Below, piece by piece: positions 1 to 64,000 of a DNA stretch of 64,000 nt. The notes under the pieces were generated by a model. The model worked only from the letters and a program-made list of their open reading frames with translations, ran no database searches and had not been told where the DNA came from. Position numbers and translations under genes: made by a program. Each line of letters starts with the position of its first letter. Positions within the stretch are counted from its first letter, which is position 1. Where the stretch lies: contig CM082579.2 in NCBI GenBank assembly GCA_040954595.2, forward strand, positions 12,897,834-12,961,833, written 5' to 3'. This stretch comes from Balanoglossus misakiensis. Its lineage: Eukaryota; Animalia; Hemichordata.

Positions 1-2230
1 CTGTTCTGAAATTCCGCGTTGTCTGTAATTTGTCCTGACACTTTGCAGACGATCAATTTTAATCGACCCTCCAATGGGTGTTGTACCTGTTCCTTCAGAT
101 ATGGTAGTCTGAGAAGGTTCTTTACTTTCTGTATGATTATTGGGATGTCTATCAATACTCCCATGAGTTTGGTAAACCACGGTTGAGTTGGCCAAAGTGG
201 AGCCACAACAATGCCCACTGCTTTGTCTTCTCTGATTTTCTGCACACAGCGTCCCATTAGACTGAAAGGGGGAAAAAGATAAATATTGTTGAATTTTCCC
301 CAATCTATGGTAAATGCATTCACATATAATGCATAAGGATCTGGTCCCCAGGACACATATTTCTCCACTTGGTTATTTTGTCTTGATGCAAAGAGATCAA
401 TATCTGGTGTATTCCATTTATTGCCGATTTTTCTAAAGATATTCTCATTTAATTTCCATTCTAGCTGATGATCAAAGTGACGTGACACTCTATCAGCTTC
501 AACATTGTCAATTCCTGCAATATGTGAACATGATATCCAAATATCATTATCAATACATAACTTCCATATATCAACTGCAATTTTATTGCATGTATCTGAT
601 TTGATTCCTCCCATGTTGCTAATATAACTCACAGCTGTTGTATTATCTGATAATACCTTGACATGTTGACCTTTCAACTTTGGCATGAATGCCCTAAAGG
701 CAAACTTGATTGCTAAAAGTTCTAATGCATTTATATGCATCTCAGTTTCACTAATAGTCCATGGACCGCCTATCCTAGTCCCCTCTAAATATGCTCCCCA
801 TCCTTTCAAAGAGGCATCACATTGTAATGTTATATCTGGATTACCCTTTATTATATATCTCTTTTGTACTGTAATATTTTCAATCCACCATTTAAGTTCT
901 ATTTTCATCTGCGATGTTATAGTCATATTACAATCAAACTGTCCTGCAGATTTTTTCAATGCTTTAATTTTTTCTCTTTCTAGGACTCTGTAATGTAATT
1001 TCCCATATTCAACTGCAGGAAAACTTGCTACTATAAGGCCAATGACTCGAGCCACTTCTCGTATACTTGCCCTATTTTTTACAGTCAATTTTTCACATTC
1101 TACCCTAAGGGTATTCATTTTTTCTTCTGGTAAAGTTACAACCATTTTCCTTGAATCAATTTGCTTTCCTAAGAAAACAATTTTTTGTTGAGGTATGAGA
1201 ACTGATTTCTCCTTATTAATGGTGAACCCCAAGGAGGTCATTAAGCTCATAGTATCTTTGACATTAGTTGTACACTCGCTAGAAGTGTCACCACAAAGCA
1301 GGCTGTCATCAATGAAGCCTGAAATTGTATGTCCCATATTACGTAAATTGGAATAAACTGGTTTCATCAATTTTGTAAACAATCTAGCCCCCTCTGATAC
1401 ACCATTGGGCAAACATGTATATTGATAGATTTTTCCCTTCCATGCAAATCTGAAATACTTTTGCTGTTCTTCAGCAATTTTTACTGAATAATATGCGTGT
1501 CTCAAATCTACTGACGCCATGTATGAATTTTTATTAATAAGAGTGAGGGCTATTTCAAAGGTATCCATTTTAAAATGCCTGTAAGGTATTTTATCATTCA
1601 GTTTTTTTCAGATTTAAAAATCTGAAATACTTTTGCTGTTCTTCAGCAATTTTTACTGAATAATATGCGTGTCTCAAATCTACTGACGCCATGTATGAAT
1701 TTTTATTAATAAGAGTGAGGGCTATTTCAAAGGTATCCATTTTAAAATGCCTGTAAGGTATTTTATCATTCAGTTTTTTTCAGATTTAAAAATCTGAAAT
1801 ACTTTTGCTGTTCTTCAGCAATTTTTACTGAATAATATGCGTGTCTCAAATCTACTGACGCCATGTATGAATTTTTATTAATAAGAGTGAGGGCTATTTC
1901 AAAGGTATCCATTTTAAAATGCCTGTAAGGTATTTTATCATTCAGTTTTTTTCAGATTTAAGACCATTCTATGTTCACCATTCTTTTTGGGAACAACTCT
2001 GTATCTTCAACTTGAACAAGGACCTTCAGTTCAAGCATCTTATTAATTTCTTTGTCAATAATTTTAGTTTCTGTGTCATTGAATGTGTAATTGGCCTTGC
2101 TACTAGGTGGTAATGACATAATGTCAATATCTATGTGACAATGTTGTACTATATCTAGTATAGTTGGGTCTTGAGTTATCTGTTCCCATGCCTCAACAAA
2201 ATATTGTAATCTACCAGCCTCAAATAATGT
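1..2230 (-). pseudogene. DIRS pol (RT-RNase H-methyltransferase), disrupted
   Basis: Catalytic motifs are recognisable, but the RT is broken by a frame change near 1995 and a 3 x 172-bp duplication. Confidence 0.88.
1446..1961. repeat. Perfect tandem triplication, 3 x 172 bp, inside the RT coding region
   Basis: Units start at 1446, 1618 and 1790 with aaatctgaaatacttttgc. Confidence 0.95.
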
Positions 2231-3499
2231 GCTCACCTCAGTTACTGTGCTTTGTATTTGGAGCCCGCTAAGGGTCCCTGGTCTCTGGTAGTTTTTTGAT
2301 CCTGATGTACTTGGCAGGTACGTCTGACTTTGACTGTATCGATAGGCACCTCTGCCTCTCTGTTGGATGTATCCACGTCCTCTACCTCTAGATCTCATAT
2401 AGCGGTTTGATGCTCCGAATCGTGATACACCTCTTCCTCTGTAACTGAATACTTTGTTGCTTATTCTAGCAACGTCTTCAATTTGTTTGGTAGTCTTAGA
2501 TATGTCATCTCCAAACAACATGTTTGTAAAGGGACGGCTGTGATTGCAAAGATGAACATACTGTTCTTTCAGTTCTGGTTTCAGTAGATCTTTTCTAGTC
2601 ATATTTATCTGTTTGTTTGCATGCCCCAATAGGGCAAGCACATCATTACAGTCATCTATCAACTTCCCAAAGGAAGGATCCAAGTCTTTTTCCATCACTG
2701 CCATACTGTTTACGACTTTCGCTAAGATAGTCGCCGCTTTTACCACTGATGTCTCAATATTCTGAATTTTCTTATAATTCGTCCGTGCAGTGGACGACAT
2801 TGCATCCCAGATAAACTGATTTGTTTTCACTGTTACCAAGCCCTCACAGTTCTGTGGGCGGGCATTGTTTTCACTCTTAGTGAGTTCAATGTATCGCTCT
2901 TCCTCGATACCATTTTTGAACAGATCAGTGATATTTTCCGCCAACGTGGCGTTTATATCCTTATCACAACACTCTTGCACTTTGAATCGTTTCGTCATAG
3001 AAACGAATCTACTAGGTTCTTTCTCACTGCTGTCGTCGTCAATGGCGGCCTCCTGTGAGGTCCGTTTCTGGCTATTTGGCGGGAGATCGTCGTCTGTTAC
3101 TTCCCCATAGTCACAGTGAGAATCATATTCGTAACTTTCCTCAAATTCCTTATTCTGTGTTTCTATCTTGTCTAGTCGCTCGGATATTGTACTTACTGCG
3201 AGTTCCTGTCTTTTCATGGCTGTCTGAATCGAACGCATAATGGTCACTACTTCGCCCTCACTGTCATCCTTTTTCTTACCCGAACTAATCGGAGTATTTG
3301 TTGGTCTTTTCGCCGACTGCTTACTTTTACTTGTCGATGCCTTCGCATCGTCTTTTACCGAACCACGTTCGGTTTTATCGAGTTTATAGTCATTTAAACT
3401 CCTTGCTGATGTTCCGGACAGACCGGAAGACTCGGACTTATCGCCCTTACTCATTTGTGTCGGCAAACTCATTGTGCACCTACAGTGACAATTTTTCAC
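1958..3499 (-). CDS. DIRS gag-like protein running in frame into the N-terminus of pol
   Basis: 513-aa ORF (likely ATG at 3469) with coiled coil, RPQNCEGL, LFGDD and an RG-rich tail typical of DIRS ORF1. The last ~95 aa are pol-like. Confidence 0.8.
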   Translation of the reverse strand: MKNCHCRCTMSLPTQMSKGDKSESSGLSGTSARSLNDYKLDKTERGSVKDDAKASTSKSKQSAKRPTNTPISSGKKKDDSEGEVVTIMRSIQTAMKRQELAVSTISERLDKIETQNKEFEESYEYDSHCDYGEVTDDDLPPNSQKRTSQEAAIDDDSSEKEPSRFVSMTKRFKVQECCDKDINATLAENITDLFKNGIEEERYIELTKSENNARPQNCEGLVTVKTNQFIWDAMSSTARTNYKKIQNIETSVVKAATILAKVVNSMAVMEKDLDPSFGKLIDDCNDVLALLGHANKQINMTRKDLLKPELKEQYVHLCNHSRPFTNMLFGDDISKTTKQIEDVARISNKVFSYRGRGVSRFGASNRYMRSRGRGRGYIQQRGRGAYRYSQSQTYLPSTSGSKNYQRPGTLSGLQIQSTVTEVSTLFEAGRLQYFVEAWEQITQDPTILDIVQHCHIDIDIMSLPPSSKANYTFNDTETKIIDKEINKMLELKVLVQVEDTELFPKRMVNIEWS

Positions 3500-4812
3500 T
3501 CAAATATTTGGCTCCAAAGCCAAACTACACGGTTGATCGACGATCTAACCTTAGAAGATTCTGTTCTGAACCTGTTCCAACCCAGATGGGTCTCGATGCT
3601 GCTGGATTGTCGGTAAAATAACCGTCGAAAACTCAGCTGCCATACTCCCAATGCACACATGTGCACCTGACTCCCACGCATGCGCAGCACACTCTCATTG
3701 AAGACTGACCGAGATTATGACGAAATAGAATCGGGACACCATGGGCGCAGACAAAACATCCCGTTTAACCGGGACATTGGTAAATGGTCGATCCCTGACG
3801 TCGACGGACGGACGCACATAAATACATCTATCTTAATCGTGGCAATCATGCCTTTCTATACCGGAATTTTTGAGTGGTTAATTCTCCGAGTCCAAGTCGG
3901 GATCTTCCACTTTTGGGTGTTTCGCGTCGAGGACGGACTGAAGCAGCTCCACGCGGCCGCTTTGGAAAGCTCCCCGGTGACCTCATACGCGGCAGCGCGT
4001 CCATCTACGTGATCGTTGAATTCGAGGCACGGTCCCGGGGGACCTGTCTGAGGTCATGTTTTCCAGAGCGGCTATATATAACTCAGCGTGGCCAGTCGGC
4101 CGCGGTGGGTACGATAATCAGCGCGAAAGTAAATCATCATACGTTTTTTTTTACATTTAGTGACTTTGGGGATGAAAATCCGCCTTTTTTGCATTGCACT
4201 TTATTAAATTTCCAAGAATTTAATGGATATTCGGCGGGGGGGGGGGGGGGGGGGGGGGGCTTTAGACCGGATATAACCTCGATCTTCAAATGGGCCCTAA
4301 AACCATGGGGGGGGGGGGGGGCGTTTGTCTGAGCAGGGGTCTTACCCGGGCAAGTACGGTAATTAACATTTTAGCACTAAATATAGCTGTTATTCTTATA
4401 TATTTAAAAGGGACTGTTGGCGGTCTAGCGCCCTCTTGTATTTCTGGTTGTGTTAAGCAGCCCGTTGAATAAAATAATTCAATTACACTACAGTCATCCC
4501 ATGAGTTGTGTCACCCTGTCGTGAGCAGGAAGCTCTACTAATCAAAACATTCTTTGCATTTGTAGGATATACCATGGAAATGGGGACGGGAAATATTGGT
4601 AATCAAAAATGCTCTATTGACCAGTAACTGATGGCTGGAATGGAAGCCACGCTGGAACCTTCAAGTATGCAAATACATGCAAAAAGTCATGTGGACCTAT
4701 GGAGTCTCATTTGAATAACGGAACAGTCAAGACATTACAGCATTGTACAAGTACACATGTAATAATTTTATTTGAAAACATACCGGGTTACTTGTATTTT
4801 AACAGTTTGAGT

Positions 4813-6845
4813 TTAACTCTTAAAGCTTTCCAAAATTTTAAATATGTTTTCAGCATAGCGGACTGGCACCTGAAAAGCTGAGCAAATTGAGCTGGTGCAG
4901 GCAAAAAACTGACTTTTGACGGCAATCTCATGAGCCAAATTTGCAGTTAGTCCTGTTGGTATGTCTGATATGAGATTTTCATGCTTAAAGTAACATAACA
5001 AAAGATTTTCTATGGAATTTACATCTGTTTCAGCAACTTTCAGTGTTTTAGAATAATCACACACATCACACTTGCACTTTGCTGCACAGATATCACAACA
5101 CATGTGTAGTACAGGTAATTCATCTGCTTCGTAGTTAAATTGTTCGCATGTGAACTTTCGCCTGCATTTATCAGTAGTACAGAACCTCCTCATTTCCTCA
5201 CTCATGCTTGACACAGCTGGGCTGATGCCAGATGTATTGTAAAACAGAGTAGCTACAGCCTGCTCACCATCTCGTCCTGCACCTCCAATTTCCTGTAGGT
5301 ATGCCACCAGAAGAAAAAGAGGTACATTCAAACCTAGCAAACTTAGGGACTATCTCATATTGTCGCATAATTTCAGAGACAGCAATAAAGTCACTGCCAG
5401 GAATAAAATAGTGTGGCAACTTCATAAATGGTTCGCAATGATCAGGTTTTAAGGTAGTGGATTACCCAGATGCAATACATGGCTATCACATTCCATGGAT
5501 GTAAATGAAGAATTTTGAGAAAACAGTTATAATAATGTAATATTCTTGACATTTTCACAAAATGTGCCAAAGAGGAGCTTTATTTTTTTAAAGAACTGTT
5601 CAGATTTTTCCCGCATAGGAAAACTGTGGCATAATATTTTCAATAAAGCAATGTCCTGTTGCATCAGGGAGCAACAATAATTGTGGTGAGATAAATAATT
5701 GGAATCAAAATATGTATCCATGATAACACATGAATGCTAAAACTTTACCCCCCCCATGCAAATCAACAAACAACAAGTTCAACGTAATGTGAAAACCCCT
5801 ACTCTCTAAACAATGAGGTGGTCCAGCATGAACAATCCGCCTGATGTCTGCCACATCCGTACCCATTGAGTATGCTTCTGATGCAAACAAAAGTCTGACT
5901 GATCCAGCTTGCATGGCTTTCACGGTATCAGTCTTCATCTGTCAAAAACAACAACAACAACAACAGTTGCAATGATCACTTATTAGGGTAAACATGGAAG
6001 CGCATAATGTATGCCATGTCATCAATAATTATCTATGTCCGACATACAGGGTAACTATATATCATTGGATTACTTATATTTTTCCTAATAAAAATTCACA
6101 TCCCTTTAAAAAGAAAATTAAAATGGGGCAGAAGCTGAAATTTGGTGTTTGAAAATAATATGAGCTCCGTTTAGAAACTAATCTATTTTGATAGAATCTA
6201 AAGCTATTTATCAAATGCCCATTTCTTCAAAATTCTCCTACCTTAAATGTGCATGGTTTGTGGAACTGGCCTACAAAACCTCCCAAGTTTGATGATGAGC
6301 CATCAGTTTCCTGCCTGAGTGCCATCTCGTGACCATGGCCGCACCACTTAAGCGTGGTATACACAACAGTTTTGGGAAACTTTTCCTTGTTTTCTTTTAG
6401 TTCTCTAATCAAGTTGAAGTAATTCCTGTCATGACTGGCCTCCACTGTGGTCTTCCCTGTGGACGCAAGGCGTTTTTCACAACCATTTTAATGTTGGGGC
6501 GATGTATAGAAGAAGTTATCAGAGCTGGATTCTTCAAATGAAGGGCTTTCTGCAATTCTGCTCTCAATTCGCTTGTGGCAGTAGCTGTCATCACCAGCAA
6601 CCTTGATTTTGGAAACACTGCTTTTAACTGATGCAAGTCCATGAAACTCTTGCGGAAATCAGGACCCCACTTCACAATACAATGTGCTTCATCGATCACG
6701 ATGAATATCTTTTTTTCCTGGCATTTGGTCTTTCCAAACACATCAAGTACAGCCTTATTGAGGATATGCTCTGGGTGACCCAAGATATACTTGAAATCGT
6801 GATCATGGAAATCCAATGTAGGTGCACCACAAGGGCCAACTACAA
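4813..6845 (-). pseudogene. RecQ-like SF2 helicase with introns, AcademH-transposon type; 5'-truncated and frameshifted
   Basis: Motifs HPE, IDEAHC, WGPDFR, MTAT, RPNI, QFH, EAYSMGTD, YLQEIGGAGRDG (motif VI R>G) and CRR...CCDIC zinc site. No Walker A exon was found, and there is a frameshift near 6470. Confidence 0.85.
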
Positions 6846-7635
6846 AAGCATCTTTGCCATACCTGTAACATGGGAAGAAAATTGGAAAATACTTTTATCA
6901 AAAAAATGTCAAATCAAAAATATATCAACAAATTTCTAGCTATAGTTTCCATGAGACACACCAACGTTACTCATTTTCTGCTTGGCAACAATGATATCAT
7001 GGTTTGTTTTTGTTTAATTGACGAATACATTCAAATCCGGCCTTTAATACAAATTTAACAAGTACAATATTCATAGTTAGGGACCGTTCATTTTTACGGC
7101 TGGGGGGGGGGGGCAAGTTTGTGTCACCGCTTTTTTCAAAATCAGGATAACCATTGCAAGACTACTTGTGGAGGAAAATAGCTTGTTTCCAAGAGCCTGC
7201 TCATCGTCCTGATCCCATGCACACTGTATGCAGTAAAGGGAAAGAGGGTCCCAGCATAATAGTATAGTATTGCAATACAGAAATCTATGAATATAAAATG
7301 ACAAGTCAATACAATAGTGGGCAGAATTGGTAAAAAAAAGAAGTGAAGGGGATTAGGGTGTCCCCCTCCCACATTAGAAAATTTTGTAAAATAAAGGGCT
7401 TGAAACTGCAGTTTTCTGGATTCAAAATCAGAAGTTGGGGGGAGGGCATATGTGACCCCCCTAAACGTTTTGAAAAAATGATGACCCCCCCCCTCCCTTT
7501 GGTGTTTCAAAATGTTATTCAGGACAATATATACACGACAATTGCTGACATTCTACATCTTTGCATTATACAGTGCAGATTTCCATGAATAGACTTACTA
7601 TTTGCACTATTACAAAGCCACAAACAGATTAAGAT

Positions 7636-7958
7636 ATCAGATGTAGGGTACAATGACATATTTTACTTCACAGTACAGTATTCTTATGCTGTCGCCTCAC
7701 ACTACATCTGATCAACTCCCATAGAAGATCCCTTTTCAAAATCTCTGGCTTTACTGAGCCAGTAAACCAAACGGAAGGCGCCTCAGAGAACAATAGGCAT
7801 CATACAGTGTAGATCGACATAACGTGCAATCTGATAGGCCTGGCCGCAACAAAGGTTGAATGGGAGCTTTTATGGGAGATGGTCAGATGAAGTGTGAGGC
7901 GACAGCATAAGAATACCGTACTGTGAAGTAGAAGATGTCACCGTACCCTACATCTGAT
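7636..7958. mobile_element. MITE-like inverted repeat (~105-bp imperfect arms)
   Basis: atcagatgtagggtac...ttcttatgctgtcgcctcacac is mirrored by gtgtgaggcgacagcataagaa...gtaccctacatctgat. The TSD is unclear. Confidence 0.75.
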
Positions 7959-8111
7959 TTTTATCAGATTGTGTTTACATCAAAACAATTCAGCCATGAT
8001 GCTTTCATGGCACTATTTTCATGATAATTTGTAAATTCTGATGAGTAAATATGTGTCTCACATCCCACCCTGTTGAGTGTAAAAGCCTAAAAGGCAAGTC
8101 TATCAGTCTGA

Positions 8112-10577
8112 CTATGATCGTGGACATGTGACATCTTTGAAATCATCAGGAACATATGGTCTCACCATTTTGTACAAATAACATTTTCTTTGAGCACTCA
8201 AACCTGGTGGATTGAGAACTTCTGGCAACTGGTGGCAATCAGACGGCAACAAACTTCCCCTCTTTCTGAGGTCAATTCTAATATCATCACCCTCCAACTG
8301 CTCTTTCACAACAACAACCCCTGGTTCTGATTTGGAAAACTTAAATAAACTATATTTTGATATACCTCTAAAAGGGGAAAAGAACTGACTGAGAAAACTA
8401 ACCCAATCAAACCATTGAACCCTCACAGTTTCATCTCCTGGTAGTTGATATCCATCAACCATATTACACTTAGCAGACTTCTTTACAATGTCAACAAAAC
8501 CGGATAAAGTATAAACATCTGAACGCCTGTACAATTTCTTAATTAAACCAAAGCATGCATCATTGATACATTTGGTGTGACCTGTTTCCATGAATGCAAG
8601 TGTTACATTTTCATGCAATCCTACAGCACACCGCCACAAAAGATGATGCATAGTTGTTTTGTTTTTATTTTGCCCTGGACAATTGTCACAATGAAATATG
8701 GCACCTTTCTTACCAACACCGTATGAACTTAAATAATGATGGAGCATAGAAATGACAGCATTTGGCCCATGAGACTTTGTACCTTCCAAGCCTATTGCTT
8801 GATCCTCATCAATGAGATAGTTTACCTGTTTTGACATACCTTCATTGTTGATGCCAAATAAATGGATCTTTCGAAGGGACAGGAAATAAAATGGACTAAT
8901 CTTATTTGACAAATGTGGAATAAAAATACTCTGAGCAAAATCAAAAGTGTAATGAACTTTGTGTAGATCGACTGAACATGGCTGGGCACCGGCAGAGATA
9001 TTGTCATCTGTACTGTCCAGCTCTTCTTTGGCTATAGTTGTAGAGTTCAAATAAAAGTCCCGTTTCTGTTTAGCTATCTCTAAATGTGAAGAGAATTGTG
9101 CAAGTGCTTCAACCTTCTCTGGCTCTGTCCTTGCATACATAACATTTTGTCTGAAACGTTCACATTTCTGACAGATATCAGTTCTCGGTGTCATTATTTT
9201 GATATGGGGCAAACACTCTTTCCAAAGATTTTTGAAAAGAGTAAGTCCTACATGAACTTCATCTTCACCCTCACAAGACTGCTGGTAGGCGTTGTGTATA
9301 TCTTCTTTTCTAGAGCTAGCTGGTAAGTAAATGGGTGGTTGGGAACCACGGCCACTTGGTGCAGCTGCCATTGGAATACTGCACTGCCTTGCGTAGAGTC
9401 TGAAAATAAAATATTGAAAATCTAACATTAATACAATGTTACTATTGTCTGACTAACCAAAACTTAGTCTCATTGAAAACTACACTGATAAATATTTGTA
9501 GCTTAATAATTTTAAATGTGATTGAACTGGTTATGTAAATACCTGAGCCCAGATCTCATTATTGATTTAATTAGCTGCATTATCACTGGGCTTGATAAAA
9601 TAGCCCATGTCTTGTTTTGACTCAGAGTAAGTGAACTTGTTTTCATGAAGAATAATGAAATTGTATATTAACTCAAATGAAAAAGCATTAGGGGGCCGCC
9701 TTCCTTTGTTACCATGTCTTCTAGGAACAACTCCGTTTTCAGTGTAGTGTTTCTTCAAATTCCTAAACTGCTTATTACCTGTGTATCCAGAAGACATTCA
9801 AATTAATATGCTTTTTCAAGTTGGGAAGTGACACATGAGTGAGGCTCTAGAAAACAAATACAGTGCAAGTCGACTGCAAAGGTCACCCGATCATCGAGAG
9901 CAAACATAAACAAACACTGTACTTTAACATTGTTTTTTTCAGCAACGCGATCAAAAATACGATTCGACTTCTTAATACCGACATTATACACATTTATACA
10001 GAAATTATCCGTGCCCAGCACTTCTACTCACCGACAACGTAAACAAACAGCCACGCGGTTCTGCAAATTTCCGTGCCTTGAAAATCGTATCGAAATCTTG
10101 ACTTCTGCCGCTTTCCTTGCCTTGTCTTCTCTGAAGTATACTCCACCTGTTCGAGCTTGGCAAGAACCAGTATTTCTTTTTCGATCCTTTCAAATTCGAG
10201 CATTTGTAGGCGATGACCGTAAACACTGTCGACGTTGAGTTTGCAGTAACATCGATTATTGCAACCACATCCCTTCTCAAACGCATTCAAGAAAACATCC
10301 CTAGTAGATCAACATCGCCGCATTGAGGTAAGCTATCGTGACCATTTACAGAACAAAGGAAGTCTTGCACAAGTTCTTGTGAGTTTACATCGCCGCCATT
10401 TTCGCAATCTTCGTCTTCGCTGTCAATGTCATGATCTCTGACCTCTGACTCTACAACATCACTGACATCGCTTTCTCTGTCATTTTCACTATCCTGCGAT
10501 CCGTCATGAATTTCCTGCGGATAACGATCAACTGTCTCTTGGAGCTCCGAGTCAACAGTGAAGAAATTGTCAGCCAT
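8112..10577 (-). pseudogene. Sola1-like DDD transposase; core ORF 8112-9428 open, N-terminal part fragmented
   Basis: Core motifs FDFAQ, YFLS, YLIDE, DNCPGQNKN and GHTK-x3-D-x2-FG. N-terminal pieces include an acidic region, GCGCNNRC, EICRTAW and PRRHGNKGRRP in shifted frames. Confidence 0.82.
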
Positions 10578-11560
10578 AGTATCCAGATCTTAGGCCTGCA
10601 GGCCCTCCAACGCAATGCTGAACGATGCCGCCGACGATAGTAATGTGATAACCCGGATACTGGGGCAGTGGGAGTTCGTCCGATATCGCGCACACGACTT
10701 ATTTTAAAATTTCACTTCAAACGTGTATGGTTTTGGGTCCAAAATGAAAGGGAATTAAAAAAAAAAAACTGAAAGCAGCCAATGTCGTCAAATAATACCC
10801 TATGATATCTCAGAAGTTCTATCAGGTAAATCGTACCTAAAACTCGGCTGCCCCTGATCAGCTGATGGGAAAGTAAGCAAAATAAACTAATGTCTGCGAG
10901 GATCGCGCCAATATTTTCCCGCGTATTACGTGACTTTGCAACATTCTATTCTCATTTGCATAACACTGTCGTTAGGTACCTTTTCCTGTGACGCGACTCA
11001 TTTGTGCCAGAGAGCCTACGATCACCAGAAACTTCTGTTTGGCTGCATTGGAACAAGGGCAGTGAAGGAATCTAAAAATTACTGGATTAATTTTGATGCT
11101 TATTACGAGCGTTGCTTAGAGGATAGGAGGGAAGGGAAGTGGGAATATTGGATGGAGAGGGACGAAAGAAAAAGAAGGGCATTTCTTGGGGAAGAATAGG
11201 CTTTGTTAACGTTTGAATTACCTTAAATTGTTTAACCATTAAATTTCTACTTCCTACTTTCTATGATATTATTCAGTTTTCAATTAATTATCTGGTTTTA
11301 TCGCTTTATTAATTGGGATAATTTTAGTAAATACAATGTTTATATTTATGTACATTTATGCGAGTTTACAATTAATAACAATATTTTACTGATTTTCTTC
11401 ACAGATACCGTACGAATTGATAATTTTGAATAAAGTGACACTACAGTTTACATCATGGCTATGTGTACTTTAATCTACATACACCAAGGTAAGCTCATTT
11501 TATTGTAACATTTCTGCTTTAAATGTACTTGTTTTCTTATTTACTGTCTGCACGTTTAAA

Positions 11561-12552
11561 CAGTCAGGACGTAAGTGGGGTAATTAAACAGCAGGGGATC
11601 ATGCAATGCAAACACTTGAACTGGCCAGTAACGTTTGAATTGCTCATTTGCATACAGTTTTTCAACTTTTTTCACAACGAAAGTTAAGCAACTTGCAACC
11701 CATTTCTGACAATTATTTCACCCCAGGCACATTACTGGTACTATGAGTGTACTACATGTGATTTTTCATGAAGTTTTATCGAGAAGAATTTCTTTACTTC
11801 CACTGACAAAATTGTGATCACGAAATTCAAAGTGACCTTGAAGTTAAAAAATCAAAAAAAAAATATCAGCCATACCCACACAAAAATTAACCCCCTCAGG
11901 TTTTAGAAACATTATTAAACTCCTCTATTCATAATTTTGACATGAATATATCCATGCCGAGAGTCAAGGACCACAATTTACAGTGCCATAGGTCAGTCCT
12001 GAGAAGTCAGTCAGCGTGCATAGTGTATAGACTCCGTATGTAATATGCTAATGAGAGTTAACGAGGCGTTGAAAAGGAAGCCATTACGTCATGGGTTAAC
12101 ATGCGTTGACCTACTTCAATGCATACACATATGGCAAACACGGCTGTACTCGTCGATGGCGAAGGCAATTTTTACACCGTCATTACTCCACAACGGAGCG
12201 GCTCACACTATTATAATTTCACGGTAACTTAGTTCAATATCTTCCTAACCTACCCAATTTTTTGCAAGACAAGAAATCTTTGCCGAGAGTCAAGGACCAC
12301 AATTTAAACCAACATACCGAAACTGTCTTTCTCGGGAACGCGTCGTTAAAACTTCACGAAAAATCATCCTATCATTGACTATGGTGTTTCATACACGTCT
12401 TAGAAAAATGGGTGCTCTACGATCACTTGTAGTACCGAAAATCTCCGTTTGAAAATTTTTCGAACTGGCCGTAACTGCCACTCAGCGACGTTCACATTCA
12501 AATAGATCTCTTTGATCTCACCGCCGTAATTACCCCACTTACGTCCTGACTG
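11561..12552. mobile_element. Non-autonomous TIR element (~990 bp) flanked by TAAA on both sides
   Basis: TIR cagtcaggacgtaagtggggtaatta / taattaccccacttacgtcctgactg, with taaa at 11557-60 and 12553-56. Internal 26-bp direct repeat tgccgagagtcaaggaccacaattta. Confidence 0.8.
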
Positions 12553-13062
12553 TAAAGTTTTCATTTCCATCGGAGTAGGGGGCCAAGATGAGGATTTGCA
12601 TACTATTGTCAACTGTGCATATCTAAATCTGAATCGGTAAAAAACTTACCTACATCAGGCCGGCAATATTACAAACCATCTACCTACATGCTGTTTCTTT
12701 TGTGGTGAAAGTTTCCAAGTAATGTGCAGACAAGTGTAATATGGTAAACAGGTACACCGTCTCGAATCAGACTGTATGATTACAATGCATCACATACATA
12801 AATAGGGTCGGCTGATTCGAGGTAAACTAAGCAGGATTGTGAGGGGTCAATTCAGCTGCCTTTTTTTCAAACAGACAGGAAATGAACACAATCACAAGCT
12901 TGTTTGTGTCAACTCTTTGGTCATATCTCCGGATGTAATGGAAGAATGTTGAAACTTTTACACTTTTCAAAAATGTGGCAGCATTTTCATAAACTGAGCA
13001 AAAAATAGACTCCCTAGAACAAGCATAAATACATTTGACTCGAGGTCAAACACTTACAAAAA

Positions 13063-13255
13063 TATCCTATAGGATTCCTATAAGACCTTTAGGATTCCTT
13101 TAGGATCCTTTAGGACTCCTGTTGGGCCTTTAGGAATCCTATAGGGCCCCATGAGAATCCTTTAGGGATCTTAAAGGATTTGTTGTGATCCTTTAGGAAT
13201 CTTTTAGGCGCTAACATTCCTTTAGACATATCCTATAAGAATCTTAAAGGATTTT
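13063..13255. repeat. Subterminal cluster of short near-palindromic repeats (cctttagga/cctatagga)
   Basis: About a dozen variants directly inside the CACT terminus, as expected for CACTA ends. Confidence 0.75.
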
Positions 13256-13779
13256 TCTGACTCACTGGTCTACCCTTTAGCTTGATTAACCAATCCTTCG
13301 AATTCGTAAATAAACTTGTGGTCTAGTTGTAGTCATATTTGGACACCCCATGAAACGTAAATGTCAAAGCTAAAGAAATAATTCAGTAGTTAGTGTACTG
13401 CATTGTCAGAATCACTCAGGTATATGTCAACTCACACCTTCAGATAAATAAAAACAATTCACATACCAAGCGTAGTTTAACAAAATAGCCTAATTTTATT
13501 TTCTGCTGACAGTTTTAAGAAGTTCAGAAATGACACAATTTCAATCTTATGCAAAGATTTTATTTCTTATACAATGTACATGTATAATGCAATGTCACTT
13601 TGATATAAGAGCATGATTTGGAAATTCTTACAGTAAGCATAAAATAAAGTCGATAGAATACAAAAGCTTTGGATTGTACGCAAGTTGAACCAATTAAACA
13701 ATTTCCACTGGTTACAAATTCTTAAGGCTAGGATTTGAATCTAGCTATGAGATTTGATTTCATCAGTTGATATCTAGCA

Positions 13780-16700
13780 TTTAAATTCAAGCCATTAGGT
13801 ATCACAAACTGCTGAGTAATCCTGATGATATAATCTGCAACTTCAAATTGATATTCATGTTCAACAGAGTTTACCAAAGGAATAACAAATATACTGCCTG
13901 TGAGACTAATATAAAAGCATTTTTTTCATAATGAAAGATGGCCTACAATCCCTTGTAAATTCTGTCTGTCTGTATTCACAGAGAAAATGTGAAGACACAT
14001 TAACAATGTTATCAGAAAATAAGTTGGCACCCATTTGTACATGTGGCCTAATAAATAGAATTGGCATTGCAGGACAGTCACACTCATGCACATCTATTAA
14101 ACAGAAGGGTTTCAAAATTGCAGCACATTTGACAGTATATATTCTCCTATCTGTACCCATAAAACACTTATTTCTTCACTTACTGCAAGTTGTGTAGTTC
14201 TCAGAAGTAAACAACATTCCAGAAATCACAACTCTGTGATGAACCATCATACTGGCATTCTGTACCCTTTGACCAAGTAACTGTTCAACAGCAATTCTTT
14301 GACTAGCTGAAATCTGTCGCTTCTTTGGGACATCAAGGGAAACAATTTCATGGCTGTACCTCACAGGCCTACTATGCTCAGTCAAACCATAAAACAGTTT
14401 TGAAAATAACAGTTTTGACCTGGTTACATTTTGAAATGCATCCTTACTTCTACGTTGGATATCTCTGGAAATGGAAAATGACTCACATATTTGTATTGCA
14501 GAATACCGAGTACCATTGAATAAATTCTTCAAATGACCATTATATCCCTCAAACATGAAAGTGGAAATTGACCACAGTGGGCCCCAATTTCTAACACAAT
14601 CACAAAGATGAAGTAACTGATGGACATTGAAAGTCATCTCATGATCACCATAAAGCTCTTGCATTTGAACAACAATTCATTGCAGTGCCATATTTCCTCT
14701 GTCAATTTCCAAGGCATCAACCTCATCTCCTAATAAAGTATAGATCCCAAATACTAGTAAAAACCAATGCCTCAGATACATACCAGGAAGGAGTCCTTTC
14801 AGTACTATCAGCGAGTAATACAATAGAAATGTCCTCCATTCAGAACCTTTCAAAAATTTCTTCAAAGACAAACTTCTTGGAAGACGACTGACTTCAGAAG
14901 GGGGGGGTCAATTTAGTTAATCTACTGTCAAGCTGTCTTTGTTTCCGAGGAGGCAAGTACCAAGGTTTTGCATGATTTTCACTGTCGGTCCATAAACTTA
15001 CCATTCGCCGAACAACACCCAACAAGACACAATGCAAATAATCTGGAACGAACCCTTTAATTATGTTGAAATTTGATAGGAGTGTCACACTTGGACCTTT
15101 TACACCGAGAACAGGTTCATCATCCATCACAGCTTATTCTGCACACTGGAAGAAACTGTTATGTGTGCGACCTTCAGGACTGTCATCTAACACTGTATAT
15201 GCCCGTACAAAGCCATTACCCTTTGGCACGCGTTCACCAGGGTGCTCACACCAGTCACACCCATACTGACAATTGAACTGTTTAGTATTTCTAATAAGTG
15301 GTCGGAGCAACCGAGTCAGAGGAGCAGATTAGCATGTGTACTTTGGTTACATTTACCGTACCATTGGCCTCCCAAGTAAAACCAACATCGGAAAGATCTA
15401 TACACTCATCCACAAAAGGTTTCAAAAACAGTCCATCCTGGGTTTCTCTGTCCCAAACCAAATTCCAGGGAGAATAAAGTGTTCTTGTTGTAAACTTGCA
15501 GGCAATTCATTGATTGTACACTGTATTGGCCAAATTGAAAATGAGGATGAACGGAAAGCTGGAATGCCATCACAATTCCATAACATTGTTATGTCATTAT
15601 TGTCAATAATATTACGTTCTACTAACTTCCTATATTCAGTTCCATGTGATATAACTGGTTCTCTGAGCTCTTGATGTATGTGATAATTTTCATACAGATC
15701 TTGTAACTGATTTTCATTGGCAAAACAATCAAAAACAGACCCTCAGTCAAAGAAGTTTCAAGTGTAAATAGTTCTCCACAGCCAGGGCACTGCTCAGGCA
15801 AATCTGAATCCTCTTCCCCAATATAAGAATGACATACTTAACAGTAAAAATGTTTCTTACATGTTGTTAGTGTATCTGCAAAAAGTTTTCTGAACAAGTA
15901 TGTAGAATTGGGTGCAATGGTTAGATCCAGTAAACGGACAAGAGAAAGCAAATCTTGCAATGCTGCTTTGGTTAAATGGTGCCTCAGAACAAATGCTTGG
16001 AGTATCAAAGTGAACTGATCAGATGTGGGTCGATCAATCTGTTGGTCGCCATCCTCCCCTTCACTGTCTGGATCATCAATATGGAAAAGAAAAAAGATTG
16101 TAAAACTTTGTTCATACTTCCCAATTAAGGTCATAATTTATGTAGCAGTTGGAAAGTTTACTGTTTCTGCTGTATATAGGACATGATTATATTCCCTGTA
16201 TCTACATGAACATGGTCACAGTCAGTCATATTTCATTAGTGCATTTAAGGATCCATGGCAAGAAATAGGCAAATTCAAACTAAGAATTCTCTGACAAATA
16301 CTGCGATGGGTACCCCTATAAACTATTTACTGTAGAAAAGTCTAGATGTGTGGCAACTCAGCTGTGCTCAATGTTTACAAGGATCATGTGACAGGAGATT
16401 TAAATGCCCTTCCAAAATTAGTTTACCCATTCTCTGTGGCTGCAATGCAATATTTCTGGTTGAAATTTGCACCAGAGATAGAGTTATTGACAGTTAAAGG
16501 TTTCAGACAAAAGTTTTAATGGCTCGATAAATAAAAGATTTTCTGTTGTAAAAATTGATCGAAGGTCCGCATCAACAATCCCAGACGCACTTTTCAAGTA
16601 TTAAACTAACATCTCCTCCGCATATAAATTTCAGTCAGAAATCTTACAGAATTACCACAGGAAGAGGAGAAAACTTAGTTTGGATAGAGGTTTTAAATTT

Positions 16701-17773
16701 GTTTTCACATGATCCTAATGTAAACAACGACAACAAAATGTGCATAGCTGAGTTGCCATGTACATGGGTTACATGGGTTTCCATCTCAGTATTTGTCAGA
16801 GAATTCTTACTTTGAATATGTCTGCTTCTTGTACTGGAACCTTAAAATATGAGATGTGTTCAAAAACTTACATCTGCAGAGTCTCCATCTTGTAAAGATT
16901 TATTTTCTGAATGGAATTCATCCTGTACAAAATCATCTTCTGACACGCTTTCTTCTGGGACGGGTGCATTAGCTACGTGTACACCCTCTTCTCTGCCTCC
17001 ATTGATCTAAAATTCAATACCATATATTACATTAATCATGGGGTCATGTGACTATTTGATTAATAAGCTAAATTTTAATCACCACCTGATTTCATCAAAT
17101 AAATTTGATAAAGAACGAGTCATCCGGTTGATGACACACTCCCCGCTTGTCTATTTTGTTCACTATGAATTTGATACATTCCATGACAAAAGGTATTAGA
17201 TTTTTATAAATTTTGTGTCATATAGAAAACAAAAGCTCACAATAAACAAAACATACTGTTTCGTGTATATTTTTTCTCCAATAAAAGAAATATAACTGCA
17301 TCTATTTTGTTCTGCACAGAGAGTGCTACTTGCTGCAGAAATCGATTATATCATCCTTTGGCTGTACTATTCAAAGATATGTTCTGTAATGCCAAAAAGT
17401 CACATACATGTTGTCTGATAATATTCCAATCACGGTGGCGGTTTTAGATACAAGTGGATCTGAAATGGATTTTACTGCTCCTACACTGAATTGTTAAGGC
17501 TTTTGTGACTTCAACATGACAGATAAGGTTATTTTGAGAGAAAAAAGTACTTTATGCAAGATTAAGAAAGGGGATTCTCATTTGTGCTTGCACGCTAAAC
17601 CTATTGCATGTACAGTAAGTACATCTCATTAACTTACATAGTTAGTGTCTGCAACTTCATCAACCTCTTCCACAGCACCAGTTTCCTCTTCTGTGTCTTC
17701 AGTCAATGAACATTCATCTCCCACATCCTTTTCTTCTTGTCCAAAATCGTGACTTTCTTGTGAGATTGGTAAT
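13780..17773 (-). pseudogene. EnSpm/CMC-type transposase, frameshifted, with acidic 5' exons (17773-17638, 17006-16872)
   Basis: Fragments: WNCDG, SIWPIQ, DYLHCVLLGVVR, KGSEWRTFLLYYS, FNVHQLLHL..WGPLW..STFMFEGYNG. The upstream exons have AG/GT borders; the acceptor near 16081 appears mutated. Confidence 0.87.
16249..16841. mobile_element. MITE with TTAA target duplication and GG...CC ends (Kolobok-like) in a transposase intron
   Basis: ttaa|ggatcca...aagaattctctgacaaatactg mirrors cagtatttgtcagagaattctt...tggaacc|ttaa. Confidence 0.75.
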
Positions 17774-18239
17774 CTGTAAAATCTGAGTAATCGATTGACA
17801 GAGTATTTTACTGCAAGCTCTGCTCATTGGCTGTTCAAAAAGCAGGTGTACTGCTAGTGCCCGGATGTGGCCTAATATGCACATTTTTCGTAGCTATATA
17901 AGCTTAGGCCCTTCCACTGGCCAGTTTTTCTCGTTTTCGTTTTACTGACGACTACTGTGTTCCTGTCCGCACAGCCTACTTATTTGCTGTAGTTAACAAT
18001 TAGTTGTGAGCGTGCTGTAACTATCGCCCCCGAAACTTCACAATCCGAGGTGAGTTGTTTTCCGGTCGTATGCGAATTTATTTTACTCTACAGACAACTG
18101 GATGGTGACGTGGAATTTTACTCTACAGACAACTGGATGGTGACGTGGCACTTTCTGCCGTATTATATTCTTCAATTTCAGAACGTTTGCATTTCGAGAT
18201 AATTTCTGACTATTTTCTTTAGTGGATACTTGATGTATT

Positions 18240-18990
18240 GTACACATTTATTTTTATAATAATTAATTATTATTCCACTTGCACTACAGGCCTCCAGCCC
18301 AATGTACTGGAATATTTTAAATACATTTCAGGGGGAAAAATGTTACAGAACACAGTGACCTTGAGAGTGTTAAGATTTGCAGGGGGTTTCTTTTACAGTG
18401 AAAACAAGAACCAGCACTTTCCCGGAAGTCAGTTCGCCAACTCCTTCCTTTTGTTAAAGGCATAAAATAAGTAAAGGCTTAGCTTTCTTAGGATATTCGG
18501 ATTTTGTGTTGACATAATTTGCATAAATTTATCAATAGAAGGGTTGGTAAGAAATTGAGCAGGTAAGTATTTTACCCTGATGGTATCATATAACTTACAT
18601 TGTAATAAAAAGTGGTATTCATTTTCTATGTACCCATCGTTACAAATACACAACCTGTCTTCACGTGGGGTGTTATTTCGTCTACCTTGTTCAATATGAA
18701 GTGGATGGTTAGATATCCGAAAATAGGCTTCAGGGTGGTGAGGAGGTATGGTTATATCAATATAGTAAATTTAAAAAGTCTATATGATTGAAGCCTGTTG
18801 TAAGTACCAATTTCCACGTTCCAGTCTTGCAGTTCTATGTCTGTACAACGCTGTCTAAATTCCGAAAGGAATTTTGTCTCGTTACCCACTCCCTGATTAT
18901 ACCATGCCTCCGCAAATCCATATGAAAACAGGAGAGATCTCACAGCTTTTGCCCAACATTCACAATTTCTTTCAGCCAGTTTACATTGCT
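18240..18990 (-). mobile_element. Non-LTR retrotransposon (LINE) 3' fragment
   Basis: ORF2 C-terminus FRISNHPLHIEQGR...R.CICN..IENEYHFLLQC (zinc finger), then a short 3' UTR and an A-rich tail. Confidence 0.85.
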
Positions 18991-20371
18991 CTTGATTATG
19001 GACACGTGACCACGTGAGAGCTACACATTTATTGCTGCCGTGCATAAAATTTCTATGCCGGTTTTGACATTGTATATTTTCCTTGAATTTTTTCAGAACC
19101 GTACGTATTTATATTATTAAACGTGGTCAACAATACGTGTATCTCGTTGTGTATCTGTCGGGGACCATAGGCCGTAGGATTTTCAGATTCTACAGAGAAT
19201 ATTACTGTAAGTCTATTTTCTGAATAGTGAAGCGGTGGTCTTGAAAAATAGGCCTGGCCTAATAAAGCATTGTTGTTATATGCGGCAAGCTGGCCGTTGG
19301 AAATCAAGCTTGCTCAGCGTGGCTGGTGTAACCTTCCCACAGGTTACAAAAAGGAGAGAGTGTAATAATGTCATACACGAGTACGAGCGCCTTTTCTTCC
19401 TCTCTGGGGCTTGGGCCTAGAAGTAAAATCTGAACACCCCATTAGCCCTACGGAACGTTTCAAACAATTTGCTCGTTCCAATCAGTTTATGTCGAAATGG
19501 AAATACTATTCTTAAAATACATTTTCCTATAACGTGTTTCACCAAAGGGCGAAACACTTAAAACGTTTATCTAACAACGGGAACGATGGCGAATTTTGTT
19601 TCTTCATAACGAGAGTGATGGAACTCTTCGATGATTTGTTTCTATCGGGCCGATGGGCCGATTCCCGGAAGACACGTCACCACAAGAGGGCGCACTATGC
19701 AGGCTACTCGGGAAAGCTCTGAAAGAATGCATGAAAACCAAAAGAATTTGTCCGCTCAATTCAATACAACGCAGTAAATACGTGACCCATCACCTCTTTG
19801 TTTTAGATGTGTGTTTACGCATGTAAGTACATTCAATGACAATGGTGTTTGCAAGGAAAATTTGACAAAATAAGTCAATTGTATTTATTTCTATATTTCT
19901 AGAAAATTATGAAAACATTTTGGTAACATGTACATAATAATCATCTTACTCAAAGGCACACAAGCAATGAACAACACGTTGTCCCCTCGTTTATATAGTT
20001 CAAACTTTTCACTTTTAGTAATTTTGCTTAGTGTATCTGCTGTTTCTAATTCCACAAAGTGTGTGGCGACGGAATTTTATTTATTTTTCCCCCCTGTAAG
20101 TCAGTTTTATAGTTTTATCAATATAGTCACATGAATACTGTTCATGCAGTCACTGATCACGCGCCCCTAAGTGTCCAGTGTTTTATAGATATAGCTGAAA
20201 CAGTTCGAGTTTGCCGTTGCCGTCACCAAAAACCAGAAAAAAGGGGCGACGCGTTGTTATTCAAGTGACGCGGGCGCTGACCAGAAGCATTTCATTTTTT
20301 TGCCTTATCAGATGATTTTGTCTCTTATTTCTTTTTTGGATATTATTGTCTAAGTTGTCTAAGGCAGAGCG

Positions 20372-20802
20372 TGTCAGAAGCATGCGCAATGTGTGTTATT
20401 TGACAAAGTGTGGCGCTTTGAAAGGCATATCATTGATGTCAGTGCATCCATGCAAATTTGATTGTTTATATGCATGGTTGTATAACAGTGGTGACATGGT
20501 AAAGAATTTGACCAATCAAAAATAACTTTTCGAGAGAGTGCTGCATAACTTCGTAATCTTGGAAGGCTGTTCCTGATTGGTGAGGTTTTTTGACAGCTCA
20601 ATCTGCATGCTACCAACAACTGCGTTCAGTTTGTTTCACCTGTAGTTTTATCCTTTACACCTCCTTACGATGTCATTTTCACTTCTGTCTATTTAGTATA
20701 TCGCTCAAGGTATTTGCATAACAATAAAACCTTGTCGTTGATGTTCAGTTCGTTTATCGTTCTCCCTTCTGTCCACACGCCTTCATATTCGATCCGCAAA
20801 CA
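20372..20802 (+). mobile_element. LTR-like or terminal-repeat-like segment
   Basis: TG...CA ends, CCAAT boxes, a TATA-like motif and AATAAA in LTR order. No TSD or partner copy was found. Confidence 0.3.
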
Positions 20803-21049
20803 TTCCCTAGCTTTAGATTTTTTCTCGATTTATTAGTTCTTTGTTTAGTTTTATTGCATTTCCCAGTCCATTTTCATTATCATATTTCATAGTTTAGATC
20901 AGTATTAGTTAGATATAGAATTTTATTTCATTCAGTTATCGTTTACAGTCGCATTTCTTTCAAATTTCTTAGTCATTTAGTTAGATAGATTAGTTTATTA
21001 TATTAGTTCCGTTTATTATTAGATTTTTAGTTAGTATATTTTCTTATTT

Positions 21050-21212
21050 CAGATTAGTTTTAGTATTAGTATTTTTAGTTGGTTAGTAAGTTAGTTAGAT
21101 AGTTAGTTACTTAGTAGTTAGTTAGTAAGTTAGTAAGATAGTTAGTTGCTTACTAGTAAGTTAGTTAGTAAGTTAGTTAGATACTTAGTTAGTTAGTTAG
21201 TTTCTTAGTTAT
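21050..21212. repeat. Degenerate (TAGT)n microsatellite
   Basis: Runs of ttagttagt and agtaagttag. Confidence 0.85.
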
Positions 21213-21646
21213 AGTTTCAATATTAGTTTTTGTTCGGATTTGTTGCTGTCCCTGGGCCAAAAGATTGAAGTAAGTATAATACATATTGTTAATGATTTTT
21301 CCTTGTGTTTGCGCGCAACTTCCCTTAGGTAGCTGCAAGGGCCCTGTATTATATGTTCTAGTTCGGATTGTGCATGACATATCCGTCTTGTAACAAGAGA
21401 ATCCATAAGCAAGTAGGTTGTATAGAAAGAACGGCAGGGTCGGTTTTCGTTGCAACAATTTGCGCTGTTTTCTGCTTGAGTCAGGCCTACGTGTTGGAAT
21501 AATGGCAGACGGACGTATTCGACATTGAGTGCAGCAATGCCAAAACAATACATGGTTCAAAGCAGCAAGTCGGACCAATTGATATCATAAGAATGTCAAG
21601 ATTTACATGTAGCCTATAGGCCCACCAGGGCCTCTTTAATTGACTT

Positions 21647-23175
21647 CTTAGGTCACCACTTCATAAGCGGTCTTACCCGTCATTGGCACAAACAGTCTCA
21701 GGAAGTAAGCTTTAAGCCTACCAATGTAGCTATTGTATTTTCCACTTTTTGTAAGTGAAGCCTGACTGTCGCCTGTCTTAGGTCACCACTTCATAAGCGG
21801 TCTTAACCGTCATTGGCACAAACAGTCTCAGGAAGTAAGCTTTCAGCCTACCAATGTAGCTATTGTATTTTCCACTTTTTGTAAGTGAAGCCTGACTGTC
21901 GCCTGTCTTAGGTCACCACTTCATAAGCGGTCTTACCCGTCATTGGCACAAACACTCTCAGGAAGTAAGCTTTCAGCCTACCAATGTAGCTATTGTATTT
22001 TCCACTTTTTGTAAGTGAAGCCTGACTGTCGCCTGTTTTAGGTCACCACTTCATAAGCGGTCTTACCCGTCATTGGCACAAACAGTTTCAGGAAGTAAGC
22101 GTTCAGCCTACCAATGTAGCTATTGTATTTTCCACTTTTTGTAAGTGAAGCCTGACTGTCGCCTGTCGTAGGTCACCACTTCATAAGCGGTCTTACCCGT
22201 CATTGGCACAAACAGTCTCAGGAAGTAAGCTTTCAGCCTACCAATGTAGCTATTATACCTACCAATGTAGCTATTGTATTTTCCACTTTTTGTAAGTGAA
22301 GCCTGACTGTCGCCTGTCTTAGGTCACCACTTCACAAGCGGTCTTACCCGTCATTGGCACAAACACTCTCAGGAAGTAAGCTTTCAGCCTACCAATGTAG
22401 CTATTGTATTTTCCACTTTTTGTAAGTGAAGCCTGACTGTCGCCTGTCTTAGGTCACCACTTCATAAGCGGTCTTACCCGTCATTGGCACAAACAGTTTC
22501 AGGAAGTAAGCTATCAGCCTACCAATGTAGCTATTGTATTTTCCACTTTTTGTAAGTGAAGCCTGACTGTCGCCTGTCGTAGGTCACCACTTCATAAGCG
22601 GTCTTACCCGTCATTGGCACAAACAGTCTCAGGAAGTAAGCTTTCAGCCTACCAATGTAGCTAGTATACCTACCAATGTAGCTATTGTATTTTCCACTTT
22701 TTGTAAGTGAAGCCTGACTGTCGCCTGTCTTAGGTCACCACTTCACAAGCGGTCTTACCCCTCATTGGCACAAACAGTCTCAGGAAGTAAGCTTTCAGCC
22801 TACCAATGTAGCTATTGTATTTTCCACTTTTTGTAAGTGAAGCCTGACTGTCGCCTGTCTTAGGTCACTACTTCATAAGCGGTCTTACCCGCCATTGGCA
22901 CAAACAGTCTCAGGAAGTAAGCTTTCAGCCTACCAATGTAGCTATTGTATTTTCCACTTTTTGTAAGTGAAGCCTGACTGTCGCCTGTCTTAGGTCACCA
23001 CTTCATAAGCGGTCTTACCCGTCATTGGCACAGTCTCAGGAAGTAAGCTTTCAGCCTACCAATGTAGCTATTATATTTTCCACTTTTTGTAAGTGAAGCC
23101 TGACTGTCGCCTGTCTTAGGTCACCACTTCATAAGCGGTCTTACCCGTCATTGGCACAAACAGTCTCAGGAAGTA
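21647..23175. repeat. 130-bp satellite, left arm (~11.5 units, including a 411-bp higher-order trimer)
   Basis: Units start at 21647, 21777, 21907, 22037, 22167, 22318, 22448, 22578, 22729, 22859, 22989 and 23115. Confidence 0.97.
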
Positions 23176-23489
23176 CCCTACCAGACAAAAGTAATGGGAC
23201 TTATGTCGCGGGAATCACTAGTGATTTCAAGGTGTCAATTCACAGCAAACATCGTGTTTGCGTTTTATCTGTAGCGGGATTCACGAGTGTTTATGGATAC
23301 ACACGGAACGTGTAATTAGCTGAGTACACGAACTTGCGTCAATCGAGAGATAAGGCTGCAACATAACATATTAGATATAGCGCCACCTACGATAAAAGAA
23401 CAGTTATCCTGCTCTAAAATTAATTAATACGGTAGGATGCGATCTGTTATGGGTTGAGGAAATTATTTGTATTCAAACTGGTAATGTCT

Positions 23490-23908
23490 GTGAAGTCAGT
23501 GTGGAGAATTGGTGGTTTAATGTTGATCTTCGTGTTCGTGAAGTCAGTGTGAAGAATTGGCCGTTTTATGTTGATCTTCGTGTTTGTGAAGTCAGTGTGG
23601 AGAATGACTGTTTTACGTTGTTGCTACGAATTTGCGAAGTCAGTGTGAAGAATTGGCCGTTTTATGTTGATCTTCGTGTTTGTGAAGTCAGTGAGGAGAA
23701 TGACTGTTTTACGTTGTTGCTACGAATTTGCGAAGTCAGTGTGAAGAATTGGCCGTTTTATGTTGATCTTCGTGTTTGTGAAGTCAGTGTAGAGAATGAC
23801 TGTTTTACGTTGTTGCTACGAATTTGCGAAGTCAGTGTGAAGAATTGGCCGTTTTATGTTGATCTTCGTGTTTGTGAAGTCAGTGTGGAGAATGACCGTT
23901 TTATGCTA
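23490..23908. repeat. Subterminal minisatellite: 48-bp monomers alternating as a 96-bp dimer (~8.7 monomers)
   Basis: gaagtcagtg recurs every 48 bp from 23492. Confidence 0.92.
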
Positions 23909-25967
23909 CGTGTATCCAATTATGACAGGTCGCTCATGAGGTCGCAATCGTTTTCGTGTTTACTGGACGGTATAATGGGCGAGAGAAAGCCGAGTTGCAA
24001 ATACACGTAGGTATTGATGCGCATTCATTTGAAACACCATATATGAGCCCGCTGATCGCACCGTTCAAACAAACAACTACTCCATGAGGTAGGCTTTGTG
24101 GCGCTGCTGAATTACTTCCCGTTATGTACTGCGATGATTGGCGTACGTACCATAGTCAATCCAGTGAGACGGTCAGTTGACTGTGTGCAAATGAATAAAA
24201 GACGTACTGATGCACGGTCTATTACAATGATAGAAATGAACATTATACACCGGGCAAGTAAAACCTGACACTGGTCAAAATAAGGCGGATACGCTGTTAT
24301 CCAACTGTTGTTTCTCATCCCTCTTGAAAATTTAATCTCATTAAAATATATGGTCACCGATGCAAATTTACCTACAGTTACCATGGCAAATTGAGATCTA
24401 GCCAATCGGAGATTTTCAGTGGTGCCACACGCGAAAAAAAAGAGCGCCGCCATATGTTCTTTATAACACAAAAATAAGCCCTTTCAGCCATATATAGGCG
24501 TATGTAAATTGGAGGTGAGCCTAAAACCTTAGACTATACCACTAGTCGCTTGGTGATTTTTAAATCTCAATTTTTGTGTTTTCGGTGTTTTTTTGTCTTA
24601 ATAAATAATTGCAATACTTTTTACATGCATGCTTGCCTCGAGCGTGTTTCTAGTAGTGAGGTGAGTTTCGAATTTGGGACTGAGCTTGTGGTTTCGGGTA
24701 GCGTCGACCAGGCCTTCGCGTTCCTTGCCGACTCTCCGTAACAGTTACCCGATTCCAAGCGGGGTCAGTAATTTCAACAGCCACATTGCGCATGTTGACC
24801 AAGTTCGAGGCCACGCATCGTATAGGCAAACTACCCTGTTTTCTCATGCCCGATAAAGTCTGCGTTTTATCGGATAAAATCGTTAATATCGTCTTACTTC
24901 TAAGTTAGTCTAATATTAGAGTAGGTGATAGGAGCTTGCTCCGGTTTCCTTTGTCTTACTCGCAGAAAACCGTTAAATGAAAACATTTTCTAACGTACAC
25001 AACTTAAACTATAATTATCCGACAATGACTTCCAGTGCCACGAGCTGGTAGGCAAGTTTCAACACATTTTTTTCGCAGTAATTTTGGACATACGCTGTCA
25101 CCGGAATACTTCTCTCACCACCGAAAAAGCAACATACGTCGGTAAACGTTGAAACACAACGGTTTTGTAAATTATCGACAGAGTAATATTGTTCATGTGA
25201 AAATCCGCCTATAGAAATGTCGAAATGTGTTTATCTTGTAAAATTCTCATATAAATGATTTTTTATTGGTAATGTACCGGTATGCTTCAAACCCGACACC
25301 ATGAAACGAGAAGGCTTTGCCTCTCTAAACTGAATCGGGAGATCTTGAAATTACGCGGTTAGTGGATAGATACCTACGCATGGCAAGTGGCTAATCCTAC
25401 GTGACGACAATTGACTGTGCACTTCCACAAAAACAACTGCGTCAAATCTCCATGTCTGGTATTTTAGCAAGAGAGTGGGAGACATTGTCGGCTCAATCTG
25501 ATGAATGCAAATCATCAGGCCGTGTAACGTGTGAAACACACAGATCTGTGTGCAGGCCTATCTCGCTCTCGCCCACGGTCAGTTACATTTTTTTTGCACT
25601 GCTGGGGATAATTACCAAAGACTGTCCTCGTATTTTCTCTCATTTTTACTGACCATTTTGGCCCCTCTGCTATACAAATGTTTCATGTCTTGGACGTATT
25701 TTGTGTGTATGGGCGCGATCCTTCGAGACCGACGCAGTCATATGACTTTCGTTACGGGTCCTTTAACCAGAGAGAAACTTAACTTTATTTATTTCATGAC
25801 ATAATAAAGCTCATGGACCAGGTCCAGTCCATGCATTGATCAAAAAGGAAATATACGCAGAACTAGCGATATACATGAAACACTGAGTCCCTAACAAAAC
25901 TGTAACCAAGTGGCGATGCGATGTCTGAGAACACTAGCGCTTCCGTGAAACCCGTGTACCGGTACAA

Positions 25968-26290
25968 ACGGCAGGGTTCTGTCCGCCCCCCCCCCCCAAC
26001 CCGAAGTGGTGTCGAAAGGTATTATGCAAGGGAAATAATCGAACCCACTTCTCTAAATAGCTTGCTCACATTTACACTGTCTCTTTTTTCAAAAAGGCCT
26101 ACTATCGTATGTGAATCACCAAGACAGAAAATGTTAATCTCGTGCACTGGTTGTACACGGAAACAATCAAGTAATCGGTTGCCCATCAACAAACTTGTCA
26201 AAATTGTCAGTTTCAACAAAAGGCGGCACGCGTAAGACGGAGCGTTTATTTTGTTCGTAAATGCGGTCGTGTGAATGGTTGATGCGATCG
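25968..26290. repeat. Dispersed ~320-bp repeat, inverted copy at ~57525-57840
   Basis: cagggttctgtc...aacccgaagtggtgtcgaaag and ggcacgcgtaagacggagcgtttattttgttcgtaaatgcggtcgtg are both found reverse-complemented at 57.5-57.8 kb. Confidence 0.88.
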
Positions 26291-26654
26291 GCAACATAAT
26301 TACTGAATTAAGAAGAACGTGGCTTATATATGAGTATACCGTATATGCCCCAAAGTGAACTGAGAGCTCGGAAACATGTATCCCACTTGCTGGTTGAGTC
26401 TCAATAAATATCACGGAATATTTAATTCTCTCGGTCCCAGTCTTTCTATGAGTTGCTGTTCTCTTTGTTTGGTGCTTTGTTTGAGATAACTCGCGTGACT
26501 CCTAATTTAGACCCAGCATGATGATTTTTAATTCCCGATTGGTCCATGTTGCTGAAAATACCCACTTCGCTTTAATTCGTCGTGGTCCAACTACAATTTC
26601 AAGGATTGATGTCTGTACAACAGCTCTTGAGTCAGCGTAAAGTTGACCGGAATT

Positions 26655-26756
26655 TAGCCTGGTCCCATACCAGTGTGTTTTAGATATATAGAAATTCAGT
26701 GCGTTTGAAGCGTGAATTTCTATATATCTAAAACACATTGGTATGGGATCAGGCTA
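26655..26756. mobile_element. 102-bp hairpin MITE with TAG...CTA ends and 9-bp TSD (AcademH-like)
   Basis: 44-bp arms with 2 mismatches. TSD accggaatt (26646-54) and acctgaatt (26757-65). Confidence 0.85.
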
Positions 26757-29700
26757 ACCTGAATTAGGCCAAATAAAAAATTGTGTGCAAACAATCAGAC
26801 CCTGAATTTGTGGCCTTGAAAAATCCTGAGAGATCGTAAAAAAACAAATGCCATTACTGTTCGATGTTTATATTTGCGTAGGGCATACGCCATGCAATGA
26901 GTGACCTCTGTGCATTTTATCATATTGGTTACAAGTAAATAAACATGCTCTAGTGACGAGTTCAATGCTTGCGTGTTTACCTGATGTAGTGCGATCCATG
27001 ATCATTCTCAACCCGAAGTGTTAGCCTGAGTGTATTTTCCTAATAAGTTGACAAGATTGCATGTACCTGATCATAATCTGATGTACACTTCGTCGATGAT
27101 AACATGTTAATTAATATGATAAGCCGGTCAGAAGGTGTGAATCAAAATGATACAATTTTGCCCATAGACAAACCATTGGTGAAAAATGCTGAGTTATCAG
27201 TTTTCTTCTATTATTGACTAAATTCGTGGCTCTGTATTTCATCAACAAGCACAGTGACCCCTATATTTTATTACGGATTTTCATTATACATACAAAGGAG
27301 AATCCAAAAATCCACACAATAAAAAGAAGATAATATTTTCAATTTTACTGAACGTACATCCTCTTTTAACGTAGCAAATGCAAGCTGCTAGAAATGTGTA
27401 CAAATACGTGAAGTATACACCATCTTATCCACCAGTTCAATTTATGTCTATTATCGTCGCATTTGTAACTTGCTTGTCTACGAATTTAAACGTATGACCC
27501 CCCATTTGACAGACTGTTGGTAGACCGTTTAAGCGTATGAAAAAGATTTGACACTCGGTTCTTGTCATCGTAAGCCTTATTTTATAAATAAATAAATTGG
27601 TTACTATTGGGTTTCTAACCCGGCAGTGATGAAGGTAGAGAGCAGTCATCTCTCCCCCCCCCCCCCCTCGGTTCTCTAAAATAAATATGTGTGTAAATCG
27701 ACGTACATAGCCATATGCTCCTATAACCCAAGGAAATGAAGGATTTTGCATGAAGACTGTGGTGAAACGCACAGTTAAGTTCAAGTAATCAAAATATTTT
27801 GTGGCTCTATATACCGGTACAAGTCCCTGGACTGTGCTCAATGTCACCGCACCTAGTATTAGTCAAATATTAACTCACATGGAATATGTCATCTTAATCT
27901 TTCTTACACATGAACTTCAAGCGTACGAGTTACACAATCATGATTACTCTGGGTCAAGTACCTCTGTCAACATTGGCCTGATACCTTGTCTGCGTTTAGC
28001 CCGGGTTGCAGGTATGTGTGTGCCCGGCCTCATTGGCTAGCGTAACGTCCCACCGGGAACAAAGACTGCGTAGCTTCTAGATCTAGATGAACGCCTGTGT
28101 CTCCCGCGGCCGACTGATCGTCTACTGGTTTTAGTAATTGTTGTCCTAGCTTTGTGATGTGAGTGTGTCGTTGTACAAAAGGTGGAGAGAGCGTGGAGAG
28201 AGAACTGTTTTTCGAGGGAAAATTAAATACGTGTACCGGTAGTTTTACGTCTAATAAATAAATAATTAAATTATTCCAGTATAAGAACATTTCTAGTTCT
28301 TTATAGGCCCAAAGGCTTTCGACACGTGCAGGAATGCGATGGGAGCTCGCTTGTTCTCGACCTGTTTGCGAGAGAACATGGTCTGATAGAACTGAAACCA
28401 GATACCATTTGCGACCATACACAAAGTGGTCTTCTGGAGCACAGGTATGTTCATGTTAAATGATGAAATAGAAGGCGGGGGAGGCGGGAAACGAACTTCC
28501 TGCCAACCACGATAAATATAGAGGCCTCTATATGGCATGTACAGTTAGCACATTACTAGTCTACAGAGACACAGTCATGTTCACTGAAATCAGATCACAT
28601 ATACTCACAATTCCGCCTGATCACGGTCACTCCACACACACACTGTGGCCTGATCAATCCCACAGAACTATTTAAAGGCCGCAAGAAACAGACATTCCTA
28701 TACATATCCAACAAAACTTGATTGGTCTGACGTTTTTATATAAAACTTGAATCAAAATATCTTCAAATACTACCGACGTGCTCATTTGGCGTTGAACAAG
28801 TTTCTGTGCTTCAATAGTCTCGGCCATTCAGATTATCTGTCTAGCTTTTTAAATAAAATCAACTGTAATAAGTGGATGTTGAAGTTTCTCAAGGACGTTT
28901 CTCCCAGGCTGCCATATCTCGACACAAGAAGCGTCCTCGAGGACTAGCCCTGCGAACAGGTCTGTTTGTTCCCGGCGTTACACGGAAGCCTGAGAGCAGC
29001 ACATGATACAGCCTTGTATAACGAACTGAAACTCATTTCTTTTACAAAATTAACAAAAAAACACGGATTCCCAGGTTTATCTGTCCCATCGACACAAAAT
29101 GCAAAAACAAAAAAATCAAAATTAGTCGAACGTATTCCTGTTTTTGCAATCTACGCGCTGCTTGGCAAAGCACGGTACAGGCCGGGGGACCATAGGATGA
29201 TGATAATAATAAAAAAAATGTAAAACAAACAACAAAACAATGTGTCATTTCTTGCTGTTTGTCGATGTTGCAGATAACTGTAAAAAAAAACATAATCGTG
29301 GAAAACACGACCTAGGTAGCCCAACGTCACTACTGTCTTATATACAGGCAAGGGTGGAATCGACATGCCTTGATCTCGGCTCATGGGCCACCTTCAAGGC
29401 CCTGAAAAATCACCCCATTCACCAGCGAGCGATTAAATTATGCCACCATAGGCACTGAAATTTACCTCACTGACCTATTTGGGGTTTCACTTGATCTATT
29501 GACCTGCAAACGAGTGGAAAAACGTCGATTTCCAAGTCGTACCCAGTCAAATTCAATCACATTTCAACTTCACCACCGATGTTGCCGGCTATGTTATCAC
29601 TGCCTATTTAAATTGACCAATCGGGCGCCCTGTAAAGGCTGCCTCGGCCACCCGATTTACTGCTCAACTCGTACGAGTACGTGTAACTGCGTTCAAAATA

Positions 29701-32700
29701 ACGCAAAAAGAAGCAAAACCGTAAGAGTGATACAGATAAACGGATACTTCCCAACTCTTTGTCAGACAATCTGCCGTTTTACGTTAGAACGTACACTTCC
29801 GGGTATTTAATCAGGTGGCTGCGTTTTTGTTAATTCAGTTCAGTGCATCTATTACAGAGGAACTGTGTTTAGCAATAAGTATTGGTCAAAATACAAGCAT
29901 GCATGAAAAGTGAACCATTGTCCGAATTAATAATGAATAAAAAGTTTGATCACCAATGAATACTCAAGCTTGCGTAAAACGCGGACGAGATGACGCATGT
30001 TTTTGTAAAAGAAAACCTAAACATGAACTTAATAACCATTTTACGACACACATGTTATACAATAGTACCGTACACTACCCACATTACATGTAGTCACCAG
30101 AGGGTCCACTCTACGTCGCAAAACGCTGGCTGTTTTGCGACCTTTTACGACGTCCACCTCAAGTACGTGTAATCACCCGCACCGCTTGCAGTCACTAAAC
30201 GCCGTCAACCGTGTGCATGATACGTTTGTTTTAACATCAGACAAAGCAAAAGAAGTTGTTGCAGAAACTTAACTTTCTTAACAGAAAGCATAGCTAATGC
30301 AGTCAGTCAATAACAGAGTCGCAATCGACACGTTCTAATAGTGTACCCCGCCGATGCTAGTGTACATGCAGTTTTTCATTTTAAGGCCTATCGATCTCTG
30401 TAGAAGTCCCTCAAGCTGGCAAGACACTGTGGTCAACAAATCAAGGAGCGCATTGCTATAATCATGGCCGGAATAATTCATCGTCAATATAATCCACTAA
30501 TTAACTAATCCTGTCGGCAAACTGACTTCATTTACACTTCGCCACAAATTTACCTATAGGTGGCTCGAGAGATTCGAAACCAAGAACCACGGGGTGGGAA
30601 TGTATTCTTCTTTTGTATCAGCTTCATCACTTTATTCAGGATTCATAGACAAGTGACTTCAACAAATCTTCCAACGACGCGTTGGTTTCGTGTGCGACCA
30701 GTTCTGTTGTTGCAACACAAGCTTAACCAATGTGACTTTAGTAAAATATTAAGGTGAAGACTGGACAGGAACAGAAACTAGCGGTAAGGTATCCCGACAC
30801 CCTAACAATGCCTGCACAAAACACTTTTACGGTATACCGGTAAGAGTGAGTACGGTAAAATTTACTACCCCCGTTATCGCCCAGCGATTGTATAAATTAG
30901 CACGTTTAAATTTGAACATGATAAGTCGCAATTTAATTGAAATACAATTTCAATGCCGGTCGTAAGGTAACGTGGAAACCTACTTTTTTTTTTTGGATAG
31001 CATCAAATGAAACGTGATATTCACGTCGGGAAGTGAAACAAACAATAAAGAGTATCGGCATACTGGTATAACACCCAGACCGTAAAATCAAAGTACCCCA
31101 AACATCAAGTTTTAATAGTAGACTTCATAATTTCGCTCATATTGCATTTATATACAACTCGATAGAGATATTTTAAAATTTGCGTTGCCGACATCGCCGA
31201 CATCGGCAAAGCTTGCATCACCAACTCGCGTGAAAATTCAAAAACTACTCGGGTCGGTAACGACTTACACCAAGTTGAGTTTATACCAAGTATTGCACAG
31301 AGAAGTGAATACACAACCGTCTATAAGAACCATGTAAATTTTGACTGGTCGACGAATAACACGTATGAAACCGCTCTAAAGAAATATTGAAATTTAAAGC
31401 GAAATGTCGAATGAGTAAAGTTTACAAATCATTTTTCCCTATTCAGTGTATTAGTATTCCACACATGAAATCAAGGCATCTCCTCTCCGGAGTTATAGTA
31501 TTGTGGAAAAACATAGAATAATTTGTCATATGATGAAATAGATCAGACTAAAAGTAAACACTGAAATGGCGATGGAATACCTTTGCACTAGAACAGACTT
31601 GCCAAAAAAGAAAAAAGAAAACTTTTTTTACAAAACCCGGTTTTTGGACGCTTTGTCAAGCGACTTCCACCATGATTGTCAACCGTCGCTTCCATCATCA
31701 TTCTCCGTAACATAGACTAATGAGCCGGACTCCGGGCAATGAAGCAACCACAAATGTACAATTTTCTACAAAACGTTTTTGTAGGAGTGAGCAGATAAGA
31801 TTAAAATAACGGACATACCGGTAGTGTCATTTGGAGAAGCTGTCAGTAGTGGATTAACGGTCCTGTGTTTGCTGTATAAATAAACCAAGCTAATAATTGT
31901 ACTCTGTCCATTTATGGTGGCGATTTTTTTTTCCGATTTCCCCCAATTTATGAACTTGCAAAACGTTTAGGTGAAAATAACTTAGTCTCAATAAGGACTT
32001 TTTTGGTCGTTTTTTTTCAACTTAAAGTGCCGTTCGCATAAATCATTTGTTTTTTTTTGTGTTACGTTTTTGGCTTAGGTGTGCAACTTGAAGGAGTGTC
32101 ACTGAGCAACGCATGAACAGATTGTTGTGATGTTTGGCCTGAATACAATGTACATGTACTGTAAAACACTTTATTTTCGCGAGTTAAATTTTTCGTGAGT
32201 TTCACGAGTATTAATTTTCACGTTCTCTTATTTCATTCACTGCCTCGTTATCTTCAAAAAAATTACGCGACTTTTTATTTTCACGCTATTTTGGGTCGCG
32301 GAAATTTTTTGCTCGCGATCAAATTTCCAATCACGATATGAAAGAAATCTTATGCGAAAACCTTACAAAAGTGAATTTCAAAATTCCAATGGGAGGTATT
32401 TTCTCACAATATATAAAGCTTTCTATTGCCAGGATCAGACTGTCTTTTTTATTTACACTTTTTTGAGTTAAAAAACTTGAGGTGTATGTCAACCTTAGGC
32501 AAATTCTACCACAATAAGTGGCTTCTGCGAAAAAGACTTTTTGACCAAAAATAGCAACTGGTTCCCCGCAAAATAAAATAATGCAAATGTCACCAGAATT
32601 GAAATTGTATACCAAAGCAACGGACTAACAGTTTTAGAGAAAGACAATTGCGAATGTTGACAAATTGATGCTGGACAAACAGGTAATTTGATAAGCTTCA

Positions 32701-33297
32701 CATAGCTGGCAGCAGAACTGAAAAGGTCAAAAATTGTGACTTAGTTGTACCATTAATCAATGTAGATAGAATACTAAGTTTCCAAAAGCTATTGGATTTT
32801 AAAGATTCAGGTAGGCAAAGTTCAAGGTTTCATTAAAAATATTTATTTTAACAAAAAACAGTGAAGTAAATTTTAAAAACAAAAAAAAATACAAAAAACA
32901 TTAAACTGAAATGCAAATCAAATCTGTGTGTCTTCTCATGGCATGAACCGGAGACATCTGTTGGTTAAAAAAAAATAAAGTTACGAATATTGATGCATCT
33001 AGAACAGCTGTACAGCTGCATACATTAACATGTTGATCCAACTAATTTATTCATCGGGAACGTAATGGAAATCAAATTCCATGCAGGAAGTTTCTCTTTA
33101 AGCTGAAAACCCGATTTCTACTGTACATTTAGATTGTTTTTTCACTATCTCATTGATTTTGTATTTTAGATAAAATGTGTGCCCAGCAAACCAAGTTAAA
33201 AATCAAAGGAAAGTGTTCTCATGGAGTCCAGGTGTCATACTCCGAGAAGCCCAGTGGCAAGAGACAAATGCTCGTTTCGACATTCTTTTTATGCCCA

Positions 33298-36200
33298 TCA
33301 TATTGCCCGGAAAGAAAACCTAATATAGACTAATTCCAGTTCACTTAAACTGACCACACCCCCCCCCCCCCCACACACACACACACTGGGTGCATGGATG
33401 CGACACATTTTGTGCAATATCTGATACACGGTTTTTGTCTAAGCCTGAAATATATACTCAAAAAGGAGTCTGTAAGTAGTATGTAAACTCTCTACTTACT
33501 CAGCATGCTTTGACGATATCGCTCTCTCTCCGAACTCCCTCGCGTTAACCTCCATTATTGTAATAGTTTGTTGGAGCTCTTGGCATTTATTGTCCTCCAA
33601 CGGCTCCGCCAAGTATTTAACTTCCTGTTATAAAACAATAATGACAATATGTGAGTGATACTCAATCTTGCATAACAAAAAGTGTTAATGATCTACCACT
33701 AACATGCTCCTTGCATTTAAATTATATTCCCTTTCACTATCATCTCTTTTGTAGTATTCCATGTTCAGTCACTGGATCCTTTAAAACAAGACATGATATA
33801 AACTGAGTGTTCGTTTTGTTTTTATTGCAAGTTAATAACAAAGGTATATAATTGCCAGGTAAAATAACAACGAGAAGTTCCAAAAAAACTCACATTCAGT
33901 GCATCCTGCGTAAGCGTCGCAGCTAGCATGAGGCACCCCTCCGCTATGTGGTGGGGCTGGTATTGCTGCCGTACATTCATTGACAGCAAGGTTATGTCTG
34001 CCAGATACTACAACGAAATGAAAAATTAATCAAGTCATGTATACAGACAATTATGCCAACCTACTAACATCTAAGACCGAAAATAAGATTAAAAAGTTTG
34101 ATGTTGTTGGAAGTTACAGTTACAAAGCTCAAGTTTAGATGAATCTTACATTAAGTGTGTATACTTTTCAAGATTGCTTGTTTTATTTTGACTAACTTTA
34201 TTAATAAAGTGATGTGTCACTTTTTTATCATCTGTCACATCAGACTTAAATGTTTTCAATCCAAATGTCTTACCTGTGCCACTTCTCTTGTTGTCCGTTT
34301 TATTTTGGGATTTAATTCCCATAGACACCCAAGGAAGGTTGTAACAGGAACTGTTGTTAATTTGAAATTTAGTAATTTCATAATTAACAGTTCCATGTTA
34401 CAAACCTCCCTTGGGGTAAAGGCATCCGCAGTATAGTCAGAAAATGTGGATGCTACAAAAACTGGTACTTCCAGAAGTTTGCTGTTATTGAAAGAAAGAA
34501 AATACCTTAGCATTATTTAAAAATGTGTGTATAGGGATAAACTGTGTTTACGCCATCTTGAAGATTTGCAGTGCATTATGGGTCAATTGAGTTCCGGTAC
34601 GGGGGGGGGGGTAACGTCTAAAACCTATCCAATTTTCCAGCTGTTTTGTCAGATTTTCTTCAAGTAACGTTAGTAGTAGTAGTAGTTACATGAATAAAAT
34701 CTAACTAAACTGCTGGAAAATGAATAGGTTGTAGACGCTACTTCCCCCCCCCCCCGTACCGGAACTCATTTGACCCATAATGCACTGCAAATCTTCAAGA
34801 TGGCGTAAACACAGTTTATCCCTATACATTATTGTAAACAAAAAAGGCGGGTATTGATTTGTCTGGTGGGGTGCTTCAACTTGGCCAATCCACCATGGGT
34901 GTATCCCCTGCCCTATTTTCACTGTTGACTTGTTGACAACCATTTTGGTGAGATTTTTGTCTACTTACTAATGAAGATAATCACCTATGTAGACTATGTA
35001 ATGCATGTAAAAAGGGTGCTGAGCTATGGCAGGTTACAAAATAAGCTTTCTGTTGATTTCAAATCATGGATTTAGTTTGAATTTTATTTTGTTGTAGTAA
35101 TTCAACTGTTTAGGTCATAGAAAAAGACCGAATGTTGATGATTTAAGATGAAACTAACTGCCAAGGTACACAATCTTACTGTTACACAACAAAACCAAAC
35201 ACACACAATTAATGAAAGTAAATCACTACAGACTGATGCCTTACCTAGCGGTAAACAGGCTTGCCGCAGCAACCAATTGCTTGAGTTCCACATGGAACGC
35301 CCGGCACCTTGTTATGAAGCTGTCGAAGTACCATATAGCTGTGTGTACTGTCTCAGGATCAAAATTCAGTTCTGTTGCCACGGCATACATCCAGTCAACG
35401 CAGACTGCTCTGTTATTAAGGTCCCTGGATGTCAATTGCGGGTACATGCTGTACCACACCGGCACACGTTCCTGGTGGAAGAAACAATACCAGTTACACA
35501 CCATGAATCTTTGTAAACAGTTAAATCCCTTGTAGAGAACCCCCCCCCCCCAAATCACAATGGCAGTTCACAGTTCACTTCAATTCAAAGCTTGAATATT
35601 TCGAATGCAGTCCAACTCCAAAACCATTCCGCAAGCTACTGAAGTGTAACTAACTCATGGAGTGTCAAAACGTAACCCCTTATTCCTAGTGTTTAACCCA
35701 CGTTCGATAACCATTAAGCTGTGCATGTTGAAAATCACAACAGGTGTGTTTCAACACAGATTGTTTATTACATTCAGACTGTCTACTAGAAGTATGTATA
35801 CTACAAAGACTGTTTATTTCTTGTTTATTCTGTCTTGGATTTATTATCAGGTGCGAGTAAAACGAAAAGCTCGCACTAAATTAGAACTGGATTAGATCTC
35901 ACACATCGACGTATCTCGTGTTCTCATTTGGGCCATTCCGTCTCTCTCCATGTCGAACCTATCCCCAAGTGTACGCCGCACAGTACATGTTTACAACCGA
36001 CTAGTTGTTGCACTGCTCTAATACTAGATTTTATTGCACAATAGTGCAATCAAACAGACGGGAAATCCTCAACAAAGTGAATGGAAACTGATTGTGCATT
36101 CCGTTTGTCGTAATCTAGATGGATAATGTAAACATTAAATGGTTGCTTTAAACCCCATGACTGTGGTCGAGTATAAGTAAGCTTTTTTTTCATATTCGTT

Positions 36201-37455
36201 CTCACACTCTAAACTATCCGACCGTTTTCGTTTTTCGCTGGGTTTCATAAAGGGGGAAGCAAAAACACTGTACAAACACAACCGCACTAAACGACATCAT
36301 TTAAAAACCTTTCGGCCCTATTGAATAGGACTAATTCGAGCCTAATCAATCGGGCGGGAAAATGATCAAAGTCGGCCCTCCCTTTGATATGGACGGTTAA
36401 AAAATCGGTTGGCACCGTCACAAAAAGCCTATTTGGTAAAATGTAACTTGGCGGAATAAGACAAATAGGGATTGTGTATTTGGGGATAAATAAGTGCTGT
36501 TCTCGATAAAACCACTCACTTCACGGAAGGGAAATCGTCATTCAAGTATAAAATATAAAGGATATCACGACCGGACTTCAGCAAAACATTGAACAATATC
36601 AGTCAAACACACGCCACAGTGTTATAAAAAGCATTTTTCAGTCGTCCGTTCTCTTAGGGGATGCCAAAAGAAGTCCCGAATCCCTTCTTCAGTTTACAAC
36701 ACGAATCAAAACTAACTTTTCACGTTTTCTCCGAATACTTTCCTCATAAAAGGAATGCGGTAAATGGTCGACTTACCTCTGTTAACAGAAGGTTCTCCAG
36801 CACACTTTGACGATAATCTGTGTAAATTGTGAGATAAGACCATATTTTGTTATCGAGATGTCGTTCTAATAAGCGAACAAAGATTCCCCGGAGACAACCT
36901 GAAGATATTCACCCTAAAAGCACTAATTTTGATATTTTTTGTTGATGAAGCCTAATTCCCTAATTCTTATTGAGCATTGCGTTGTTTCGAGTTAAGAAAT
37001 GGTCAAACTTTTTTCACTAACTAATTGTCAAAAAGACTACAGAAAGAATCTCTTTTGTGTGGCCGAAAATAAGCTGATTAAGTGCTCCCTTCTAATTGAT
37101 TTTGAGAAACAATACTCGCATGTGGATAAATTTGCGACCGTTCTCATACGAACTCAAAGACTAACAAATCACGGGCGAAACACCACAAACACAAGAAAAT
37201 AGATGCGGTAAATGCGGTAGATCTCGCCATTAGAAATTCCATGCTGTCTATTTTAGTACTTCCGATAGAAAAACAAAGAAATAATATTCAGCGATCATAA
37301 AGTTCCTCATAATTTCTGCAACACTCTAAACGTCATGAAAAGCATTCTATTTTGCCCGCATAAGTATATCTATCTGTACACTAGTCTCACTCTTCATATA
37401 AACTCGTCGTAGAACGAAGAAGTTTCGACTTACCGTTGCTCAAAAAATGGTCCAT
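33298..37455 (-). CDS. Divergent cyclin (A/B-like cyclin box), 7 exons, ~279 aa
   Basis: Exons 37455-37434, 36898-36777, 35471-35245, 34481-34274, 34007-33894, 33624-33500, 33319-33298 have GT-AG borders and consistent phases, totalling 840 nt. Motifs: NRAVCVDWM, ETVHTAIWYFDSF, KQLVAAASLFTASKLLE, YTADAFTPREVCNMELLIMKLLNF, YLADITL, AISSKH. The first two exons are less certain. Confidence 0.82.
34528..34828. mobile_element. ~300-bp MITE in a cyclin intron
   Basis: ~120-bp inverted arms tatagggataaactgtgtttacgccatcttgaag... / ...cttcaagatggcgtaaacacagtttatccctata, with TA(TA) at both ends. Confidence 0.88.
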
Positions 37456-37992
37456 CGTTGTGAAATACGTCAGTCGAAAAAATAGAAAAATACAGGAAGG
37501 AAACTAAGGAACTAGGGAAACTTGGCGAAATGTCGAAGGGGTGGTTTTTACTGCAAGCAGCTACTGAAACTCTGACCAGTATCGCACGGTTATATACCCT
37601 GTGGTAGAGAGACGCGGCGCCGAGGCTACACCAAGGTGTAAATGCATCAGCCAATAATTTTGGATCCCGATTGTTGCAACGTTTATTTCGGTTGATATCT
37701 CCATATCAGTGTTAATCCCATAGACTTTATTTCGGCTTTGGCGAGTTGTTTTGTTTACTTTCCCACGCAAAACTAAAAAATCCAATGATTGAAAGTCCAG
37801 AGTATACAGAATATTGAAAGCACTTTTTCACTGAAAAGCGACCGAAAATGCACATTGGTGTCTTCTATGATGCCCTTCCTCTATAGTTGACGGTTTAATG
37901 ATTAATGACAACAACTTTTACACCGTTAGAGATCGGAATACTTTTTTACAAAGCTGGGACACAGCAACTGTTCATTTGGTAACATTTATGGC

Positions 37993-40900
37993 ATGAAGGC
38001 GCGACATTGCACATTTATACGATATCGGATATTTATCGTCTAGTATCGACACTAGAAAATATCGCTTATATCCTCCAGTATCGTCTAATTTATTTCACTG
38101 GACCTGTGCCGACCATGGCATGTTCACCAAGAAAAATATCGTCTAGTATCGTCTAATTTGAAAGTTGTTGTTTAAGTACAGTCTACTTTAACGTTTTAGA
38201 CGATACTAGACTCTAGTATCGATAGTATCGATACTATCGGATATTTTTGAGGTCCGACATAGTCAGGAAGCAGGCAAATTGTTGTTAAAGTACAGTCTAA
38301 TTTAACGTTTTTAGACGATACTAGACTCTAGTATCGATAGTATCGATACTATCGGATATTTTTTAGGTCCGACATAGTCGGGAAGCAGGCAAAGTTGTTG
38401 TTAAAGTACAGTCTACTTTAACGTTTTAGACGATACTAGACTCTAGTATCGATAGTATCGATACTATCGGATATTTTTGAGGTCTGACATAGTCGGGAAG
38501 CAGGCGAAGTTGTTGTTAAAGCACAGTATCGTCTAATTTCTTTGACTAGACACCCTTGTCGCTCATTACATGTAAACCATCATTGGACAAATGTCGTATG
38601 CTCACCAAGAAAAATATCCGATACTATCGATACTATCGATACTAGAGTCTAGTATCGTCTAATTTTTTTGACTAGACACCCTTGTCGCCCATTACATGTA
38701 AACCATCATCGGACAAATGTCGTATGCTCACCAAGAAAAATATCCGATACTATCGATACTATCGATACTAGAGTCTAGTATCGTCTAATTTCTTTGACTA
38801 GACACCCTTGTCGCCCATTACATGTAAACCATCATTGGACAAATGTCGTATGCTCACCAAGAAAAATATCCGATACTATCGATACTATCGATACTAGAGT
38901 CTAGTATCGTCTAATTTCTTTGACTAGACACCCTTGTCGCCCATTACATGTAAACCATCATTGGACAAATGTCGTATGCTCACCAAGAAAAATATCCGAT
39001 ACTATCGATACTATCGATACTAGAGTCTAGTATCGTCTAATTTTTTTGACTAGACACCCTTGTCGCCCATTACATGTAAACCATCATTGGACACATGTGG
39101 CAAAGTTGTTGTTAAAGTAAAGTCTAGTTTAACGTTTTAGACGATACTAGACTCGATACTAGTATCGATACTATCGATACTATCGGATATTTTTGAGGTC
39201 CGACATAGTCGGGAAGCAGGCAAAGTTGTTGTTAAAGCACAGTATCGTCTAATTTCTTTGACTAGACACCCTTGTCGCCCATTACATGTAAACCATCATT
39301 GGACAAATGTCGTATGCTCACCAAGAAAAATATCCGATACTATCGATACTATCGATACTAGAGTCTAGTATCGTCTAATTTTTTTGACTAGACATCCTTG
39401 TCGCCCATTACATGTAAACCATCAGTGGACACATGTGGCAAAGTTGTTGTTAAAGTAAAGTCCAGTTTAACGTTTTAGACGATACTAGACTCTAGTATCG
39501 ATAGTATCGATACTATCGGATATTTTTGAGGTCCGACATAGTCGGGAAGCAGGCAAAGTTGTTGTTAAAGTACAGTCTAGTTTAACGTTTTAGACGATAC
39601 TAGACTCTAGTATCGATAGTATCGATACTATCGGATATTTTTGAGGTCTGACATAGTCGGGAAGCAGGCAAAGTTGTTGTTAAAGTACAGTCTAGTTTAA
39701 CGTTTTAGACGATACTAGACTCTAGTATCGATAGTATCGATACTATCGGATATTTTTGAGGTCCGACATAGTCGGGAAGCAGGCAAAGTTGTTGTTAAAG
39801 TACAGTCTAGTTTAACGTTTTAGACGATACTAGACTCTAGTATCGATAGTATCGATACTATCGGATATTTTTGAGGTCCGACATAGTCGGGAGGCAGGCA
39901 AAGTTGTTGTTAAAGTAAAGTCTAGTTTAACGTTTTAGACGATACTAGACTCTAGTATCGATACTATCGGATATTTTTGAGGTCCGACATAGTCGGGAAG
40001 CAGGCAAAATTGTTGTTAAAGTAAAGTCTAGTTTAACGTTTTAGACGATACTAGACTCTAGTATCGATAGTATCGATACTATCGGATATTTTTGAGGTCT
40101 GACATAGTCGGGAAGCAGGCAAAGTTGTTGTTAAAGTACAGTCTAGTTTAACGTTTTAGACGATACTACACTCTAGTATCGATAGTATCGATACTATCGG
40201 ATATTTTTGAGGTCCGACATAGTCGGGAAGCAGGCAAAGTTGTTGTTAAAGTACAGTCTAGTTTAACGTTTTAGACGATACTAGACTCTAGTATCGATAG
40301 TATCGATACTATCGGATATTTTTGAGGTCTGACATAGTCGGGAAGCAGGCAAAGTTGTTGTTAAAGTACAGTCTAGTTTAACGTTTTAGACGATACTAGA
40401 CTCTAGTATCGATAGTATCGATACTATCGGATATTTTTGAGGTCCGACATAGTCGGGAAGCAGGCAAAGTTGTTGTTAAAGTACAGTCTAGTTTAACGTT
40501 TTAGACGATACTAGACTCTAGTATCGATAGTATCGATACTATCGGATATTTTTGAGGTCCGACATAGTCGGGAGGCAGGCAAAGTTGTTGTTAAAGTAAA
40601 GTCTAGTTTAACGTTTTAGACGATACTAGACTCTAGTATCGATAGTATCGATACTATCGGATATTTTTGAGGTCCGACATAGTCGGGAAGCAGGCAAAAT
40701 TGTTGTTAAAGTAAAGTCTAGTTTAACGTTTTAGACGATACTAGACTCTAGTATCGATAGTATCGATACTATCGGATATTTTTGAGGTCTGACATAGTCG
40801 GGAAGCAGGCAAAGTTGTTGTTAAAGTACAGTCTAGTTTAACGTTTTAGACGATACTACACTCTAGTATCGATAGTATCGATACTATCGGATATTTTTGA

Positions 40901-41032
40901 GGTCCGACTAAGGTCCGACATAGTCGGGAAGTAGGCAAAGTTGTTGTTAAAGTACAGTCTAGTTTAATGTTTTAGACGATACTAGACGATAAATATCCGA
41001 TATCGTATAAATGTGCAATGTCGCGCTGTCCT
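37993..41032. mobile_element. 3-kb non-autonomous foldback element filled with 115-bp and 126-bp tandem arrays
   Basis: 50-bp perfect inverted repeat gcgcgacattgcacatttatacgatatcggatatttatcgtctagtatcg starting at 37999 and ending at 41026. Flanking direct repeat catttatggc at 37983-92 and 41033-42. Empty-site paralogues at 50411 and 55844. Confidence 0.9.
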
Positions 41033-42639
41033 CATTTATGGCGGTTGAGCAACTTTTGATTTGCTAAAAGAGGGTAGTTGGAGTCAAATATCGATCAAAT
41101 AATAGGGCGGGATGGTGCCCGACGTTCTGATCCAAGCCCCACTCAAACTTGGAAAGAATTAGAAAATATTATCGAATTTATCCTTTAAAATTTGCTAGTC
41201 TGTCTCATGGTCCGCCAACCTTCCCACTCTGATATAGAAGTTAAAATCGGATAATGCCTATGCAAATGTCGCGATATACTTCGTTTACACAAAAAGTGCA
41301 TATCCTTTTATTTCCTTCCGATCAAGACTTGTCCCCGGTCCATTCGCTTACAAGTATTATGTCATCACGAAACAAATGTCTCGCAACGAAAGTCCCACGA
41401 GATCGCGTAGTCCCAGACATAAACGCAAATACCCACCATGACATGGAAACATTTTTCAAGCAATTGGGTAAAAGTAAGAGAAAAAGGGTTTGACTTTACT
41501 TTAAAATCTATAATGGGACAGCGACTAATGGGCTCGTACCCTGTAAAAAATTCAATAGGCATTATCAACACGGACCAGTGATTAGCAGACGTCACGTGAC
41601 TTCAGAATAGGTGGTCGTTTGTACAAGTGGCATGCCAATACGCGTGGTTTTTACGCAATAAGGGACAATGATCGTCTTCCGGTAACCACTTAATGAAAGA
41701 GTAAATTTTGAACTTCCACGATAGCACTTTAGTCCTCTTCCCCTGGAAGCGTGTAGATTTCATGCAATTTCCTCTGTGGTAACTTCTAACTTTCGAAACA
41801 ATGTTTTAAAATTTGTCTTAGCCTGGCTAATTTTAAACCAAAATTAACATACCCGGGAAAGACTGATTTGGTCTTTCGGGCTGTTTGATTCAACATCCTG
41901 CCGACTGTGGGAATTCAAAGCCACCATTCAAATTGGACATGTGGGCGACATCGATTCTGACACCTTTCGTAGGTGTGACTCTTATCCATTAACAATTGCT
42001 TATCTATAAGGCATTAGACATTCCTAACATTCCACGTAAACTTTGACAACAGGTTTTATTAAATGCTAGAGACTGACTATTCATTTTGGCGAGTTTTTCT
42101 CTCTAGTGTCTACAAGTAGGATATAAAGTGTGTATCACTATATATCCACATGTAGAATTATATAAACGGTGTCTTGTATCAAACATAATTAATAGTAAAA
42201 GGGCAGTGAGAGAGAGAGAGACTTTGTCCCTTTCAGTGGCCGATCACAATATGGCCATTCACGAGGCCGCATTTACGTAGAAAGCAATGTCTTGGCCTTA
42301 CGTGTGCAGCATTTTGTTGAAACTGTCATTTTGACAATGTGTTGAATACGAATACGATGACGATAGCTTCATTGTTTCATGTACCGGTCCTTGCAATTAA
42401 GTAAAGTCCCAGCATTTCTAATGTTATAGACCACTTCCATTAAATAGTTGCATCCATACGGATTATGGAAAGAGAAACCCTTTTAAACATTTGATCAAGA
42501 TTTGGGGTAGATGTGTTGATTATCTTAATTTACACTTACAAGGGAGGACACCTGTATGCGCTGGGAAGGTAAACATAAAACTTTGGTGCGACTGTCCCAG
42601 GGTCTTAAAAACCGCCACGGGCAAGAGAACGTCACACCA

Positions 42640-43263
42640 GCGTACCGCGACGGAAAACACAATTTCGAGTTTGTTTCAAATAAAAAGTGGACCCATCTTC
42701 GCATATACATACAGGCTAAAATGCGAAACAACTTCCAAAGCACTAAAACTTTTGTCCAATGAATTCCACTGTTTTCAATTATTTTACCGCTTGCCTAAAA
42801 TTATTAAGTTCGTGAATCCCGCGAGAATTACTAAGCGGTCCAAGTCAGGTTCACGCTTCAAATGCAGGCACAGATCTGGAGACACACAATTCCCGTGGCG
42901 TCGACATCATTTTTAAATGCCAGAATTTCAGTTTTTGCCATAAGACGCAGTTTGATGTGTAGGTGAACTTGATCTAACGGGGAATCGTAGATTGTTAACG
43001 TGTTTGGGGAATCAATGAACTTTTAACTGTTCAGACAATAAAGTCATTCTACAAAGCTTGCGCATGCATGGATATACCACCGTAAGATCGCTGACGTACG
43101 GTACAACCAAAGCGTTTTTGATCAAACAGCCTAAATAGTATACCAGAATACGTAAACGTCTTACTCATTAACATTTTCCCGATCAACCACCCCACGTAAA
43201 GGAAACGATCTTGGGAATCCCGTAGGAGTCACTATCGCATCCGGGCTACTTGTCACTGAGTTC
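42640..43263. repeat. ~620-bp module, inverted copy of part of the 1.9-kb tandem unit
   Basis: Reverse complement of ~59737-60360, e.g. gcatccgggctacttgtcactgagttca / tgaactcagtgacaagtagcccggatgc. Confidence 0.92.
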
Positions 43264-43916
43264 ACTAATATGCATTATTTCTTACTTTTCGTAAACATTA
43301 ATATAGTTTTAAAAAGTGACACCTCTGTCAACGTTGCCAAAAAAAAACACAAAATCATCACATTCACAGGCAACTTTCTAGCAAGACGAAACAGCTTTGA
43401 AGGTACTGTCCGGATTAAAGGCAGTATTTGACAGTTGCAAACACCGAAACAGGCTTTAAAATGCTATTTCATTCACAAATGATCATGGCTGTTCTGTTGC
43501 GTTACAGAAATAGTCTACGGTTCGACACAATTTACCTGGGTATTGAACTTCATGATACTGCTCATTTCGTGGGAGCGTTTAAATAAAACAGATTGCGAAC
43601 AAAACTGCAATAGTTCAAGATATGTACAGATCAACTTAATCTGACAACGAACTCTGACTTTTAAAACTTACAAAAGGGATGTCAGACACAAACATGCCAT
43701 TGCGGCGACATGCGTCTCCTAACCTAATATGTTTGATTAGGATTTTAGCACCTTTCCGTCTTACACACCATTCAGAATGTTTATTCGTTGTTTAGATCCC
43801 ACGGGTCTTGGTGCCACGTCTCACCTTTGACATTAAAAACTATACATGCCAACATGTATTTAAAGCCACTGTTGGTTGCGACACGGAATCAAACCGTAGA
43901 AAGCATCGTAGCAATC

Positions 43917-46649
43917 ATGTCGACAGATAACACAAGTTGGTATACCACGGCGAGACACCGCACGAAACGTAAGTTTACACTACATTTACAATATAATTTG
44001 TCTTTTCTTGTGATAGGAAAAAAATCGCACTTAGAAGTACTATAGAACGAAGAAAGATAATCACAAACGTAATTCATTTGTATTTCAGAACCGAGTTTTG
44101 CTCTTGTCAAGTTTCTTAGCGATGAGACAGTGGCAGTCATGCCAAAGTCGAAGATTACCGCCGGATCTCTCCGGGTTGGTAACGAAGTGTCTGTTCGGTG
44201 GGACGACAAAAAAGAGTACAAGGCCGTCGTGTTGGTGACTGGAGGTAATGTACACTTTAATGTTGTTGAGTCAACTATAATTTTGGGCATAATGTATATA
44301 CATGTAGTAAAAGAAAGTAAGTTTGAAACGATATTTGCCACAAGTACCGCGAAACTGGTAAAATTCAATACACATGATTAACTATAAAGTGACCGTGCCT
44401 GTGCTAAGGGGTGAACTTTACATCTTGCAGCCCTGAAATAGATGAAAAACTGTCGGTCCGCATTTCAATTTGCTTCGGACTTTTGTCAAAAAATTTACTA
44501 GTTACTATTTTGTCAATCCTGTCTTGAAATGCCATAGAAAAGAAAAAGAACTTGCGGGAGAAAGGCTCGTGGCCATGGGCTACTCGTGCGACTTCATCGG
44601 TGAAAGTCGGAATGGCGACGATTATTTTTCTTTTTTTGGTTTTTAAGAGTTTTGTTGAGGTCGACGAACGAAGCTATTATTGGTTTACCATATTCCAGTT
44701 TTGATATATCTCCACAAAAAATTCATTTCAGTGCTTCCGGTCTCACGAAATTCCGAGAAGCGCAGTACATGAACACAAAATCAGAAAAAGATAGTTGGAA
44801 AAATGTCTGATAGGTCCAAACTACAGTAGCACATGTTCAGCTTCCGAGCCATTCCAAAATGCACAACAGCGACGAAGAAATCGCTCGGAGCAAATTTCTA
44901 CACTCCATTCCACAATTTCCTCGCCAAATCGGTTCCGGAACTTATTCCGCGTTTTCCTATCAAAGGATGTCGCTGTATTTGTCGATTTACTAGTATTCAA
45001 CCGCAATCAGTGAAAATTGGGGGCCGAAACGACCTGTTCCCCATCATGTTCTGTACAAGTGTGTTATGATGTAAAATCGTGCATGAAAAAGGGGCTATGT
45101 ATGTCATTAACACTAGGGGTCATTTGCCAGATACCCGATTTTGACACAAATTTTACGATAATCTTAAAATGTCCAGTACCCAACAAACGTACTTTGCGCT
45201 ATGCTGGCTCATGGAAAAAATGGATGACCACTGTGTACAATCTGGTATTTTTGTACAACGCGGTGACAAGTAAATTGTCCTTGTAAGGCAAACTTTAGAT
45301 ACTAGAACATAATTATCCGACAAAAGACACATTTATTGTGAATGGATGTTGTTATTGACTCATTTCAACTACAAGTAAACAAAATGTCCAAACATTTGAT
45401 AAGCGATGATAAACAAATCCACGTGGTATGCTTATTGGCAGGCGTAAACAGTCTCGCAAAGTCACATTGTGTTTAACGAGACTTCATGATGCCTTTCATA
45501 ATCACATCTCGCAAATCACGTGCAATTCGATACGTCATGACGGTACCTTTTAATTTAATTAATATAATCGTACATGAAGTAGCTCGTACAGCAATTATCA
45601 GTTACAATTAATAATCTTTCGGTAAATACTGACTCGTTCATGCTGTTGGGCTCATAGTGCTTGCACAAACGGAACACATATTTACAACTTTTGTTTCCCT
45701 GCTTATAGAAGAAAAGAAAAAGTTGGTTGACCACCAAGATCAATTGGAAAAAGAATATTTTGGGAAACAGCCATCAACAAGCCTGCTGCCATCACCAAGA
45801 AAGAAACAAGACACAAGGAAGAGATTGAAATTTCCTAAAGAAGCCCCCGTTAAGGTAATAAAGCTGATGTTTGTAGACACGTTGTTACGTGGGGTGTCTT
45901 TATTTGAAGGAAATTTGTCTTAACACAGCGCACAGGTCATTGGAAGTGTCGGGAAAGGATCTCGTATGGTTCAATTCATTCACTTTGTCATGCAAAGCGG
46001 ATTTCATTAAGTCTTATAAACGAATTGCGATTATGAGTGTATTAAATTTGTTCTTATTTATCAACAGAAACCAATAAACTTGATGGAGGGTAGTCCACCC
46101 TCGGATGTGGATCTGGAGTCTAGCCACCGGGCAACACCAGTGAGCCATGTGGGCAGCCCGGTGGTTTTAAATGTGCGGGGACAATGTTGCAGTAACAGGC
46201 GGCTGGAAGAAAAATTAGATAAGCTAATAAATTCTGTAGACAATATGTCCGCCATTTTAAGCAATTTTTTAGCAAGTGTGTCAGGCAACAGACAAATCAA
46301 CCCAACCTCGCCGACCTGCGTTGAGGTTGAGGAAAGCGTCGTTGACGATCAGGCAAATCATCAATATTTGCCTGATGAAGTCATTTTTGACGCTCACAAA
46401 AAATCAGGGGCTGATAGCAGGCGTTTTGCCACAAGGCTTAACAGACTCCTCTTCAAAGAAGAGGAGCGGAAAATAAGCAATGTCAGTGGGACTAGAGGGA
46501 AAGTCAAACTCGATGAAAGTAGGGTAGACTATATAAAACGACTGGTTTTTAAATTTTACCCGTGCGCGACATCTGACAAGATTAGCCAATGGGCACACTG
46601 CATCAGAGGCATTGATGAATCAAACAGGGCCCTGAACAGAAAAAAATAA
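43917..46649 (+). CDS. BEN-domain protein, 4 exons, ~311 aa
   Basis: Exons 43917-43968, 44089-44244, 45709-45854, 46068-46649 are GT-AG and in frame, totalling 936 nt. N-terminal beta-rich module (FALVKFLSDETVAVMP..VSVRW..YKAVV), short coiled coil, and C-terminal FATRLNRLLFKEEER..SNVSG..KLDESRVDYIK..W..CIRGIDESNR resembling BEN. Confidence 0.82.
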
Positions 46650-47104
46650 ATATAGTCTATCCTACTTTTTCGGGTTTTACTTTTCCTCGGTCTTACTGTT
46701 ATTACTTATTTTCACTCGTATATTGTTATGTCTTGTCCAGTAAGGCCCCACAAATAATTGTGTTTCTTTGATGCTTTTTTTCTTTATTTTCTTTTTTCGT
46801 TTTCTAAATTATGTATTGTATTAACACTTTTCAAGACATTTCCTTTTTAAAATTTTAATTAGTGATTAAATAAATTTTGTAAGTTCCACCAACACAGTTC
46901 TCCTGTTTGTGTGTAAATTGTATGTGACGAAAGCAAACAAGTAGACATGATTTAAAAAGATTATTATTTTATTATGAAAACAAAAGCCACACCATAGACA
47001 AAACCACATGGAAGTAAAAACTAACTCGGCAATTTACAAAAAAAAATTAAGCTTATAAGAACTGAAAACGAAAAATGTTGGTCAGGGGACATACGTCAGC
47101 TTCT

Positions 47105-48145
47105 CTATGAATTTGTGTTACGTCCAGCACATTCTATGACTTTACGCATGGTCGAGAAAATTTTATTTATACGTTTCCGACAAAATTCTGGTGTTACATG
47201 CAATTTCCAATAATCTTTAATTCCCTTGACTAGCTCATCCATTGTGTTTGGTTTAACTGTTTCTGCAATGTATTGCTTCAAGTAATGCCAAACATCTTCG
47301 ATTGGGTTAAGATCTGGGCTTTGTGGTGGAAATGGCATTACTTCAATATTGTTTGATTCAAAGAAGCTTTTGGTATATCTACTTGTGTGGGATGGTGCAG
47401 AATCTTGTTGAAACCTGTGTCCATTTGGGAAATACTTATTTAGGAAAGGTATTGCAGATTTCTGCAACAATTGGGCGTAAACGTGAGAATCTTCATTTTC
47501 TTTGAAGATTACTATTTTGGTTGCCCCTTTCTTTGAAATTCCCGCCCATACATTAATTTTGGGGACAAATTTGGCTTTCATTTTTTTCTTAACGGGCTCA
47601 TCAGCTTTCCGCCACGTAAATCTTGCATGTTTTTCCATTTGGATGCTCGATTCGTCTGTCCATACAACATTGTCAAATGTGTCATTTCTGTACAAAGCAT
47701 CAATGCACCATCGAACCCGTTTCTGTTGGTTTATTTGGCTTATCATTGCTCCGTACTTAGTTTTTCTTCTTATCCATCCCATGGACTGTCTAGCACGGGA
47801 TATTGTCCTTGTGTGGAGGTTTGTACCAAACTCTTTCCTTAGTAATGTTTGAAGTGCAGATGCTTTTAATTCGTCGTTTTCCCTCATCTTCCGGTCGACA
47901 AACGTGCGCATGTTTCCAGACATGACTGCTGGGCGTCCACTTCTTCTTTTGTCGGCAATCCTGTCCTCTTCAGTATAACGTTTTACAATGGCTCCAACGG
48001 TTTTTCTGTTGATTGCTATACCACTTTGATTCAAATGTCGTGTTATGTTCATTATTCCCTTGCCAGATTTCCACTTTCTGATAACTTTCACTCTGGTCGT
48101 CATAGTTGATCTCACCATGATGATAGGAATCTGAATTATATGCAA
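47105..48145 (-). CDS. IS630/Tc1/mariner DD34E transposase, intact
   Basis: 346-aa ORF with HTH region, RSGRP, WTDES, VWAGIS, FQQDSAPSH and SPDLNPIE. There are 34 residues between the second D and the E. Confidence 0.95.
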   Translation of the reverse strand: MHIIQIPIIMVRSTMTTRVKVIRKWKSGKGIMNITRHLNQSGIAINRKTVGAIVKRYTEEDRIADKRRSGRPAVMSGNMRTFVDRKMRENDELKASALQTLLRKEFGTNLHTRTISRARQSMGWIRRKTKYGAMISQINQQKRVRWCIDALYRNDTFDNVVWTDESSIQMEKHARFTWRKADEPVKKKMKAKFVPKINVWAGISKKGATKIVIFKENEDSHVYAQLLQKSAIPFLNKYFPNGHRFQQDSAPSHTSRYTKSFFESNNIEVMPFPPQSPDLNPIEDVWHYLKQYIAETVKPNTMDELVKGIKDYWKLHVTPEFCRKRINKIFSTMRKVIECAGRNTNS

Positions 48146-48568
48146 TTAAAAAACTGAATTATTTGAATTGAGAATATCAAAAATGGCGAATATTGAACTA
48201 CATGTGTACAATATGAACTATAATCATACAAAGTAACATGCCACGTCTGTACTTCCACTATTATTAGCATGGATATTCTGCAAGCGACACATGGGACATA
48301 GGGCTGCAGTGGAGATAGGAATTTGTAAGTTTTCGTTTTCAAAGCTTAATGTTTTAATGCAGAATGATTCCTTTTTAATTCATCAGAATTTACTCTGTGC
48401 GTAATACAGTTTAACCACTATCGGGTTGTATTCGAGTGATCCTGTGAAAACACCTAAAGGGTTATGAAAGCTCTGCTAATTTTCACATTTCTCAAATACC
48501 CATTAACAAATCCTGACCTGAATCTCGTTCATACGTGCTCGCATTGGTGAAATAGCGCAGCCAGACAA

Positions 48569-48609
48569 TTGGCGCGAAAAGGCTCATGGGAGCTTCTGAC
48601 GTGACGTCA
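48569..48609 (-). promoter_or_regulatory. Candidate transposase promoter with an E2F-like site and a CRE
   Basis: TTTTCGCGCCAA (minus strand, 48569-80) and TGACGTCA (48602-09), ~430-460 bp upstream of the transposase ORF. Motif match only. Confidence 0.35.
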
Positions 48610-48832
48610 TTAACGATAAATGGAAGCGCAATCCTCCAGCTTGTGCGGCTATTCAAATTATCGTCTACCGGTACTTAATTAAGATTTAAGAAAGCAACTA
48701 TTTTAGCAATAATCGTAATCAATGTTTGTGCGCCAACAAAATGGTTTATTGTTGTGCTGAAAGATGCTGAAAAAATTGAGTTTTCATCGCTTTCCACTTT
48801 CCTTTCCGAAGTTACATTTGTACCGGAGGCAG

Positions 48833-48902
48833 TAGCCCGGAGACGCGGGCGTTGATCTAGAATCTAGACCAAAGCCCGTGTAAAGCCCGCGTCTCCGGGC
48901 TA
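48833..48902. mobile_element. 70-bp MITE with TAG...CTA ends and perfect 9-bp TSD (AcademH-like)
   Basis: 18-bp TIR tagcccggagacgcgggc. TSD cggaggcag at 48824-32 and 48903-11. Confidence 0.88.
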
Positions 48903-50049
48903 CGGAGGCAGTGGCTGAGGAGAGAAACCTGCTTCAGGTGAAAAAAACGACAACATTTTGCTTCGACATACTGCTAGGTTTTAAACGTGAAATCGGAATG
49001 ATAACTATTCCATTTGCTGCCAAGAAAACTCCACCGTTGCCTTTGACGGTAGCAAAACAAGCGACGGTGCTTTTGATTAAACATACGGCGCTAATTTGCG
49101 CGTTTTCTTGGTAGCACTTCGAATAGCTACCGCGACACCGTTTTATCGCGTATTTTGACAACTTCCATGATTGGCACATTTTTTACATATAGCAACACGT
49201 TCACACCTTCATTGTCCTTGTGATGTGCCACAGTCGAGCGGCCGCGTGTAAAGAAATACATGTAAACAAAATACTGAAACATTTTGAGATGTGGCCGAGA
49301 AAGCAAAATGTTGGGGAAAATGATGGGAGCAATATTGCAACCTGCGACGTAGCCGAAACAGCGACTTATGAGGCGAGGGTCCAACGTCGATATTTGCTGC
49401 GACGGGACGTACAGTGTGAAAAAACAGTTGGGAAACTTGACATTAGCTGCCGTAGTTGTTCAAAGAGTCGAATTTAATCGAACTGTATTGTAAGCGGCCC
49501 TTTTCCCTATAGAAAGATATCCAAGATAGTCGAAAACTATTTACTTTTCGTAAACTGCCGATCTCCCTTATTCCCAGAACGGTAAATGTAATTTATAAAC
49601 GAGTGCGATAAAAAAATTATCCTATTTTGAAGAGATTAAAAAATCTGAGCGCAAAAACGGCTGGATCTGCGTGACGTTGCAGGGTCATAGTGTGTCTTAC
49701 AGCGCCCCAAGTGCCTGTGTTTTCGCTGATCAAGCGCTATCCATTCCCAACATCAACACGTTCATAGAATAGAAATTCATTTCGAATGGCATACTTACTG
49801 GTCAAAATCTTTGAGGCAACTGCGGACTGGAACTGTCTTGTACTGACGTTACGTAGAACTTGTGATGATGCTTGTTTTGCAGTCAGTGACGAATTCGTGG
49901 TATGGACGTACAGAAACAGGGCCTTGCTCTTTTATCACAATTTACACGTAAGCTTATAATCTGCTCCAATCGCATGCTTTCTACACCTTTCCCGGGTTAT
50001 TGAACTCTGTTGGTCAAAATTGGCTAATCTGGCCATTGACAGGCACAAC

Positions 50050-50888
50050 TTACCAGTATTGTTGTTGTTTGGGGGGTTTCCGGCTTGGGGGACCTGCTTT
50101 GTTTACTTTCCCAGGCACAACTTACGTTTGCGGCAAGGTACACATAAATTTATAATTCCAATGAGATGATACCAATGATTAAAAGTCTAATCCAGAGTAC
50201 AAGTGAAGGGTCTATATGATTTCATCTCTGAATCTTAAAAGCATTTTTTCACTGAAAAGTGGCTGAAAACGCACATTGATGATCTGTATATGTTGTCCTT
50301 GCTCTATATACATTGTAGTTGACAATTTTATTCATCCACAGCCGTTAATAACAATGTACATCGAAATTCGGTTTTACAAAGCTGGGATGCAGCAATTGTT
50401 CATTTGGTTACACTTATGGCGGCTGGCAACTTTGGATTCGCTAGAAAGAGAAAGCTTGAGTCACACGCGAACCGTTCAGAATATGCAACAGACTGGTGGA
50501 ATTCATTTTCAGTTCATCATATGAAACAAGCAGACTTTCATAATGTAACGCTTACTAAGACAAGTTAGATTGTTAATAAGTCGGCTTCGGCGAGCCTTGT
50601 GCAAAATACTACATTCAATTGTTCAGTCATTAGTCAAAGTTCGATCCTCCACCCATTTTGCTTAAATTGCTGCTACATGGCTGGCAAAGAAGGCTCAACA
50701 TTGTTGTGAGGGTAGGGGCGTGGCCGACATGCGTAACCAAACGGTGCAGTGTTCGTTCGTCTTCAGTCGTAGTTCTCTGAAAGCGTATACATTTCGGACA
50801 ATTTTCCTTATGGGTACATCTAACTTTCAACCTATTTTTATAATTGTTTTCTTCACTTTGCTGGTTTTAAACCAAAATGAGCACTCGT
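50050..50888. repeat. ~840-bp direct duplication, copy 1
   Basis: Nearly identical to 55483-56322 (offset 5433). A diverged copy lies at ~37690-37990, continuing at 41040. Confidence 0.95.
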
Positions 50889-51025
50889 CAGTGATTGCGC
50901 TAGACCTCAAAATCTTGTGAAAATCAGGGGTCCCTAAATTATTTTTGTGGGTCCCCATTTTTCCAATATATTATAACACATACGTACTCGCAAACACTTA
51001 CTAGGGAAGTCAACATCACAGTGTA

Positions 51026-51687
51026 CAGTGAAACCTGGCAAAACCGACCTCACCTCGGACCACACATTCTGGTCGTTTTACTCAGAGTGGGCGTGGCTCC
51101 CCCCCCCCATCATGAACCCTTTGACCCCGATCTCATACACACAGTGCACAGCAGACGCACGCACGATATACACGCTTGTACATTCGTATTTCATGTTTAT
51201 TTCAAATAAAAGGTAATTAAAAAACTTCTGTCCAGTGTAATTTCTGAAAATTGTTGAAAATAAAAAAAGTAAATTCAAGTTCGTTCGCGGGCTAAGTGGG
51301 TAAACAGGAAGACGTACACTGTATTGTTTACAAAAAGAGATTCACACCTCGCCACTGGGAAGGCTTATCAGTAAATTGCTAACGAAGTGTTGACAAACCG
51401 TTGCTTTGACTATTGTTCGGAAGACAGGAAAACCAAAATTAGCACATCGTTGCGGTAATTTTTGATCAAAGACATGATTTCAACCTTTACAAAAAGTGAT
51501 CGGTCGGTCTATTCAGGTTGAATTTGAGGGGTGGGACCGACCAACGCGGTCGGTGTTCGAAGTAGACAGTGGTCGGTATTCAGAGTGACTTTTACCATTG
51601 GCGTCAATGGGCAATTTGCGGGACTAAACAGATCGGTCGATTTTCACAGTCGGTTTACCCAGGGGTCGGTTTTGCCAGGTTTTACTG
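51026..51687. mobile_element. Tc1/mariner-pogo-type MITE with TA duplication
   Basis: ta|cagtgaaacctggcaaaaccgacc ... ggtcggttttgccaggttttactg|ta. Confidence 0.85.
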
Positions 51688-53442
51688 TACATGTATTTCC
51701 ACATTTATTTTCATTTTCTATGAAAGTTTCATTTTTATTACTAAGTAATTTCCTTCTAGCTTTCTGTTCATTGAAGTTTGACATAGCTTGAGAAAAATTT
51801 TGAGAGAAATATTGACAGCCACTGGGGAAGAAAGTTATCGTGGAGATTAACTTCTTAGCTGCAGGCTTAGCTGGTGTTGAACTATCGTGCTCACTTCGTT
51901 TCTGTGCACGGCCGCCATCTTTAGTCAATCTGCCGACCTTTCAACTGCACATCACAGTGTTCTGCCCACGGTGGTCGCCGCCGGTCGTCCGCGACCGGCA
52001 CTCTCAGGTCGCGACCAAAACAAAAAGATTTTCATAGCTAAACAAACTAATAGATCCGAGTGAAAGAGGGTTTCTGTTGGTTTATTCATACCAAAAAAGG
52101 CCGACGATTTTGTACGAACTTGTATTTTTGTACACAGTTATTTGTCAGTATTTGTCCTAACTTGCAAATTGCCTACGCAAGACAAACTTTAGATACATGA
52201 AAAGCACTCGAATGAATGTTGACCATTTAACTCTACTTACAGTGAACCTAGCTCAATAGAGTCTGTGCTTCGAGGGAAACAAATTGTTCATACTTTCGTA
52301 AACAAAGTTGCACGGGAAAGTTTGCGTGAAACTACAATAAACAATCCGAATTATCGCTGGTGATTTTATCATATTTTTATCACAGATTAGAGGGGATGCC
52401 AAGAGACACGACTTCAAAAGAAAGGCCGCAGTTGTTCGTCCCGTTCTCAAGGCTCAATGAATAAATCTGCTAAATTATGAGGCATTTTGACAGGAAACTG
52501 ACAGACACATTAATAATAGGCAAACCTCAAATTCTGTAACATTTCACAATTTACGATTCTCTTTAAAGTATGGATTCAAATGGCGTATATAAATGTATAA
52601 TAAACAATTGTGCAGTTTTGTTTCCGTGCTGTCAAATGTCGATGATTCTCGAGATTAAGAGTCACTGTTCTGCGAGATAAACAGAATTCTTGCCTTGTTC
52701 TCACTGTTTCTGTCACCGGCGCTATGCCAATGTTTTCTCTGTGCAAACACAGGGGGTTAGCCCAAAGAATCTATATGCGTCCACACACTACACTTTTGGC
52801 CACTGTTTTGAAATAAACACCGTCTAATGGCCATCTTTAGCATCACAGCATTTAACAAATTGAGGACATCGAGGACATTACAGCAACATGTTTTAGTTTC
52901 TATACCTGCATATGCGTTCTAGCGACTAAGTCGTCATCATGACCGTTTGATACTGTTTAGAAGTAAATGAATGTTAATCCATAAATGGAAAATGTCTCGG
53001 CTTTTCGGTGATCGAGAGAACCTTCTGTTAGTTGGTGGCAGACAGAAGTGTTGCAGACCTGGCAAACCGTGAATCGTTTGAAAACCACTCGCGTCCAGTG
53101 TGATTGACTTCACAATGGAAACTGACCAAAGACAATGGGCTATACCTCACTAAATATTTGCGTCGGAGCGCTGTCGCTGAACCATCCCTCATCGCCGTCA
53201 AACAAGCGAAAAGCGTTCTCACTTATTTTTTTCGTATCTAGGCCGGTGTAGCACCGGTAAAAACGTTACAGTAAGAACTATATCTCTCTATCAGGTAACC
53301 GTTTAACTGTTGCCGTAAAGATGTCGTAGTTTGCGATTGAAAGGCTACAATGGAACCACACGGTAACTCCCACAAATTATAGCACGTACTACACACTTAC
53401 ACACGAAGTCAGAAATAGAGACGGAAACATTCGCTTCTATTT

Positions 53443-53661
53443 AAATTACTAAATTTAATTCTACAATTTACTTTAAAAAATGAATACAATAAAAAATATC
53501 AAAAAAATTACTAAATTTAATTCTACAATCTACTTAAAAAATGAATACAATAAAAAATATCAAAAAAATTACTAAATTTAATTCTACAATCTACTTAAAA
53601 ATGAATACAATAAAAAATATCAAAAAAATTACTAAATTTAATTCTACAATCTACTTAAAAA
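53443..53661. repeat. AT-rich ~60-bp tandem repeat (~3.6 copies)
   Basis: aaattactaaatttaattctacaat recurs four times. Confidence 0.92.
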
Positions 53662-53959
53662 TTGAAAACAATAACAATTATCAAAAAACAACAACAAAAT
53701 GGGCGGCTTCTCTTCTATCTCTGTGAAGAAACATAAATACATATATATATATTATGATTGTTGAGAAAGTACACCATACATACATACATAAAAAATTTAA
53801 GTTAACTAATTATGTACCGGTCTGGTACGGTGATCTGTTATTGCAAAATTTCAATTCATTTACTCTTTAATTAAAAAGCCTACTGGGGATGTTAATGAAA
53901 AAAATAGCCATTTTTATTTGATGGGTGTAAGTTTCCTTTCATAAATAATTGAAATTTTA

Positions 53960-54425
53960 CCTCAACTCCGGCGCTTATCAGCCACTCTTCATCTTCATAT
54001 ATTCACCTTCTTCTGTTTAGTTCTGTGTGGATTGAATAAAAAAAGTAAGTTCATTAACATTGCTGTGTCATACATGCGAAATAAAGATGCATCGGAAATG
54101 CCACCATTCGTATCTTTGATTTCATTACCTGACACTAACAAGAAATGGATTGGGATTGCGCCAATTCCTTTTCTGTGGTGTGATCGAATTAGCTGTTGTT
54201 TTTATCTCTAAATAAACGGACTTTGTTAACCAGTAAAATGATGAATGAGATGTAGGCCTACATACCAGGTAAGCTCACGGCTATATCAACACTGTGACAT
54301 ATTTCATTTGTCACAGTCAGTACCAGTTCTGTTTGGGGTTTTATCGTGACTCCTTTTATCCTTGCAGCAACGGCAATTGCCAAGGCTGCACCTTCACTAC
54401 GGTCTTCCAGTAGACCAAAAGTTAT
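53960..54425 (-). other. Possible exons of an unidentified, probably decayed cargo gene
   Basis: AG/GT-bounded open exon 54425-54279 (ITFGLLEDRSEGAALAIAVAARIKGVTIKPQTELVLTVTNEICHSVDIA), plus two further exon-like blocks. Confidence 0.3.
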
Positions 54426-55482
54426 CTGGAATAAAAGTTAAATCTGATAAGTGATACATTATTGAATCAAGGTTTGGTGTCAGAGCATGGAGATACCTTG
54501 AATGAATGAATGAAAAATATGAAGAGTTTTGTACACTTATAGTAAAAAGTCTGCCCAGACAGAAAAGTTTTTGAACAAAAATAACACTATATCATGTTCT
54601 AAATGAAACTGTAATGGATGATGTAGATGTATGACATTGTCTAAATTCGCATGAACGCCGTTCAGTCAGTGCAACCCATCCCAGCGCAACTCATTGCAGC
54701 TGCACTGAAACATGTGTATTTAAACTTAGAACATGATACTTATGTCATACTTGAAACACATCTACGTTTTGTTCACTCTTTGAGGACTACCAGGTATAAT
54801 GTGTTTGAAAATTTAGACGATTTATGTTTCGTTCGGAAGAATTAAAATTGTCTCATTTAAAACACATATTACCACAGTTTCGGGTGTGATTAAATTTATC
54901 TGCCATATTTGCTCAAACTATAAACCCTATGCTCAAACATCATCGACGGAATTTCAGTGGATTTATTGGGTTTTTAATGGAAGCAGATCACTTTGAGGAA
55001 AATTTGGGCGTCGGGGGTGCTTTTAGGGGTGAGACCGTTTCAAATTTTCTCGCAGTTAAACCACGTAACTTAGCTGACGACAGAAAGTTGATTGGGAAAT
55101 CACACACCATTAGACAACATGTCACGTTCGTTACTCAGACTGTTATTTGGGAAAAAACGACTACTTTAGGCCTAATCTAAATAAGTCAATCTCAAGAGAA
55201 GAAGCAGTATTCTACTAAAATATCGCTAGAAACAAATCATAAACCTACCTTCAGTGATCGAATGCGAATGTCCCTGTAGAGCTGGTTGAAGCGTGTTGCG
55301 GAGAGATGGATGTTCGTGATGAAAGTCATGTTGGAGTTTATGTCTGTGTTCGCGCGGTAAACCCTTTATACACAGAGAAGTGGCGGTCGCTGTAATATAC
55401 TGGCCAATCACCAGCCAGCTTTTTCCGTGCAATTGACACCTTTTCTTCGGTTGACATTTCCAGATCGGTGTTAATCCCAAAG

Positions 55483-56322
55483 TTACCAGTATTGTTGTTG
55501 TTTTGGGGGTTTCCGGCTTGGGGGACCTGCTTTGTTTACTTTCCCAGGCACAACTTACGTTTGCGGCAAGGTACACATAAATTTATAATTCCAATGAGAT
55601 GATACCAATGATTCAAAGTCTAATCCAGAGTACAAGTGAAGGGTCTATATGATTTCATCTCTGAATCTTAAAAACATTTTTTCACTGAAAAGTGGCTGAA
55701 AACGCACATTGATGATCTCTATATGTTGTCCTTGCTCTATATACATTGTAGTTGACAATTTTATTCATCCACAGACGTTAATAACAATGTACATCGAAAT
55801 TCGGTTTTACAAAGCTGGGATGCAGCAATTGTTCATTTGGTTACACTTATGGCGGCTGGCAACTTTTGATTCGCTAGAAAGAGAAAGCTTGAGTCACACG
55901 CGAACCGTTCAGAATATGCAACAGACTGGTGGAATTCATTTTCAGTTCATCATATGAAACAAGCAGACTTTCATAATGTAACGCTTACTAAGACAAGTTA
56001 GATTGTTAATAAGTCGGCTTCGGCGAGCCTTGTGCAAAATACTACATTCAATTGTTCAGTCATTAGTCAAAGTTCGATCCTCCACCCATTTTGCTTAAAT
56101 TGCTGCTACATGGCTGGCAAAGAAGGCTCAACATTGTTGTGAGGGTAGGGGCGTGCCCGACATGCGTAACCAAACGGTGCAGTGTTCGTTCGTCTTCAGT
56201 CGTAGTTCCCTGAAAGCGTATAGATTTCGGACAATTTTCCTTATGGGTACTTCTAACTTTCAACCTATTTTTATAATTGTTTTCTTCACTTTGCTGGTTT
56301 TTAAACCAAAATGAGCACTCGT
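55483..56322. repeat. ~840-bp direct duplication, copy 2
   Basis: Matches 50050-50888. Confidence 0.95.
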
Positions 56323-57947
56323 GTTTAAACTGGGTAAGACTTATTTGGTCTTTAACACTGTGTGGTTCTGAAGAAATATACTGATCGTGGGAAAACAAAC
56401 ATCCACCACTTTATTCTCACCGAATCTGGGCGACACCGATTCTGACGCCTTTCGTAGGTGTGAAGCATAACCATTAGAGATTTCTTATCTGTGATTCGTC
56501 GGATTTTCTTAACAGCCCACACGTAACATTTTTTTAAAATGACAGCAGGTTGCAAAGTCGCTCTATGAAACTGCACACATTCATTTCAACAAAATGTATG
56601 CCATATCCCCAAACGTTGGTGACACGTTCTTGTTAATTCAGTAAACCTGGAAATGAATGCGCAGTTTTTTTTTCGCGCTTTGGGAGGGCCAGCTGATAAC
56701 GCGCAGTTTAATTTTAGCGTAAGACGACGTGAGAGAAACCATTGTGTTGAAGACAAAGCAATGGACCAATAGTGCAACTTTGTCGGCACCGTTTCAGTGC
56801 CGTCCTCCCCAACTCTATTTGTATTACCCGCCACTAATTACAAGATCATACGTTTCTAAAGTGATTTTGATATACGAATAAAACAGCATCATGCCAAAAC
56901 AAGTCCGTGTCTCTGATCTTGTGTTGTCTTTGGAATCGAGTTCAAAGGTCACTTTACTGTGATCGCTACGTGTTTCCTCATTCCTGCTAATCAAAATAAA
57001 TGACGTTCTAGCCAACTTGTCTTCAGTACGACGTCCAAGTAGTTCCAAAATTTCAAACAACTTTGTGCACGATTCTGAAGAATTTTCAAACGTAACGAAA
57101 TCGTAATTTTACAAACACAGAGCCTCTGTAAACGTCTCTATTTTTCTACATGACCCAAGAAATCAATCGCGGTAATTTGTACACGCATCGCCACTCGATC
57201 TTGCCGTCAACGAGCCGTTTTTCAAAGACATTCTCTGAAGCATTTCCAGCAGCTCAGCGATGATGATGCTCCGATTTCCGAAGTCAAAGTCTCGTTTGTC
57301 GGAGCTCAAGCCAGAACACGCGCAGTGGTTAGTTATTTTGACAGCGTCCGATGTATAAGCGTGTATAGTGAAGTGTAAACAAGGAAGCAGGTACAACGTT
57401 CGTATCGTATGCCCGTTTGGGGGCATTGAAAACATATGCGCAGCTTTAAATTCGCGCTCACGATCCAGCGCGAAATTGCGCGAAAAAAAAACTGCGCAAA
57501 AAATTTCCAGGTTTACAGAATGTTGCCGATCGCATCAACCATACACACGACCGCATTTACGAACAAAATAAACGCTCCGTCTTACACGTGCCGCCTTTTG
57601 TTGAAACTGACAATTTGTTGATCTGCATATGATGCCTTTATTGTTTCTGTGTACTACCTGAGCACGAAATTAACGTTTTCTGTCTTGGTGATTCACATAC
57701 GATAGGTTGTTCTTTTTTTTTTTTTACAACGAGACAGTGTTAATGTGGTCAAGCTATATAGAGCGGGGGGTTCGATTTTCCCCTGCATGATAGCTTTCGA
57801 CACCACTTCGGGTTGGGGGGGGGGCTGACAGAACCCTGCAGTATGTAGGGGCGTGCCCGACATGCGTAACCAAACGGTGCAGTGTTCGTTCGTCATCAGT
57901 CGTAGTTCCCTGAAAGCGTATAGATTTCGGACAATTTTCCTTATGGG

Positions 57948-60900
57948 TATACTACTTAAGCTGTTTGATCAAAAACGGTTTGGTTGACCGTACGTCATCG
58001 GTCTTACGGTGGTATATCCATGCATGCGCAAGCTTTGTAGAATGACTTTATTGTCTGAACAGTTAAAAGTTCATTGATTCCCCAAACACGTTAACAATCT
58101 ACGATTCCCCGTTAGATCAAGTTCACCTACACATCAAACTGCGTCTTATGGCAAAAACTGAAATTCTGGCATTTAAAAATGATGTCGACGCCACGGGAAT
58201 TGTGTGTCTCCAGATCTGTGCCTGCATTTGAAGCGTGAACCTGACACGGACCGCTTAGTAATTCTCGCGGGATTCACGAACTTAATAATTTTAGGCAAGC
58301 GGTAAAATAATTGAAAACAGTGGAATTCATTGGACAAAAGTTTTAGTGCTTTGGAAGTTGTTTCGCATTTTAGCCTGTATGTGTATGCGAAGAAGGGTAC
58401 ACGTTTTGATTTGAAACAAACTCGAAATTTTGTTTTCCGTCGCGGTACGCTAGGTGAAGTTCACGTAACACCGATCTCACGCGCAACTCCTACCACCTAG
58501 TGATTCCCGCGGGATTTTTTCCCTTTTAATTTTGGCAAGTGTTTTTTTTTTTATAATAAATCAGTTCTGTACAAAATCATGAAATGAAAACCATGCAATT
58601 CTTTCAAGAAAGAAAAGAAACCGACAATGATTGCAAGACCACTTCTTGGACGACGACCGGCGATGCATTGAAAGTCGACGCCTTCCGTTTCAGTTGTTAT
58701 CACGTGGCAAACCACGTAGCAAATCCAACTACGACAGTTGGGTTGACTGTGTACGGTACCGGTACTTCCACACAAAAATACGTCCATTAGCAAGAGCGTG
58801 GAGGACATTACCGGTTCAATCTGATGAGTGCGAGTCCTAATGTTTTACAAATGCTCACAGGCTGGCATATGGTTATTTATTAGAATAGTTAAAGGTATTA
58901 CAAATGAAATATTACGTAGTTATAGATATTAGGGGATCATTGTCCCCGCATTGCCATAAATCTGTCGACATCAAGCAAAACATCACAGGTCAGAGGGGGA
59001 GAGCCCTGCGTACAGGTCTTGAGTTCCCGACGTTACAGTAGACGGCGTAAGCGGTACAGTTGCCTGATTCAATTAGGCGATTATTGTGATAGCAAACAGT
59101 TACGTAAGTTTACTCGGTATCAGTTGTGTATACAGGTATACCGTATAGGCGCTTCCCACCGTGACTTTTAACCCTAAACAGCCCAGCTCTGCATATTGGT
59201 GCGGAGTAACGATTTCACGCGATGCTGCAACATTCAAATCGCAAAACGCTGTGTTCTGTCGATGTGTTAGGCGGATACTGAGAGCTTGCCGGTACTCGGC
59301 AAACTGATTTTCCTGCCGAAATAAAAAAAAACACACACTGCCAGCACGTCCGCCCATCTACCAACTTCATCGACAACAGTTGCCAGTCGCGTTTACCGAT
59401 ACTAGTGCGAGGACGAGCGGGGTGCGCGGGGTTAAATTCCTTCAATCACTGTCCCTCTATCACACGGTGCTTTAATGTTGAACTCACCGACAATGCTTCA
59501 TAATAGTATCGCATAATTATTGTATCGAGGATATAATATTTCTACGCCATTGCCGCTAGACTCCGACTGGTGGGGAAGACTATAATTTTGTGCTAACACT
59601 TTTTAAAACTGTGGTTCACCTGAGAGACAACAATCAATTACGTAATTCACCGACACGCTGGAGTGACCATGTGTAATCACTGTCAGTCAGTATAGCGGTC
59701 ATCAATTAATCATCACGTCAACTTTATTACAGCATGAACTCAGTGACAAGTAGCCCGGATGCGATAGTGACTCCTACGGGATTCCCAAGATCGTTTCCTT
59801 TACGTGGGGTGGTTGATCGGGAAAATGTTAATGAGTAAGACGTTTACGTATTCTGGTATACTATTTAGGCTGTTTGATCAAAAACAATTCGGTTGTACCG
59901 TACGTCATCGATCTTACGGTGGTATATCCATGCATGCGCAAGCTTTGTAGAATGGCTTTATTGTCTGAACAGTTAAAAGTTCATTGATTCCCCAAACACG
60001 TTAACAATCTACGATTCCCCGTTAGATCAAGTTCACCTACACATCAAACTGCGTCTTATGGCAAAAACTGAAATTCTGGCATTTAAAAATGATGTCGACG
60101 CCACGGGAATTGTGTGTCTCCAGATCTGTGCCTGCATTTGAAGCGTGAACCTGACACGGACCGCTTAGTAATTCTCGCAGGATTCACGAACTTAATAATT
60201 TTAGGCAAGCGGTAAAATAATTGAAAACAGTGGAATTCATTGGACAAACGTTTTAGTGCTTTGGAAGTTGTTTCGCATTTTAGCCTGTATGTTTATGCGA
60301 AGATGGGTACACGTTTTGATTTGAAACAAACTCGAAATTTTATTTTCCGTCGCGGTACGCTAGGTGAAGTTCACGTAACACCGATCTCACGCGCAACTCC
60401 TACCACCTAGTGATTCCCGCGGGATTTTTTCCCTTTTAATTTTGGCAAGTGTTTTTTTTTATAATAAATCAGTTCTGTACAAAATCATGAAATGAAAACC
60501 ATGCAATTCTTTCAAGAAAGAAAAGAAACCGACAATGATTGCAAGACCACTTCTTGGACGACGACCGGCGATGCATTGAAAGTCGACGCCTTCCGTTTCA
60601 GTTGTTATCACGTGGCAAACCACGTAGCAAATCCAACTACGACAGTTGGGTTGACTGTGTACGGTACCGGTACTTCCACACAAAAATGCGTCCATTAGCA
60701 AGAGCGTGGAGGACATTACCGGTTCAATCTGATGAGTGCGAGTCCTAATGTTTTACAAATGCTCACAGGCTGGCATATGGTTATTTATTAGAATAGTTAA
60801 AGGTATTACAAATGAAATATTACGTAGTTATAGATATTAGGGGATCATTGTCCCCGCATTGCCATAAATCTGTCGACATCAAGCAAAACATCACAGGTCA

Positions 60901-62550
60901 GAGGGGGAGAGCCCTGCGTACAGGTCTTGAGTTCCCGACGTTACAGTAGACGGCGTAAGCGGTACAGTTGCCTGATTCAATTAGGCGATTATTGTGATAG
61001 CAAACAGTTACGTAAGTTTACTCGGTATCAGTTGTGTATACAGGTATACCGTATAGGCGCTTCCCACCGTGACTTTTAACCCTAAACAGCCCAGCTCTGC
61101 ATATTGGTGGGGAGTAACGATTTCACGCGATGCTGCAACATTCAAATCGCAAAACGCTGTGTTCTGTCGATGTGTTAGGCGGATACTGAGAGCTTGCCGG
61201 TACTCGGCAAACTGATTTTCCTGCCGAAATAAAAAAAAAACACACACTTCCAGCACGTCCGCCCATCTACCAACTTCATCGACAACAGTTGCCAGTCGCG
61301 TTTACCGATACTAGTGCGAGGACGAGCGGGGTGCGCGGGGTTAAATTCCTTCAATCACTGTCCCTCTATCACACGGTGCTTTAATGTTGAACTCACCGAC
61401 AATGCTTCATAATAGTATCGCATAATTATTGTATCGAGGATATAATATTTCTACGCCATTGCCGCTAGACTCCGACTGGTGGGGAAGACTATAATTTTGT
61501 GCTAACACTTTTTAAAACTGTGGTTCACCTGAGAGACAACAATCAATTACGTAATTCACCGACACGCTGGAGTGACCATGTGTAATCACTGTCAGTCAGT
61601 ATAGCGGTCATCAATTAATCATCACGTCAACTTTATTACAGCATGAACTCAGTGACAAGTAGCCCGGATGCGATAGTGACTCCTACGGGATTCCCAAGAT
61701 CGTTTCCTTTACGTGGGGTGGTTGATCGGGAAAATGTTAATGAGTAAGACGTTTACGTATTCTGGTATACTATTTAGGCTGTTTGATCAAAAACAATTCG
61801 GTTGTACCGTACGTCATCGAGCTTACGGTGGTATATCCATGCATGCGCAAGCTTTGTAGAATGGCTTTATTGTCTGAACAGTTAAAAGTTCATTGATTCC
61901 CCAAACACGTTAACAATCTACGATTCCCCGTTAGATCAAGTTCACCTACACATCAAACTGCGTCTTATGGCAAAAACTGAAATTCTGGCATTTAAAAATG
62001 ATGTCGACGCCACGGGAATTGTGTGTCTCCAGATCTGTGCCTGCATTTGAAGCGTGAACCTGACACGGACCGCTTAGTAATTCTCGCAGGATTCACGAAC
62101 TTAATAATTTTAGGCAAGCGGTAAAATAATTGAAAACAGTGGAATTCATTGGACAAAAGTTTTAGTGCTTTGGAAGTTGTTTCGCATTTTAGCCTGTATG
62201 TTTATGCGATGAAACAAACTCAAAATTTTGTTTTCCGTCGCAGTACGCTGGTGTGAAGTTCACGTAACACCGATCTCACGCGGAACTCCTACCACCTAGT
62301 GATTCCCGCGGGATTTTTCCCCTTTTAATTTTGGCATGTGTCAGTATACGTATTTTTTAAAATAATAAATCAGTTCAGTACAATATCATGAAATGAAAAA
62401 AATGGAAACCATGCAATTCTTTGCACGAAAGAAAGAAACCAACATTGCAAGATCACTTAAAAAAACTTGGACGGCGGCCGATACATTGAAATTCGACGCC
62501 TTCCGTTTCAGTTGTTATCACGTGGCAAAGCACGTAGCAAATCCAACTGT
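57948..62550. repeat. 1,908-bp tandem repeat (~2.4 copies) near the right end of the giant element
   Basis: Copies start at ~57948, ~59856 and ~61765. Near-identical short ORFs recur at offset 1908. Confidence 0.95.
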
Positions 62551-63652
62551 GTACGGTTAACTGCGTCCAATTTTCCCCGAAACAACGTCCAGCTTTTCTG
62601 TCGCGATGCATCAATGAATCGACGCAGTGTTTAGCTTGCACGTGGCCGCGTGTTTATCCTGAGCTTTGGACAAACTTTCCAACCCTGATACATGTACCGG
62701 TAGTCACAGATGGACTGTCATAGAGCGTATAACAAAATCACGATTGATCTACCGGTATAATAATCGGACAATTTTGTGCATTCAATAAAAACATTTTGGT
62801 GACGTGATTTGCACTTACGCCACGATGATGTCCGATCTACCCTTCGCAGCAAATAGATCGCTCGGGATCAAAAAAGGCGACGCGGCGTATAGAGGCCGAT
62901 TGGGTATGGATTGGCAATGCCAGGGAAAATGATCCCCTATTAATATCGAATCAATGATTTGCGCCGTAACTTTCGGCAAGAAAAGTTACCAAATTTTACG
63001 CAGACGTGCAGAATTAATTACAAAATACAGCGACATATATCAAGCCTTTGCTCCATTCGCTTCTGTTTCGAAAGTTATTCCCTTGATCACTGAGTGACCG
63101 TAGTGGTGCTGACCTCATGCTCATATACGGTATATCCGTACAAAGGGTGTTAGCAGGGAACGTTTCAATTATGAACGTTATGTACAAATTCTAAAATAGC
63201 TTTGTACAGTGAAAGCAATGACCGTCGAAAATTTCAAAATTAATGGACACGCAAGTCGAGATGAGAGTAATGAATACTTTATTGTGTTACCATGTTGCAA
63301 ATAACGGATTTCGGACGCCGTATTATCTTAAATAATGACACATGATACGGATGAAATTAGGCGAGAGAACACCCAAAGTACTGCAAGGTTCGATAATGGT
63401 TACTGGGTGATAGACGGTTCCTACCAGCACGTATAACGCATTTCCATTCTTGGTCGTATGAGGGCGCAATCAAATACAAGAACGGGATTTTTGCGGGATT
63501 TACTCCCGCGGGAAAATTATCCAGGAAGTTCGGATTTACGGCGTGTTTCACGCGTGTTATATAACACGTCCGCGCGCGAATACTCTCCCGATACCGCAGT
63601 AAACACGAGGGATTTTTGCGGACAGTGGTCCCATTACTTTTGTCCGGTAGGG

Positions 63653-64000
63653 TAAGCTTTCAGCCTACCAATGTAGCTATTGTATTTTCCACTTTTTGTA
63701 AGTGAAGCCTGACTGTCGCCTGTCTTAGGACACCACTTCATAAGCGGTGTTACCCGTCATTGGCACAAACAGTCTCAGGAAGTAAGCTTTCAGCCTACCA
63801 ATGTAGCTATTGTATTTTCCACTTTTTGTAAGTGAAGCCTGACTGTCGCCTGTCTTAGGTCACCACTTCATAAGCGGTCTTAACCGTCATTGGCACAAAC
63901 AGTCTCAGGAAGTAAGCTTTCAGCCAACCAATGTAGCTATTGTATTTTCCACTTTTTGTAAGTGAAGCCTGACTGTCGCCTGTCTTAGGTCACCACTTCA
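63653..64000. repeat. 130-bp satellite, right arm (runs off the window)
   Basis: Same unit as 21647-23175, resuming exactly in phase at TAagctttcagcc. Confidence 0.97.

Follow-up and report, generated by a model that had tools for sequence, protein, structure and literature searches.

A likely oversized, gene-carrying member of a two-gene Tc1-type transposon lineage in a hemichordate satellite

Tc1-type elements are textbook small single-gene transposons. Elsewhere, maize En/Spm follows a TnpA–TnpD design, and fungal Starships reach tens of kilobases and carry extra genes; two-ORF 'L31-duo' elements of the DD37E type have reportedly been described as well. The available text of PMC7325037 describes Tc1 elements as having a single ORF and averaging close to 1,300 bp in length. 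According to the accessible part of PMC6431247, in which the words 'Tc1' and 'mariner' do not occur, natural transposition drops above about 6 kb of cargo. Here we describe a 40,477-bp block (23176–63652) set within a 130-bp satellite of Balanoglossus misakiensis, in a window that comprises the whole 64,000-bp stretch of DNA analysed. Its inverted ends and duplicated TA, together with its transposase and predicted BEN and cyclin genes, make it likely to be an oversized gene-carrying member of a two-gene lineage. The literature covered, which excludes Repbase Reports and subscription journals, yielded no giant or BEN-carrying Tc1-type element.

The insertion and its boundaries

The block interrupts the satellite at a TA dinucleotide, which is present on each side of it (23174–23175 and 63653–63654):

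21646..23175, unstranded: 130-bp satellite left of the insertion, its final two bases (23174–23175) being the TA target
23176..23200, plus strand: left terminal inverted repeat, 25 bp
63628..63652, minus strand: right terminal inverted repeat, 25 bp
63653..64000, unstranded: duplicated TA (63653–63654) and the 130-bp satellite back in phase

Removal of the block with one TA restores the 130-bp period and leaves flanking units that are identical at 127 of 130 positions; if both TAs are kept, these units match at 30/130 only. Twelve satellite units in the window provide the empty site. The two ends, which begin CCCTA, match as inverted repeats at 24 of 25 bases, and at three or fewer mismatches their pattern occurs in two places only in the window (0 expected, from 100 shuffles), with no internal copy. 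The first-pass annotation had described the break in the satellite and its exact-phase resumption, the 25-bp repeats and the empty sites in neighbouring units, and each of these holds. The TA target duplication is a hallmark of the IS630–Tc1–mariner group and is seen here at the block's single insertion. Metagenome contigs gave 0 matches to the exact end pattern. An assignment to piggyBac or Teratorn was rejected: the ends start CCCT, and piggyBac has CCYT ends with a TTAA duplication (PMC2872659, in its available part), yet the duplication here is TA, with no TTAA.

Median CpG observed/expected is 1.11 inside the block versus 0.48 in the flank, and self-BLAST of the interior against the 21.6-kb left flank gave no match. 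No Rfam family was detected in 21000–64000.

Genes and repeats of the interior

At least three gene models lie in the block, among modules and repeats:

23485..23905, unstranded: 48/96-bp tandem array
32936..37455, minus strand: predicted cyclin gene, 7 exons, 252 aa (exons 1–4, 37455–37434, 36817–36777, 35471–35245 and 34481–34274; exons 5–7, 34007–33894, 33624–33500 and 32957–32936)
34528..34828, unstranded: palindromic MITE-like repeat, 300 bp, in a cyclin intron, at high contig depth
37560..42030, minus strand: cyclin upstream module, paralogous to 55330–56560
37999..41026, unstranded: nested 3-kb element, in which 115/126-bp tandem arrays are enclosed by perfect inverted ends of 50 bp
42627..43264, plus strand: 638-bp segment upstream of the BEN gene
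43854..46649, plus strand: predicted BEN gene, 4 exons, 332 aa (43854–43968, 44089–44244, 45709–45854 and 46068–46649)
47105..48118, minus strand: DD34E Tc1-type transposase, single ORF, 337 aa, recognized by Pfam and its catalytic triad
50047..50888, minus strand: module upstream of the predicted transposase promoter, 98.6% identical to 55480–56322
53995..55329, minus strand: tentative third gene, 110 aa in 4 exons with an open frame, assigned to no family
55480..56322, minus strand: upstream module of the tentative third gene
57946..62548, unstranded: about 2.4 tandem copies of a 1.9-kb unit, 96% identical

The transposase matches Pfam DDE_3 (E = 1.8e-20) and carries N-terminal HTH domains, the composition of IS630–Tc1–mariner transposases, and its triad (D155, D239 and E274) has the DD34E spacing of the Tc1 family in the strict sense. 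The best solved relative is SB100X (E = 1.7e-18) and a named one is the sea-cucumber 'Tcb2 transposase' (KAJ8020841.1, 37%); identity to the nearest relatives is only about 40%. A 5′ UTR intron is predicted at 49798–48131, with a TATA-like box at 49961 in the predicted promoter. No inverted repeat of more than 12 bp flanks the gene (arms searched in 41000–47110 and 48120–53000).

The BEN and cyclin models are hand-made splice predictions from the sequence, in both of which all introns are GT–AG and a single stop closes the frame. In the BEN protein the BEN domain is C-terminal, and a small N-terminal domain weakly resembles that of relatives. The predicted fold of this domain (pLDDT 95.6) resembles that of the BEN domains of BEND3 and BANP (Foldseek E = 4e-4, TM 0.75), proteins just 23–31% identical to the block's BEN, which, unlike them, sits inside a transposon. 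The predicted cyclin, the closest solved relative of which is cyclin A2, is without the long N-terminal extension, and none of the destruction-box and KEN patterns tried matched it. We preferred the seven-exon model because the ATG at 35504, from which a five-exon model was built and then dropped, falls within an intron pyrimidine tract. Homologues of one cyclin exon were sought among longer proteins, and 0 of 15 candidates passed. The earlier reading of one intact transposase with no inverted repeats of its own, an intact BEN gene and an intact cyclin thus agrees with an open 337-aa ORF and two open, predicted spliced models.

The cyclin is the element's cargo. By alignment, the DNA upstream of it is an old paralogue of the modules that precede the transposase and the third small ORF: it is 77% identical to 55330–56560 over 1029 aligned columns, with the nested element set aside, and has a TATA-like box at 37598.

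The nested repeats and internal duplications were absent from the first-pass list. They include the 638-bp segment, which has three inverted copies near the right end (95–97%), and the nested 3-kb element, around which no clear target duplication was seen. An 843-bp direct repeat was rejected as an LTR pair, with no TG..CA ends and no retroelement ORF in between. For the tentative third gene, a one-exon atlas search gave a best score of 0.77 (Lon protease C-terminal clusters), below evidence level, and a crude splice-site scan produced no further multi-exon gene.

Relatives of the transposase, BEN gene and ends

The best 80 of 384 confirmed metagenome stretches with related transposases formed 38 sequence clusters. 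A BEN profile, seeded with 10 of the loci later scored, matched beside the transposase in 18 of the 38; an N-terminal-domain profile added 5, bringing clusters with part of a BEN gene to 23/38, and the 15 in which no BEN piece was found mostly have short flanks. Pfam BEN alone detected 9 clusters at E ≤ 0.01, 6 of them above its cut-off. The window's BEN protein is 31–43% identical to BEN at five related loci (E = 1e-11 to 1e-13). Six related elements are complete (3,051–8,797 bp); all six are flanked by TA and five enclose BEN, the exception being L063. The gene orientation of L002 was not used, as its BEN seemingly lies beyond the right end, probably through an assembly join in subterminal arrays.

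In a quick likelihood tree the block's transposase sits on a long branch and in no starred group. One split, with a support of 100, places it with all 18 BEN-linked rows and leaves 33 other Tc1-like proteins on the far side, in trees built from these sequences without named Tc1-family references and with viral contigs, which held distant transposases only, as the outgroup.

The ends tell of the same kinship. Over the first 20 bases, the block's end matches 18 of 19 family ends at 12–15 positions and the remaining one at 7; several are identical to it, in register, over 11 bases. When the roughly 128,000 window positions are scored by matrices made from relatives only, the block's two ends take ranks 1 and 2. 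For the blind matrix the lead is narrow (16.3 at the left end, 15.9 at the top-scoring internal site); the other matrix relied on a motif filter that was written with the block's end already known. On sequence comparison with relatives' ends, the terminal repeats belong to the enclosed transposase. Most relatives start CAGTA or CGGTA; the CCCTA start of the block is also that of a Tribolium CACTA-type end (PMC1636069, available part). Just inside the ends lie:

23201..23475, plus strand: left subterminal zone, CpG-rich, observed/expected about 1.5
63353..63627, minus strand: right subterminal zone, CpG-rich, observed/expected about 1.6

Short CG-containing motifs are common to the two zones. 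Relatives have CpG-rich arrays of motifs in their subterminal zones; the motif of one related sub-lineage is TCTCGCGAGA, the site bound by BANP according to the available part of PMC10206803. The block's own subterminal motifs are sparse, and the BANP site is not among them.

Judged from these comparisons, transposase, BEN gene and ends belong together as a lineage, in which BEN is a lineage-wide partner gene rather than the carried cargo for which it had first been taken. This two-gene lineage is a firmer result than mobility at 40 kb. The co-occurrence in relatives of the same kind of transposase, BEN, similar ends and TA flanks supports the first-pass view of a giant IS630–Tc1–mariner element and makes the alternative offered with it, an EnSpm shell, unlikely.

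Growth, movement and known systems

We conclude that the block is probably one cut-and-paste transposon of the two-gene Tc1-type lineage, which grew by capture and duplication and jumped near its present size; that the full 40 kb moved as one unit is likely, as judged from a single insertion. In favour of a coherent unit are the lack of internal end copies, the paralogous upstream modules of cyclin, transposase and third ORF, the CpG contrast with the flank and the absence of self-BLAST matches to it. A less probable course, to which we give a minor share of belief, is that a normal-sized (5–10 kb) transposase-plus-BEN element swelled in place within the satellite as it received nested insertions, underwent duplications and gained a copy of a host cyclin segment, without any movement of the 40-kb form. 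Every one of the six complete relatives is small (3–9 kb), and the young internal duplicates (98.6%, 96% and 95–97%) and nested repeats, about 8 kb of the interior, could post-date insertion. Contigs of the same sample in which 25527 adjoins 29236 and 30965 adjoins 32378 show that versions lacking 3.7 kb and 1.4 kb exist; diverged versions of the 29.6–36.1 kb interval, with a depth about double that of the exact contigs or higher, could be the host source locus of the cyclin, the body of which is CpG-depleted (0.51), like the flank. Against such swelling, the ends, TA and satellite units look fresh and the paralogy of the cyclin module is older, the frames of transposase and BEN remain open, neither ends nor a target duplication turned up around the cyclin block, and more than 30 kb is left once young duplicates and nested repeats are removed. 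The contigs of relatives reach at most 14.5 kb, so a giant could not show among them.

It is very improbable that the ends come from a non-autonomous animal EnSpm/CACTA (CMC) shell which took up a Tc1 gene and brought BEN with it. The CCCTA start and 2-bp duplication do recall animal TRC elements (PMC1636069, in the part available), but past base 3 the end agrees in register with Tc1–BEN relatives, the duplication is TA, the closest matches of BEN here adjoin DD34E transposases, and neither Pfam, run on 154 of the 157 interior ORFs of at least 62 aa, nor tblastn queries with three transposase-like remnants of the flank detected a CMC transposase. There is similarly little chance that two insertions at equivalent TAs recombined, or that the assembly was mis-joined through the satellite, which is very abundant in run X1 contigs and the junctions with which are bridged by no contig among those listed: neither end has an internal partner at three or fewer mismatches, the ends match each other with the satellite phase exact, paralogous segments lie to the left and right of the transposase, and exact contigs tile much of 23.9–29.3 kb, although the sample is perhaps the assembly's own source and so not independent. 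Over that interval the run X1 exact contigs have a depth of about 22, with few diverged ones; this does not resemble the pattern of many near-identical full-length copies and tells against the single-transposon reading.

For a single transposon that jumped near its present size, an ancestor with a DD34E transposase and BEN would have grown through cyclin capture and duplication of internal DNA before inserting, close to its present size, into a satellite TA. By analogy with Tc1/mariner biology, the transposase would bind the 25-bp ends, excise the unit and insert it at TA. The BEN protein may bind the CG-rich motifs that lie inside and next to the ends, and perhaps promoters in the interior too; in this way it could assist the pairing of ends that are far apart or protect the element from silencing, relaxing the usual size limit. 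Because it is without the long N-terminal extension, the short cyclin A-like protein might, speculatively, be a stable cell-cycle regulator that benefits element or host. If this is true, a 40-kb Tc1-type member with a whole spliced host-type gene adds a superfamily to the giant gene carriers of animals, and the two-gene lineage poses a direct question, namely whether a BEN helper raises the cargo limit of a Tc1 transposase, with a bearing on how invertebrate genomes duplicate genes and on transposon vectors for large cargo.

With the Tc1 family (Tc1, Sleeping Beauty and Minos) the block shares DD34E, HTH plus DDE_3 domains, ends of about 25–30 bp and TA duplication; it departs from the strict single-ORF, 1.3-kb form in being about 30 times longer and in having another conserved gene, subterminal zones rich in CG, a spliced cyclin model that is intact, and ends that start CCC. 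Ciliate TBE and Tec elements also combine a DD34E transposase with extra genes, but have three ORFs, including a zinc-finger protein or recombinase, and 80–700-bp ends, with no BEN or cyclin mentioned in the available text (PMC7325037). Animal CACTA/EnSpm 'TRC' elements (SmTRC1 and relatives) share the CCC start and two-base duplication (PMC1636069, available part), but belong to another transposase superfamily, the Transposase_21 domain of which is absent from the block, where TA is duplicated and the end has a Tc1–BEN-like body. Teratorn, Polinton/Maverick and large Helitrons resemble the block in spanning tens of kilobases with extra genes (PMC6431247, accessible part); in the block no herpesvirus, polymerase, capsid, Rep-helicase or tyrosine-recombinase gene was found, and its target is not TTAA. 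For the block's lineage we infer a design like that of TRC and En/Spm, in which the product of a partner gene binds DNA and motif arrays occupy the subterminal zones. More tentatively, and with more doubt than confidence, animals may harbour a giant, cargo-carrying, BEN-assisted Tc1-type family, in one member of which a captured short cyclin, under an element-derived promoter, influences the host cell cycle; such a family would be the cut-and-paste counterpart of fungal Starships.

An insertion into a satellite and its gene content

The 40-kb block (23176-63652, 40,477 bp) is a real insertion. Both junctions read as the first-pass annotation had them: the 130-bp satellite has its last base at 23175 and restarts in phase at 63653, and removal of the block with one TA restores the period: the units so joined then agree at 127 of 130 bases, against 30 of 130 when both TAs are kept. 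The bounding 25-bp inverted ends are likewise confirmed, being alike at 24 of 25 positions and, with as many as three mismatches allowed, the sole pair in the window; no third copy was found there, and none is expected by chance.

Principal features of the window
1958-3499, 6409-6894, 14176-15742, 18429-19108 (-): mobile-element remnants, left flank
8112-9452 (-): open 446-aa frame, Pfam DUF7869
32936-37455 (-): cyclin gene, predicted; seven GT-AG exons, 252 aa, open
43854-46649 (+): BEN gene, predicted; four GT-AG exons, 332 aa, open
47105-48118 (-): transposase, 337 aa; Pfam DDE_3 and two HTH families
53995-55329 (-): tentative third ORF, four predicted exons, 110 aa, behind a TATA-like box

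The left flank is strewn with remnants of other mobile elements, among them a DEAD helicase piece (Pfam DEAD), which we take to be RecQ-like; further remnants are presumably a long gag-like frame and EnSpm-like and LINE-like fragments, and the DUF7869 frame is, by its motifs, presumably transposase-like. A degenerate 4-base repeat (21075-21211) lies ahead of the very abundant satellite, which at 21646-23175 includes 151-bp variant units.

Transposase, BEN gene and cyclin are three credible genes, and their earlier description as intact holds, for the latter two as predicted models; all splice models, including that of the third ORF, are predictions. The transposase has a DD34E triad (D155-D239-E274) and Sleeping Beauty as its closest solved structure, and protein searches returned no relative above ~40% identity over its full length. 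No inverted repeat longer than 12 bp brackets it, in agreement with the initial reading. The BEN gene matches Pfam BEN under the cut-off (E 0.0013), and its predicted domain structure (pLDDT 95.6) resembles the BEN domains of BEND3 and BANP. Each of two cyclin exons, queried on its own, had cyclin A2 as its best match (E 6e-5 and 0.045); the predicted protein begins just ~40 residues ahead of the cyclin box and matches none of the destruction-box or KEN patterns tried. No family could be assigned to the third ORF, for which an atlas search scored Lon protease C-terminal clusters highest, at 0.77, too low to count as evidence. A Pfam scan of 154 of the 157 interior ORFs of at least 62 aa (three near-duplicates omitted, central tandem array excluded) matched only transposase, BEN and cyclin, besides spurious-looking matches in a 48-bp tandem frame.

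A transposase and BEN lineage

A metagenome search for related transposases confirmed 384 stretches, of which the 80 best, falling into 38 sequence clusters, were analysed; spliced neighbouring genes indicate that their hosts are eukaryotes. When inverted repeats were sought blind, 12 of the 80 loci yielded pairs, five delimiting TA-bounded elements, and a motif search supplied the ends of one more, L013. These six complete relatives span 3,051-8,797 bp and are TA-flanked (L065 starts at the first base of its contig).

Complete relatives; the first five pair a BEN gene with a DD34E transposase
L013, 3619-10557
L030, 381-9177
L031, 107-8162
L065, 3-5181
L069, 4204-7254
L063, 883-4274: 3.4 kb, no BEN match

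BEN thus lies inside five of the six, and L063 implies that compact single-gene forms occur within the lineage. Pfam, run on 115 of the 149 ORFs of 29 loci, placed BEN next to the transposase in nine clusters, with six of these scoring above cut-off; a BEN profile, for which ten of the scored loci served as seeds, found it in 18 of 38 clusters and matched the window's BEN gene at E 2e-19. With a profile of the first domain of the partner gene, five more clusters were added and BEN exon 2 of the window gave a weak match (E 0.009). BEN orientation differs among relatives, and no BEN piece was found in 15 of 38 clusters, most with short flanks. The TA-flanked 3-9 kb DD34E and BEN elements are a two-gene Tc1-type lineage that merits its own description.

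The window's transposase is a long-branch sister to the BEN-linked relatives in the phylogeny proposed earlier: FastTree (midpoint root, comparison set without named references) sets it and them together on one side of a support-100 split from 33 other Tc1-like proteins, and in a quick likelihood tree the node is unstarred. The window's ends, judged by their bases, fit this lineage. Over the first 20 bases they match 18 of 19 family ends at 12-15 positions (the other at 7), including an 11-base in-register identity. They rank first and second with a matrix from 11 family ends gathered with a filter devised after the window's end was seen (14.4 and 8.6; next 6.3) and, narrowly, with one from the six complete elements (18.4 and 16.3; next 15.9). 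Counting against this fit, bases 2-3 are CC where relatives have AG or GG, so that over its first five bases the end is the same as one of CACTA type from Tribolium, where the target duplication is two bases long (PMC1636069). An EnSpm-type shell, the alternative once proposed, is nevertheless unlikely: no CMC transposase was found inside the block by the Pfam scan or by tblastn with three transposase-like remnants of the flank, and the body of the end is Tc1-BEN-like. The DD34E transposase, TA-flanked relatives and family-like ends uphold the IS630-Tc1-mariner affiliation, and the block is very likely a member of the two-gene lineage.

Subterminal sites and the BEN protein

In the relatives, arrays of CpG-rich motifs adjoin the ends on their inner side (observed/expected 1.0-2.8 in 24 ends). 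The repeat unit in one sub-lineage, which contains most BEN genes nearest to the window's, is TCTCGCGAGA, reported as the BANP binding site (PMC10206803); its 27 occurrences in 369,635 bases all lie within subterminal arrays of eight loci (L001, L002, L003, L007, L008, L009, L013 and L035). The window's subterminal zones are CpG-rich (1.5-1.6), with motifs sparser than in relatives. A palindromic CG-centred 10-base site recurs in each 1.9-kb tandem unit (58508-58511, 60418-60421, 62307-62310) and in the right subterminal zone (63507-63510), with half-sites at the left end; it is a candidate target of the block's BEN protein, which may bind CpG-rich subterminal sites as an accessory factor.

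A probable travelling unit and known elements

The block probably moved at close to its current size, carrying the cyclin as cargo. Internal copies of the ends are absent, and self-BLAST of interior against left flank gave no shared match, both favouring a single unit. So does CpG content, with a median observed/expected of 1.11 inside (40 bins) and 0.48 in the left flank (21 bins; p 3.5e-6, bins not independent). A regulatory-looking module is repeated upstream of cyclin, transposase and third ORF, two copies being 98.6% identical and the third 77% over 1,029 columns (score 259, shuffled maximum 41); this paralogy, older than the fresh-looking ends, argues the same way. Against a single unit, ~8 kb of the interior is young duplication or nested repeat, and complete relatives are small, on contigs too short to reveal a giant. 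Within the cyclin upstream module a 3-kb element (37999-41026) has inserted; its inverted ends, 50 bp long, are perfect, tandem arrays of 115- and 126-bp units fill it, and no clear target duplication surrounds it.

The transposase region is present in two sequencing runs of one sample, possibly the assembly's own source. Over 23040-37990, their contigs include exact ones at 23.9-29.3 kb (depth near 22) and diverged ones at 29.6-36.1 kb (depth 45-120), depth not being equal to copy number, and contig joins skip 3.7 kb and 1.4 kb of the block. The cyclin block thus seems to have one or more further versions, which may be a host locus or part of another element.

The literature searched (Repbase Reports and most subscription papers lay outside its scope) yielded no description of a Tc1-type element that is giant or carries BEN, and a 2019 review of giant eukaryotic transposons nowhere mentions Tc1 or mariner (PMC6431247). 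According to PMC7325037, Tc1 elements are single-ORF and about 1.3 kb, whereas the block holds a DD34E transposase with predicted BEN and cyclin genes in 40 kb; in combining DD34E with several ORFs it resembles TBE and Tec, the multi-ORF exceptions among DD34E elements.

Follow-up and report, generated by a model that had tools for sequence, protein, structure and literature searches.

The predicted seven-exon cyclin gene of the window (the whole 64,000-nt stretch of DNA analysed here) sits inside a 40,477-bp TIR insertion with a TA duplication. Our leading interpretation, held tentatively and at somewhat less than even confidence, is that this gene, predicted to be a 5′-truncated and diverged derivative of cyclin A, is a working cargo of a 40.5-kb TA-targeting TIR transposon and would raise or prolong S/G2 CDK activity in the host for copy gain. 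Copy gain by cut-and-paste transposons requires that they move in cells that are replicating or have replicated, and how they time this movement is a long-standing question. In the portions of the literature covered by our search, the transposon accessory genes target chromatin or silencing rather than the machinery of the cell cycle. With its own constrained cyclin, an element of this kind makes transposon control of the host cell cycle testable through a single gene and, if the interpretation is true, the element may steer host cell division to multiply itself. Coordinates are collected in Table 1.

Table 1. Features of the giant element, its genes and its flanks, in window positions.
Feature	Position	Strand	Details
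130-bp satellite, left flank (target)	21646..23175	+	
Giant TIR DNA element	23176..63652		40,477 bp; CCC...GGG ends; outer inverted pair around the cyclin gene
Left TIR	23176..23200	+	25 bp; TA at 23174-23175 just before
Internal repeat	25963..26297	+	inverted relative to 57520-57847, 83%
Cyclin exon 7	33298..33319	-	22 nt including stop; least certain exon
Cyclin exon 6	33500..33624	-	125 nt; second fold ends; AISSKH tail
Cyclin exon 5	33894..34007	-	114 nt; second fold (own profile)
Cyclin exon 4	34274..34481	-	208 nt; KLLE, helices 4-5, second fold begins; Pfam Cyclin_N 2.6e-4
Fold-back MITE, cyclin intron 3	34528..34828		missing from other copies; joint 34533-34838 in both deep runs
Cyclin exon 3	35245..35471	-	227 nt; NRAVC patch and helices 1-3; Pfam Cyclin_N 6.9e-11
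Cyclin exon 2	36777..36898	-	122 nt; cyclin box N-terminal helix and ABBA-like LTIYTD
Cyclin exon 1	37434..37455	-	22 nt coding, carries ATG; in-frame stop 17 codons upstream
Cyclin upstream module	37522..37992	-	paralogous to 55286-55853 and partly to 50230-50420, same element
TATA box (37596) and TCAGT initiator-like site (A at 37565)	37563..37596	-	31 nt apart; 110-nt leader, no upstream ATG
Nested non-autonomous element	37993..41032		50-bp TIRs, 10-bp target duplication, 115/126-bp arrays
BEN-domain gene	44089..46650	+	at least 3 exons (44089-44244, 45709-45854, 46068-46650); spliced ORF open to stop
Tc1-type transposase, intact	47105..48118	-	337 aa; HTH and DD34E
Right TIR	63628..63652	-	24/25 identical to left; TA at 63653-63654 just after
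130-bp satellite, right flank	63653..64000	+	resumes in register

A sequence-only reading of this DNA had described the cyclin as transposon-borne, and the boundaries of the insertion bear this out. The 64-kb window contains the TIR motif a single time on each strand, and the empty site that can be rebuilt is clean: with one TA it aligned to the satellite unit without gaps (score 235), whereas with two TA a 2-nt gap was left (score 224). An inner inverted pair (25963-26297 and 57520-57847) was rejected as the ends of the element, its TSD being unconvincing and a partial extra copy lying at 42255-42345. The interior is a mosaic in which duplications, both direct and inverted, are combined with nested insertions; one of these insertions, 3 kb long, lies in this copy on the upstream side of the cyclin TATA box, ∼400 bp away from it. 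Viral contigs contained no match to the element TIR and no relative of the transposase or the BEN gene.

Besides the cyclin, the element carries a transposase gene and a BEN-domain gene. The DD34E protein is the sole transposase found inside the element by Pfam and tblastn, and its nearest relatives are 32-47% identical to it. TIRs belonging to this gene itself were sought and rejected, the best local TA-flanked pair among 84,732 reaching 15/20. ITm elements typically generate TA duplications, according to the available part of 10.1101/656579. The BEN gene, whose 5′ end was not found, matched Pfam BEN at E = 0.0013, below the curated cut-off. Together with the CCC ends, it is reminiscent of animal EnSpm elements. 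We infer that the DD34E transposase moves the 40.5-kb element; because the CCC ends and the BEN gene also fit EnSpm, this assignment stays provisional. No Transposase_21-type (EnSpm/CACTA) sequence was found in 143 ORFs and the six frames of 41030-52002 and 62300-63654, a search that short spliced remnants could escape, and the regions 23176-38000 and 52001-59901 were scanned as ORFs of at least 62 aa and with our own profiles. Similarly, tblastn with the remnants present outside the element in the window, as well as Pfam, detected no EnSpm-, Sola- or RecQ-like remnants inside it. These results bear on a very unlikely alternative, namely that the cyclin stretch was duplicated separately, or arrived as a nested mobile unit, inside the TIR element, and that the DD34E gene is likewise an insertion nested in what would be an old, non-autonomous EnSpm-like shell. 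Such nesting would fit the patchwork interior and the read depth, which is uneven along the cyclin gene and low over exon 2, but it is at odds with the search for separate ends around the cyclin or the transposase, which found none, with the EnSpm-, Sola- and RecQ-negative searches and with the presence of three intact genes within one young, clean insertion.

The predicted cyclin gene lies on the minus strand (33298-37455) and, as had been proposed, its seven exons splice into an uninterrupted ORF: all the predicted ends are GT/AG and the product is 840 nt, that is, 279 aa plus the stop. The acceptor of exon 7 has a poor pyrimidine tract and alternative acceptors occur at 33444 and 33385, while reading through past the exon 6 donor leads to an immediate stop and a 273-aa protein. 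In favour of exon 7, it completes the tail motif K[YH]xxxx[FY]xx[VI], a slightly looser form of which is found in 55 of the 76 reference cyclins. Both cyclin folds were recovered with our own profile of 76 cyclin A/B proteins, from which the query was left out. The first fold scored 79.1 bits (residues 30-166) and the second 21.4 bits (residues 183-230); because the best of 1000 shuffles reached 9.9, the second fold is judged to be present, in a very divergent form. As for the HMM search proposed earlier, Cyclin_N was found on exons 3 and 4, whereas Pfam Cyclin_C gave no match at E ≤ 0.1 when exons 4-6 were searched singly, the second fold being detected by our profile. AlphaFold on a single cyclin exon was uninformative (pLDDT 55).

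The motifs that the sequence-only reading had pointed out are also in place. NRAVC begins at residue 68, after 67 aa (previously ∼65), ASKLLE begins at residue 123, and neither R..L nor KEN occurs anywhere in the 279 aa. In the patch, which reads NRAVC instead of MRAIL, Arg and Trp are retained, whereas Met and Glu are altered (to Asn68 and Ala78). The CDK-contact residues Lys K125, Glu E154, Arg69/Asp98 and Trp75/Gln113 are retained, because of which binding to CDK1/2 is predicted, and the acidic FEE has become LLE. The ABBA-like motif LTIYTD (residues 30-35), which has a chance rate of 10%, may preserve a contact with Cdc20; its first residue is Leu, as against Phe in all animal references, and it overlaps the N-terminal helix. 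Upstream of the gene, the TATA box and TCAGT site form the sole such pair within the element, with a Markov expectation of 0.002 per 300 nt for a pattern that was chosen post hoc. Placed 110 nt above the ATG, this pair argues against extra 5′ exons, which appear unlikely, and so favours the earlier claim that the protein is compact and devoid of a D-box.

Comparison with known cyclins indicated that the closest type is probably cyclin A. Exon 3 matched cyclin A2 in PDB at 27 bits, compared with 15 for E1, 14 for B1 and 13.5 for the viral V-cyclin, and the best PDB match of exon 4 was likewise cyclin A2, while identity reached at most 28% in the comparison that underlies the tree described below, and is about 30% against animal cyclin A. 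The introns have phases 1,0,2,0,0,2, and these, together with the sizes of exons 3-6 (227/208/114/125), may correspond to the CCNA2 gene, whose coding exons measure 224/208/114/134. Animal cyclin A loci with introns were also sought, and the 20 loci recovered gave mostly intronless matches; the gastropod and anemone cyclin A models both end abruptly at one and the same residue, at a distance of 2-3 aa from the site of the last intron, and a further fragment stops at the ASK intron site. The element-borne protein aligns with animal cyclin A over the N-terminal helix, the two folds and the tail motif. In contrast, 163-243 aa precede the patch in 9 of 10 named animal cyclin A sequences and a D-box-like motif is found in 7 of these 10; relative to animal cyclin A, the element-borne copy misses ∼130-170 aa of the N-terminus including the D-box/KEN, has NRAVC for MRAIL and LLE for FEE, and is encoded by a multi-copy gene located in a transposon. 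In a tree built without D, E and O entries, and with references found by a profile containing exon 3, the predicted cyclin was placed on a very long branch (8.87) beside beetle A-like entries, a placement that we rejected as likely due to long-branch attraction and search bias. Beetle proteins named ‘cyclin-A-like’ have shorter N-termini and altered patches. A single-exon query against 1.84 billion representatives gave a top match at E = 1.6e-6 and no close host-type homologue; an FG-GAP repeat match in that search was dismissed as chance. No relatives of exon 3 were found at E ≤ 1e-3 among longer proteins, metagenome contigs or viral contigs.

One counter-case raised with the sequence-only reading was a syntenic, single-copy host cyclin in relatives; in the present sample the gene is not single-copy. 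DNA of this sample contains ∼85%-identical cyclin copies with a synonymous divergence of 0.24-0.5. Among the exon 3 variants, 19 of 34 were synonymous, against 20% expected (P = 5e-6), which gives a pN/pS of 0.20, and no stops or indels were present among the variants listed. When the changes common to at least two other contigs were considered, 6 were synonymous and 6 non-synonymous (pN/pS 0.26, P = 0.02). The copies in this sample are under purifying selection, and the ratio proposed earlier as a check thus came out well below 1. That no variants are listed for the NRAVC codons says nothing on their conservation, these codons lying at most 31 nt from the ends of the diverged contigs that cover them. 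In run X2, three joints spanning 25.5 to 34.8 kb had near-equal depth (205, 204.9 and 207.4), which suggests that near-identical copies carry the cyclin and the element interior without the insertions of this copy, depth not being equivalent to copy number. The X2/X1 depth ratio was ∼0.4-0.65 for the diverged copies and ∼2.9 for the near-identical contig.

If the ∼85%-identical copies are host genes, as they may be, the selection measured on them would not have to act on the cargo. This possibility is the core of a conceivable, though rather unlikely, explanation: the host lineage would have an expanded set of short, diverged cyclin A paralogues that serve the host itself, for instance in the germline, and one member was recently picked up by the element and has not yet decayed. 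The existence of several such copies with their synonymous divergence, the different depth ratios, from which the diverged copies may occupy another genomic setting, and the beetle proteins, which show that divergent host paralogues arise, all fit this explanation. However, the module upstream of the cyclin is paralogous to other modules of the element, which points to long residence, the equal-depth joints link the cyclin to the element interior in other copies, and the single-exon search of the 1.84 billion representatives yielded no close host-type homologue.

According to the interpretation of the cyclin as working cargo, a host cyclin A gene would have been captured as genomic DNA, introns included, its first exon and core promoter would have been newly supplied by a module internal to the element, and the element would be mobilised by its own DD34E transposase. 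The cyclin would still bind CDK1/2, while the Asn68 and Ala78 patch would weaken RxL docking, so that inhibitors of the p21/p27 type would bind less well. Expression in the germline would favour excision in replicated cells, where the sister chromatid serves as template for filling the gap. Since mitotic exit is blocked by cyclin A that is fully stable, the cyclin is more likely to be weakened in activity or confined to a narrow time than to drive the cycle constitutively. The degradation resistance and the push towards S phase proposed by the sequence-only reading, like a benefit to the element, would be hypothetical consequences. CDK activation itself may have been lost, given the change of FEE to LLE, the branch of 8.87 and the identity of at most 28%. 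The 3-kb insertion upstream of the promoter in this copy and the contact with Cdc20 that the ABBA-like motif may preserve also count against the working-cargo interpretation. A distinctly improbable variant is that the protein serves as a decoy. Its binding to CDKs, CDK inhibitors or Cdc20 would not bring about normal activation but would slow or halt the cycle, which would leave a 40-kb transpososome time to act or alter the choice of repair pathway. Such a decoy would agree with the retention of CDK-contact residues alongside a changed acidic FEE and RxL patch, with an ABBA-like motif in a protein lacking the D-box, with the toxicity of stable active cyclin A at mitotic exit and with the Sleeping Beauty transposase, which reportedly slows G1. 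Against it, the ABBA-like match has the weaknesses described above, and the protein retains its two folds and the tail motif, as expected for an activator. Extending the working-cargo interpretation, it is conceivable, though we hold it doubtful, that a giant Tc1-type transposon family turned host cyclin A into a CDK activator which lacks degrons, resists inhibitors and steers germline cells to S/G2 so that copies are gained, an independent counterpart of viral cyclins from another cyclin class.

Among known systems, cargo-bearing giant DNA transposons (TET/JBP-carrying fungal elements, the 16-20-kb En/Spm of Chondrus, Pack-MULEs and Teratorn) share with this element the combination of TIRs and host-type accessory genes, as far as the available parts of PMC12730594 and PMC6431247 describe them; here, in contrast, the cargo is a cell-cycle cyclin and no viral genes were found. 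The word ‘cyclin’ does not appear in the main text available for these two sources, and no cyclin-bearing animal DNA transposon was found in the literature searched. With Tc1 (DD34E), of the IS630/Tc1/mariner group, the element shares the HTH and DD34E transposase, the TA duplication and short TIRs. It differs in its length of 40.5 kb, in its intact spliced cargo and in having at least three genes, the mean of curated bivalve TcMar elements being 1.9 kb in the available part of PMC10294476. Being ∼20 times the usual size, a naturally occurring 40-kb element that encodes a Tc1-type transposase bears on the cargo limits of the family. The likeness to viral cyclins suggested by the sequence-only reading stands in part. 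Like the gammaherpesvirus v-cyclins (KSHV ORF72 and the HVS V-cyclin, 1BU2/1JOW), the element-borne protein is compact, lacks a destruction box and is encoded by a parasitic genome. The v-cyclin of KSHV is orthologous to cyclin D, has CDK6 as its preferred partner and retains a conserved hydrophobic patch (PMC2636798, in the part available), whereas the element-borne cyclin appears to derive from cyclin A (13.5 bits against the V-cyclin and 27 against cyclin A2), has introns and carries an altered patch. On these sequence comparisons, it is an analogue of the viral cyclins and not a homologue.

The seven-exon cyclin gene proposed in the sequence-only reading was rebuilt exactly, with GT/AG intron ends and a product of 279 aa. 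Both cyclin folds claimed for it were recovered with a profile of 76 cyclin A/B proteins from which the query was left out: the first (residues 30-166, exon 2 included) scored 79.1 bits and the second (residues 183-230) 21.4 bits, compared with a best score of 9.9 among 1000 shuffles. When single exons were used as queries, Pfam Cyclin_N matched two of them and Cyclin_C none. The motifs NRAVC (counterpart of MRAIL) and ASKLLE (counterpart of ASKxEE) lie at residues 68 and 123, and the alignment reaches the conserved A(I/V)xxK tail. Exon 7 completes a tail motif that in a looser form is present in 55 of the 76 reference cyclins; it is also the least certain exon, with alternative acceptors present, and reading through the exon-6 donor would stop the protein at 273 aa.

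Exons of the predicted cyclin gene and transposon-type remnants outside the element (window positions)
Feature	Position	Strand	Remarks
Cyclin exon 1	37455-37434	-	GT/AG splice model
Cyclin exon 2	36898-36777	-	GT/AG splice model; N-terminal helix of first fold
Cyclin exon 3	35471-35245	-	GT/AG splice model; Pfam Cyclin_N
Cyclin exon 4	34481-34274	-	GT/AG splice model; Pfam Cyclin_N
Cyclin exon 5	34007-33894	-	GT/AG splice model
Cyclin exon 6	33624-33500	-	GT/AG splice model
Cyclin exon 7	33319-33298	-	GT/AG splice model; weakest exon
Transposon-type remnants outside element	4813-6894, 8112-10589, 14176-15742, 1958-3499, 18429-19108	all -	RecQ-like DEAD fragments, DUF7869 ORF, EnSpm-like Transposase_21 remnants, DIRS-like ORF, LINE fragments

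Compared with solved structures, exon 3 scored 27 bits with cyclin A2, 15 with E1, 14 with B1 and 13.5 with the herpesvirus V-cyclin, and exon 4 also preferred A2. The intron phases are 1,0,2,0,0,2 and the inner exon sizes 227/208/114/125, which we matched to the 224/208/114/134 that we take to be those of CCNA2. Two cyclin A models, one gastropod and one anemone, share their end point, which lies 2-3 aa away from the query's last intron site, and one fragment stops at the ASK intron site. R69, W75, D98, Q113, K125 and E154 fall in alignment columns that are conserved among the reference cyclins and presumably serve to bind CDKs and RxL motifs. N68 and A78 stand in place of the patch Met and Glu, and LLE in place of FEE. 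In a 39-row tree that left out D, E and O cyclins, the query had an end branch of 8.87 and at most 28% identity, and its placement is unreliable. A search of 1.84 billion representatives with one exon as the query turned up no close homologue (best E 1.6e-6). In beetles there is an additional ‘cyclin-A-like’ protein (360-390 aa; reference rows P0006 and P0057-P0075), with shorter N-termini in the aligned rows (136-153 aa) and an SR(T/S)IL patch in two; these proteins are an independent divergent cyclin A lineage.

The absence of an RxxL destruction box, previously noted for the N-terminus, holds throughout the predicted cyclin, with neither R..L nor KEN in its 279 aa; a D-box-like motif occurs in 7 of the 10 named animal cyclin A rows. 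Only 67 aa precede the patch, versus 163-243 aa in nine of these rows; the tenth has 72 aa there and is a Nematostella ‘predicted protein’ of 299 aa in total, probably an incomplete model. LTIYTD (residues 30-35) fits the ABBA pattern, at a chance rate of 10%, and this ABBA-like motif is a caveat to calling the predicted cyclin degradation-resistant. Upstream, a TATA box at 37596 is followed 31 nt downstream by a TCAGT initiator-like site, the sole such pair in the element (Markov expectation 0.002 per 300 nt, for a pattern picked after the site was seen). No ATG precedes that of the cyclin in the 110-nt leader, and the reading frame is closed by a stop 17 codons before it. An upstream exon could conceivably be spliced in at a single in-frame acceptor-like AG (37503); a search for donor-like sites from exon 1 up to 42.5 kb found none.

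The claim that the cyclin is transposon-borne stood up. Four inverted pairs enclose the gene, and the outermost is the true insertion: a 40,477-bp element (23176-63652) that is flanked by TA at each end and whose 25-bp TIRs match at 24 positions. The flanking 130-bp satellite picks up in register beyond the insertion, and the rebuilt empty site aligns gap-free only with a single TA. A longer inner inverted pair, 83% identical and with no convincing target duplication, was ruled out as the element end. Inside lie an intact 337-aa transposase with HTH and DD34E and a BEN-domain gene whose spliced frame stays open up to the stop; the two are convergent (44089-48118), both intact, across an AT-rich 450-bp gap. 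The best TA-flanked pair near this transposase, among 84,732, matched at only 15/20. No second transposase turned up among 143 ORFs, in a six-frame scan covering part of the element, or with profiles and tblastn. Because DD34E is the sole transposase found, and TA duplications are described as typical of ITm elements (10.1101/656579), this is likely a giant Tc1-type element; curated bivalve TcMar elements are given a mean of 1,935 bp (PMC10294476). An EnSpm-like shell is an unverified alternative.

The region upstream of the cyclin has paralogues elsewhere in the element, at 55286-55853 and, for part of its length, at 50230-50420. Some 400 bp before the TATA box it is split by a nested, non-autonomous element of ~3 kb (37993-41032) with 50-bp perfect TIRs, a presumably Mutator-like target duplication of 10 bp and 115/126-bp arrays; the empty site of this nested element is seen in the paralogous module at about 55850. 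Downstream of that module is a possible small spliced gene of ~62 aa by eye (55329-55250 and 54424-54320, minus strand), with a 27-codon first exon and then a strong donor. A 1.9-kb unit occurs in ~2.4 tandem copies at 57946-62548, with 640 bp recurring inverted at 42627-43264, and an 843-bp duplicate lies at 50047/55480. The element interior is undergoing rearrangement. In both deep runs, contigs connect 41205 with 26102; by eye, 41100-41210 resembles the 25970-26100 repeat in diverged form, and the join may reflect homology rather than a circle. Short TIR or fold-back, MITE-like elements lie at 11560-12553, 7619-7973, 16244-16846, 51022-51691 and 48832-48903. The region outside the element is transposon-dense; of its remnants, we assume the DUF7869 ORF to be Sola-like and likewise assume the DIRS-like and LINE labels.

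The reads came from three DNA runs on a single sample, and the cyclin gene was present in the two deep ones, X1 and X2. Between 24.5 and 44 kb, joins across this copy's insertions were found at 30965-32378 (X2 depth 204.9) and 34533-34838 (207.4) in both, and at 25527-29236 (205) in X2 alone. This suggests that near-identical copies carry the cyclin and the element interior together, depth not being equivalent to copy number. The selection test covered exon 3, with an 80% likeness filter and variants near contig ends unlisted. After one intronic row was dropped from the full listing of 35, the 34 exonic variants comprised 19 synonymous and 15 non-synonymous changes, with no stop and no listed indel, and 20 fell at third codon positions. 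With 36 synonymous and 141 non-synonymous sites, pN/pS among these same-sample copies, of which the diverged ones may belong to such elements or to host loci, was 0.20 (P=5e-6), and not near 1, a ratio that together with absent expression had been named as refuting the sequence-only reading. In four contigs whose phase was inferred from depth, pN/pS was 0.17, 0.19, 0.33 and 0.57, the last two resting on 9 and 7 changes. Classified by hand, changes common to at least two contigs gave 0.26 (P=0.02) and private changes 0.15. The X2/X1 depth ratio (35205-35500) was ~0.4-0.65 for diverged cyclin contigs versus ~2.9 for the near-identical contig, possibly a difference in library type or copy number.

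As read from the sequence, the predicted gene is a genuine cyclin A derivative, truncated and under constraint, and the giant TIR element that contains it is genuine too. In the mechanism we propose, the 3′ part of a cyclin A gene, six introns' worth, would have been captured at the DNA level and would have gained a new first exon and promoter. The product would keep CDK binding with weakened RxL docking; expressed in the germline, it would raise or prolong S/G2 CDK activity and so let gaps left by excision be refilled from the sister chromatid. As a whole, this is a tentative proposal, possible rather than probable. Since stable cyclin A prevents exit from mitosis, an attenuated or timed cyclin is more likely than one that drives S phase constitutively. 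The main rival explanation, a passenger from an expanded host family, we consider rather unlikely; a decoy that slows the cell cycle is improbable, and an independent nested block even more so.

Our literature search, which had supplements, most subscription journals and Repbase Reports outside its scope, turned up no animal DNA transposon that encodes a cyclin, and ‘cyclin’ does not occur in the main text of PMC6431247 or PMC12730594. The KSHV v-cyclin is described as a cyclin D orthologue without a destruction box, CKI-resistant and with its hydrophobic patch kept (PMC2636798), and p27 as binding at the RxL patch (PMC6170502). The resemblance to a viral-cyclin strategy suggested by the sequence-only reading is partly supported, as an analogy: the two cyclins have in common only that they are compact, lack a D-box and travel in a parasitic carrier, whereas the v-cyclin is a cyclin D orthologue and has kept its hydrophobic patch, which in the Balanoglossus cyclin is altered at N68 and A78.

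What the first reader, a model, noticed from the sequence alone, without database searches (positions are those of the whole stretch)
43917..48145. Convergent BEN-domain gene and DD34E transposase as a two-component core
Seen: two intact genes lie tail to tail, 455 bp apart, amid otherwise decayed DNA. Known: BEN is a DNA/chromatin-binding domain found in viruses and transposons, and separate DNA-binding partners are typical of Harbinger and CACTA elements, not classical Tc1. Inference: BEN may bind the subterminal GCGGGA motifs to help pair ends 40 kb apart, or may counter silencing.
Basis: partly seen in the sequence, partly recalled or inferred. Interest (0 to 1): 0.75.

Follow-up and report, generated by a model that had tools for sequence, protein, structure and literature searches.

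The report
Tc1 transposons carrying a BEN partner
This is a 40-kb cut-and-paste jumping gene, likely of a marine animal, whose family, unlike ordinary one-gene Tc1 elements, carries a second conserved gene for a BEN-type DNA-binding protein that likely binds short repeats just inside the element's ends and would thereby help it move.

Summary
Real, and general. A spliced 311-aa gene (hybrid-Tudor-like module, predicted coiled coil, BEN domain) faces an intact DD34E Tc1-type transposase, 455 bp apart. Both sit in a 40,477-bp element with 25-bp TIRs and a TA duplication. The pairing recurs in relatives: 48 of 80 transposase loci (8 of 11 lineages) carry the partner, against none in 58 kb outside mapped ends. 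In a BEN-first search of three further assemblies, 5 of 5 hits face such a transposase. Relatives of 2.4-10 kb enclose both genes within TA-flanked TIRs, and BEN is under purifying selection (dN/dS 0.06-0.20). Their ends carry family-specific CpG-rich arrays; one lineage's equals the BANP motif TCTCGCGAGA. Corrections: the partner is not a device for 40-kb distance, deep co-phylogeny is not shown, and the interior holds an intact cyclin gene. BEN binding to the ends is inferred, untested. I found no paper on Tc1 plus BEN, but Repbase and the L31 papers were not searchable. This scan earlier noted Tudor-BEN partners on CACTA elements of other genomes, not on Tc1.

The parts
23174..23175 (.). 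TA target-site duplication, left
   Evidence: satellite unit interrupted at its TA
23176..23200 (+). Left TIR, 25 bp; shares the core CAAAAGTAAT in the same register (positions 11-20) with TIRs of relatives such as L030
23201..23400 (.). Left subterminal region: two GCGGGA(A/T)T sites (23208, 23274); CpG 6.5 per 100 nt (29 of 319 window tiles reach this)
33496..35504 (-). Cargo: intact four-exon cyclin gene (exons 35504-35245, 34481-34274, 34007-33894, 33624-33496; 236 aa), cyclin-A-like box; a palindromic MITE-like repeat sits in intron 1
   Evidence: Pfam Cyclin_N 7.6e-11; 3 of 3 introns GT-AG, open frame; PDB cyclin A2 E=6e-5; variant contigs show other copies in the same sample
42627..43264 (-). 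Inverted partial copy of the 1.9-kb unit, upstream of the BEN gene, with a one-mismatch palindrome at 42817
43917..43968 (+). BEN gene exon 1 (17 codons; least certain exon, no homology support)
44089..44244 (+). BEN gene exon 2: hybrid-Tudor-like module
   Evidence: profile vs KDM4A Tudor E=0.0055; model pLDDT 83; ARID4B Tudor Z 9.3, rmsd 4.0, 56 aligned; RBBP1 Z 8.4, rmsd 2.8, 57 aligned
45709..45854 (+). BEN gene exon 3: basic linker with NLS-like runs
46068..46649 (+). BEN gene exon 4: predicted short coiled coil (by eye) and C-terminal BEN domain
46650..47104 (.). 455-bp shared 3' region with poly(A)-like signals on both strands; no terminus
   Evidence: one contig of run X1 spans 46349-48738 without differences (X1 may be the source of the window)
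47105..48118 (-). Tc1-type DD34E transposase, 337 aa, with its own N-terminal HTH region
   Evidence: (Sleeping Beauty E=1.7e-18)
57946..62548 (.). About 2.5-3 tandem copies of a 1.9-kb unit, each with the palindrome TCCCGCGGGA (58505, 60415, 62304) next to a degenerate TIR-core-like stretch: an inner end-like site facing inward
63428..63627 (.). Right subterminal region: CGGGA cluster and palindrome at 63504; CpG 11 per 100 nt, higher than all 319 window tiles
63628..63652 (-). Right TIR, 25 bp
63653..63654 (.). TA target-site duplication, right

Best explanation
This is a TA-flanked Tc1-type (DD34E) cut-and-paste transposon whose lineage keeps, inside its ends, a second gene for a hybrid-Tudor-like plus BEN protein, and that protein likely binds the CpG-rich repeat arrays just inside both ends and would keep them open and presented to the transposase. 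SHOWN: both genes are intact; they lie within one TIR pair; the pairing recurs across the clade; the partner is under purifying selection; the folds match BEN and hybrid Tudor; arrays exist at the ends. INFERRED: the transposase binds the 25-bp TIRs itself through its own HTH region and cuts at TA, as Tc1 does (established knowledge). The BEN protein binds its family's array motif (here TCCCG/CGGGA), oligomerises through the coiled coil, and contacts chromatin through the Tudor-like module, acting like En/Spm TnpA (role recalled) as an end-licensing helper that can be supplied in trans. The window's copy is an inflated member: about 35 kb of nested repeats, internal duplications and a cyclin gene were gained between the ends. 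The two-gene architecture alone I put at about 0.95; the confidence given is for the end-binding mechanism.
For: Linkage: 48 of 80 loci, 24 of 35 families (90% id) and 8 of 11 lineages (70% id) have a BEN or Tudor-like exon; the 3 lineages without are contigs of 1.9-2.2 kb. A BEN profile built without any locus sequence finds 21 of 80. 0 hits in 58,472 bp outside mapped ends. BEN-first search of three assemblies: 5 of 5 hits face a clade transposase, 4 within 0.7 kb and 1 at 6.1 kb inside one TIR pair. Of 8 strong transposase loci there, 7 have an HMM-detected BEN and 1 a weak one. Both genes enclosed by TA plus TIR: L013 6.9 kb, L030 8.8, L031 8.1, L069 3.05, L070 2.4, L135 10.1, and L065 5.2 kb (left end cut by the contig edge). 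dN/dS: BEN 0.06-0.20 in 6 of 11 pairs (5 saturated at synonymous sites), Tudor-like exon 0.07-0.18 in 5 of 9 (4 saturated). The clade's terminus pattern hits the element only at 23176 and 63652. 21 of 23 clade-type ends reach the 95th percentile of CpG density of 1817 locus tiles. TCTCGCGAGA occurs 27 times in 369,635 bp, all in one lineage; 12 are in L013, 6 at each end, mostly at 21-bp steps. That is the reported BANP motif, and BANP's array preference is TCXCG, X = T >> A~C (PMC10206803, passages), which the window's TCCCG fits. BENs with an IDE..R last helix tend to go with C-preceded CG motifs, those with I.K..Q with TTCG/ATCG (post hoc).
Against: No binding, expression or transposition datum. 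Arrays could be transposase sites; motif and BEN type are confounded with transposase descent. In the helix-versus-motif table the window's own ends (0.19-0.20 vs background 0.16) and L070 do not separate clearly. The window's left array is weak, and its two subterminal regions share no more 6-8-mers than shuffles (314, 109 and 80 of 500 reach the count). L132 has both TIRs and a weak BEN-like gene but 0-1 CpG per 100 nt at its ends; L134 has 6-7 and L128's candidate end 5. Deep co-phylogeny is absent (p=0.63; all 17 pairs p=0.06), and linked BENs are not one clade among 176 domains. L012/L014 pair a lineage-0 transposase with a lineage-1-like BEN. The window's transposase is a long branch, 42% at best to any relative, so the closest kin were not sampled. 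BEN-less TIR-bounded copies exist (L063; L062 likewise lacks BEN next to its left end), although they look like internal deletions. No control with another Tc1 clade in animal DNA was run.
Confidence: 0.55

Rival explanations
1. The BEN protein binds the element's CpG arrays as a transcription or anti-silencing factor (or as a self-limiting repressor) for the element's promoters, and takes no part in end pairing or cutting.
For: BEN proteins are transcription factors (PMC10206803 abstract passage; PMC5704228 passage). The N-terminal module resembles Tudor domains of chromatin proteins. In lineage 1 the left end lies 0.4-1.0 kb before the transposase. A near-palindrome lies 1.1 kb upstream of the window's BEN gene. 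The transposase has its own HTH region.
Against: Arrays are equally strong at the promoter-less right ends (L013, L030, L031, L069). In the window the transposase is 15-24 kb from either array.
Confidence: 0.25
2. The arrays are extra transposase sites, like the inner repeats of Sleeping Beauty (recalled), and the BEN gene is selected cargo that acts on host chromatin or host genes.
For: An inner TIR-core-like copy exists in the window's 1.9-kb units. Motifs follow transposase lineage as well as BEN type. The BANP-like motif is also a host promoter motif. The element also carries a cyclin.
Against: Array motifs differ from the TIR core, which is conserved across lineages while arrays change. 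One array equals a known BEN-protein motif.
Confidence: 0.13
3. The window's pair or its 40-kb ends are accidental: the BEN gene came from another element (for example a CACTA-type one), or the distant ends belong to a different non-autonomous element.
For: Tudor-BEN genes were noted on CACTA-type elements by this scan (unchecked notes). The window's BEN is closer to proteins of unknown context (up to 56% over 76 aa) than to most linked BENs (16-33%). The interior is a mosaic of nested repeats. The core shows no sister copy in the one sample held.
Against: The same convergent layout at 0.15-0.7 kb recurs in at least 4 lineages plus further assemblies. L128 has that layout (336 bp) and a BEN 45% identical to the window's. 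No terminus lies between or near the two genes. The distant TIRs carry the clade's core in register.
Confidence: 0.07

Closest known systems
Tc1 family (DD34E) of the IS630-Tc1-mariner superfamily, e.g. Sleeping Beauty (PDB 5CR4)
   Same: DD34E triad, N-terminal HTH region, about 340 aa, short TIRs, TA duplication (family features from PMC7325037 and 10.1101/656579, passages).
   Different: Typical elements are 1-3 kb with one ORF. These are 2.4-10 kb (40.5 kb here), with a second conserved spliced gene and CpG-rich subterminal arrays.
Multi-ORF ITm groups: TBE and Tec of ciliates, Dici of yeasts, L31 of bivalves and corals
   Same: ITm transposase with extra ORFs inside TIRs: TBE and Tec three ORFs (PMC7325037, passages), Dici three CDS and DD34E (PMC13469147, sections 8 and 14). 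An L31 ORF2 is recalled only.
   Different: None of the passages read names a BEN or Tudor protein. L31 is DD37E and groups with Tec, whereas this clade is DD34E. What L31's ORF2 encodes I could not read.
PIF/Harbinger (transposase plus Myb/SANT-like protein)
   Same: Works like it in outline: a separate, faster-evolving DNA-binding partner kept with the transposase (PMC9179366, passages).
   Different: Different transposase superfamily and TSD. The partner is BEN plus Tudor-like. This transposase keeps its own HTH. Harbinger's two genes show global congruence; here deep congruence was not found.
En/Spm (CACTA) TnpA, and the CACTA-type animal elements with Tudor-BEN partners noted by this scan
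   Same: Second protein paired with subterminal repeat arrays (TnpA role recalled). Same domain order Tudor-like, coiled coil, BEN in the scan's notes (unchecked).
   Different: CACTA transposase, termini and 2-3-bp TSD are absent here; the element has Tc1 chemistry.
Host BEN proteins BEND3 (BEN4), BANP, BEND5/6, Insensitive
   Same: BEN fold and last-helix pattern; the BANP motif occurs in the arrays of one lineage. An N-terminal module plus coiled coil plus single BEN recalls BEND5 (recalled, not tested).
   Different: Mobile, family-specific and 12-36% identical between lineages; binding specificity unknown.

Membership tests
IS630-Tc1-mariner, Tc1 family | DDE triad with DD34E spacing | tested here: met
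   D155, D239, E274; 34 residues
IS630-Tc1-mariner, Tc1 family | TA target-site duplication | tested here: met
   window; relatives with differing flanks end at TA
IS630-Tc1-mariner, Tc1 family | Terminal inverted repeats | tested here: met
   25 bp, 24 of 25 match
IS630-Tc1-mariner, Tc1 family | N-terminal paired-like HTH DNA-binding region | tested here: met
   HTH_32 1.7e-6 and HTH_Tnp_Tc3_2 2e-5, both below curated cut-offs; GRP motif visible in the translation
IS630-Tc1-mariner, Tc1 family | Placement inside the Tc1 clade in a tree with named reference families | not tested
   tree of 55 unnamed relatives only; nearest solved structure is Sleeping Beauty, 1.7e-18, versus Mos1, 4e-5
IS630-Tc1-mariner, Tc1 family | Single ORF, 1-3 kb (typical, not defining) | tested here: not met
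   second gene and larger size
L31 (DD37E) | DD37E spacing | tested here: not met
   DD34E versus DD37E
L31 (DD37E) | Homology of the second ORF to L31 ORF2 | not testable with these tools
   L31 ORF2 papers and sequences not held
PIF/Harbinger | Harbinger-type transposase and 3-bp TSD (recalled) | tested here: not met
   DDE_3/Tc1-type transposase and TA
PIF/Harbinger | Partner binds the transposase and the ends | not tested
   no complex prediction obtained; no assay
CACTA / En-Spm | CACTA-type termini and Tnp2-type transposase (recalled) | tested here: not met
   termini CCCTA with TA duplication; Tc1 transposase
BEN domain | Pfam PF10523 above the gathering score | tested here: inconclusive
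   19.3 bits vs 23.2; 5 of the 11 linked BEN-bearing ORFs scanned pass it (L035, L008, L041, L061, L012)
BEN domain | Five-helix BEN fold, homologous to solved BEN domains | tested here: met
   profile E=1.5e-20 to BEND3; model with five helices, best Foldseek rows are BEN domains
BEN domain | Sequence-specific DNA binding through the last helix | not testable with these tools
   needs EMSA, PBM or DAP-seq
Hybrid (interdigitated) Tudor | Fold match to ARID4/KDM4 Tudor | tested here: met
   Z 9.3 (rmsd 4.0, 56 aligned), 8.4 and 7.3, next row 4.8; Foldseek best E=0.023, TMq 0.78
Hybrid (interdigitated) Tudor | Aromatic cage for methyl-lysine | not tested
   only one Trp is invariant in 23 sequences; cage not examined

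The most novel reading that the evidence does not exclude
Tudor-BEN is a portable end-licensing module that marine-animal transposons of unrelated superfamilies (Tc1 here, CACTA in the scan's other notes) have each adopted and exchanged. Every family evolves its own BEN-motif pair written as CpG arrays under its ends, keeping them open in a methylating genome. Such elements are a source of host BEN transcription factors and their promoter motifs, such as BANP and TCTCGCGAGA.
Probability: 0.2. Interest if true: 0.9.

Novelty: new variant of a known kind. Interest (0 to 1): 0.73.

Why it matters
Animal Tc1 elements are the textbook one-gene transposons and the source of gene-delivery tools. A widespread lineage with a conserved second chromatin- and DNA-binding gene changes that picture. 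It also gives an immediately testable natural series: several families, each with its own BEN protein and its own end array, so binding specificity and helper function can be tested by swaps. It offers an explanation for the many orphan BEN genes in invertebrate genomes (the window's BEN exon found 557 library proteins), and links a host transcription-factor motif to transposon ends. The window's copy suggests such ends may have moved 40 kb with an intact cyclin gene, if the cargo was gained before the last jump, which is not shown.

Tried and rejected
No whole genome is held for the window, so copy number and empty sites could not be read. No RNA holder was listed; expression and splicing are untested. 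The word-index search with the BEN exon found nothing (132 candidates); the HMMER search did. Cluster look-up gave no accessions or names, so linkage by accession number failed. A local TIR pair around the two genes was sought and not found: the only long inverted repeat is the 638-bp unit copy, which has no clade-type terminus. Pfam scan of 147 of the 177 interior frames of at least 58 aa (left out: frames over the two genes, frames scanned, repeat frames) found only the cyclin. Viral contigs gave only distant IS630-like hits (21-45% id); 0 BEN hits in 46 loci, 598 kb, a weak control because it is not animal DNA. L130 and L131 (distant Tc1, contigs of 1.6-1.7 kb) had no BEN, too short to inform. 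G003 gave no BEN match; the decayed L134 there has only a by-eye BEN-like remnant, which I did not count. The BEN-first search is not exhaustive: my profiles found more BEN or Tudor-like pieces in L136, one inside a clade-ended 6.4-kb insert and two weak ones not tied to a transposase. My rough chance figure for the 5 of 5 result (about 1e-10) ignores that the assemblies were chosen by their transposases and that copies are related. No transposase-BEN complex prediction was obtained. L066 ends (not clade-type) and first-guess L070 ends were left out of the 21-of-23 CpG count. Rejected: BEN as an adaptation to 40-kb length; membership of L31, Harbinger or CACTA.
Full report
Observation. The window is eukaryotic (spliced genes; likely animal, by inference from BEN, cyclin and transposon content) and no genome is held. 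The + strand gene has four exons joined by GT-AG introns in phase, giving 311 aa. Its last exon scores Pfam BEN at E=0.0013, under the cut-off. A 110-sequence profile hits BEND3 at 1.5e-20 and BANP at 1.7e-9, and a pLDDT-94.8 model matches BEN structures first. Exon 2 folds like the hybrid Tudor of ARID4/KDM4. The - strand gene is an intact 337-aa DD34E transposase closest to Sleeping Beauty among solved structures. The stops are 455 bp apart.

The element. A 130-bp satellite is interrupted at a TA by 40,477 bp (23176-63652) with 25-bp TIRs, 24 of 25 matching, and resumes in register. No local TIR pair surrounds the two genes. A pattern written for the termini of this clade hits the element only at its two ends. 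The TIR shares a 10-base core, in register, with relatives such as L030; that core resembles Tc1 TIRs in general (recalled), so it shows Tc1 type rather than a unique pairing. The interior is a mosaic of high-copy repeats and internal duplications, but it is not all decayed: it holds an intact four-exon cyclin gene with other copies in the same sample. Contigs of that one sample, which may be the source of the window, cover the core at one depth without differences and bridge the two genes. That gives no sign of sister copies, but contigs cannot show absence.

Recurrence. Of these, 48 carry a BEN domain (22) or the Tudor-like exon (37): 24 of 35 families and 8 of 11 lineages. The three lineages without are contigs of at most 2.2 kb. 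A profile built without locus sequences recovers 21 of the 22 BEN loci. Layout is mostly fixed within a lineage and differs between them: head to head (3 lineages), mainly tandem (1), tail to tail as in the window (4). Seven relatives of 2.4-10.1 kb have both genes inside TA-flanked TIRs, one with its left end cut by the contig edge. No hit lies in 58,472 bp outside mapped ends. In three further assemblies that hold such loci on long contigs, all 5 BEN matches face a clade transposase; 7 of 8 strong transposase loci have an HMM-detected BEN and the eighth a weak one. BEN and Tudor-like exons are under purifying selection in every pair that is not saturated. BEN-less copies L062 and L063 look like internal deletions. 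A control with another Tc1 clade in animal DNA was not run.

Co-evolution. Within lineages BEN identity tracks transposase identity, and lineages 2 and 5 join in both trees. Between deep lineages there is no signal (p=0.63 on 7; p=0.06 on 17), and linked BENs are scattered among 159 library domains of unknown context. This fits saturation of a 90-residue domain or repeated exchange of partners; the data do not choose.

End arrays. 21 of 23 clade-type ends are at or above the 95th percentile of CpG density, through short family-specific repeats. In one lineage the unit is TCTCGCGAGA: 27 copies in 370 kb, all in that lineage, six at each end of L013, mostly 21 bp apart. This is the reported BANP motif, and BANP's microarray preference is TCXCG (PMC10206803, passages and section 7). 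That paper found binding largely insensitive to methylation, against an earlier report that it cites. The window's right end is its CpG-richest 200 bp and holds TCCCGCGGGA, which recurs in three 1.9-kb units beside a TIR-core-like stretch. The left end has two half sites and is weaker. Against: L132's ends lack CpG, the window's two ends share no excess of short words, and the link between BEN helix type and motif is post hoc, confounded by descent and unclear for the window itself.

Mechanism. Most likely the transposase recognises and cuts the TIRs itself, and the Tudor-BEN protein binds the arrays and keeps the ends accessible or assembled, as TnpA does for En/Spm (recalled): 0.55. Rivals are a purely transcriptional role (0.25), host-directed cargo with transposase-bound arrays (0.13) and an accidental pair in this window (0.07). 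Since 2.4-10-kb relatives carry the partner, it is not an adaptation to 40 kb.

Literature. Seen: PMC7325037 (passages; no whole-word 'BEN' in its main text), PMC13469147 (abstract, sections 8 and 14, passages), 10.1101/656579 (passages), PMC9179366 (passages), PMC5704228 (passages), PMC10206803 (passages and section 7). Not held and recalled only: Abhiman 2008 and Dai 2013, and the L31 papers that report an ORF2 (searches list only two papers that cite L31). Searches for a BEN-carrying Tc1 or DNA transposon gave no paper that describes one: 1 hit, bracovirus BEN genes; 0; 23 listed, 2 with the term, neither on this by listing; 6 listed, none on this by listing; 0; 0. Subscription journals and Repbase are outside the library, and I opened no supplements; element tables in the supplements of PMC7325037, or Repbase entries, may already contain these families. 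This scan's notes report Tudor-BEN partners on CACTA-type elements of other genomes and two-gene ITm elements with other partners. None was found for Tc1 plus BEN, or for these sequences.

Verdict. A new variant of Tc1-type transposon with a conserved BEN partner gene; architecture well supported, mechanism inferred. Interest 0.73.

Noticed in passing
window 33496-35504 (-): Intact spliced cyclin gene inside the transposon; the segment from about 30.2 to 37.9 kb has variant copies in the same sample, so it may be a mobile cyclin family. Not found in the 80 related loci.
   Followed up: partly
window 57946-62548 and 42627-43264: A 1.9-kb unit in about three tandem copies with an inner end-like site, plus an inverted partial copy upstream of the BEN gene. 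Older diverged duplications link 37.7-43.3 kb with 50.0-58.5 kb.
   Followed up: partly
window 21646-23175 and 63653-64000: Young 130-bp satellite (copies mostly 95-100% alike) that serves as the insertion site; useful for dating.
   Followed up: no
window 8112-9452 (-): 446-aa open frame with DUF7869 (1e-15); looks like a Sola-type transposase (label recalled). Outside the element.
   Followed up: no
window 4813-6894 (-): RecQ-like helicase pieces (DEAD 8e-7), as in Academ elements (label recalled). Outside the element.
   Followed up: no
window 1958-3499 (-) and 14176-14676 (-): A 513-aa frame resembling a DIRS gag-like ORF, and a CACTA-transposase-like fragment (both labels recalled, no Pfam support).
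   Followed up: no
window 42060-42233, 50914-51797 (with 51022-51691 nested), 52723-53147, 34528-34828, 38000-41000: Very high-copy short repeats, MITE-like elements and a 115/126-bp satellite nested in the element; contigs that skip 51021-51691 show the empty site of that MITE.
   Followed up: no
L136 267-6677: A 6.4-kb insert with clade-type ends that carries a broken BEN gene and a different IS630-like transposase, apparently inserted into another member's transposase gene.
   Followed up: partly
L127, L128, L132-L139: Contigs of 0.04-2.6 Mb in prokaryote MAGs that carry Tc1 elements, one with an apparent intron (L132), and BEN genes: likely animal host DNA binned into these genomes.
   Followed up: no
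L012/L014 5163-5641: A lineage-0 transposase with a Tudor-like exon upstream and a lineage-1-like BEN downstream: a possible partner swap or adjacent second element.
   Followed up: no
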